Shown here piece by piece: positions 1 through 25,776 of a stretch of 25,776 nucleotides of DNA (the stretch's first letter is position 1; each line of letters begins with the position of its first letter). The notes beneath the pieces are model-generated. The model made no database searches. It was not told where the DNA came from and was given only the letters and a program-made list of their open reading frames with translations. A program made the position numbers and the translations under genes. Source of the stretch: Deltaproteobacteria bacterium (GTDB taxonomy: Bacteria; SAR324; NAC60-12); contig JAYOTF010000042.1 of assembly GCA_038150265.1 (NCBI GenBank), forward strand, positions 1 through 25,776. The letters run 5' to 3'.

Positions 1-56
1 TCGGCATTATTGATTATTTTGCTCACGCCGTTTAGGCCCTTCCCATGGAGTCACGC

Positions 57-836
57 ATGTCTTCGCCGATTTCCCCTTTCATCGATCTTGCGACCACGGA
101 TCAGGGCATCTACCAGACCCTCTCTCAGGTCCGTCAGCTGGACCAGCAAATTGACACCGCCCGCGCCGCGCTGGATCAGCAACTCCGCGAGTGCGAATCC
201 TTGCAGAAGCAGCACGATACCCTGCAGCAGCAGAGCACCGAGCTGAAGGGCAAGATTGCGCTTCAGGACGATTTCATCAACAAGCTGGAAACCCAGGTTC
301 CGCTCATCCGGAATGAAAAGGAATTTGTCGCCAGCAAGAAGCAGCTCGAAGAAGGCCGCAAGCACCGGGGCCAGATTGAAGAGGTGCAGCTGGAGATTGA
401 AATCCGCCGCGAAGAGATCGCCGAGCGCCTCAGCACCCTCCGGAGTGCCGCAGAGGCGATGCAGTCGGATTTTGAAAGCCAGACCGCAGAACTGCAGCAG
501 CAGCGGGACGCCCTGCAGTCCGGACTGGATGAGCTGCACGCGCAGCAGCAGGTGCTTCTGGAAAAGATTCCGGCCCGCATCCGGAAGTTTTACGAGAAGT
601 TCCTGGAGCGCGGACAGACCAAACCGATCTGCGCAGTGTCCAAGTCTGACCCCACCAAAAAAGGCGCCTCGGGCGAGTGGGGCTGCACCGGTTGCAACAT
701 GGTCATTCCTCCGCAGCTGGTGAATGAGATGATTGCCGATCCGGTGACCCCGAAAAACTGCCCCCACTGCCAGCGGTTGCTCTTCCTGCCGCCAGAGGTT
801 TCTGAGCCGGAAGCGTCTGAAACGGAATGCGCCTGA
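57..836 (+). CDS. Coiled-coil protein with C-terminal C4 zinc ribbon (DUF164/CT398/HP0958-like)
   Basis: Long Q/E/L heptad-rich helical region followed by CTGCNMVIPPQ...CPHCQRLL. GGAG at 47-50 favours ATG 57 over ORF-track start 45. Confidence 0.85.
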   Translation: MSSPISPFIDLATTDQGIYQTLSQVRQLDQQIDTARAALDQQLRECESLQKQHDTLQQQSTELKGKIALQDDFINKLETQVPLIRNEKEFVASKKQLEEGRKHRGQIEEVQLEIEIRREEIAERLSTLRSAAEAMQSDFESQTAELQQQRDALQSGLDELHAQQQVLLEKIPARIRKFYEKFLERGQTKPICAVSKSDPTKKGASGEWGCTGCNMVIPPQLVNEMIADPVTPKNCPHCQRLLFLPPEVSEPEASETECA

Positions 837-1120
837 GCCCCTGGTGGGGCGCCTCCCTGCTGGGGCTGACGGCCTGTGCCCCAACGGCGCCGGAGAAGCT
901 CTACCCGTACCAGCCGGTGCGGGAAGCCGACTACCTCTGCCGCCTGGCGTACACCGAGCCCTATGACCAGAATCAGGCCTGGACCCGGAAGCGTCCGGTG
1001 ATGGTGGTGGTCCATGCTCAGCAGGCCACCGTGTACTTTGAAAATGACCAGACCCAGAACCTTCCCCTGGAGCCAGGGCTGGTCATTCCTCCGGGAACGT
1101 ATCCCTGTCCGCAGGGCTAG
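827..1120 (+). CDS. Small putative lipoprotein, unknown function
   Basis: MRLSPWWGASLLGLTAC: basic N-terminus, hydrophobic stretch, lipobox LTA-C. Overlaps upstream gene by 10 nt and fills the gap to the convergent gene. Confidence 0.6.
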   Translation: MRLSPWWGASLLGLTACAPTAPEKLYPYQPVREADYLCRLAYTEPYDQNQAWTRKRPVMVVVHAQQATVYFENDQTQNLPLEPGLVIPPGTYPCPQG

Positions 1121-2457
1121 ACGTTCAGGAGCAGGTACTCCCGTTCCCAGGTGCTGATGACCTTGTAGAAGGCCTCAAACTCGCTCCGTTTGATGGCGCA
1201 GTACACCTTCACAAATTTCTCTCCAAACAACTCCTGCAGCTTTTCGGCATCCTCCATCTCCCGGAGGGCCTCTTCCAGACTGCGGGGCAGCTCAAAGTCA
1301 AACTCGTAGGCGCTCCCCCGGACGGGTTCCGTGGGGGTCAGTCCTTCAATGATGCCGAGCAGTCCGCAGCCCAGGCTGGTGGCAATGGCGAGGTACGGGT
1401 TCACATCGGCGCCAGCAAGCCGATTTTCCACACGGCGGTTGGCTGCTTCACTGACGGGAACCCTCAAGCCGACGGTTCGGTTGTCCACGCCCCACTGCAC
1501 ATTGATCGGAGCGGAGTTGTCCGGGTAGATGCGCCGGTAGGAGTTGACGTTGGGGCCGAGCATGGGCATGGCCTGGGGCAGGTACTTCTGCAGACCGGCG
1601 ATGTAGGAAAGGAACTCGGGGGAGTTGTTGCCGTTCTCCTTGGAGAAGAGGTTCTTGCCGGTCTTCTTGTCGACCACGGACTGGTGAATGTGCAGCGAGC
1701 TTCCGGGCTGGTCGGACATCGGCTTGGCCATGAAGGTCGCATAGACCTTGTGCCGGAAGGCGGTCTCGCGCATGGTCCGTTTGAAGAGGTACACGTGATC
1801 CGCCAGCCGCATCGGGTCCCCATGGAGGAAGTTGATCTCCATCTGGGCGCTTCCGGCCTCATGCGTCAGGGCATCAATGTCCAGCTCCTGAGCCTCGCAG
1901 TACTCGTACATGTCCTCAAAGATCGGGTCAAACTCATTGAGCGCGTCAATTCCGTAAAACTGCCCTGTGGCTTCCGGGCGTCCGGAGCGACCGACAGGCG
2001 GCGAGAGCGGGTAGTCGGGATCCTTGTTGATTTTGGTGAGGTAAAATTCCAACTCCGGAGCGACCACAGGCACCAGGTTGCGCTCTTCATACATCCGGAG
2101 GATGCGTCGCAGCAGGTTCCGGGGAGAAAGCTCCACAGGCATGCCATCGTGGTGAAAGCAGTCGTGGATGACCTGAGCCGTGGGCTCATCCACCCAGGGG
2201 ACCAGGCAGATGGTGGCCGCGTCTGGCTGAAGCTGCATGTCGATCTCTGCCGGATCCACCCGGTAGAGGTCGTTGTAGTCCAGCCACTGGCCGGTCACGG
2301 TTTGAAGGAAGACGGCTTCCGGAAGCCGGAGGCCTTCGTTTTTGAGGAACTTGCGGGCAGGCATGATTTTGCCGCGAGCGATTCCTGTGATATCAGGAAT
2401 GAGGCACTCGACCTCGCTGATCTTGTGCTCAGCAATCCATTGTTCAATGGAGTTCAT
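1117..2457 (-). CDS. Glutamine synthetase family protein, gamma-glutamyl-polyamine/amine ligase (PuuA/PauA-like)
   Basis: PDITGIARGK, APELEFYL, HEAGSAQMEIN, ATFMAKP, GSSLHIHQS, NSYRR, DNRTVGLRVP, RVENRLAGADVNPYL and ISTWEREYLL motifs. Confidence 0.85.
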   Translation of the reverse strand: MNSIEQWIAEHKISEVECLIPDITGIARGKIMPARKFLKNEGLRLPEAVFLQTVTGQWLDYNDLYRVDPAEIDMQLQPDAATICLVPWVDEPTAQVIHDCFHHDGMPVELSPRNLLRRILRMYEERNLVPVVAPELEFYLTKINKDPDYPLSPPVGRSGRPEATGQFYGIDALNEFDPIFEDMYEYCEAQELDIDALTHEAGSAQMEINFLHGDPMRLADHVYLFKRTMRETAFRHKVYATFMAKPMSDQPGSSLHIHQSVVDKKTGKNLFSKENGNNSPEFLSYIAGLQKYLPQAMPMLGPNVNSYRRIYPDNSAPINVQWGVDNRTVGLRVPVSEAANRRVENRLAGADVNPYLAIATSLGCGLLGIIEGLTPTEPVRGSAYEFDFELPRSLEEALREMEDAEKLQELFGEKFVKVYCAIKRSEFEAFYKVISTWEREYLLLNV

Positions 2458-2583
2458 AGTTCACCTGTAAGGTCAATCAAGCGGTAAGACCCTAACGATA
2501 AACCAGTTTTTGCACAGAAAACAAGGGGGTGCCCCAAAAAGGGCTCTGGAGGAAGCAGGACTCAAGGGGAGAGGAAGGGCGCC

Positions 2584-2607
2584 TTCAGGCTCCGGAAGGA
2601 GCCTGAA
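2584..2607 (-). terminator. Perfect 10-bp hairpin just 3' of the flagellin stop (terminator or 3' stabiliser)
   Basis: TTCAGGCTCC-GGAA-GGAGCCTGAA; no clear U-tract after it on the minus strand. Confidence 0.55.
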
Positions 2608-2618
2608 ACCCACCTCCA

Positions 2619-4205
2619 TCAGCGGATGAGCTGGAGGACGGACTGAGGACGCTGGTTGGCCTGAGCAAGCATCGCCTGGCTGGCAGAGAGCTGGATCTGC
2701 TCCCGGGCCAGGTTCGACATCTGCTCTGCGACGTCGGCGTCTCGCAGGCTGGATTCGGCTCGGACCGAATTTTCGTTGGCCACCTGCATCAGGTTCGAGG
2801 TCCGCTGCACCCGGTTCTTCTGGAAGGCTCCGACGTCAGCCCGCATTTCGGCGACCTCGTCAATGGCCTTGGTGATCACACGGCTGGCATCCACGGCGCC
2901 CTGTGTGGTGGTCACGTCAATGTCGGCGAGGCTCCGGAAGCCGCTCTTGTTGTCCACTCCAAGGGCCATGCGGTTGGTCCGGACGTCAGGCAGCGAGTAG
3001 GTGGTCAGCTTCTCCTTGGAGCCCAGCAGGAACTGCGGGGACTGCTGGGAGATGTGCAGGTAGCCATCCACCATGCCCTGGCGGATGCCTTCCGGTTGCA
3101 CCTGAACCAGCTCCACCGAAGTGACGGCTCCGTTCTCATCGTAAGTGAACTTTTCCTCAAATCCGACATCCAGGTCAAAGCGAACCACCGCGCCTTCCGC
3201 CTCAATGCCGGTGCCGCCGGTGAGGAGTTGGCCTTTGCCAATGGCCTGCTCACCGTTGAAGGTGCCCTGGACGTCCTTGCCCAGCGTGCAGCGGTCAGCA
3301 ATGTTGACCTTGTCGGTGATCAGTCCCGGCATGGTGCAGGAGACGCTGAAGCGTGGGTCGCTTCCGTACTGCTTGTGCTGCAGCACCAGCAGGCCGTTTT
3401 CGCTGAACCACGCATCCACGGGAACCCCGGCTTCATCAAGGGCCTTCTGCAGGTGCACCCCCACGACCGAGCGGATCTGCTCCGAGACGTTGTCCGGGTT
3501 GTAGTTGTCCGGATTGTCGTAGTAGCTGTTGAGGATCTGAGTCAACTCCCGGCCCACGTCACCGCGTCGGGTGTCCATCTCGGCAACCTTGCCCTGCTCC
3601 TGAACGGTAATCTGGAAGCCCTCTCCAATGCTTTCAAGGGTCAGCGGAAGCTTCCCGACCTTGTAGGACTTGGAGGCGACCTGGGTGATGTCGATCTCGT
3701 ACCCCTGCACCGGAGAGACGCCGGTTTCTGCTGATGCCTCGAGGAAGGTCAGGTGGTCGCCAACGGTCACCCCATTGACGCCGCGGCTGCCGTCCAGCAG
3801 TTTGTTCTCCCCAAAGCTGGTGCTCCGGGCGATGTTGTTGATTGAGCCCATCAGGTACTCGAGCTCCATCTGATCCGCGCCCAGGGTGTCTGGGTCATTG
3901 GCGGCTTCGTTGGCCGCATGGATGGTGATCTGCTTCATGCGGGTGAGGATGCCACTGATCTCCGAGAGCGCGCCCTCAGCCGTCTGAAGCATCGACACCG
4001 AGGCCTCATTGTTGCGGCTGGCCTGGTTCAGGGCGGAGATCCGACCTCGCATTTTTTCCGAGGCAATCAGAGTGGAAGGTCCGTCCATGGCCTTCGTGAT
4101 CGCTTCCCCGGAACTGAGCTTGCCGATGGTGTTTTGAACCGCCTGGTGCTGTTCATTGGCACGCCTCATGACGTTTAGAGCCAGCGGGTTGTTCTTGATG
4201 ATCAT
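2619..4205 (-). CDS. fliC: Flagellin (528 aa, large variable central domain)
   Basis: N-terminal KLSSG...SMLQTAEGALSEI...AAN and C-terminal RADVGAFQKNR...AESSLRDADVA...QAMLAQANQRPQSVLQLI flagellin helices. Confidence 0.92.
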   Translation of the reverse strand: MIIKNNPLALNVMRRANEQHQAVQNTIGKLSSGEAITKAMDGPSTLIASEKMRGRISALNQASRNNEASVSMLQTAEGALSEISGILTRMKQITIHAANEAANDPDTLGADQMELEYLMGSINNIARSTSFGENKLLDGSRGVNGVTVGDHLTFLEASAETGVSPVQGYEIDITQVASKSYKVGKLPLTLESIGEGFQITVQEQGKVAEMDTRRGDVGRELTQILNSYYDNPDNYNPDNVSEQIRSVVGVHLQKALDEAGVPVDAWFSENGLLVLQHKQYGSDPRFSVSCTMPGLITDKVNIADRCTLGKDVQGTFNGEQAIGKGQLLTGGTGIEAEGAVVRFDLDVGFEEKFTYDENGAVTSVELVQVQPEGIRQGMVDGYLHISQQSPQFLLGSKEKLTTYSLPDVRTNRMALGVDNKSGFRSLADIDVTTTQGAVDASRVITKAIDEVAEMRADVGAFQKNRVQRTSNLMQVANENSVRAESSLRDADVAEQMSNLAREQIQLSASQAMLAQANQRPQSVLQLIR

Positions 4206-4220
4206 AGGACATCCATGCCT
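4206..4220 (-). promoter_or_regulatory. CsrA/RsmA-type binding hairpin overlapping the flagellin RBS
   Basis: Minus strand AGGCATGGATGTCCT directly before ATG: ANGGA in the loop of a short stem. Confidence 0.6.
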
Positions 4221-4268
4221 AGTAAAATTCGGATCAGGCTGCGCTTCGCTGCGGCCTTGTTTCCTCCT

Positions 4269-4295
4269 ACATCGGCAATTCCGGACATTTCTTTA
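4269..4295 (-). promoter_or_regulatory. Sigma28 (FliA) promoter of flagellin
   Basis: Minus strand TAAA-N15-GCCGATGT versus consensus TAAA-N15-GCCGATAA. Confidence 0.85.
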
Positions 4296-4340
4296 GCGTT
4301 TTCCCCATTTTTCCGCACAAAACGGCGGCAGGAGGCTCGG

Positions 4341-4368
4341 TTGACTTTCCTCAGAGGCGGGGTATTCT
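4341..4368 (+). promoter_or_regulatory. Putative sigma70 promoter for pirin
   Basis: TTGACT-N16-TATTCT. Confidence 0.5.
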
Positions 4369-4472
4369 TTCCGGAACAGTTCGAATTCTTTCCCTCACCA
4401 GGAACCCCTGGAAGTAGCGGAGCCTCCTCCTGAGCCCCTGACTCCCAAGGTTCCCAAGACATACGGTTCCTC

Positions 4473-5489
4473 ATGGCTGCTCCCGCTCCGATGCGCATTG
4501 AGCCGCTGGGTTTTCCCTGGCAAACGGCTGATCCCTTCCTCTTCTGCGTCTACCACCTCGATTTCTACCCAGCCGGTAACGCGGAGCTGGGTCCGGAGGC
4601 CTCGTTACGGGGGCGGGACCTCGGACAGGATTTTGCCGGAATTGACGGCTGGCGGATGTATCACGGACAAAAAGTCCCCGGCTTCCCGGTGCACCCCCAC
4701 CGCGGGTTTGAAACCGTGACGGTGGTCCGGAAAGGGCTGGTGGACCACGCCGACTCACTGGGCGCCGCCGGACGCTATGGCGGAGGGGATGTGCAGTGGC
4801 TGACGGCTGGAGCCGGCATCCAGCACTCCGAAATGTTCCCCCTCCTCCAGCGCATTGGCGCCAACACCCTGGAGTTGTTTCAGATCTGGCTCAACCTGCC
4901 GAAGCGCAACAAGATGGCCGACCCGCACTTCAAGATGTTCTGGCGAGACCAGATCCCGGTGCAGCGGCTGCACGATGGCTTTGGCCGTAGCGTGGTCGTG
5001 ACGCAGTACGCAGGCGCCCTGGAGGCCACTCCGGCCCTGGCGCCTCCTCCGGATTCGTGGGCGGCCGAGCCGGAAAACGAGGTGGCAATTTGGGTGCTGG
5101 AGCTGGAGCCCCATGCCACCTGGACGCTTCCGGAGGTTCGGTCGGGCGTCAACCGGCGGCTTTACCTTTATGAAGGAGACACCGTCACCCTCAACGAACA
5201 GCCTCTGCCGGTGAACCACATGGCTGAAGTCCCGGAAGCCCCCCTCACGCTGACCAACGGAGAGGGCTTCTCCCGCCTGCTGCTGCTGCAGGGACGTCCC
5301 ATTGGCGAACCCGTCACGCAGTACGGCCCCTTCGTCATGAACACGCGCGCCGAGATCCAGCAGGCCTTTGGCGACTACCAGCGGACGCAGTTTGGCGGGT
5401 GGCCCTGGGACCGTCCGGACCCGATTCATGGAACCGCCCCCACCCGTTTTGCGCGACATGCGAACGGAGAAGAGGAGCATCCGGAGTAA
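4473..5489 (+). CDS. Pirin family protein (bicupin)
   Basis: DPFLFCVYH, GFPVHPHRGFETVT, DHADSLG, GDVQWLTAGAGIQHSE, FQIWLNLP and EPVTQYGPFVMNT. Confidence 0.93.
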   Translation: MAAPAPMRIEPLGFPWQTADPFLFCVYHLDFYPAGNAELGPEASLRGRDLGQDFAGIDGWRMYHGQKVPGFPVHPHRGFETVTVVRKGLVDHADSLGAAGRYGGGDVQWLTAGAGIQHSEMFPLLQRIGANTLELFQIWLNLPKRNKMADPHFKMFWRDQIPVQRLHDGFGRSVVVTQYAGALEATPALAPPPDSWAAEPENEVAIWVLELEPHATWTLPEVRSGVNRRLYLYEGDTVTLNEQPLPVNHMAEVPEAPLTLTNGEGFSRLLLLQGRPIGEPVTQYGPFVMNTRAEIQQAFGDYQRTQFGGWPWDRPDPIHGTAPTRFARHANGEEEHPE

Positions 5490-5505
5490 AAGGCACGTTC
5501 CGCAG

Positions 5506-5534
5506 TTGCCTTTGCGCAGGGGGAGCGTTACGCT
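5506..5534 (+). promoter_or_regulatory. Possible sigma70 promoter for the acyl-CoA dehydrogenase-fadB pair
   Basis: TTGCCT-N17-TACGCT. Confidence 0.35.
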
Positions 5535-5609
5535 GAATTCATCCCGACTTCCCCTTTAAGGAAAAAGAATCTCGCCTTCCTGAACATCATCATTCTTTTG
5601 AGGACAATC

Positions 5610-7457
5610 ATGAGCAGCACCGACCTAGTTGTGGACCTCCCCGAAATCCGGTTTGTCGTCAACGAGTGGCTCCGGGTGGCACAGCTCAGTGAGCAGGAGC
5701 GCTACCAGGCCTTTGACGCGGAAACCGTGGACCTGATGCTCCAGGAGTCTGCCACCTTTGCCACCGAAGTGGTGGCGCCAACCCGACAGGAAACGGACCG
5801 CCAGGGCTCATGGATGGAAGACGGCCGGGTCAAGGTGGCGGACTGCATGAAAACACCGTACCGCCAGGCCTATGAGCTGGGCTGGGGCTCGATCACCAGC
5901 GATCCGGAATACGGGGGGCAGGGCGCGCCATCGACCCTCGGGCTGGCGGTCAATGAAGGCCTGATTGGGGGCAACCAGGCGGTCTCGTCCTTCTTCGGAC
6001 TGACGGAAGGCTGCGCACGGCTGATCCTCTCCTTCGGGACGGAAGCGCTGAAGCGCAAGTACGTGCCTCACATGCTGTCCGGACGCTTCAATGGGACAAT
6101 GTGCCTCAGCGAGCCGCAGGCCGGTTCCGATGTGGGCGCAGCCACCACAACGGCAGAGCCGCAAGACGACGGGACCTACCTCATCAAGGGGACCAAGGTC
6201 TGGATCTCCAACGGCGACAGCGACCTGGTGGAAAACACCATCCACGCCGTGCTGGCCCGCATCAAGGGCGCTGGCCCTGGAACCGGCGGCCTGAGCCTCT
6301 TCCTCGTCCCACGGTTGCTGGTCAACGAAGACGGCTCCCTTGGCGAGCCCAATGACGTGGGGGTGGGCTCCATTGAGCACAAGATGGGCCTCCATGGAAG
6401 CCCAACCTGTGTGATGAACTTCGGGGAGGCCGGACACTGCCGAGGCTGGCTGCTGGGCCAGGAGCACAAGGGCATGTCCGAGATGTTCCAGATGATGAAC
6501 GAAGCCCGGCTGGCCACCGCTGCCCTGGGGCTGGGGCTGGCCAGTGCCGCGCACCAGAATGCCCTCTCCTATGCGAAGGAGCGGCTGCAGGGCTCCCACA
6601 TTTCGCAGATGCGGGTTCCGGATGCGCCTCGGGTGGCCATCGTGGAGCACCCGGCGGTGCGCTTCAACCTCATGCAGATGCGGGCCCGGGTGGAAGCCAT
6701 GCGCGCCCTGCTGTATGGCACCACCTTTGAGCTCGATCAGGTGCATCAGGCCTCCTCTCCGGAAGCCGCCAAACCGCATCAGGACCTGGTGGAGCTGCTC
6801 ACACCGATGTGCAAGGGGTTCTGCACCGAGACGGGCATTGAGACCATCAACATCGGCATCCAGGTGCTCGGAGGCGTGGGCTACACTCAGGACTTCCCCC
6901 TCGAACAGCTCTTCCGAGACGCCCGGGTCACGGCCATCTATGAAGGGACCACCGACATTCAGGCCCTCGACCTCGTGGGCCGGAAGATGACGGCTCACAA
7001 CGGCGCCCTGTTCATGAACCTCCTCACGCGCTTCGGGGAGTTCATTGGCGCCCACCAGTCTCACCCCCGGCTGGGACCGCTCTGCAGCACCTGGGAAGCC
7101 TCGTGCAGCACCCTCTCGGACCTCGCCTTGAGTGCCCAGAAGGTGGTCCTGACCCGAGGCATGGAAGGGGTGGCGCTTTATGCAACACCGTTCCTGATGT
7201 TCACCTCGGCCGTTACCGCCTCCTGGTTCCTCCTGCAGCAGGGGCGGGTGGCCTCCGATCGGCTGGACGAGCTGGCCCAGGCCCATGGCGCCGATCCAGA
7301 CGATGAGGCCTTCCTCCGGGAACACGAAGACGCCCGCTTTTACAGCACCAAGCTCCGGACCGTCCGGTTCTTCCTGGAAAGCGTGGTGCCACAATTCGAA
7401 GCGCCCCTCGCTGGCGCCCGGCAACAGAACTACGACCCGCTCGACATCCTGCTCTAA
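5610..7457 (+). CDS. Acyl-CoA dehydrogenase (long ~600 aa DmdC/FadE5-like subfamily)
   Basis: GTMCLSEPQAGSDVG, IKGTKVWIS, EHKMGLHGSPTC, MFQMMNEARL, IYEGTTDIQALDLVGRK; GAGG RBS before ATG 5610. Confidence 0.9.
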   Translation: MSSTDLVVDLPEIRFVVNEWLRVAQLSEQERYQAFDAETVDLMLQESATFATEVVAPTRQETDRQGSWMEDGRVKVADCMKTPYRQAYELGWGSITSDPEYGGQGAPSTLGLAVNEGLIGGNQAVSSFFGLTEGCARLILSFGTEALKRKYVPHMLSGRFNGTMCLSEPQAGSDVGAATTTAEPQDDGTYLIKGTKVWISNGDSDLVENTIHAVLARIKGAGPGTGGLSLFLVPRLLVNEDGSLGEPNDVGVGSIEHKMGLHGSPTCVMNFGEAGHCRGWLLGQEHKGMSEMFQMMNEARLATAALGLGLASAAHQNALSYAKERLQGSHISQMRVPDAPRVAIVEHPAVRFNLMQMRARVEAMRALLYGTTFELDQVHQASSPEAAKPHQDLVELLTPMCKGFCTETGIETINIGIQVLGGVGYTQDFPLEQLFRDARVTAIYEGTTDIQALDLVGRKMTAHNGALFMNLLTRFGEFIGAHQSHPRLGPLCSTWEASCSTLSDLALSAQKVVLTRGMEGVALYATPFLMFTSAVTASWFLLQQGRVASDRLDELAQAHGADPDDEAFLREHEDARFYSTKLRTVRFFLESVVPQFEAPLAGARQQNYDPLDILL

Positions 7458-7492
7458 TCACCCGCCTTTGATGGCTCACTGAAGGGAGGCTC

Positions 7493-9649
7493 ATGACTTA
7501 CCAAGGGAAGGCGCTCCGCGTCACACCACTCGACAACGGACTGCTTGAACTCTGCTTTGACCTGCAGGGCGAGTCGGTCAACAAGTTCAACCAAACCACC
7601 CTCACCGAACTCCGGGAGGTGGTGGACCAGTTGGCCAACCAGCCAGAGGTCCGGGGCGTGCTGGTGACCAGTGCCAAGGACGTCTTCATCGTTGGCGCCG
7701 ACATCACCGAATTCCTCACACATTTTCAGATGCCGCAAGCAGAGCTGCAGCAGTGGGTGATGAAGGCGCAGCAGGTGTTTACCGACTTTGAAAACCTCGA
7801 GTTTCCCACAGTGGTCGCCATCAATGGCTTTGCCCTTGGCGGTGGCTTTGAGATGGCGCTGGCCTGCTCCTATCGGGTGGTGTCTTCCCAAGCCAAGGTG
7901 GGGCAACCGGAGGTGAAGCTGGGCCTCATTCCCGGATTCGGAGGGACGTCTCGCCTCCCGCGTCTGATTGGAGTGGACAATGCGCTGGAATGGATGGCCG
8001 CAGGCGGAGACTACTCCGGAGCCGCCGCGCTCAAGCACGGGGCGGTGGACGCAGTGGTGGAGCCGGAAGACGTTCGAGCCGCCGCCCGATCCCTCCTCAA
8101 TCGTCTGGTTGAGGGATCGCTGGACTGGCGCGCCCGTCGAGAAAGCCTCCGGGGGCCACTGCAGCTCAATGAAAACGAGGGCCTGATGGCGTTTGAAACC
8201 GCCCGGGCCTTCATTGCCTCGAAAGCGGGCAAGCACTACCCGGCGCCGCTGACCCTGGTGGGCGTGGTGCAGGCGTGTGCCTCCATGAACCTGGTGGAGG
8301 CCCTTGCGGTTGAAGCCGAAGGGTTTGCCGAGCTGGCCAAAACCGATGTGGCCACAGCACTGGTGGGCATCTTCCTCGGGGATCAGCTGGTCAAGAAAAA
8401 AGCCAAGAGCTTTGCCCGGCAGGGCCAGCAGGTCTCCCGGACAGGCGTGCTGGGAGCCGGCATCATGGGAGGCGGTGTGGCTTATCAAAGCGCCTACAAA
8501 CGCATCCCGATTGTCATGAAGGACATTGCCCAGGGCCAGCTGGACCTCGGCATGACGGAAGCCTCGAAGATTCTGCAGAAGGGCATTGACCGCGGCAAGA
8601 CGACTCCGAAGCAGATGGCCGAGACCCTCACCCGCATCCTCCCGTCCCTTTCCTATGAGCCGCTGAAGGACGTGGACCTCGTGGTGGAGGCGGTGGTGGA
8701 GAAGGAGTCCGTCAAGAAGCAGGTCTATCAGGAGCTGGCCGAGGTCCTCGGTCCGGAGGCGGTGATTGCCTCCAACACCTCCACCATCTCCATCTCTCGC
8801 CTGGCCGAGGGCGTTCCCCATCCGGAGCGCTTCTGTGGCATGCACTTCTTCAATCCGGTCCACCGCATGCCGCTTGTGGAGGTCATCCGGGGAGAGAAGA
8901 CCAGCGAGGCCGCGATTGCGACCACGGTGGCATACGCAAGCGCCATGGGGAAGAGCCCCATTGTCGTCAACGACTGCCCGGGTTTTCTCGTCAACCGGAT
9001 CCTCTTCCCTTACTTTGCCGGCTTCAACAGCCTCATCCGCGAGGGCGTGGACTTTGAGCGCATCGACCGTGTCATGGAGAAGCAGTTTGGCTGGCCCATG
9101 GGCCCGGCGTTTCTGCTGGATGTCGTTGGCATTGACACCGCCTGCCATGCCGAGGGCGTCATGGCCGAAGGCTTCCCGGACCGCATGAGCTCCGAGTCAG
9201 AAACCATTGCGCAGTTCATGTTCCGGAAGGGTCGGTACGGACAGAAGAACAACCTGGGCTTCTACCACCACAGCACCGACAAGAAGGGCAAGCCCCTGAA
9301 GACTCGGGCGGAAGACGTGGACGGGGTGCTGGCCGAGTTCCTCCAGGGCGACGGCTCTGGTGTGAGTGATGCCGACATCATCAACCGCCTGATGCTCCCG
9401 ATGCTGACGGAAAGCTCGCGGTGTCTGGAAGACAACATTGTGGAGTCACCGGCTGAAGTGGACATGGGGCTCGTCTATGGCCTGGGCTTTCCTCCGTTCC
9501 GGGGGGGCATCTTCCGCTGGGCCGACGCCGTGGGCGTGGGCGAGTTGGTGACGCGTCTGGAGGCTCATGCTGCCTACGGAGCGCTTTACACGCCCACTCG
9601 GCAGCTCGCTGATCGGGCCCAGTCCGGGGAACGCTTCTACCCCGTCTGA
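7493..9649 (+). CDS. fadB: Fatty acid oxidation complex alpha subunit (enoyl-CoA hydratase/3-hydroxyacyl-CoA dehydrogenase)
   Basis: [74 protein letters not shown]. Confidence 0.95.
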
Positions 9650-10749
9650 AGCAACGGACGCAGCGCCGGAGCCCAGCCTCCGGAGCCTTCCCCAAGCCAG
9701 GTCAGGACCTCCGGATGCGGAAGGCGAACCTCAGGCCAGCGATCAGGAAGCTCGACCTGGGCACGGTGCACCGCAAAGCCCGGGGTGCTGGTTTCGGCAG
9801 TCAGGTGCCGGTAGGTGTCAAAGCCACAGGCGACCGGCTCCGGAAGCAACTGGGCGGCCCAGCGGACCTGGTGGTGCAGGCCGATTCCGGACTCAAAGGC
9901 GCTGCTGAAGACCACCCGGGTTCCGGAGGCAGCAGCAGTGGCCATCAGGCGCTGCAGCTTGGCCCAGCTTCCCTGAACGGAGGGCTTGATCACCAACGCG
10001 ACCACTCCGGCAGGCAGGGGGGTGGGCACCCTTCCTCCCAGGCTCGGCCAGAGCGTTTCGTCAAGGGCCAGTGGAAGCCCGGTGGCGGCCGCGAGGGCTG
10101 CGAGCTGGGACGCGTCCTGCAGGGGCTCTTCGCAGTAGGCCACGTTTTCCGCCTGAACGCGTGTTGCAAAAGCGACCGCTTCTTCCCACGTCCACCCCCG
10201 GTTCGCATCCACCCGTAGCTCCACCTCGGCCCCCAGGGCTTCCCGGACCCACCGGACCCGCTGGGCATCTTCCCCCCCGGCGCGCCACCCGACCTTCAGC
10301 TTCACAGCAGAAAAACCGTCTTCCCGGAGGCGCACGCAGGCCTGCTGCAGGAGGCGCTGCTCCTCGGGAGCCGGCTTCCCGGAGTCGGTGAGGAGGCCGT
10401 TGAGGGGAACCTGGCGGCGCTGCTCCGGAAGGTCGGCGGTGGGGAGCCGCCCGAGTGCCTGAGCCTCAAGCATCTGCAGAGCGGTGCTGAGGCCAAACTC
10501 GACAGAAGGCGCAAGCTCCGGAGGCGGTGCCGAAGAGAAGAGCTGGAGGAACTGATCGTGACAGGACGGGAGGGACTCCTGGTGCAGTCCCGGCAGCGGA
10601 GCAACTTCGCCCCACCCGCAAGCGCCAGAAGCGTCTTCAAGGCGGAGCAGGAGTCCGGACCGGGTGGCATACTCAGACCCCAGCAGGCGCAGAGGGGTCC
10701 GGAACGGAATCTGGTACTGGTACAGCGTCCAGTGCAGCACGTCTGGCAT
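9637..10749 (-). CDS. menC: o-succinylbenzoate synthase
   Basis: GWGEVAPLPG, KLKVG, LRVDANRGW, YCEEP, ALDETL, VIKPSVQG, FSSAFESGIG; 4 nt downstream of menA. Confidence 0.88.
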   Translation of the reverse strand: MPDVLHWTLYQYQIPFRTPLRLLGSEYATRSGLLLRLEDASGACGWGEVAPLPGLHQESLPSCHDQFLQLFSSAPPPELAPSVEFGLSTALQMLEAQALGRLPTADLPEQRRQVPLNGLLTDSGKPAPEEQRLLQQACVRLREDGFSAVKLKVGWRAGGEDAQRVRWVREALGAEVELRVDANRGWTWEEAVAFATRVQAENVAYCEEPLQDASQLAALAAATGLPLALDETLWPSLGGRVPTPLPAGVVALVIKPSVQGSWAKLQRLMATAAASGTRVVFSSAFESGIGLHHQVRWAAQLLPEPVACGFDTYRHLTAETSTPGFAVHRAQVELPDRWPEVRLPHPEVLTWLGEGSGGWAPALRPLLQTG

Positions 10750-10753
10750 GAGG

Positions 10754-11707
10754 TCAGCTGAAGAGCCAGCCGAGGGAAAAGAGGGCGCTGTAGAGCAGCA
10801 ACAGCTTCCCGGTCAAGGCCAGGGTTTCATTGAGCGCCACGCCTTCGGTTCGGAGGATGACCTGACTGAGCGGCGTCCGGGCAGGAATCAGCGTCGCCAG
10901 GGCCAGCAGGGCGAGCCAGTGGGTGCCGGTTTCCAGCACCAGCAGGAGGGGCAGGAGGAAGGCGCCGCTGAGGCAAAGGACGTATTCGTACCGGGCAAAG
11001 TCCTTCCCCCAGATGACGGCAAGGGTCCGCTTTCCGGTCTTGACGTCGGTATCGGCGTCCCGGAGGTTGTTGACCGCAAGCAGAGCCGTGGCGATCAGGC
11101 CCGGACCCAACCCGGCGAGGAGGACGGTGAAGTTGACGTCATGGGCCTGCACGTAGTAGGTCCCCCCCACAGCCACTGGACCAAAGAACATCAGCACAAA
11201 GGCGTCTCCGAGTCCGTTGTAGGCCAGCGGAAAGGGACCTCCGGTGTAGCCGATGCCGGCAGCAATCGAGAGCAGGCCGATGAGGACGATGGGGAAGCCA
11301 CCTTCCACAGCGAGGTAGATGCCGACCGCAAACGCAGCGCCAAAGGTGAGCTGGTAGGCGGTCTTCATGGTCTCCGGCTGGATCCATCCGGACGCCGTGG
11401 CGCGTTTCGGACCCAGGCGCTCTTCGGTGTCGGTGCCCTTGACGAAGTCGAAGTAGTCATTCGCAAAGTTGGTGCCGACCTGGATGAGGATGGCTGCAAC
11501 GAGGGCTGCGAAGGCGACGAGGGCATTGCCAAACCCGTCTGAGAACGCCATGGCGGTGCCAATGAAGACGGGCGCCACCGCAGCGCCCAGTGTTTTCGGA
11601 CGCAGCGCCAGCCACCAGAAGACCCACTTGGGCGGCGTGGGTTGCGGAGGAGGCGGAGCCTGAGGCGCCGAAGCGGGCGGAGAGGATTGGGATGCGGATG
11701 CGGGCAT
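10754..11707 (-). CDS. menA: 1,4-dihydroxy-2-naphthoate polyprenyltransferase
   Basis: RPKTL, NFANDYFDFVKGTD, YTGGPFPLAYNGLGD, NNLRDADTDVKTGKRTLAV; start uncertain (11707 or nearby). Confidence 0.92.
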   Translation of the reverse strand: MPASASQSSPPASAPQAPPPPQPTPPKWVFWWLALRPKTLGAAVAPVFIGTAMAFSDGFGNALVAFAALVAAILIQVGTNFANDYFDFVKGTDTEERLGPKRATASGWIQPETMKTAYQLTFGAAFAVGIYLAVEGGFPIVLIGLLSIAAGIGYTGGPFPLAYNGLGDAFVLMFFGPVAVGGTYYVQAHDVNFTVLLAGLGPGLIATALLAVNNLRDADTDVKTGKRTLAVIWGKDFARYEYVLCLSGAFLLPLLLVLETGTHWLALLALATLIPARTPLSQVILRTEGVALNETLALTGKLLLLYSALFSLGWLFS

Positions 11708-11793
11708 GCTACACTCGAATGAAGAAAACAATTGGGCGTCCCGCAGGGGACGGTGTTGGGGCAGGCCCCCGGAACCTTTGCTGAGTCACTTTC

Positions 11794-12432
11794 ATGGACC
11801 TTGGTGCCCTTCGTCAGGAGTACACGCAGGCGGATCTCGATGAGTCATCGGTCGATCCAGACCCCTTCAAACAGTTTGAACACTGGTTTGAGCAAGCCGT
11901 CAAGTCGGAGTTGCTGGAGCCGAATGCGATGAGCCTGAGCACGGTGTCGCCGTCTGGGCAGCCGAGCCTCCGGACGGTGCTGCTCAAGTTCTTTGACGCC
12001 AACGGCTTCGTGTTCTTCACCAACTATACCAGCCGCAAGGCCAGGGAGCTGGAAGGCAACCCTCGGGTCGCCCTGCTCTTTCCCTGGTATGGGCTGGAGC
12101 GTCAGGTGCTGGTGGAAGGCCGTGCCGAGAAGGTCAGCACCGCAGAGTCCCTCAAGTACTTTGTGTCTCGTCCCCATGGAAGTCAACTCGGGGCCTGGGT
12201 TTCTCAGCAAAGCCGGGTCATCACCTCCCGCTCGGTGCTCGAGCTGAAGCTGGCAGAACTGAAGCGCAAGTTCACCGCCGGTGAGGTGCCGCTTCCCGAC
12301 TTCTGGGGCGGGTACCGTGTGGTGCCAGAGGCGCTGGAGTTCTGGCAGGGACGTCCGAATCGGCTGCACGACCGCATCCGCTACCGCCGGGAGCCGGAGG
12401 CCGCCTGGCTCCGGGAGCGTCTGGCGCCCTGA
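11794..12432 (+). CDS. pdxH: Pyridoxamine 5'-phosphate oxidase
   Basis: [57 protein letters not shown]. Confidence 0.95.
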
Positions 12433-12435
12433 GGC

Positions 12436-12882
12436 TCAGGCCCAGTCCCACTTCAGGAGCAGGGCATCGCCCGGGGGGTGCCGGTAGTAATTCTTTCGCC
12501 GTCCGGTTGGCACAAACCCGTTGCGCTGGTACAGCGCCTGAGCCGCCTGGTTGGCCTCATGAACCTCGAGCCAGCAGGTCCGGCAGTGCGCCTCGCGTCC
12601 ATACGCCTGCAGCAGCAGCAGCAGCTGGCTCCCTAGCCCTTGCCTGCGGTACTCGGGGACCACGCCCAGCCGGAGGATCTCCACCTCCGGAGGCAGCTGC
12701 ATGATGGCCACAAAGCCCCAGCACGGCTCTTCCGGAGGCCCGGCGCCCCAGACGCGAAAGTGCGAGTTCTCTCCGAGCGAGTGGTAATCCTCCTCCGTCC
12801 AGCACCCTTCCCGAAAGCACAGGGCATCCAGCTGAGCCGCTTCCTGAGGCGTCAGGCGCTTCCAGTCCACCGGGGGCGTCAT
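12436..12882 (-). CDS. rimI: RimI-like GNAT N-acetyltransferase
   Basis: VVPEYRRQGLG, LEVHEANQAAQALY, GRRKNYY...DALL. Confidence 0.75.
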   Translation of the reverse strand: MTPPVDWKRLTPQEAAQLDALCFREGCWTEEDYHSLGENSHFRVWGAGPPEEPCWGFVAIMQLPPEVEILRLGVVPEYRRQGLGSQLLLLLQAYGREAHCRTCWLEVHEANQAAQALYQRNGFVPTGRRKNYYRHPPGDALLLKWDWA

Positions 12883-13535
12883 CCGAGCACGAACAGGGCA
12901 AAGGCTGGAGGCATGAGCAGGAGGCTGGGCACCTGCCAGGAGAGGGCATCGGCCTCATTGGGCGCCACCTGCACCCCCGGGTTGATGCGGAAGATGGGCA
13001 GGTGCGGACGCTGGAGCATCCGGGGGTGGTGAAGGAACACCATGTACAGGACAAAGGGCAGACAGACCACATACCTGGCGGGCTCCGGTGCGGCCAGGAA
13101 GGCGATCGTCTGAGCCAGGGTCCAGAAGAGGTCCTCCATGCTGTTGAACACCTCGCTCTGAAACCGAACCGCGGCCCACGAGCAGCACTCGGCAACCACC
13201 GTCAGCCAGAACAGCCAGGAAAACGGGGGCAGGCCCAGGTAGCGCGCCTGGTAGTGGACAAAGATCAACTCGGCGACGGTGGCCAGGGCCCGGGCGAAGA
13301 TCGGGTTGCTGAGGACGCCCGGTTGCGCCTGGGTGAGCGGAACGTAGGAGCTGGGAAAGAGGAGGCGGAGCCCGGCGTTGAGGGCAATGACGAGGGCGAC
13401 CCCGAATCCGTCTCCCGCCCACAGGGCTGCCAGGAGCGGCAGGGCACAAACGCCGAGGACCAGCTTCACGAAAGCCGCCTCCGGACGTCCGGCGCCGATG
13501 GCTTGAAAGCGGGGGTGATCCCAAATGGCGAGCAT
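12879..13535 (-). CDS. Uncharacterised polytopic membrane protein
   Basis: 218 aa with several hydrophobic segments; stop overlaps the rimI start (ATGA), suggesting translational coupling. Confidence 0.7.
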   Translation of the reverse strand: MLAIWDHPRFQAIGAGRPEAAFVKLVLGVCALPLLAALWAGDGFGVALVIALNAGLRLLFPSSYVPLTQAQPGVLSNPIFARALATVAELIFVHYQARYLGLPPFSWLFWLTVVAECCSWAAVRFQSEVFNSMEDLFWTLAQTIAFLAAPEPARYVVCLPFVLYMVFLHHPRMLQRPHLPIFRINPGVQVAPNEADALSWQVPSLLLMPPAFALFVLG

Positions 13536-13621
13536 GGTGTCTGCATCAATGAAAAGGGTTTGAAGGAAGCAACAGCGTACGCGATTCCGGGCCCTCTTGC
13601 CAAGGGGATTCCAGAAAAAAC

Positions 13622-13650
13622 TTGAGCCCTCCGGAAAAACCCTCTATAAA
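13622..13650 (+). promoter_or_regulatory. Sigma70 promoter of the rpsB-tsf operon
   Basis: TTGAGC-N17-TATAAA preceded by an A-tract, ~150 nt upstream of rpsB. Confidence 0.7.
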
Positions 13651-13801
13651 AATCAGTTTGTCATGAACTTGGGAAATCCCCAAACCTGATCCCTGTGTCC
13701 GCCTTGCCGGAACCAAGGTTCTTCAGTGATCAGTTCACCTGGTACACGACCGTTCTGCTGTTCCCCAGAACATCCCCTCAAGCCTGATACGGAGTTTGAC
13801 G

Positions 13802-14557
13802 ATGGCTGTCATTTCAATGAAACAGTTTTTGGAAGCGGGCGCCCACTTTGGTCACCAGACCAAGCGCTGGAACCCCAAAATGTCCCCCTACATCTATGGC
13901 GCCAAAGCCGGCATCCATGTGATTGACCTGCGGCTGACGCTGGCCCGCCTCAAGGAAGCCTATGAGTACGTCAAGGCGGCCTCGGCTCAGGGCAAGTCGG
14001 TGATGTTTGTGGGCACCAAGCCCCAGCTCCAACGCATCGTCAAGGAAGAAGCCGACCGCTGTGGAAGCAACTACATCAACTTCCGCTGGCTCGGTGGCAT
14101 GCTGACCAACTTCAGCACCGTCAAGCAGTCCATCTCCCGCCTGCACGAGTACGATGAGCTCGCCGGTCCGGAGCAAACCTACGAAGGGTTGCTGAAGAAG
14201 GAAGCCCTCCGGATTGAGCGCAAGCGCGAGAAGCTGGAGCGTTCTCTGGGCGGGGTGAAGAGCATGCGCTCCATTCCGGACATCCTCTTTGTGATTGATG
14301 CGAAGAAGGAGCACCTGGCGGTCAAGGAAGCCCGACGCCTGGGCATCCCGATTGTGGGCATTGCCGATACCAACTGTGACCCGACCGAGTTGGACATTGC
14401 CATTCCGGGGAACGACGACTCTCCCCGCGCCGTGGGCATCTTTGCCGGCGTGATTGCTTCAGCCATCCTTGAGGGACGGGCTCAGCGTGACGGCGCCTCC
14501 GGTTTGAAGGCCGCCCCGAAGGCCGAGGCTCCAGAAGCCGCCAGCTCCAACGAGTAA
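13802..14557 (+). CDS. rpsB: 30S ribosomal protein S2
   Basis: LEAGAHFGHQTKRWNPKM, RWLGGMLTNF, DTNCDP, IPGNDD; GGAG RBS at 13791-13794. Confidence 0.98.
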   Translation: MAVISMKQFLEAGAHFGHQTKRWNPKMSPYIYGAKAGIHVIDLRLTLARLKEAYEYVKAASAQGKSVMFVGTKPQLQRIVKEEADRCGSNYINFRWLGGMLTNFSTVKQSISRLHEYDELAGPEQTYEGLLKKEALRIERKREKLERSLGGVKSMRSIPDILFVIDAKKEHLAVKEARRLGIPIVGIADTNCDPTELDIAIPGNDDSPRAVGIFAGVIASAILEGRAQRDGASGLKAAPKAEAPEAASSNE

Positions 14558-14669
14558 CCCCCGTTTTTCACCTCAGCTGCCCGGTACCGTCCGGGCGTTT
14601 GCTTCCGGAAGCGCCTGCCCCTGCAGCCTTCCGGATTCCCTCAACTTACCTTAATGACACCAGAATAAA

Positions 14670-15518
14670 ATGGCAGAGATTACCGCAGCCGCAGTGAAGG
14701 AACTGCGCGAAATCACCGGTGTGGCAATGATGGACTGCAAGAAGGCCCTGGTCGAGTGCGACGGGGACCTGGAAGCCGCCAAGGAGCTCCTGCGCAAGAA
14801 GGGACAGGCCAAGGCGCTGAAGAAGTCCTCTCGGGAAACCACCGAAGGCGCCGTCTATGCAGCCCTCTCCGCAGATCAGCGCCAGGGCGCCCTGATTCGC
14901 CTTTCCTGCGAAACCGACTTTGTGGCCCGCAACGACAAGTTTCAGGAGCTCGTCAAGCAGCTCGCCGAGCACGTCCTGGCCAACGGTGACGAGAACGTCC
15001 TGGAGCAGTCCATGGGCTCCGGAACCGTTCAGGACCTGATCACCTCGAAGATTGCCGAGCTGGGAGAAAACATGCAGCTCATGGACGCAAAGAAGGTGTC
15101 GGTGCAGAATGGCGCCATCGGGAGCTACATTCACATGACCGGCAAGGTGGGGGTGATGGTGCCGCTGGATACCGATCAGCCCTGCAGTGACGCCTCCTTG
15201 AGCACCACGGCGCGGGACATTGCCATGCACATTGCCGCGACTCCGTCCGAAGCCGTCCGGGCCGATCAGGTGGATCAGTCTGCCATTGAGAAGGAGCGCG
15301 AGGTCTTTGCGGCTCAGGCGCGTGAGTCTGGAAAGCCGGAGGAGATCATTGAGAAGATGATCGGCGGACGTGTCCAGAAGTTCCTCAAGGAAGTCTGTGT
15401 GGAGACCCAACCGTTTGTGAAGGATCCGCAGGTGACGGTGGGCGGTCTGGTGCAGCAGCGCGCCAAGGAGCTGGGGGTGACGATTACCTTTGATCAATTC
15501 GTCAAGTACCAGTTCTGA
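14670..15518 (+). CDS. tsf: Elongation factor Ts
   Basis: VKELREITGVAMMDCKKAL, CETDFVARN, IAMHIAA. Confidence 0.98.
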   Translation: MAEITAAAVKELREITGVAMMDCKKALVECDGDLEAAKELLRKKGQAKALKKSSRETTEGAVYAALSADQRQGALIRLSCETDFVARNDKFQELVKQLAEHVLANGDENVLEQSMGSGTVQDLITSKIAELGENMQLMDAKKVSVQNGAIGSYIHMTGKVGVMVPLDTDQPCSDASLSTTARDIAMHIAATPSEAVRADQVDQSAIEKEREVFAAQARESGKPEEIIEKMIGGRVQKFLKEVCVETQPFVKDPQVTVGGLVQQRAKELGVTITFDQFVKYQF

Positions 15519-15519
15519 C

Positions 15520-16236
15520 ATGACCGCTGAACCTCGTTACCAACGCATCCTGCTCAAGCTCAGTGGCGAAACGCTGGGCGGAGCCAAGGGGCATGGGTTT
15601 GACTACGAGACCATCCGCCGCATTGCCGACCACGTCATCGCCGTCCATGAGCTGGGCGTGGAGATTGGGGTGGTCGTCGGTGGAGGGAACATCTTCCGGG
15701 GCGCCAGCAGCACGCAGGGCCACATTGGTCGGGTTCCGGGAGACCACATGGGGATGCTGGCAACCGTCATCAACAGCATCTGCCTGCAGGAGATCATCGA
15801 GCAGCGCGGCATTCCCACTCGGGTCCTCTCTGCTGTGGAACTCAATGCCATTGCCGAGCCCTACATCAAGCGTCGGGCCGACCGGCACCTGGAAAAGAAG
15901 CGGGTGGTGATCTTTGCGGGGGGGACCGGCAACCCCTTCTTCACCACCGACACGGCAGCGGTGCTGCGGGCCTCCGAAATCGGAGCTGAGGTCGTCATCA
16001 AGGCGACCAAGACGGATGGAGTCTATGACAGCGACCCGCACCAAAACCCCCAGGCCGTCCGCTACGAAGCCCTGGATTACGACTCCGTGCTGAGCCGGAA
16101 CCTCAAGGTGATGGACGCCACGGCCATTGCGTTCTGCAAGGACAACCAACTCCCGATTCTGGTCCTCGACATCCACACCCCAGACGCGGTCGTCAATGCC
16201 GTCTGTGGCCAGCCTGTAGGAACCCTCATCAACTGA
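15520..16236 (+). CDS. pyrH: UMP kinase
   Basis: RILLKLSGE, VVGGGNIFRG, DHMGMLATVIN, GTGNPFFTTD. Confidence 0.97.
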   Translation: MTAEPRYQRILLKLSGETLGGAKGHGFDYETIRRIADHVIAVHELGVEIGVVVGGGNIFRGASSTQGHIGRVPGDHMGMLATVINSICLQEIIEQRGIPTRVLSAVELNAIAEPYIKRRADRHLEKKRVVIFAGGTGNPFFTTDTAAVLRASEIGAEVVIKATKTDGVYDSDPHQNPQAVRYEALDYDSVLSRNLKVMDATAIAFCKDNQLPILVLDIHTPDAVVNAVCGQPVGTLIN

Positions 16237-16242
16237 AAGACC

Positions 16243-16812
16243 ATGCATCCGGAAACCATTGAAGAAGTTCATGAAACCGTCCAGCACAAGATGGACTCGA
16301 CCCTGGAGAACCTGCGCCGTGACCTGGGGGGCATCCACGCCGGGCGAGTGACGCCGTCCATTCTGGATACCGTCAAGGTGGACTACTACGGCACCCCGAC
16401 CCCCATCACGCAGGTGGCCAACGTTTCGACGCCCGAGCCCCAGATGCTGGTGGTCAGTCCGTGGGAAAAGAGCATGCTCAAGGAGATTGAGCGGGCGCTG
16501 CAAGGCGCCAACCTGGGCATGAGCCTCTCCAACGATGGCAACATCATCCGGGCCTCCATGCCGCCCCTGACGGAAGAGCGCCGCAAGGAGCGCGTCAAGC
16601 AGGTCAAGAAGCTGGCAGAAGACGCCAAGATTGCCGTCCGGAACGTCCGACGGGACGGAAACGACATGCTGAAGAAGATGGAGAAGGACAAGCTGATCTC
16701 CCAGGATGAGGAGAAGGCGGCGCAAGCCAAGGTGCAGTCGGTGACAGATGACCATGTGGCCAAGGTGGACACCATGGTGGCCGACAAGGAACAGGAGCTG
16801 ATGAACGACTAG
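16243..16812 (+). CDS. frr: Ribosome recycling factor
   Basis: VKVDYYGTPTPI, PPLTEERRKE, KIAVRNVRRD. Confidence 0.97.
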   Translation: MHPETIEEVHETVQHKMDSTLENLRRDLGGIHAGRVTPSILDTVKVDYYGTPTPITQVANVSTPEPQMLVVSPWEKSMLKEIERALQGANLGMSLSNDGNIIRASMPPLTEERRKERVKQVKKLAEDAKIAVRNVRRDGNDMLKKMEKDKLISQDEEKAAQAKVQSVTDDHVAKVDTMVADKEQELMND

Positions 16813-16816
16813 GCGG

Positions 16817-18070
16817 ATGCTCGCGACGCTCCTTTACTCCATCTGGCCCTATCAGATCTTCAAGTCGGTGGTGTTCCGCAGCGGCATGACCTTCTTGACG
16901 GTGTACTGGATCGTCATCTGGGGCATGCCCTGGCTCATCCACCAGCTCCGGCACCGTGGAATGACGTCGGACTTCAAGGCGGCGACCCCTGGCGTGAAGC
17001 CCTACACGGGCGCGCCTCCCATCATGGGGGGCAGCATGCTGGTGCTGGGCATCCTGGTGGCGACCATCCTCTGGACCGACCTGAACCAGTACATTGTCGC
17101 CCTCATGGCGATCATGGTCAGCTTTGCGATCATTGGCGGCCTCGATGACTGGGCCAAGGTGGGACACCGTCGCCGGGTCGACTCCGGAGGCGCCGCCAGG
17201 AAGAGCTATGCCGAAAAGGCCGACGGCATCAGCGGACGCTTCCGGCTCGGAGCCGAATTTGCGGTCGCCTTGCTGATTGTGCTGGGCCTGTACCTGTTTG
17301 TGGACATTGACGGGCACCTCTCGGTTCCGTTTGTGCCCATGAAGACCTGGTACCCGTACCTGCCGCGGTTTGTCTTCATTCCGCTGATGGTGTTCATCAT
17401 TGTCGGAGGGGCCAATGCCGTGAACCTGACAGACGGGATGGACTCGCTGGCCACGGTGCCGCTGATCACCTGTGCGCTCTTCGTCGGGGCCGTCGCCTAT
17501 GTTGGAGGAGACGAGGAGTTTGCCACCCGCCTCCGGATTCCCCACCTGACGCATGACATCAAGGAGCTGACGATCCTGGCGGCCGGAGTCACCAGCGCCG
17601 GGTTGGCGTTCCTCAAGTTCAATGCCCCCCCTGCCCTGATCTACATGGGAGACCTGGGGGCGCTGGCACTGGGGAGCCTGGTGTCGGCCATGTTCATCTT
17701 CGTCAAGGCCGAGCTGTTCCTGCCCATCGTGGGAGGCATCTTCGTCTTTGCCGCCCTGTCCACGCTCATTCAGCGCGGATTCTTCAAGCTGGTGCTGCGG
17801 CTGAAGGGCCGCTCCGCGGCAGAGCGCTACCGCTTCTTCCTGCGGGCACCGTATCACCACCACCTGCAGCGACTCTGGACCTATTCCGACAAGCAGGATG
17901 TGACGTCTGTGTGGCTGATGCTCCTCAAGCGCATCGGCATCAATCCGGTTCCGGATGAAAACAAGTTGCTGAACCCTCATGAGGTGAACAGTCGGGTGAT
18001 CTGGCACGTTCACCTGAAGTCGATCTGGTTGTTTGTCATCACCCTCATCATCTACTTCAAAGTCCGCTAA
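16817..18070 (+). CDS. mraY: Phospho-N-acetylmuramoyl-pentapeptide transferase, divergent with insertions
   Basis: PIMGG, IGGLDDW, NAVNLTDGMDSLA, FLKFNAPPALIYMGDLGAL, APYHHH. Confidence 0.85.
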   Translation: MLATLLYSIWPYQIFKSVVFRSGMTFLTVYWIVIWGMPWLIHQLRHRGMTSDFKAATPGVKPYTGAPPIMGGSMLVLGILVATILWTDLNQYIVALMAIMVSFAIIGGLDDWAKVGHRRRVDSGGAARKSYAEKADGISGRFRLGAEFAVALLIVLGLYLFVDIDGHLSVPFVPMKTWYPYLPRFVFIPLMVFIIVGGANAVNLTDGMDSLATVPLITCALFVGAVAYVGGDEEFATRLRIPHLTHDIKELTILAAGVTSAGLAFLKFNAPPALIYMGDLGALALGSLVSAMFIFVKAELFLPIVGGIFVFAALSTLIQRGFFKLVLRLKGRSAAERYRFFLRAPYHHHLQRLWTYSDKQDVTSVWLMLLKRIGINPVPDENKLLNPHEVNSRVIWHVHLKSIWLFVITLIIYFKVR

Positions 18071-18088
18071 CCCTTTCGGAGGCTCCCT

Positions 18089-18826
18089 GTGCGTTTTGAA
18101 AACCAAACCGCGTTGATCACTGGTGCCGGACGTGGCATCGGCAAAACCATTGCCCTGCTGCTGGCCCAGGAAGGCGCAGACATCGCGTTCACCGATCTGG
18201 ATGAGGCCGTCAACGCCGAAACCCGCCAGGAGATCGAAGCCCTGGGCCGCCGGTGCCTCAGCTACCAGGCGAATGTGACCGACCCTGACGCCGTGAACAC
18301 GATGGTCGCCGACCTCCTGGAGCAGTGGGGGAAGATCGACATCCTGGTCAACAATGCCGGCATCACCCGCGACAACCTCTTCATGCGCATGAAGCCGGAG
18401 GAGTGGTCTCAGGTGATGGACGTCAACCTCAACGCCGTCTTTCACATGACGAAAGCCGTGGTCCGTCCCATGATGAAGCAGCGCGCCGGACGCATCATCA
18501 GCATCTCCTCCGTGGTGGGCTTCTCCGGAAATCCGGGACAGGTCAACTACAGCTCCACCAAGGCCGCGCTGGTGGGCTTCTCCAAGTCCCTGGCCCGCGA
18601 GGTCGGCTCCCGGGGCATCACGGTCAACCTGGTGGCGCCCGGATTCATTGAAACCGCCATGACCGACAAGCTCAACGAGGAGCAGCAGCAGCAGATCCTG
18701 CAGCAGGTCCCGCTGGGCCGCATGGGCGCTCCGGACGACATTGCCGAGGCGGTGGCCTTCCTGGCGTCGCCACAGGCGGGATACGTGACGGGCACGACGC
18801 TGCACGTCAACGGCGGGATGTTCTAA
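18089..18826 (+). CDS. fabG: 3-oxoacyl-ACP reductase
   Basis: TGAGRGIG, LVNNAGITRD, NYSSTKA, VAPGFIET; GTG start with GGAGG RBS. Confidence 0.96.
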   Translation: MRFENQTALITGAGRGIGKTIALLLAQEGADIAFTDLDEAVNAETRQEIEALGRRCLSYQANVTDPDAVNTMVADLLEQWGKIDILVNNAGITRDNLFMRMKPEEWSQVMDVNLNAVFHMTKAVVRPMMKQRAGRIISISSVVGFSGNPGQVNYSSTKAALVGFSKSLAREVGSRGITVNLVAPGFIETAMTDKLNEEQQQQILQQVPLGRMGAPDDIAEAVAFLASPQAGYVTGTTLHVNGGMF

Positions 18827-18925
18827 ACCGATTCTTCCGCAATTGAGTTTGACATTTCCGCTGTTCTGAAGGAAAAAACTCAGTTCTTGTTTTTTAACCT
18901 CAACCAAACTCAAAAAAGAGCAACT

Positions 18926-19162
18926 ATGGACGATATTCAGGCTAAAGTCATCGCAATCATTAGTGAGCAACTGGGCAAAGACGAGTCCGAAATCACCCCG
19001 GAGTCTCACTTTGTGGATGACCTGGATGCAGACTCGCTGGACACTGTGGAACTGATGATGGCTCTTGAAGAAGAGTTTGGCGTCAAGTTTGAGGATGAGG
19101 AAGCGGAGAAGATCACCACCGTGAGTTCCTCGATTGAGGCCATCAAGCAAAAGATGTCCTGA
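18926..19162 (+). CDS. acpP: Acyl carrier protein
   Basis: [20 protein letters not shown]; acidic 78 aa protein between fabG and fabF. Confidence 0.96.
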
Positions 19163-19195
19163 TTCCCCACCCCTCTTTTCCCTCAAGGTTCTTCC

Positions 19196-20434
19196 ATGCG
19201 TAAACGCGTTGTTGTGACCGGGGTCGGTTGTGTCTCCCCCTTGGGTAACAGTGTGCCTGAGGCGTGGGACGCCTGTCGAAACGGACGCTCCGGAATCAGC
19301 CGGATCACCCGCTTTGACCCTGAACCCTATCGCGCCCAGATCGCTGGGGAGGTTCGGAACTTCAAGCTGCCCAGTGTGATTCCGCCGAAGGAAGCGAAGA
19401 AGATGGACCTGTTCATCCACTACTCCATTGGCGCCACTCAGGAGGCCCTGGCGGATGCGAATCTGGAAATCACGGAAGACCTTGAGGAAGAGGTCGGGGT
19501 GTCCCTGGGAGTCGGCATCGGCGGATTGGGCTGCATTGAGCGCTACTCGGAAGTCCTGGCCGCCAATGGCCCGGGGCGCATCAGCCCCTTCTTCATTCCC
19601 ATGACCCTGAGCAACCTGGCGCCCGGGCAGATCTCGATGATCTTCCGGACCCGGGGGTACAACGCGTGTTCGGTCTCGGCCTGCACCTCGTCCAACCATG
19701 CCATTGGCACCGCCGCCCGGACCATTGAGCGCGGAGACGCGAAGGTGATGATTGCCGGAGGCGCGGAGTCGAGCATCACCCCCCTGGGCATTGGAGGCTT
19801 TGCCGCCATGCATGCCCTGAGCACCCGGAACGATGAGCCCGAGAAGGCCAGCCGCCCCTATGATCAGGGACGCGACGGCTTTGTGATGGGAGAGGGGTCG
19901 GGGATCCTCATCCTGGAGGAGCTCGAGTTTGCCAGGGCCCGTGGCGCCCGCATCTATGGCGAGGTCATCGGGTACGGCTTCAGCTCCGATGCCCACCACA
20001 TCACGTCGCCCTCCACCGAAGGACCGGCCCGCGCCATGCGTCTGGCGCTCAAGGATGCGAGCCTGGAGCCCGAGGCGATCGACTACGTCAATGCGCACGG
20101 GACGTCCACGCCGGCAGGAGACATCAATGAACTCCGGGCGATGAAGCTGGCCCTGGGCGAGAACCACGCCCGCACGGTCAGCATCAGCTCCACCAAGTCC
20201 ATGACCGGACACCTGCTCGGAGCCGCTGCTGCCATTGAGGCCGTGTTCTGCATCAAGGCGCTGCAAGAGGATTTTGTCCCACCGACCATCAACATTGACG
20301 ACCTGGATCCGGAATGCGACCTGGACGTCACCCCCAACGTGGGACGCAGCGTGCCGCTGACCACAGCCATGTCCAACGCCTTTGGCTTTGGAGGCACCAA
20401 CGCTTCGGTCATTTTCCGGAAGTACAGCGAGTAA
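19196..20434 (+). CDS. fabF: Beta-ketoacyl-ACP synthase II
   Basis: SACTSSNH, YVNAHGTST, STKSMTGHLLGAA, SNAFGFGGTN. Confidence 0.96.
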   Translation: MRKRVVVTGVGCVSPLGNSVPEAWDACRNGRSGISRITRFDPEPYRAQIAGEVRNFKLPSVIPPKEAKKMDLFIHYSIGATQEALADANLEITEDLEEEVGVSLGVGIGGLGCIERYSEVLAANGPGRISPFFIPMTLSNLAPGQISMIFRTRGYNACSVSACTSSNHAIGTAARTIERGDAKVMIAGGAESSITPLGIGGFAAMHALSTRNDEPEKASRPYDQGRDGFVMGEGSGILILEELEFARARGARIYGEVIGYGFSSDAHHITSPSTEGPARAMRLALKDASLEPEAIDYVNAHGTSTPAGDINELRAMKLALGENHARTVSISSTKSMTGHLLGAAAAIEAVFCIKALQEDFVPPTINIDDLDPECDLDVTPNVGRSVPLTTAMSNAFGFGGTNASVIFRKYSE

Positions 20435-20446
20435 GACTCGAGTTCA

Positions 20447-20467
20447 GCCGAGCCGAACCGGCTCGGC
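20447..20467 (+). other. Perfect 9-bp GC hairpin after fabF (attenuator or mRNA stabiliser)
   Basis: GCCGAGCCG-AAC-CGGCTCGGC; no immediate U-tract. Confidence 0.5.
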
Positions 20468-20502
20468 GTCCTGCCACTTTCCCCCTTCCAAAAAGGAACC
20501 CC

Positions 20503-22320
20503 ATGCACAGCAGCAGTACTGAATACCGCGCCGACCGTCGTGACCTGCAGTTCATGATCAATGAAGTCTACGACACGGCCGCGCTCTGCACCTTCCCCGC
20601 CTACCAGGAGTTTGATCCGGAGATGCTGGACATGGTGGTCAAGGAAGCCGCGACCTTTTCGGAGCAGGTCATTGCGCCGCTGAATCAGGAGGCCGACCGT
20701 GTGGGCAGCAAGGCGGTGGAGGGAAAGGTGGTCACCCCAGCGGGCTTCAAGCAGGCCTGGCACCAGATGGGAGAAGGGGGCTGGCTGGCCCTCAACCTGA
20801 GCCCGGAGCACGGGGGGCAGGGGCTTCCGGAACTGGTCACCACTGCCGCCCGTGAGACCCAGATTGCCGCCAGCCAGGGCTTCTGCATTGCCAACGTCCT
20901 CACCACCGGAGCCGCCAACCTGATCCTCACGTTTGGAAGTGACCAGCAGAAGCGGGACTACTGCGAAAAGATGCTTTCAGGCGAGTGGGGAGGAACGATG
21001 TGCCTCACCGAGCCGCAGGCCGGCAGCGCCGTGGGTGACATCACGACGACTGCGACCCCCCAGGGCGATGGCAGCTACCTCATCAAGGGCAACAAGATCT
21101 ACATCACCTATGGCGAGCATGACATGACGGACAACATCGTCCACCTGCTCCTTGCCAAAACTCCGGACAGCCCGGCTGGAACGAAGGGCATCAGCCTCTT
21201 CATTGTGCCGAAGGTGCGCCTGGATGGCACCCCGAACGATGTCACCCTCGTGCATGTGGAAAACAAGATGGGCCTGCATGGCTCTCCCACCTGTGCCCTG
21301 TCGTTTGGGGAACAGGGCGCCTGCTACGGCTACCTGCTGCAGGCGGAGAATGCCGGGATGGCGCAGATGTTCCAGATGATGAACGAGGCCCGCCTCTTTG
21401 TGGCCCTGCAGGGACTCGGAGGAGCGGCCGCCGCGCTGCAGAACGCCTGGGCCTATGCCAATGAGCGTCCCCAGGGGCCGTCGGCACGTCCCGATGCCCA
21501 GCCGGGGGACAAGGCTCTGATCATCGAGTACCCAGACGTCCGGAGGATGCTGATGCACATGAAGAGCGTCACCGAAGGCCTGCGGGGCCTGTGCTACGCG
21601 GCGTCCTGGTACAGCGACTGGGCGCATGAAGGGCCCGAGGAGAGCCGTGAGACCTACCAGAACCTGCTCGACCTGCTCATTCCGATCTGTAAGTCCTTTG
21701 CCACCGACCAGGGCTTCGAGGTCGGAGTGATGGGGCAGCAGGTGCTGGGTGGGGTGGGGTACCTCAAGGACTTCCCCCTGGAGCAAAACGTCCGGGACCA
21801 GAAGATCGCCTCCATCTATGAGGGCACGAACGGCATTCAGGCCCTGGACCTGGTGGGCCGGAAGCTCACGATCAAGGAAGGAGCCCTGCTGAAGTCCCTC
21901 GCTCAGGAGCTGGCCTTCTTTGAGCACAACCCGGCACCTGCGGCGCTGACGAAGCAGGTGGAGGAGTGGGAGAGCTACCGGGACCTGATGATGGAGAGCA
22001 TTGCCGCGCTCCGGACGCTGGGGGAGCGTGGGGGCAAGCCGGGCTACATCCTCTATGCCAGCAACCTGCTGGCGCTGATGGGCGACGTCCTCTGTGCCTT
22101 CTACCTGCTCAAGCAAGCGGCGGTGGCCCAGACCAAGTGGGAGGCCCTGGTGGAGGGAAAGGACGCGGACGCGGTGCTGGCCGGAAGTGAAGAAGCCCAG
22201 TTTTACTGGAACAAGCTCAAGACCACCGAGTTTTACCTCTACAGCGTGTTGCCCCGGTCCCTGTCTCAGGCCCGGATCATCCGCAATGCGAACCTCAGTC
22301 CTCTGGAGGCCTGGCTCTAA
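20503..22320 (+). CDS. Acyl-CoA dehydrogenase (second paralogue, same long subfamily)
   Basis: GTMCLTEPQAGS, ENKMGLHGSPTC, MFQMMNEARL, IYEGTNGIQALDLVGRK; AAGGA RBS before ATG 20503. Confidence 0.9.
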   Translation: MHSSSTEYRADRRDLQFMINEVYDTAALCTFPAYQEFDPEMLDMVVKEAATFSEQVIAPLNQEADRVGSKAVEGKVVTPAGFKQAWHQMGEGGWLALNLSPEHGGQGLPELVTTAARETQIAASQGFCIANVLTTGAANLILTFGSDQQKRDYCEKMLSGEWGGTMCLTEPQAGSAVGDITTTATPQGDGSYLIKGNKIYITYGEHDMTDNIVHLLLAKTPDSPAGTKGISLFIVPKVRLDGTPNDVTLVHVENKMGLHGSPTCALSFGEQGACYGYLLQAENAGMAQMFQMMNEARLFVALQGLGGAAAALQNAWAYANERPQGPSARPDAQPGDKALIIEYPDVRRMLMHMKSVTEGLRGLCYAASWYSDWAHEGPEESRETYQNLLDLLIPICKSFATDQGFEVGVMGQQVLGGVGYLKDFPLEQNVRDQKIASIYEGTNGIQALDLVGRKLTIKEGALLKSLAQELAFFEHNPAPAALTKQVEEWESYRDLMMESIAALRTLGERGGKPGYILYASNLLALMGDVLCAFYLLKQAAVAQTKWEALVEGKDADAVLAGSEEAQFYWNKLKTTEFYLYSVLPRSLSQARIIRNANLSPLEAWL

Positions 22321-22341
22321 GGCCCCGCAAACGAGTCAACG

Positions 22342-22518
22342 ATGGAAGAATTTCTGGTTCAACTGAAGAGCAACCGCTTTGTCCGCTACGCAACCCTGGG
22401 GGGCTTTGTGCTGGTGTCGTACCTGCTGGGAGGCCTCCTGACGGCCGGGATTGCGGGCGCCGGCCTGGCGCTGGGGCGGATGAGTTACAACGACCACGTC
22501 GACGACCTCGACCTGTAA
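22342..22518 (+). CDS. Small 58-aa glycine-rich membrane protein (not in ORF track)
   Basis: Hand translation MEEFLVQLKSNRFVRYATLGGFVLVSYLLGGLLTAGIAGAGLALGRMSYNDHVDDLDL; genome-typical codons; fills the gap before comEC. Confidence 0.7.
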   Translation: MEEFLVQLKSNRFVRYATLGGFVLVSYLLGGLLTAGIAGAGLALGRMSYNDHVDDLDL

Positions 22519-22527
22519 CGGGGGCGG

Positions 22528-23982
22528 ATGCCGGACTGGACTCTGCAACTGCGTGAGGCTGGATCCGGACTGCACCCCCTCTGGGCGCTGCTTCTGCCTC
22601 TGGGAGGCGCCACGCTGCTGCTGCGGCAGCGGCACTGGCTGTTGGGGGGACTGCTCCTGTGTGCCAGCCTGGGCGCCCTGAGGCCCTACCTGCTTCTGCC
22701 CACCACCCTGCCGGCCCTCCAGCAGGCGGCATCCGGAACCCTGTGGGTCCGGGGAACGCTCCGAGAGGCCACGGAAGCCGCCGGGAGGTTTCACCTGCAC
22801 CTGCAGCACGTCGAGTTCGCCTCTCCCACTCACGTGTGGACCTTTCCGGAAGCCGAGGTCTCCTTTCCCTCCCGAGGTCGGCGGGGGAACTTCTTCCGGG
22901 GCCGGGAGCTGCAGCTGGATGGACACGCCGGCGTCATGGGGCTCCGGGCGCTTCGGCTGCAGGTGGAGTGGCAGCAGGCGTACTACCGAACCGCCTCCCA
23001 GCCTCTGGTGGGGTGGGCGCGTCAGCGGGCAACGTGGCGCCTGCAGCTGGAGCAGCGCATCCGCTACTACCTGCACGGTCCTGCGCTGGCGGTGTTCCTG
23101 CCCCTCACCCTGGGCCTGCGGGCTCATGCTCCCAGGGTGCGGCAGCTGTTTCAGGAAACCGGCATGGCGCACCTGCTGGCCATCAGCGGCCTGCACATGG
23201 GGCTCCTGTACGGGCTGCTGCTGCTGAGCCTCCGGGGCCTGGGGCGGGGCTCTTCCTGGTTGCTGCAGCAACGCTGGTTTCGTCCGGGCACCCAGGGACT
23301 GGCGCTGCTGGGGCTGTGGGGGTACGTGCTGCTGCTGCAGAACCCCACCCCGGCCTTCCGGGCGGTGCTGATGCTGACCCTGTGGAGCCTGCCGCAGGCC
23401 CTCGGGTGGCGTCCTCCCGCGTTTCATACCCTGCTGCTGACCGCGTCGCTGCTGCTGCTGGCCGATCCCACTCAGGTGGACGACCTCTCCTTTCAGCTCT
23501 CCTTTCTGGCGGTTTTCGGAATCCTCTGGGGCCTCCCCGGACACTGGACGCCTCGACGTCCGGGCCGGCGGTGGGGGGCCTGGCTGTGGAACAGCACCTG
23601 GGTCACCGGGTGCGTGCTGCTCTTCATTGGTCCGGTGCTGCTGCAGGCCTTTGGCGCCGTGGCGCTCGAATCCCTGTGGCTGAACCTGATCCTCATCCCG
23701 CTGCTCGCTGCCGTGGTGCTGCCGGTGTGCCTGCTGGCGCTGCTGGTGGGGGCGGCTTCGCTGGGGCAGCCTCCGGAGGGCTGGCTGGAGCAGCAGGCGT
23801 TTGCCGGAGCCGACTTCGTGCTCCGGCAGTGGGTGGCGCTGCTGGAGCACCTGCATGTCTCGGCAGGCGCGGTCCAGCTGACGGTTCCCGAGACCTTTGG
23901 AGGCACGGAGGCGCTGGTTTACTACGCCCTGCTGCTGGGAGTCGGCTGGGGCCTCTGGTGGAGGCGCCCTCCGGCTGATTGA
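22528..23982 (+). CDS. comEC: ComEC/Rec2 family competence protein lacking the C-terminal metallo-beta-lactamase domain
   Basis: FQETGMAHLLAISGLHMG, PAFRAVLM, DLSFQLSFLAV, NLILIP. Confidence 0.85.
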   Translation: MPDWTLQLREAGSGLHPLWALLLPLGGATLLLRQRHWLLGGLLLCASLGALRPYLLLPTTLPALQQAASGTLWVRGTLREATEAAGRFHLHLQHVEFASPTHVWTFPEAEVSFPSRGRRGNFFRGRELQLDGHAGVMGLRALRLQVEWQQAYYRTASQPLVGWARQRATWRLQLEQRIRYYLHGPALAVFLPLTLGLRAHAPRVRQLFQETGMAHLLAISGLHMGLLYGLLLLSLRGLGRGSSWLLQQRWFRPGTQGLALLGLWGYVLLLQNPTPAFRAVLMLTLWSLPQALGWRPPAFHTLLLTASLLLLADPTQVDDLSFQLSFLAVFGILWGLPGHWTPRRPGRRWGAWLWNSTWVTGCVLLFIGPVLLQAFGAVALESLWLNLILIPLLAAVVLPVCLLALLVGAASLGQPPEGWLEQQAFAGADFVLRQWVALLEHLHVSAGAVQLTVPETFGGTEALVYYALLLGVGWGLWWRRPPAD

Positions 23983-24004
23983 TGATCCTGACACGAGCAA
24001 ACAA

Positions 24005-24829
24005 ATGGATGGTTTCCCTTTACAAGAGTGGCTGCCGCTCCTCGGCATCCTCCTGGCGTCCGGGGCCTTTGCCGGTGTGATGGCGGGGTTGCTGGGCGTG
24101 GGCGGCGGCGTGGTCATTGTGCCGGCGCTGCTCTACGCCTTTGACTTCCTGCACTACAACCCGGCGATCACCACGCACCTCGCGGTGGCCACCTCACTGG
24201 CGACCATTGTCCCCACCGCCTTCTCGGCTGCCCGGGCGCATCACCAACGGGGCGCAGTGGAGTTTTCCCTCCTCAAGCGTCTCGCGCCAGGGGTGATGGC
24301 CGGGTCGCTCATCGGAGCCTGGGTGGCGGGAGGCGTGGGAGGCGATGTCCTCAAGGGCGTCTTTGGCGTCATCGCCCTCCTGATGGCCGCGAACCTCTTC
24401 CGGACCCAGGAGCTCATTTTGGGAGAGACGTTGCCCTCGGCGCCCAAAACGGCAGGCAGCATGGGGCTCATCGGGTTCCTGTCGTCGCTCATGGGCATCG
24501 GCGGCGGAACCCTGTTTGTGCCCTTCCTCAGCGCTTTCAGTGTCCCCATTCAAAAAGCCGTGGGCACCTCTTCCAGCCTGGGACTGATGATTGCGCTTCC
24601 CGGAGCCCTGGGGTACATGGCCGTGGGTGCCGATGTGGAAGGCCTTCCGCCCCTCAGCATCGGCTACGTCAGCCTCGTCGGCCTCGCCTGCATGGTGCCC
24701 ATGACCACCCTCTTTGCCCCACAGGGCGCCAAGCTGGCCCACCGGCTGGAAAAGAAGACCCTCAAGCGCTTCTTTGCCGTGTTCCTGGTGGTGATGGCCC
24801 TGCGGATGTTCTGGAAGATGGCGGCCTGA
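24005..24829 (+). CDS. TauE/SafE (TSUP) family membrane transporter
   Basis: Duplicated GLLGVGGG / LMGIGGG motifs, AVATSLA / AVGTSS. Confidence 0.9.
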   Translation: MDGFPLQEWLPLLGILLASGAFAGVMAGLLGVGGGVVIVPALLYAFDFLHYNPAITTHLAVATSLATIVPTAFSAARAHHQRGAVEFSLLKRLAPGVMAGSLIGAWVAGGVGGDVLKGVFGVIALLMAANLFRTQELILGETLPSAPKTAGSMGLIGFLSSLMGIGGGTLFVPFLSAFSVPIQKAVGTSSSLGLMIALPGALGYMAVGADVEGLPPLSIGYVSLVGLACMVPMTTLFAPQGAKLAHRLEKKTLKRFFAVFLVVMALRMFWKMAA

Positions 24830-24857
24830 GAATTTGCGGAAGCCGGCATGCCGGATC

Positions 24858-24886
24858 TTGCAATCCGCGAAAGAGCTTGGTACTCT
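24858..24886 (+). promoter_or_regulatory. Sigma70 promoter of the tRNA gene
   Basis: TTGCAA-N17-TACTCT with extended -10 TG. Confidence 0.6.
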
Positions 24887-24902
24887 GGAAGATCAGATTG
24901 GC

Positions 24903-24979
24903 CGAGGTGTAGCGCAGTCTGGTAGCGCGCTTCGTTCGGGACGAAGAAGTCGGAGGTTCAAATCCTCTCACCTCGACCA
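24903..24979 (+). tRNA. tRNA-Pro(CGG)
   Basis: Acceptor CGAGGTG/CACCTCG+ACCA, D arm GCGCAGTCTGGTAGCGC, anticodon arm CTTCG-TTCGGGA-CGAAG, T loop GTTCAAATC; 77 nt. Confidence 0.98.
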
Positions 24980-25042
24980 CCTGCCTTCCCCCCCCCCTTG
25001 AATTCCTGCTTGAACTCCCCCTTGCCTTGCTCAAAAACGGAT

Positions 25043-25275
25043 GGGTGCCCCACCGACACCTGACGTTGGAGCCAAGCCAGTACCTGACGCCTCCCAGATC
25101 TGATGCGGAGCGTCCCCCGCTCTGTTCTTCTTTGAAGGGCCGCACCTTCCGGTTGCCTCGGTCCATCCTCTTGAAACCATCTGCTTTCTGACGGGAGCTC
25201 AGTGAAGGGGCTCCCTGTGTGAGGACATCACATCTCCTGCAGGGGCCTGGCCCGCTCAGGTGGTGGTTGGGGTCA
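25043..25275 (-). ncRNA. ~230-nt rod-like structured RNA, possibly 6S RNA (ssrS)-like
   Basis: Nested inverted repeats 25048-25063/25256-25272, 25071-25078/25244-25251, 25096-25105/25226-25235 and 25137-25149/25204-25215. Two A.C mismatches on plus become G.U on minus. Confidence 0.45.
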
Positions 25276-25382
25276 GTTTCAACCGCAAATTCCTCAATGA
25301 ACCTTGTTTTTCCTCAATAATATCAGTGGTCGTTAATTTCGGTCGGGCCCGTATTTTTGCCGTATTTTTTCAAACGTCTCCC

Positions 25383-25412
25383 TTGACAGTGTGTGCGCTG
25401 GAGGGGTAAATT
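25383..25412 (+). promoter_or_regulatory. Possible sigma70 promoter for the AT-rich ORFs
   Basis: TTGACA-N18-TAAATT. Confidence 0.4.
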
Positions 25413-25509
25413 CCCTTTTTCAGCACCCTCTGCGGAAGGATCCATCCTGATGGGAGGGCAGGTTGGTGAACTGAACGGATTAGGTAATTGTTCATTATCA
25501 GAAGGTATT

Positions 25510-25632
25510 ATGCGTAAATCGATTTTGATTTGTTTTATCGCTATATTGTTTTTTTCCGGATGCTCTGATGATTCCAACTCAGAATCAAACGCATCAAGGA
25601 TATCAGTTAAAACTGTAAATATTGAGTTCTAA
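25510..25632 (+). CDS. Short AT-rich lipoprotein-like ORF (40 aa), possibly a truncated gene
   Basis: MRKSILICFIAILFFSGC lipobox followed by SDDSNSES. Confidence 0.5.
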   Translation: MRKSILICFIAILFFSGCSDDSNSESNASRISVKTVNIEF

Positions 25633-25647
25633 CCAACAGGAGAAAAC

Positions 25648-25776
25648 ATGCGTTTTTTTACTTTAATTCTTTTATTATTAGCAGTGCCAAGCTTTGCTTA
25701 CTGCGATAAAGGAGTCACTCAAGGTAGTTGGGTTAGGGAAGGTTATTACTTTACAGCTATTAGTTTAGTGAATGAG
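25648..25776 (+). CDS. AT-rich secreted protein, runs off window end
   Basis: AGGAG RBS at 25638-25642; MRFFTLILLLLAVPSFA-YCDKG signal peptide; frame open to the end. Confidence 0.65.
   Translation, partial: MRFFTLILLLLAVPSFAYCDKGVTQGSWVREGYYFTAISLVNE

Follow-up and report, generated by a model that had tools for sequence, protein, structure and literature searches.

Distribution of TCCGGA in the window

The window, namely the whole stretch of 25,776 nt that was analysed, contained exactly 72 copies of the palindrome TCCGGA, with start positions running from 307 to 25555. This agreed with the count of about 72 made by hand in the sequence-only reading, and all 15 coordinates listed there were among the copies. 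Based on our own gene calls, 15, 18 and 31 copies were assigned to codon phases 0, 1 and 2, respectively, in genes on both strands, and eight were intergenic or unassigned, so the earlier description of all phases, both strands and intergenic placement held. Copies were compared with those of relatives sampled at 0.79-1.02 Mb each, including a sister species (G002), a congener (G001) and a member of another genus (G013); the genome under study, that of an uncultured SAR324-type bacterium, was designated G000.

In the Zn-ribbon/CT398-like gene, TCCGGA was located at 307..312, 439..444 and 580..585 (phase 1) and at 519..524 (phase 0), and in the glutamine-synthetase-like gene on the minus strand at 1981..1986 (phase 0), 2054..2059 and 2318..2323 (phase 2) and 2094..2099 (phase 1). 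After an intergenic copy (2591..2596), the minus-strand flagellin gene carried the word at 2933..2938 and 2978..2983 (phase 1) and 3508..3513 (phase 2). Intergenic copies at 4280..4285 and 4370..4375 were followed by those in the pirin gene (4592..4597, 5048..5053, 5129..5134, 5414..5419 and 5480..5485, phase 2; 4726..4731, phase 1), in the acyl-CoA dehydrogenase gene (5903..5908, phase 2, also in G001; 6078..6083, phase 0; 6617..6622, phase 2; 6758..6763, phase 2, also in G013; 7354..7359, phase 1) and in the FadB-like gene (8015..8020, phase 0; 8752..8757 and 8821..8826, phase 2; 9222..9227, phase 1).

The minus-strand MenC/MR-MLE gene contained copies at 9679..9684 (phase 0, with the next copy 31 bp away), 9710..9715, 9839..9844 and 10517..10522 (phase 2), 9886..9891 and 9922..9927 (phase 0), as well as three that were absent in G002, at 10424..10429 (phase 2), 10654..10659 (phase 0) and 10698..10703 (phase 1). 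The copy in the UbiA prenyltransferase gene (11387..11392, phase 0) was likewise absent in G002, and those in the PNP oxidase gene (11969..11974, phase 1) and at 12686..12691 (phase 2) in the minus-strand ORF 12436-12882 were present there. The latter ORF also held 12731..12736 (phase 2), the minus-strand ORF 12879-13535 held 13480..13485 (phase 2), and 13630..13635 was intergenic.

In rpsB, the copies at 14167..14172 (phase 2, with the next copy 41 bp away), 14208..14213 (phase 1) and 14275..14280 (phase 2) were all present in G002, the last also in G001, and two more lay between rpsB and tsf (14604..14609 and 14630..14635). Copies were found in tsf at 15018..15023 (phase 0; G002 and G003), in frr at 16248..16253 (phase 2; G002) and 16637..16642 (phase 1; G002 and G001), and in the glycosyltransferase-4 gene at 17183..17188 (phase 0; G002, G001 and G012), 17532..17537 (phase 1) and 17950..17955 (phase 2; G001 and G013), the genomes that shared each copy being given in brackets. 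Similarly, fabG carried 18524..18529 (phase 0) and 18730..18735 (phase 2), and fabF carried 19289..19294 (phase 0; G001), 19644..19649 (phase 1), 20308..20313 (phase 2; G001 and G012) and, at its 3' end, 20415..20420 (phase 1; G001). The second acyl-CoA dehydrogenase gene contained 20616..20621 (phase 2; G001), 20826..20831 (phase 2; G001 and G012), 21162..21167 (phase 2), 21539..21544 (phase 1) and 22010..22015 (phase 1), and the ComEC-like gene contained 22564..22569 and 22732..22737 (phase 0), 22845..22850 (phase 2) and 23772..23777 (phase 2; G001). The copies at 24399..24404 and 25555..25560 were in regions without a gene call.

Enrichment of TCCGGA at the DNA level

The GC content of the window was 0.60 to 0.68 per 2 kb, and 100 dinucleotide-preserving shuffles gave 9.21 ± 3.22 copies with a maximum of 21, none of the 100 reaching 72, which matched the earlier expectation of about nine. 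The 3.39-Mb genome contained 9,711 copies, 8.7 times the zero-order expectation, and TCCGGA ranked first by z-score among all hexamers genome-wide at Markov orders 0, 1, 2, 3 and 4. The flanks were variable, GC(T)-TCCGGA-(A)GC being only weakly preferred, in line with the 6-mer core that had been proposed.

The abundance of the word might simply follow from base composition, from codon usage or from the amino-acid content of the proteins. TC- and GA-rich words were generally common in the genome, and the order-4 Markov model accounted for most of the count (observed/expected ratio of 1.22), as the signal is already contained in the pentamers TCCGG and CCGGA. However, 8,611 copies were observed in coding sequence genome-wide, compared to 2,072 ± 44 in the protein-preserving synonymous-codon shuffle and 1,262 in the codon-order shuffle (excesses of 4.2-fold and 6.8-fold), and all three codon phases were enriched 3-5 fold. 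The composition-matched palindrome AGGCCT occurred 1,639 times. Non-coding DNA was as rich in the word as coding DNA, with 2.40 copies per kb against 0.31 expected (7.8-fold), and the observed/expected ratio was 7-10 across tandem, divergent and convergent spacers. Codon or composition bias was therefore refuted by the shuffle excesses and the non-coding richness, and with the AGGCCT control and the Markov ranking a by-product origin retained almost no probability. Neither outcome named as refuting in the sequence-only reading was observed, since the enrichment persisted in the codon shuffles and TCCGGA was an outlier among hexamers genome-wide. A shuffle that preserves di-codons would be an unfair null, as its design retains most copies. 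The palindrome is thus a true "genomic word" of the HIP type, present genome-wide and at the DNA level.

Occupancy, placement and turnover of the copies

Among the positions where the protein allows TCCGGA, 8,611 of 20,918 (41%) carried the word, and the occupancy reached 76-82% in some contexts. A four-fold codon followed by Pro and Asp/Glu was spelled T/CCG/GA in 47.4% of cases, compared to 10.8% in control contexts. The placement was near-Poisson, with a gap CV of 0.98 and a mean of 14.5 and variance of 16.5 in 5-kb windows. The turnover of the copies was nearly that of neutral synonymous sequence, and their positions were conserved slightly above those of ordinary synonymous hexamers: the Mantel-Haenszel odds ratio was 4.44 against G002 (median 3.0, rank 128 of 599 synonymous hexamers) and 1.70 against G001 (median 1.38, rank 16 of 50). 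The implied scaled pressure was small, with a log odds ratio of about 1.85 by our calculation.

Fast turnover, near-neutral positional conservation, almost Poisson placement, equal enrichment of coding and non-coding DNA, an intensity graded across genera and a small pressure all favour a functionless molecular drive, in which sequence-biased repair or gene conversion would turn near-cognate words into TCCGGA more rapidly than mutation removes it. In E. coli, very-short-patch repair enriches CCWGG. The signature of such repair was absent here, because one-off T variants of TCCGGA were enriched rather than depleted. The one-off variants as a whole were not depleted, and central-CpG transitions dominated this halo (TCCAGA at 2.47 times control). 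Neither Vsr nor an m5C methylase was found in the 97.8%-complete genome. Molecular drive was considered unlikely, also in view of the helical phasing described below.

Search for a methylase that follows the word

Upkeep by a cognate orphan methyltransferase had been suggested in the sequence-only reading. The enzyme would mark the whole palindrome or the CCGG at its centre, and the high density would be selected for or generated by a process that depends on the methylation, such as strand discrimination in repair, the tracking of replication forks or the self-marking of DNA that is exchanged. One TCCGGA was present per 350 bp, which is close to the density of GATC in E. coli, and the dominance of CpG transitions in the halo also pointed in this direction. 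A methylation-linked explanation was proposed by Elhai for cyanobacteria, where alternate HIPs are accompanied by a methylase of matching specificity (Elhai 2015, PMC4390886).

In addition to Vsr, the families PF00145, PF02384 and PF07669 and the proteins MutH and SeqA had no match in the 97.8%-complete genome. Two SPPY methylase candidates, C45 and C51, were detected. C45 adjoined a retron-type RT, and its full ortholog was found in G001 only, being absent from the TCCGGA-rich G002 and G013. C51 was a stand-alone candidate conserved order-wide, and its confident predicted model (pLDDT 89) resembled Dam and DpnM as well as Trm11; it could equally be an RNA methylase. The SPPY motif of C51 was intact in the TCCGGA-poor G003, G014, G010 and family f2, whereas motif IV was degenerate in the enriched G005 (RPPL), G016 (NPPM) and G004 (APPA). 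Neither candidate co-varied with the trait among relatives, and upkeep of TCCGGA by a cognate orphan methyltransferase was not supported. Taken with these searches, a methylation-linked origin appeared doubtful.

Helical phasing of neighbouring copies

The spacings between pairs of copies showed a period of 10.5 bp, with a power of 39.7 compared to a maximum of 23.5 in 1,000 permutations. The period was 10.4-10.5 bp, a fixed rotation was preferred at spacings between about 20 bp and upwards of 100 bp, and mutual exclusion of neighbouring copies was seen at distances under about 27 bp. At 10.5 bp, periodicity was lacking in all 15 control hexamers. Repeats were ruled out as the source, with similar flanks in 23 of 4,867 pairs, and the signal was found in each of two random halves of the gene set. 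The period survived an amino-acid-context-specific null (power 35.5, reached by 0 of 150 nulls) and was present with the same phase in 462 pairs outside a single shared gene (1 of 1,000 Poisson nulls). The helical period is specific to TCCGGA and holds at the DNA level. No periodic A/T pattern was seen around the copies, a point against curvature of a general kind as the code.

Single-site action cannot yield phasing over 20-120 bp or a phase that differs between lineages, and biased repair in its simple site-by-site form, as suggested earlier, leaves these results unexplained. Young lineage-specific copies had no phase bias toward shared copies (56/315 vs 41/223), which also counted against molecular drive. 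In-phase pairs had no clear advantage in retention between G000 and G002 (54% against 54% by nearest neighbour; Fisher p = 0.10; permutation p = 0.067).

Preferred rotation in related genomes

The phasing of G002 had a power of 12.8 (0 of 300 nulls) and a phase of -25 ± 14 degrees, compared to -24 ± 7 degrees in G000. For G013, the power was 11.1-11.6 (0 of 300 and 0 of 150 nulls) and the phase 180 ± 11 degrees. The periodic signal of G001 was weak, with a band power of 4.2 that was reached by 4 of 300 nulls. For spacings of 20-70 bp, the observed/expected pairs in the whole-turn quadrant were 405/329.8 in G000 and 68/65.9 in G002, and 26/66.6 in G001 and 11/41.9 in G013. The preferred rotation is lineage-specific, whole turns being favoured in G000 and G002 and avoided in G001 and G013. 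For a reader of DNA, a preferred rotation that flips between congeners is unusual. The rotation of neighbouring copies on the helix differs by lineage, and therefore something physical probably reads TCCGGA.

Possible roles of the word

A self-recognition word for DNA traffic, which would resemble either the USS/DUS uptake sequences or Chi and mark own DNA for competence, recombination or nuclease control, was judged quite improbable. The window contains a ComEC-like competence gene, and about 3 copies per kb is of the order known for uptake sequences. The HIP1 palindrome was linked to transformation and type IV secretion in two recent reports (10.1101/2024.09.10.611283; PMC13756078). However, a 6-mer has low specificity, helical phasing is unexpected for an uptake or Chi signal, and no receptor candidate was at hand. 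Chi and the known uptake sequences have greater length or an orientation, and they are not known to be palindromes.

Among the mechanisms raised in the sequence-only reading, chromosome organisation fitted best, and the methyltransferase and simple biased repair fared poorly. We favour, with a probability of roughly 0.4, a HIP-like word that a putative DNA-binding factor sensitive to the helix face would maintain through weak pressure across the genome. The weak periodic signal of G001, the slight positional conservation of the copies, the similar retention of in-phase pairs and the flip of rotation between congeners count against this reading. A weak directional pressure on the DNA itself would write TCCGGA into about four in ten protein-permissive places and would act equally on non-coding DNA, maintaining the density and local arrangement of copies and not particular sites. 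The palindrome would be read by an abundant, sequence-specific, probably dimeric, nucleoid-protein-like factor, and the pressure would be selection for its binding; no reader protein for TCCGGA was identified in this analysis. Adjacent bound copies would interact in a manner dependent on the helix face, and the offset would be expected to shift between lineages if the geometry of the reader changed or its cooperativity switched sign.

Several related genera were also filled with TCCGGA, and its richness was graded within one SAR324 family, the enrichment being absent from some genera of that family, which bore out the earlier view of a lineage-specific, HIP-like and non-cyanobacterial motif.

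Abundance of TCCGGA beyond composition and codon usage

An exact count gave 72 copies of the palindrome TCCGGA in the window, matching the about 72 that the sequence-only reading had counted by hand, with copies at all the coordinates it listed. The chance level of about 9 copies that it had predicted also held, with 100 dinucleotide-preserving shuffles of the window giving 9.21 ± 3.22 copies and none of them reaching 72. The gene content of the window was ordinary housekeeping (rpsB-tsf-pyrH-frr, fabG/fabF, acyl-CoA dehydrogenases, flagellin, and glutamine-synthetase-like and ComEC-like genes). In the source genome G000, taken to be from an uncultured SAR324 bacterium (3,393,712 bp in 87 contigs, the window being contig C42; GC 61.2%, completeness 97.78%, contamination 1.59%), a total of 9,711 copies were found, equal to 2.86 per kb, and TCCGGA was the commonest hexamer on a one-strand count. 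The observed/expected ratios were 8.7, 7.6, 3.95, 2.39 and 1.22 under Markov models of order 0 to 4, and TCCGGA was indeed the suspected outlier, ranking first by z-score of all hexamers at each order (z = 363 down to 27.8). The runners-up, CCGGAG/CTCCGG and CCGGAA/TTCCGG, had five letters in common with it. All other hexamer palindromes stayed at or below 3.2x expectation, and the composition-matched control palindrome AGGCCT occurred 1,639 times.

Besides, TA-containing words were extremely avoided in G000 (CTAG 0.05x, TATA 0.07x, TTAG 0.10x, ACTAGT 0.03x and CATATG 0.03x of expectation). Despite this avoidance, TACTAC/GTAGTA (629) and TAGTAG/CTACTA (400) were 5-10x above the Markov-1/2 expectation.

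The contribution of codon usage was evaluated on 2,731 genes covering 87% of G000, which were rough calls made with our own simple codon-statistics caller. The coding copies were distributed over codon phases 0, 1 and 2 as 2,016, 2,366 and 4,229. The enrichment, for which the earlier reading had named a codon shuffle as a refuting test, persisted: synonymous shuffling within genes with proteins unchanged (n = 20) yielded 2,072 ± 44 copies (maximum 2,142) compared with 8,611 observed in coding DNA, and shuffling of codon order yielded 1,262. Among 20,918 permissive positions, where the encoded protein allows TCCGGA, 8,611 (41%) were occupied, with 34%, 38% and 49% in the three phases and 76-82% in some tripeptide contexts. 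When a four-fold codon was followed by Pro and Asp or Glu, the spelling T-CCG-GA was used in 47.4% of cases, compared with 10.8% in control contexts. The density was 2.93 per kb in coding DNA and 2.40 per kb in non-coding DNA, where 0.31 was expected. The odds ratio over the synonymous shuffle, calculated from occupancy and shuffle, was about 6.4 (log about 1.85), which is a lower bound because the codon pool of the shuffle is already inflated by TCCGGA. A log odds of this order would correspond to a weak pressure on the word, comparable to codon bias. A codon or composition artefact was thus ruled out by the shuffles, the non-coding richness, the AGGCCT control and the Markov ranks.

Distribution among relatives and viruses

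In a survey of 45 genomes of the same SAR324 family, TCCGGA was compared with the AGGCCT control. The genus of G000 (g1), including the sister species G002 and the congener G001, contained 7,726-9,711 copies per genome, and genus g12 contained 5,254-7,675, which was 14-30 times the control. Moderate enrichment was found in g4, g6, g3 and g10 (2.6-8.4 times control), and TCCGGA was at about control level in g2 (9/9 genomes), g5, g8 and g9. In genus g11, 14 of 18 genomes were enriched and the remaining four were merely 51-59% complete, a caveat for a rich/poor polymorphism that would be a natural contrast for locating the responsible gene. Densities in g11 (G018, G031-G046 and G012) ranged from 123-165 per Mb in G034, G042 and G043 to about 2,000 per Mb in G035 and G037. 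The 12 genomes sampled from a neighbouring family were mostly without enrichment. In a 787-kb sample (GC 56.4%) of G013, a relative from another genus, TCCGGA was again the top hexamer (7.6x).

Viral contigs from IMG/VR at three loci (L294, L323 and L266; 110 kb, 6 kb and 249 kb) carried 2.8-3.5 copies per kb over 6 kb. This was 10-16x the level expected from composition, a figure inflated by the choice of loci holding two TTCCGGAA. A tie to TCCGGA-rich phages was rejected: dense viral contigs exist, but their best protein identity to G000 was 48%.

Flanks, placement and turnover of the copies

Flanking bases were weakly and symmetrically biased towards GC(T)-TCCGGA-(A)GC, and this bias was identical in non-coding DNA. 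The half-site TCCGG was moderately enriched in G000 (3.1x), CCGG was preceded by T in 44% of cases compared with a T base frequency of 19%, and the mutual reinforcement of half-sites was about two-fold as calculated from the hexamer table. The density dipped solely near start codons, where about 1-1.9 copies per kb were present between positions -50 and +25, and intergenic observed/expected ratios were 7.2-10.4 across three spacer classes. Long-range placement was almost Poisson, with a mean of 14.5, a variance of 16.5 and a minimum of 3 copies in 5-kb windows. The gaps were exponential (CV 0.98, largest 3,611 bp), which ruled out even spacing without long gaps. No motif-free islands were present, each 5-kb window having at least 3 copies, and the density was normal in an island of contig C45 that carries a retron reverse transcriptase and a methylase.

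Two local features of the window were also recorded. The rpsB-tsf spacer (14604-14635) held two copies 26 bp apart. There was a 121-bp overlap (20314-20434) between the fabF ORF (19196-20434) and the acyl-CoA dehydrogenase ORF that follows, whose first start lies at 20314, and the true start of this second acyl-CoA dehydrogenase gene is probably further downstream.

In 755 orthologs of G000 and G002, with a median amino-acid identity of 90%, 1,699 copies lay where the amino acids are conserved, and 948 of these (55.8%) were retained. The identity at four-fold sites was 51% compared with 36% at saturation for G002, and 41.7% compared with 34.7% for G001 (72% identity). TCCGGA was carried by G001 at 94 of 232 occupied and 84 of 307 empty G000 positions. 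The Mantel-Haenszel odds ratio of positional conservation was 4.44 for G002 (median 3.0; rank 128 of 599 hexamers) and 1.70 for G001 (1.38; rank 16 of 50). By these odds ratios, TCCGGA copies appear just slightly stickier than ordinary synonymous words. The alignable window copies were present at 9/15 positions in G002, 11/30 in G001, 2/27 in G013, 3/25 in G012 and 1/15 in G003, the last two being further relatives.

Partners of TCCGGA differed at 1,201 of 3,097 positions, 825 of them by one letter and mostly through transitions (outer T/C 209, inner C/T 146). One-off variants were not depleted, and TCCAGA/TCTGGA were enriched (2.58x; 2.47x control when codon contexts were matched). G001 was dropped as an outgroup for polarising gain and loss, synonymous sites being near saturation and the samples having 1 shared ortholog. 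A contig-level strain comparison of public runs gave 1,643 differences, and the 40 that were listed, an uninformative subset, included none within a TCCGGA copy.

Search for methylases, nucleases and readers

The orphan methyltransferase proposed in the sequence-only reading did not emerge: PF00145 (m5C methylase), PF02384 and PF07669 had no match in the 97.78%-complete G000. Vsr (PF03852), MutH (PF02976) and SeqA (PF03925) were likewise without a match in this genome. BspEI and Kpn2I cut TCCGGA, and whereas targets of restriction enzymes are normally avoided, the word was enriched in G000; searches of G000 with NgoMIV- and Bse634I-type nuclease models (CCGG-family folds), run without a positive control, gave no match. 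Very-short-patch repair (Dcm/Vsr) in E. coli enriches CCWGG, a methylase target, through repair bias; it needs an m5C methylase and Vsr, and it depletes T variants. Such repair was rejected for G000, in which neither gene was found and the T/A variant of TCCGGA was enriched rather than depleted.

Two candidate methylases with an SPPY motif were found in G000, on contigs C45 and C51, and neither co-varied with TCCGGA richness. The first (C45:2844-3620) is a predicted beta-class enzyme of 258 aa, and its best solved relatives were TTHA0409 and N4-cytosine methylases. As a cause of TCCGGA richness it was rejected, a full ortholog being present in G001 alone (71%) and lacking in G002 and G013. Its surroundings outside the window (C45:40-4562; L001 1-3159) comprised a retron-St85-type reverse transcriptase (935-aa call), the methylase and a 311-aa ORF without family match, and the locus looks like a retron defence module plus a methylase partner.

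The second candidate, possibly a stand-alone methylase (C51:248-1387, L102; full length in G002 at L108 451-2643), had a permuted motif order, with HPxxP and FMGGG first and SPPYPG about 175 residues later. The G002 ortholog has an N-terminus of about 330 residues forming an Arg/Asp/Glu/Pro-rich repeat, and the gene after the methylase encodes a TerB domain. The protein was conserved order-wide, its identity dropping with distance from 93% to 41%. Motif IV read RPPL, NPPM and APPA in the TCCGGA-enriched genomes G005, G016 and G004, and the gene was intact in TCCGGA-poor genomes; as a candidate cause it thus showed no correlation with richness. In the predicted model (pLDDT 89.3), Trm11, Dam, DpnM and NNMT were about equally similar (TM about 0.4), so the substrate of this candidate may be either DNA or RNA. 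A methylation-based system whose methylase was unrecognised or unbinned is in our view unlikely.

Histone-fold proteins were found in no TCCGGA-enriched genome, the matches coming from G006 alone (1/45 genomes). In this 12-Mb bin, they appeared on contigs C7 and C488 (L366, L367) as identical pairs with matching offsets, which suggests duplicated contigs or eukaryotic contamination.

Helical phasing of neighbouring copies

The distances between TCCGGA copies in G000 peaked near 30-31, 41-42, 51-52 and 61-63 bp, with troughs at 11-17, 21-26 and 34-40 bp. The best period of pair spacing was 10.5 bp, with a power of 39.7 compared with at most 23.5 across 1,000 permutations. Pairs 6-50 bp apart were depleted overall (0.75), and g(d) was 0.56 below 27 bp. 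None of 15 other hexamers had a period of 10.2-10.8 bp, the highest power among them being 5.5 for the overlapping word CCGGAG. The signal was spread across 1,458 genes, and both random halves showed it (16.3 and 24.8). It was also present with the same phase in 462 pairs outside single genes (1/1,000 Poisson nulls); purely non-coding pairs were too few (n = 291; 110/1,000 nulls).

A period of 10.5 nt could also come from the protein alpha-helix, with its 3.5-3.6 residues per turn. This source was ruled out by the context-specific amino-acid occupancy null, under which the power remained 35.5 (0/150 nulls), and further by the signal in pairs outside one gene and in different codon phases and by the reversal of the phase in sets of orthologous genes from G013. 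Tandem repeats were ruled out as well, with similar flanks in 23 of 4,867 pairs. A periodic A/T pattern around TCCGGA was not significant (power 4.5; 99th percentile 5.6).

The phase was determined on sampled sequence, about 1 Mb per genome for G002 and G001 and 0.79 Mb for G013. In G002, the period was 10.4 (power 12.8, 0/300 nulls) and the phase of -25 ± 14 degrees equalled that of G000 (-24 ± 7), the two genomes not being independent. In G013, the period was 10.5 (power 11.1-11.6; 0/300 and 0/150 nulls) and the phase was 180 ± 11 degrees, and G001 showed weak periodicity (power 4.2, reached by 4/300 nulls) at -137 ± 21 degrees. At spacings of 20-70 bp, whole-turn pairs were observed/expected at 405/329.8 (1.23) in G000, 68/65.9 (1.03) in G002, 26/66.6 (0.39) in G001 and 11/41.9 (0.26) in G013, and half-turn pairs at 270/361.5 (0.75) in G000, 45/69.2 (0.65) in G002 and 75/59.4 (1.26) in G013. 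This quadrant comparison between genomes was chosen after the spectra were seen, and the effects were large nonetheless. A model-free count on raw sequence was in agreement, with ratios of 1.31, 0.43 and 0.28 in the whole-turn quadrant for G000, G001 and G013. The period is therefore common to these genomes, while the rotation they prefer is not, not even among members of a single genus. The lineage-specific phase of TCCGGA is new here.

Whether the nearest neighbour lay in phase (144/267 kept) or out of phase (92/169 kept) made no difference to retention in G002. Around copies common to G000 and G002, other shared copies occupied 29.2% of in-phase and 16.1% of anti-phase permissive positions, and species-specific copies near shared ones were without bias (17.8% and 18.4%). 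Pair-level retention tests gave only a trend for in-phase pairs (p = 0.10 and p = 0.067). These results pointed weakly to selection retaining phased TCCGGA pairs.

A proposed face-sensitive reader of TCCGGA

Our work demonstrated a modest DNA-level directional pressure with continuous gain and loss and short-range exclusion, and a relation between neighbouring TCCGGA copies that depends on helix face and is heritable and lineage-specific. Because of this face dependence, single-site processes such as mutation bias, VSP-like repair and codon choice cannot create the relation. A functionless repair drive would be unable to yield it when acting on each site alone, and a drive modulated by something face-dependent seems improbable to us. 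The most economical reading, to which we give a probability of roughly 0.4, is that a many-copy, sequence-specific, two-fold-symmetric DNA-binding factor reads TCCGGA. Such an abundant factor would bind the word, neighbouring bound units would attract or hinder one another according to helix face, and an altered factor would shift the preferred offset between copies. More speculatively, and with considerable doubt, TCCGGA may be the docking word of a novel protein that is abundant in one SAR324 family and organises the chromosome, with docking sites set on defined helix faces as a rotational "code", the setting having switched from avoiding to favouring whole turns within a single genus. If true, the reading of this docking word would be a natural system for the co-evolution of a nucleoid protein with a whole genome. 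The focus thereby turns from methylases to a putative face-sensitive reader, for the finding of which natural contrasts are provided by rich and poor species in one genus and opposite phases in another.

Comparison with known genomic words

HIP1 of cyanobacteria, GCGATCGC, has to our knowledge been without explanation for some three decades and is regarded as a cyanobacterial peculiarity. The likeness drawn in the sequence-only reading was upheld at the level of class, TCCGGA being a short GC-rich palindrome in many-fold genome-wide excess, in coding and non-coding DNA and beyond codon usage. Like HIP1 and the alternate HIPs, it is hyper-abundant and lineage-specific, its function is obscure, and selection seemingly acts on distribution and not on single copies. 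HIP1 proper, with its GATC and CGATCG methylases, was ruled out: the host is SAR324 and the word is TCCGGA, and CGATCG was under-represented in G000 (0.40x). TCCGGA is a hexamer at about 3 per kb, whereas HIP1 is an octamer at about 1 per kb. As described in the sections consulted of Elhai (2015, PMC4390886), alternate HIPs are accompanied by a word-specific methyltransferase when the word is frequent, whereas no co-varying methylase was found for TCCGGA. In the sections consulted of Xu et al. (2018, PMC5861425), HIP1 periodicity is 18-94 kb and HIP1 copies are conserved between genomes above control words, whereas TCCGGA has a helical period of 10.5 bp and its positional conservation is barely above controls, with near-neutral turnover. 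A 10.5-bp rotational relation with an offset differing among close relatives is a feature not reported for HIP1 in those sections. The string TCCGGA has 0 occurrences in the text of Elhai (2015, PMC4390886), and no paper on its over-representation or on SAR324 palindromes was found in the open-access literature and bioRxiv. TCCGGA is thus a HIP1 counterpart outside cyanobacteria, denser, with a different word and without a co-varying methylase.

Other systems resemble TCCGGA in part. The Dam/GATC, SeqA and MutH system of Enterobacteria also reads a short palindrome genome-wide, one per few hundred bp, and SeqA binding requires paired sites on the same helix face. It differs in that GATC is hardly enriched there, that G000 has no MutH or SeqA match and that the preferred face of TCCGGA varies by lineage. 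Helically phased A-tracts and dinucleotide periodicity of 10-11 bp in prokaryotic genomes are tied to DNA shape or wrapping; the TCCGGA period, unlike these, is confined to one hexamer (0/15 controls) with no periodic A/T around it. USS/DUS and Chi are lineage-specific short words of 5-12 nt, over-represented in the core genome, non-palindromic, orientation-dependent and not helically phased, whereas TCCGGA is its own reverse complement and hence not oriented as they are. By analogy with such words, a role in uptake or self-recognition would be conceivable, and we regard it as very improbable. As a strong lineage marker, TCCGGA could serve metagenomics in binning and in spotting foreign DNA.
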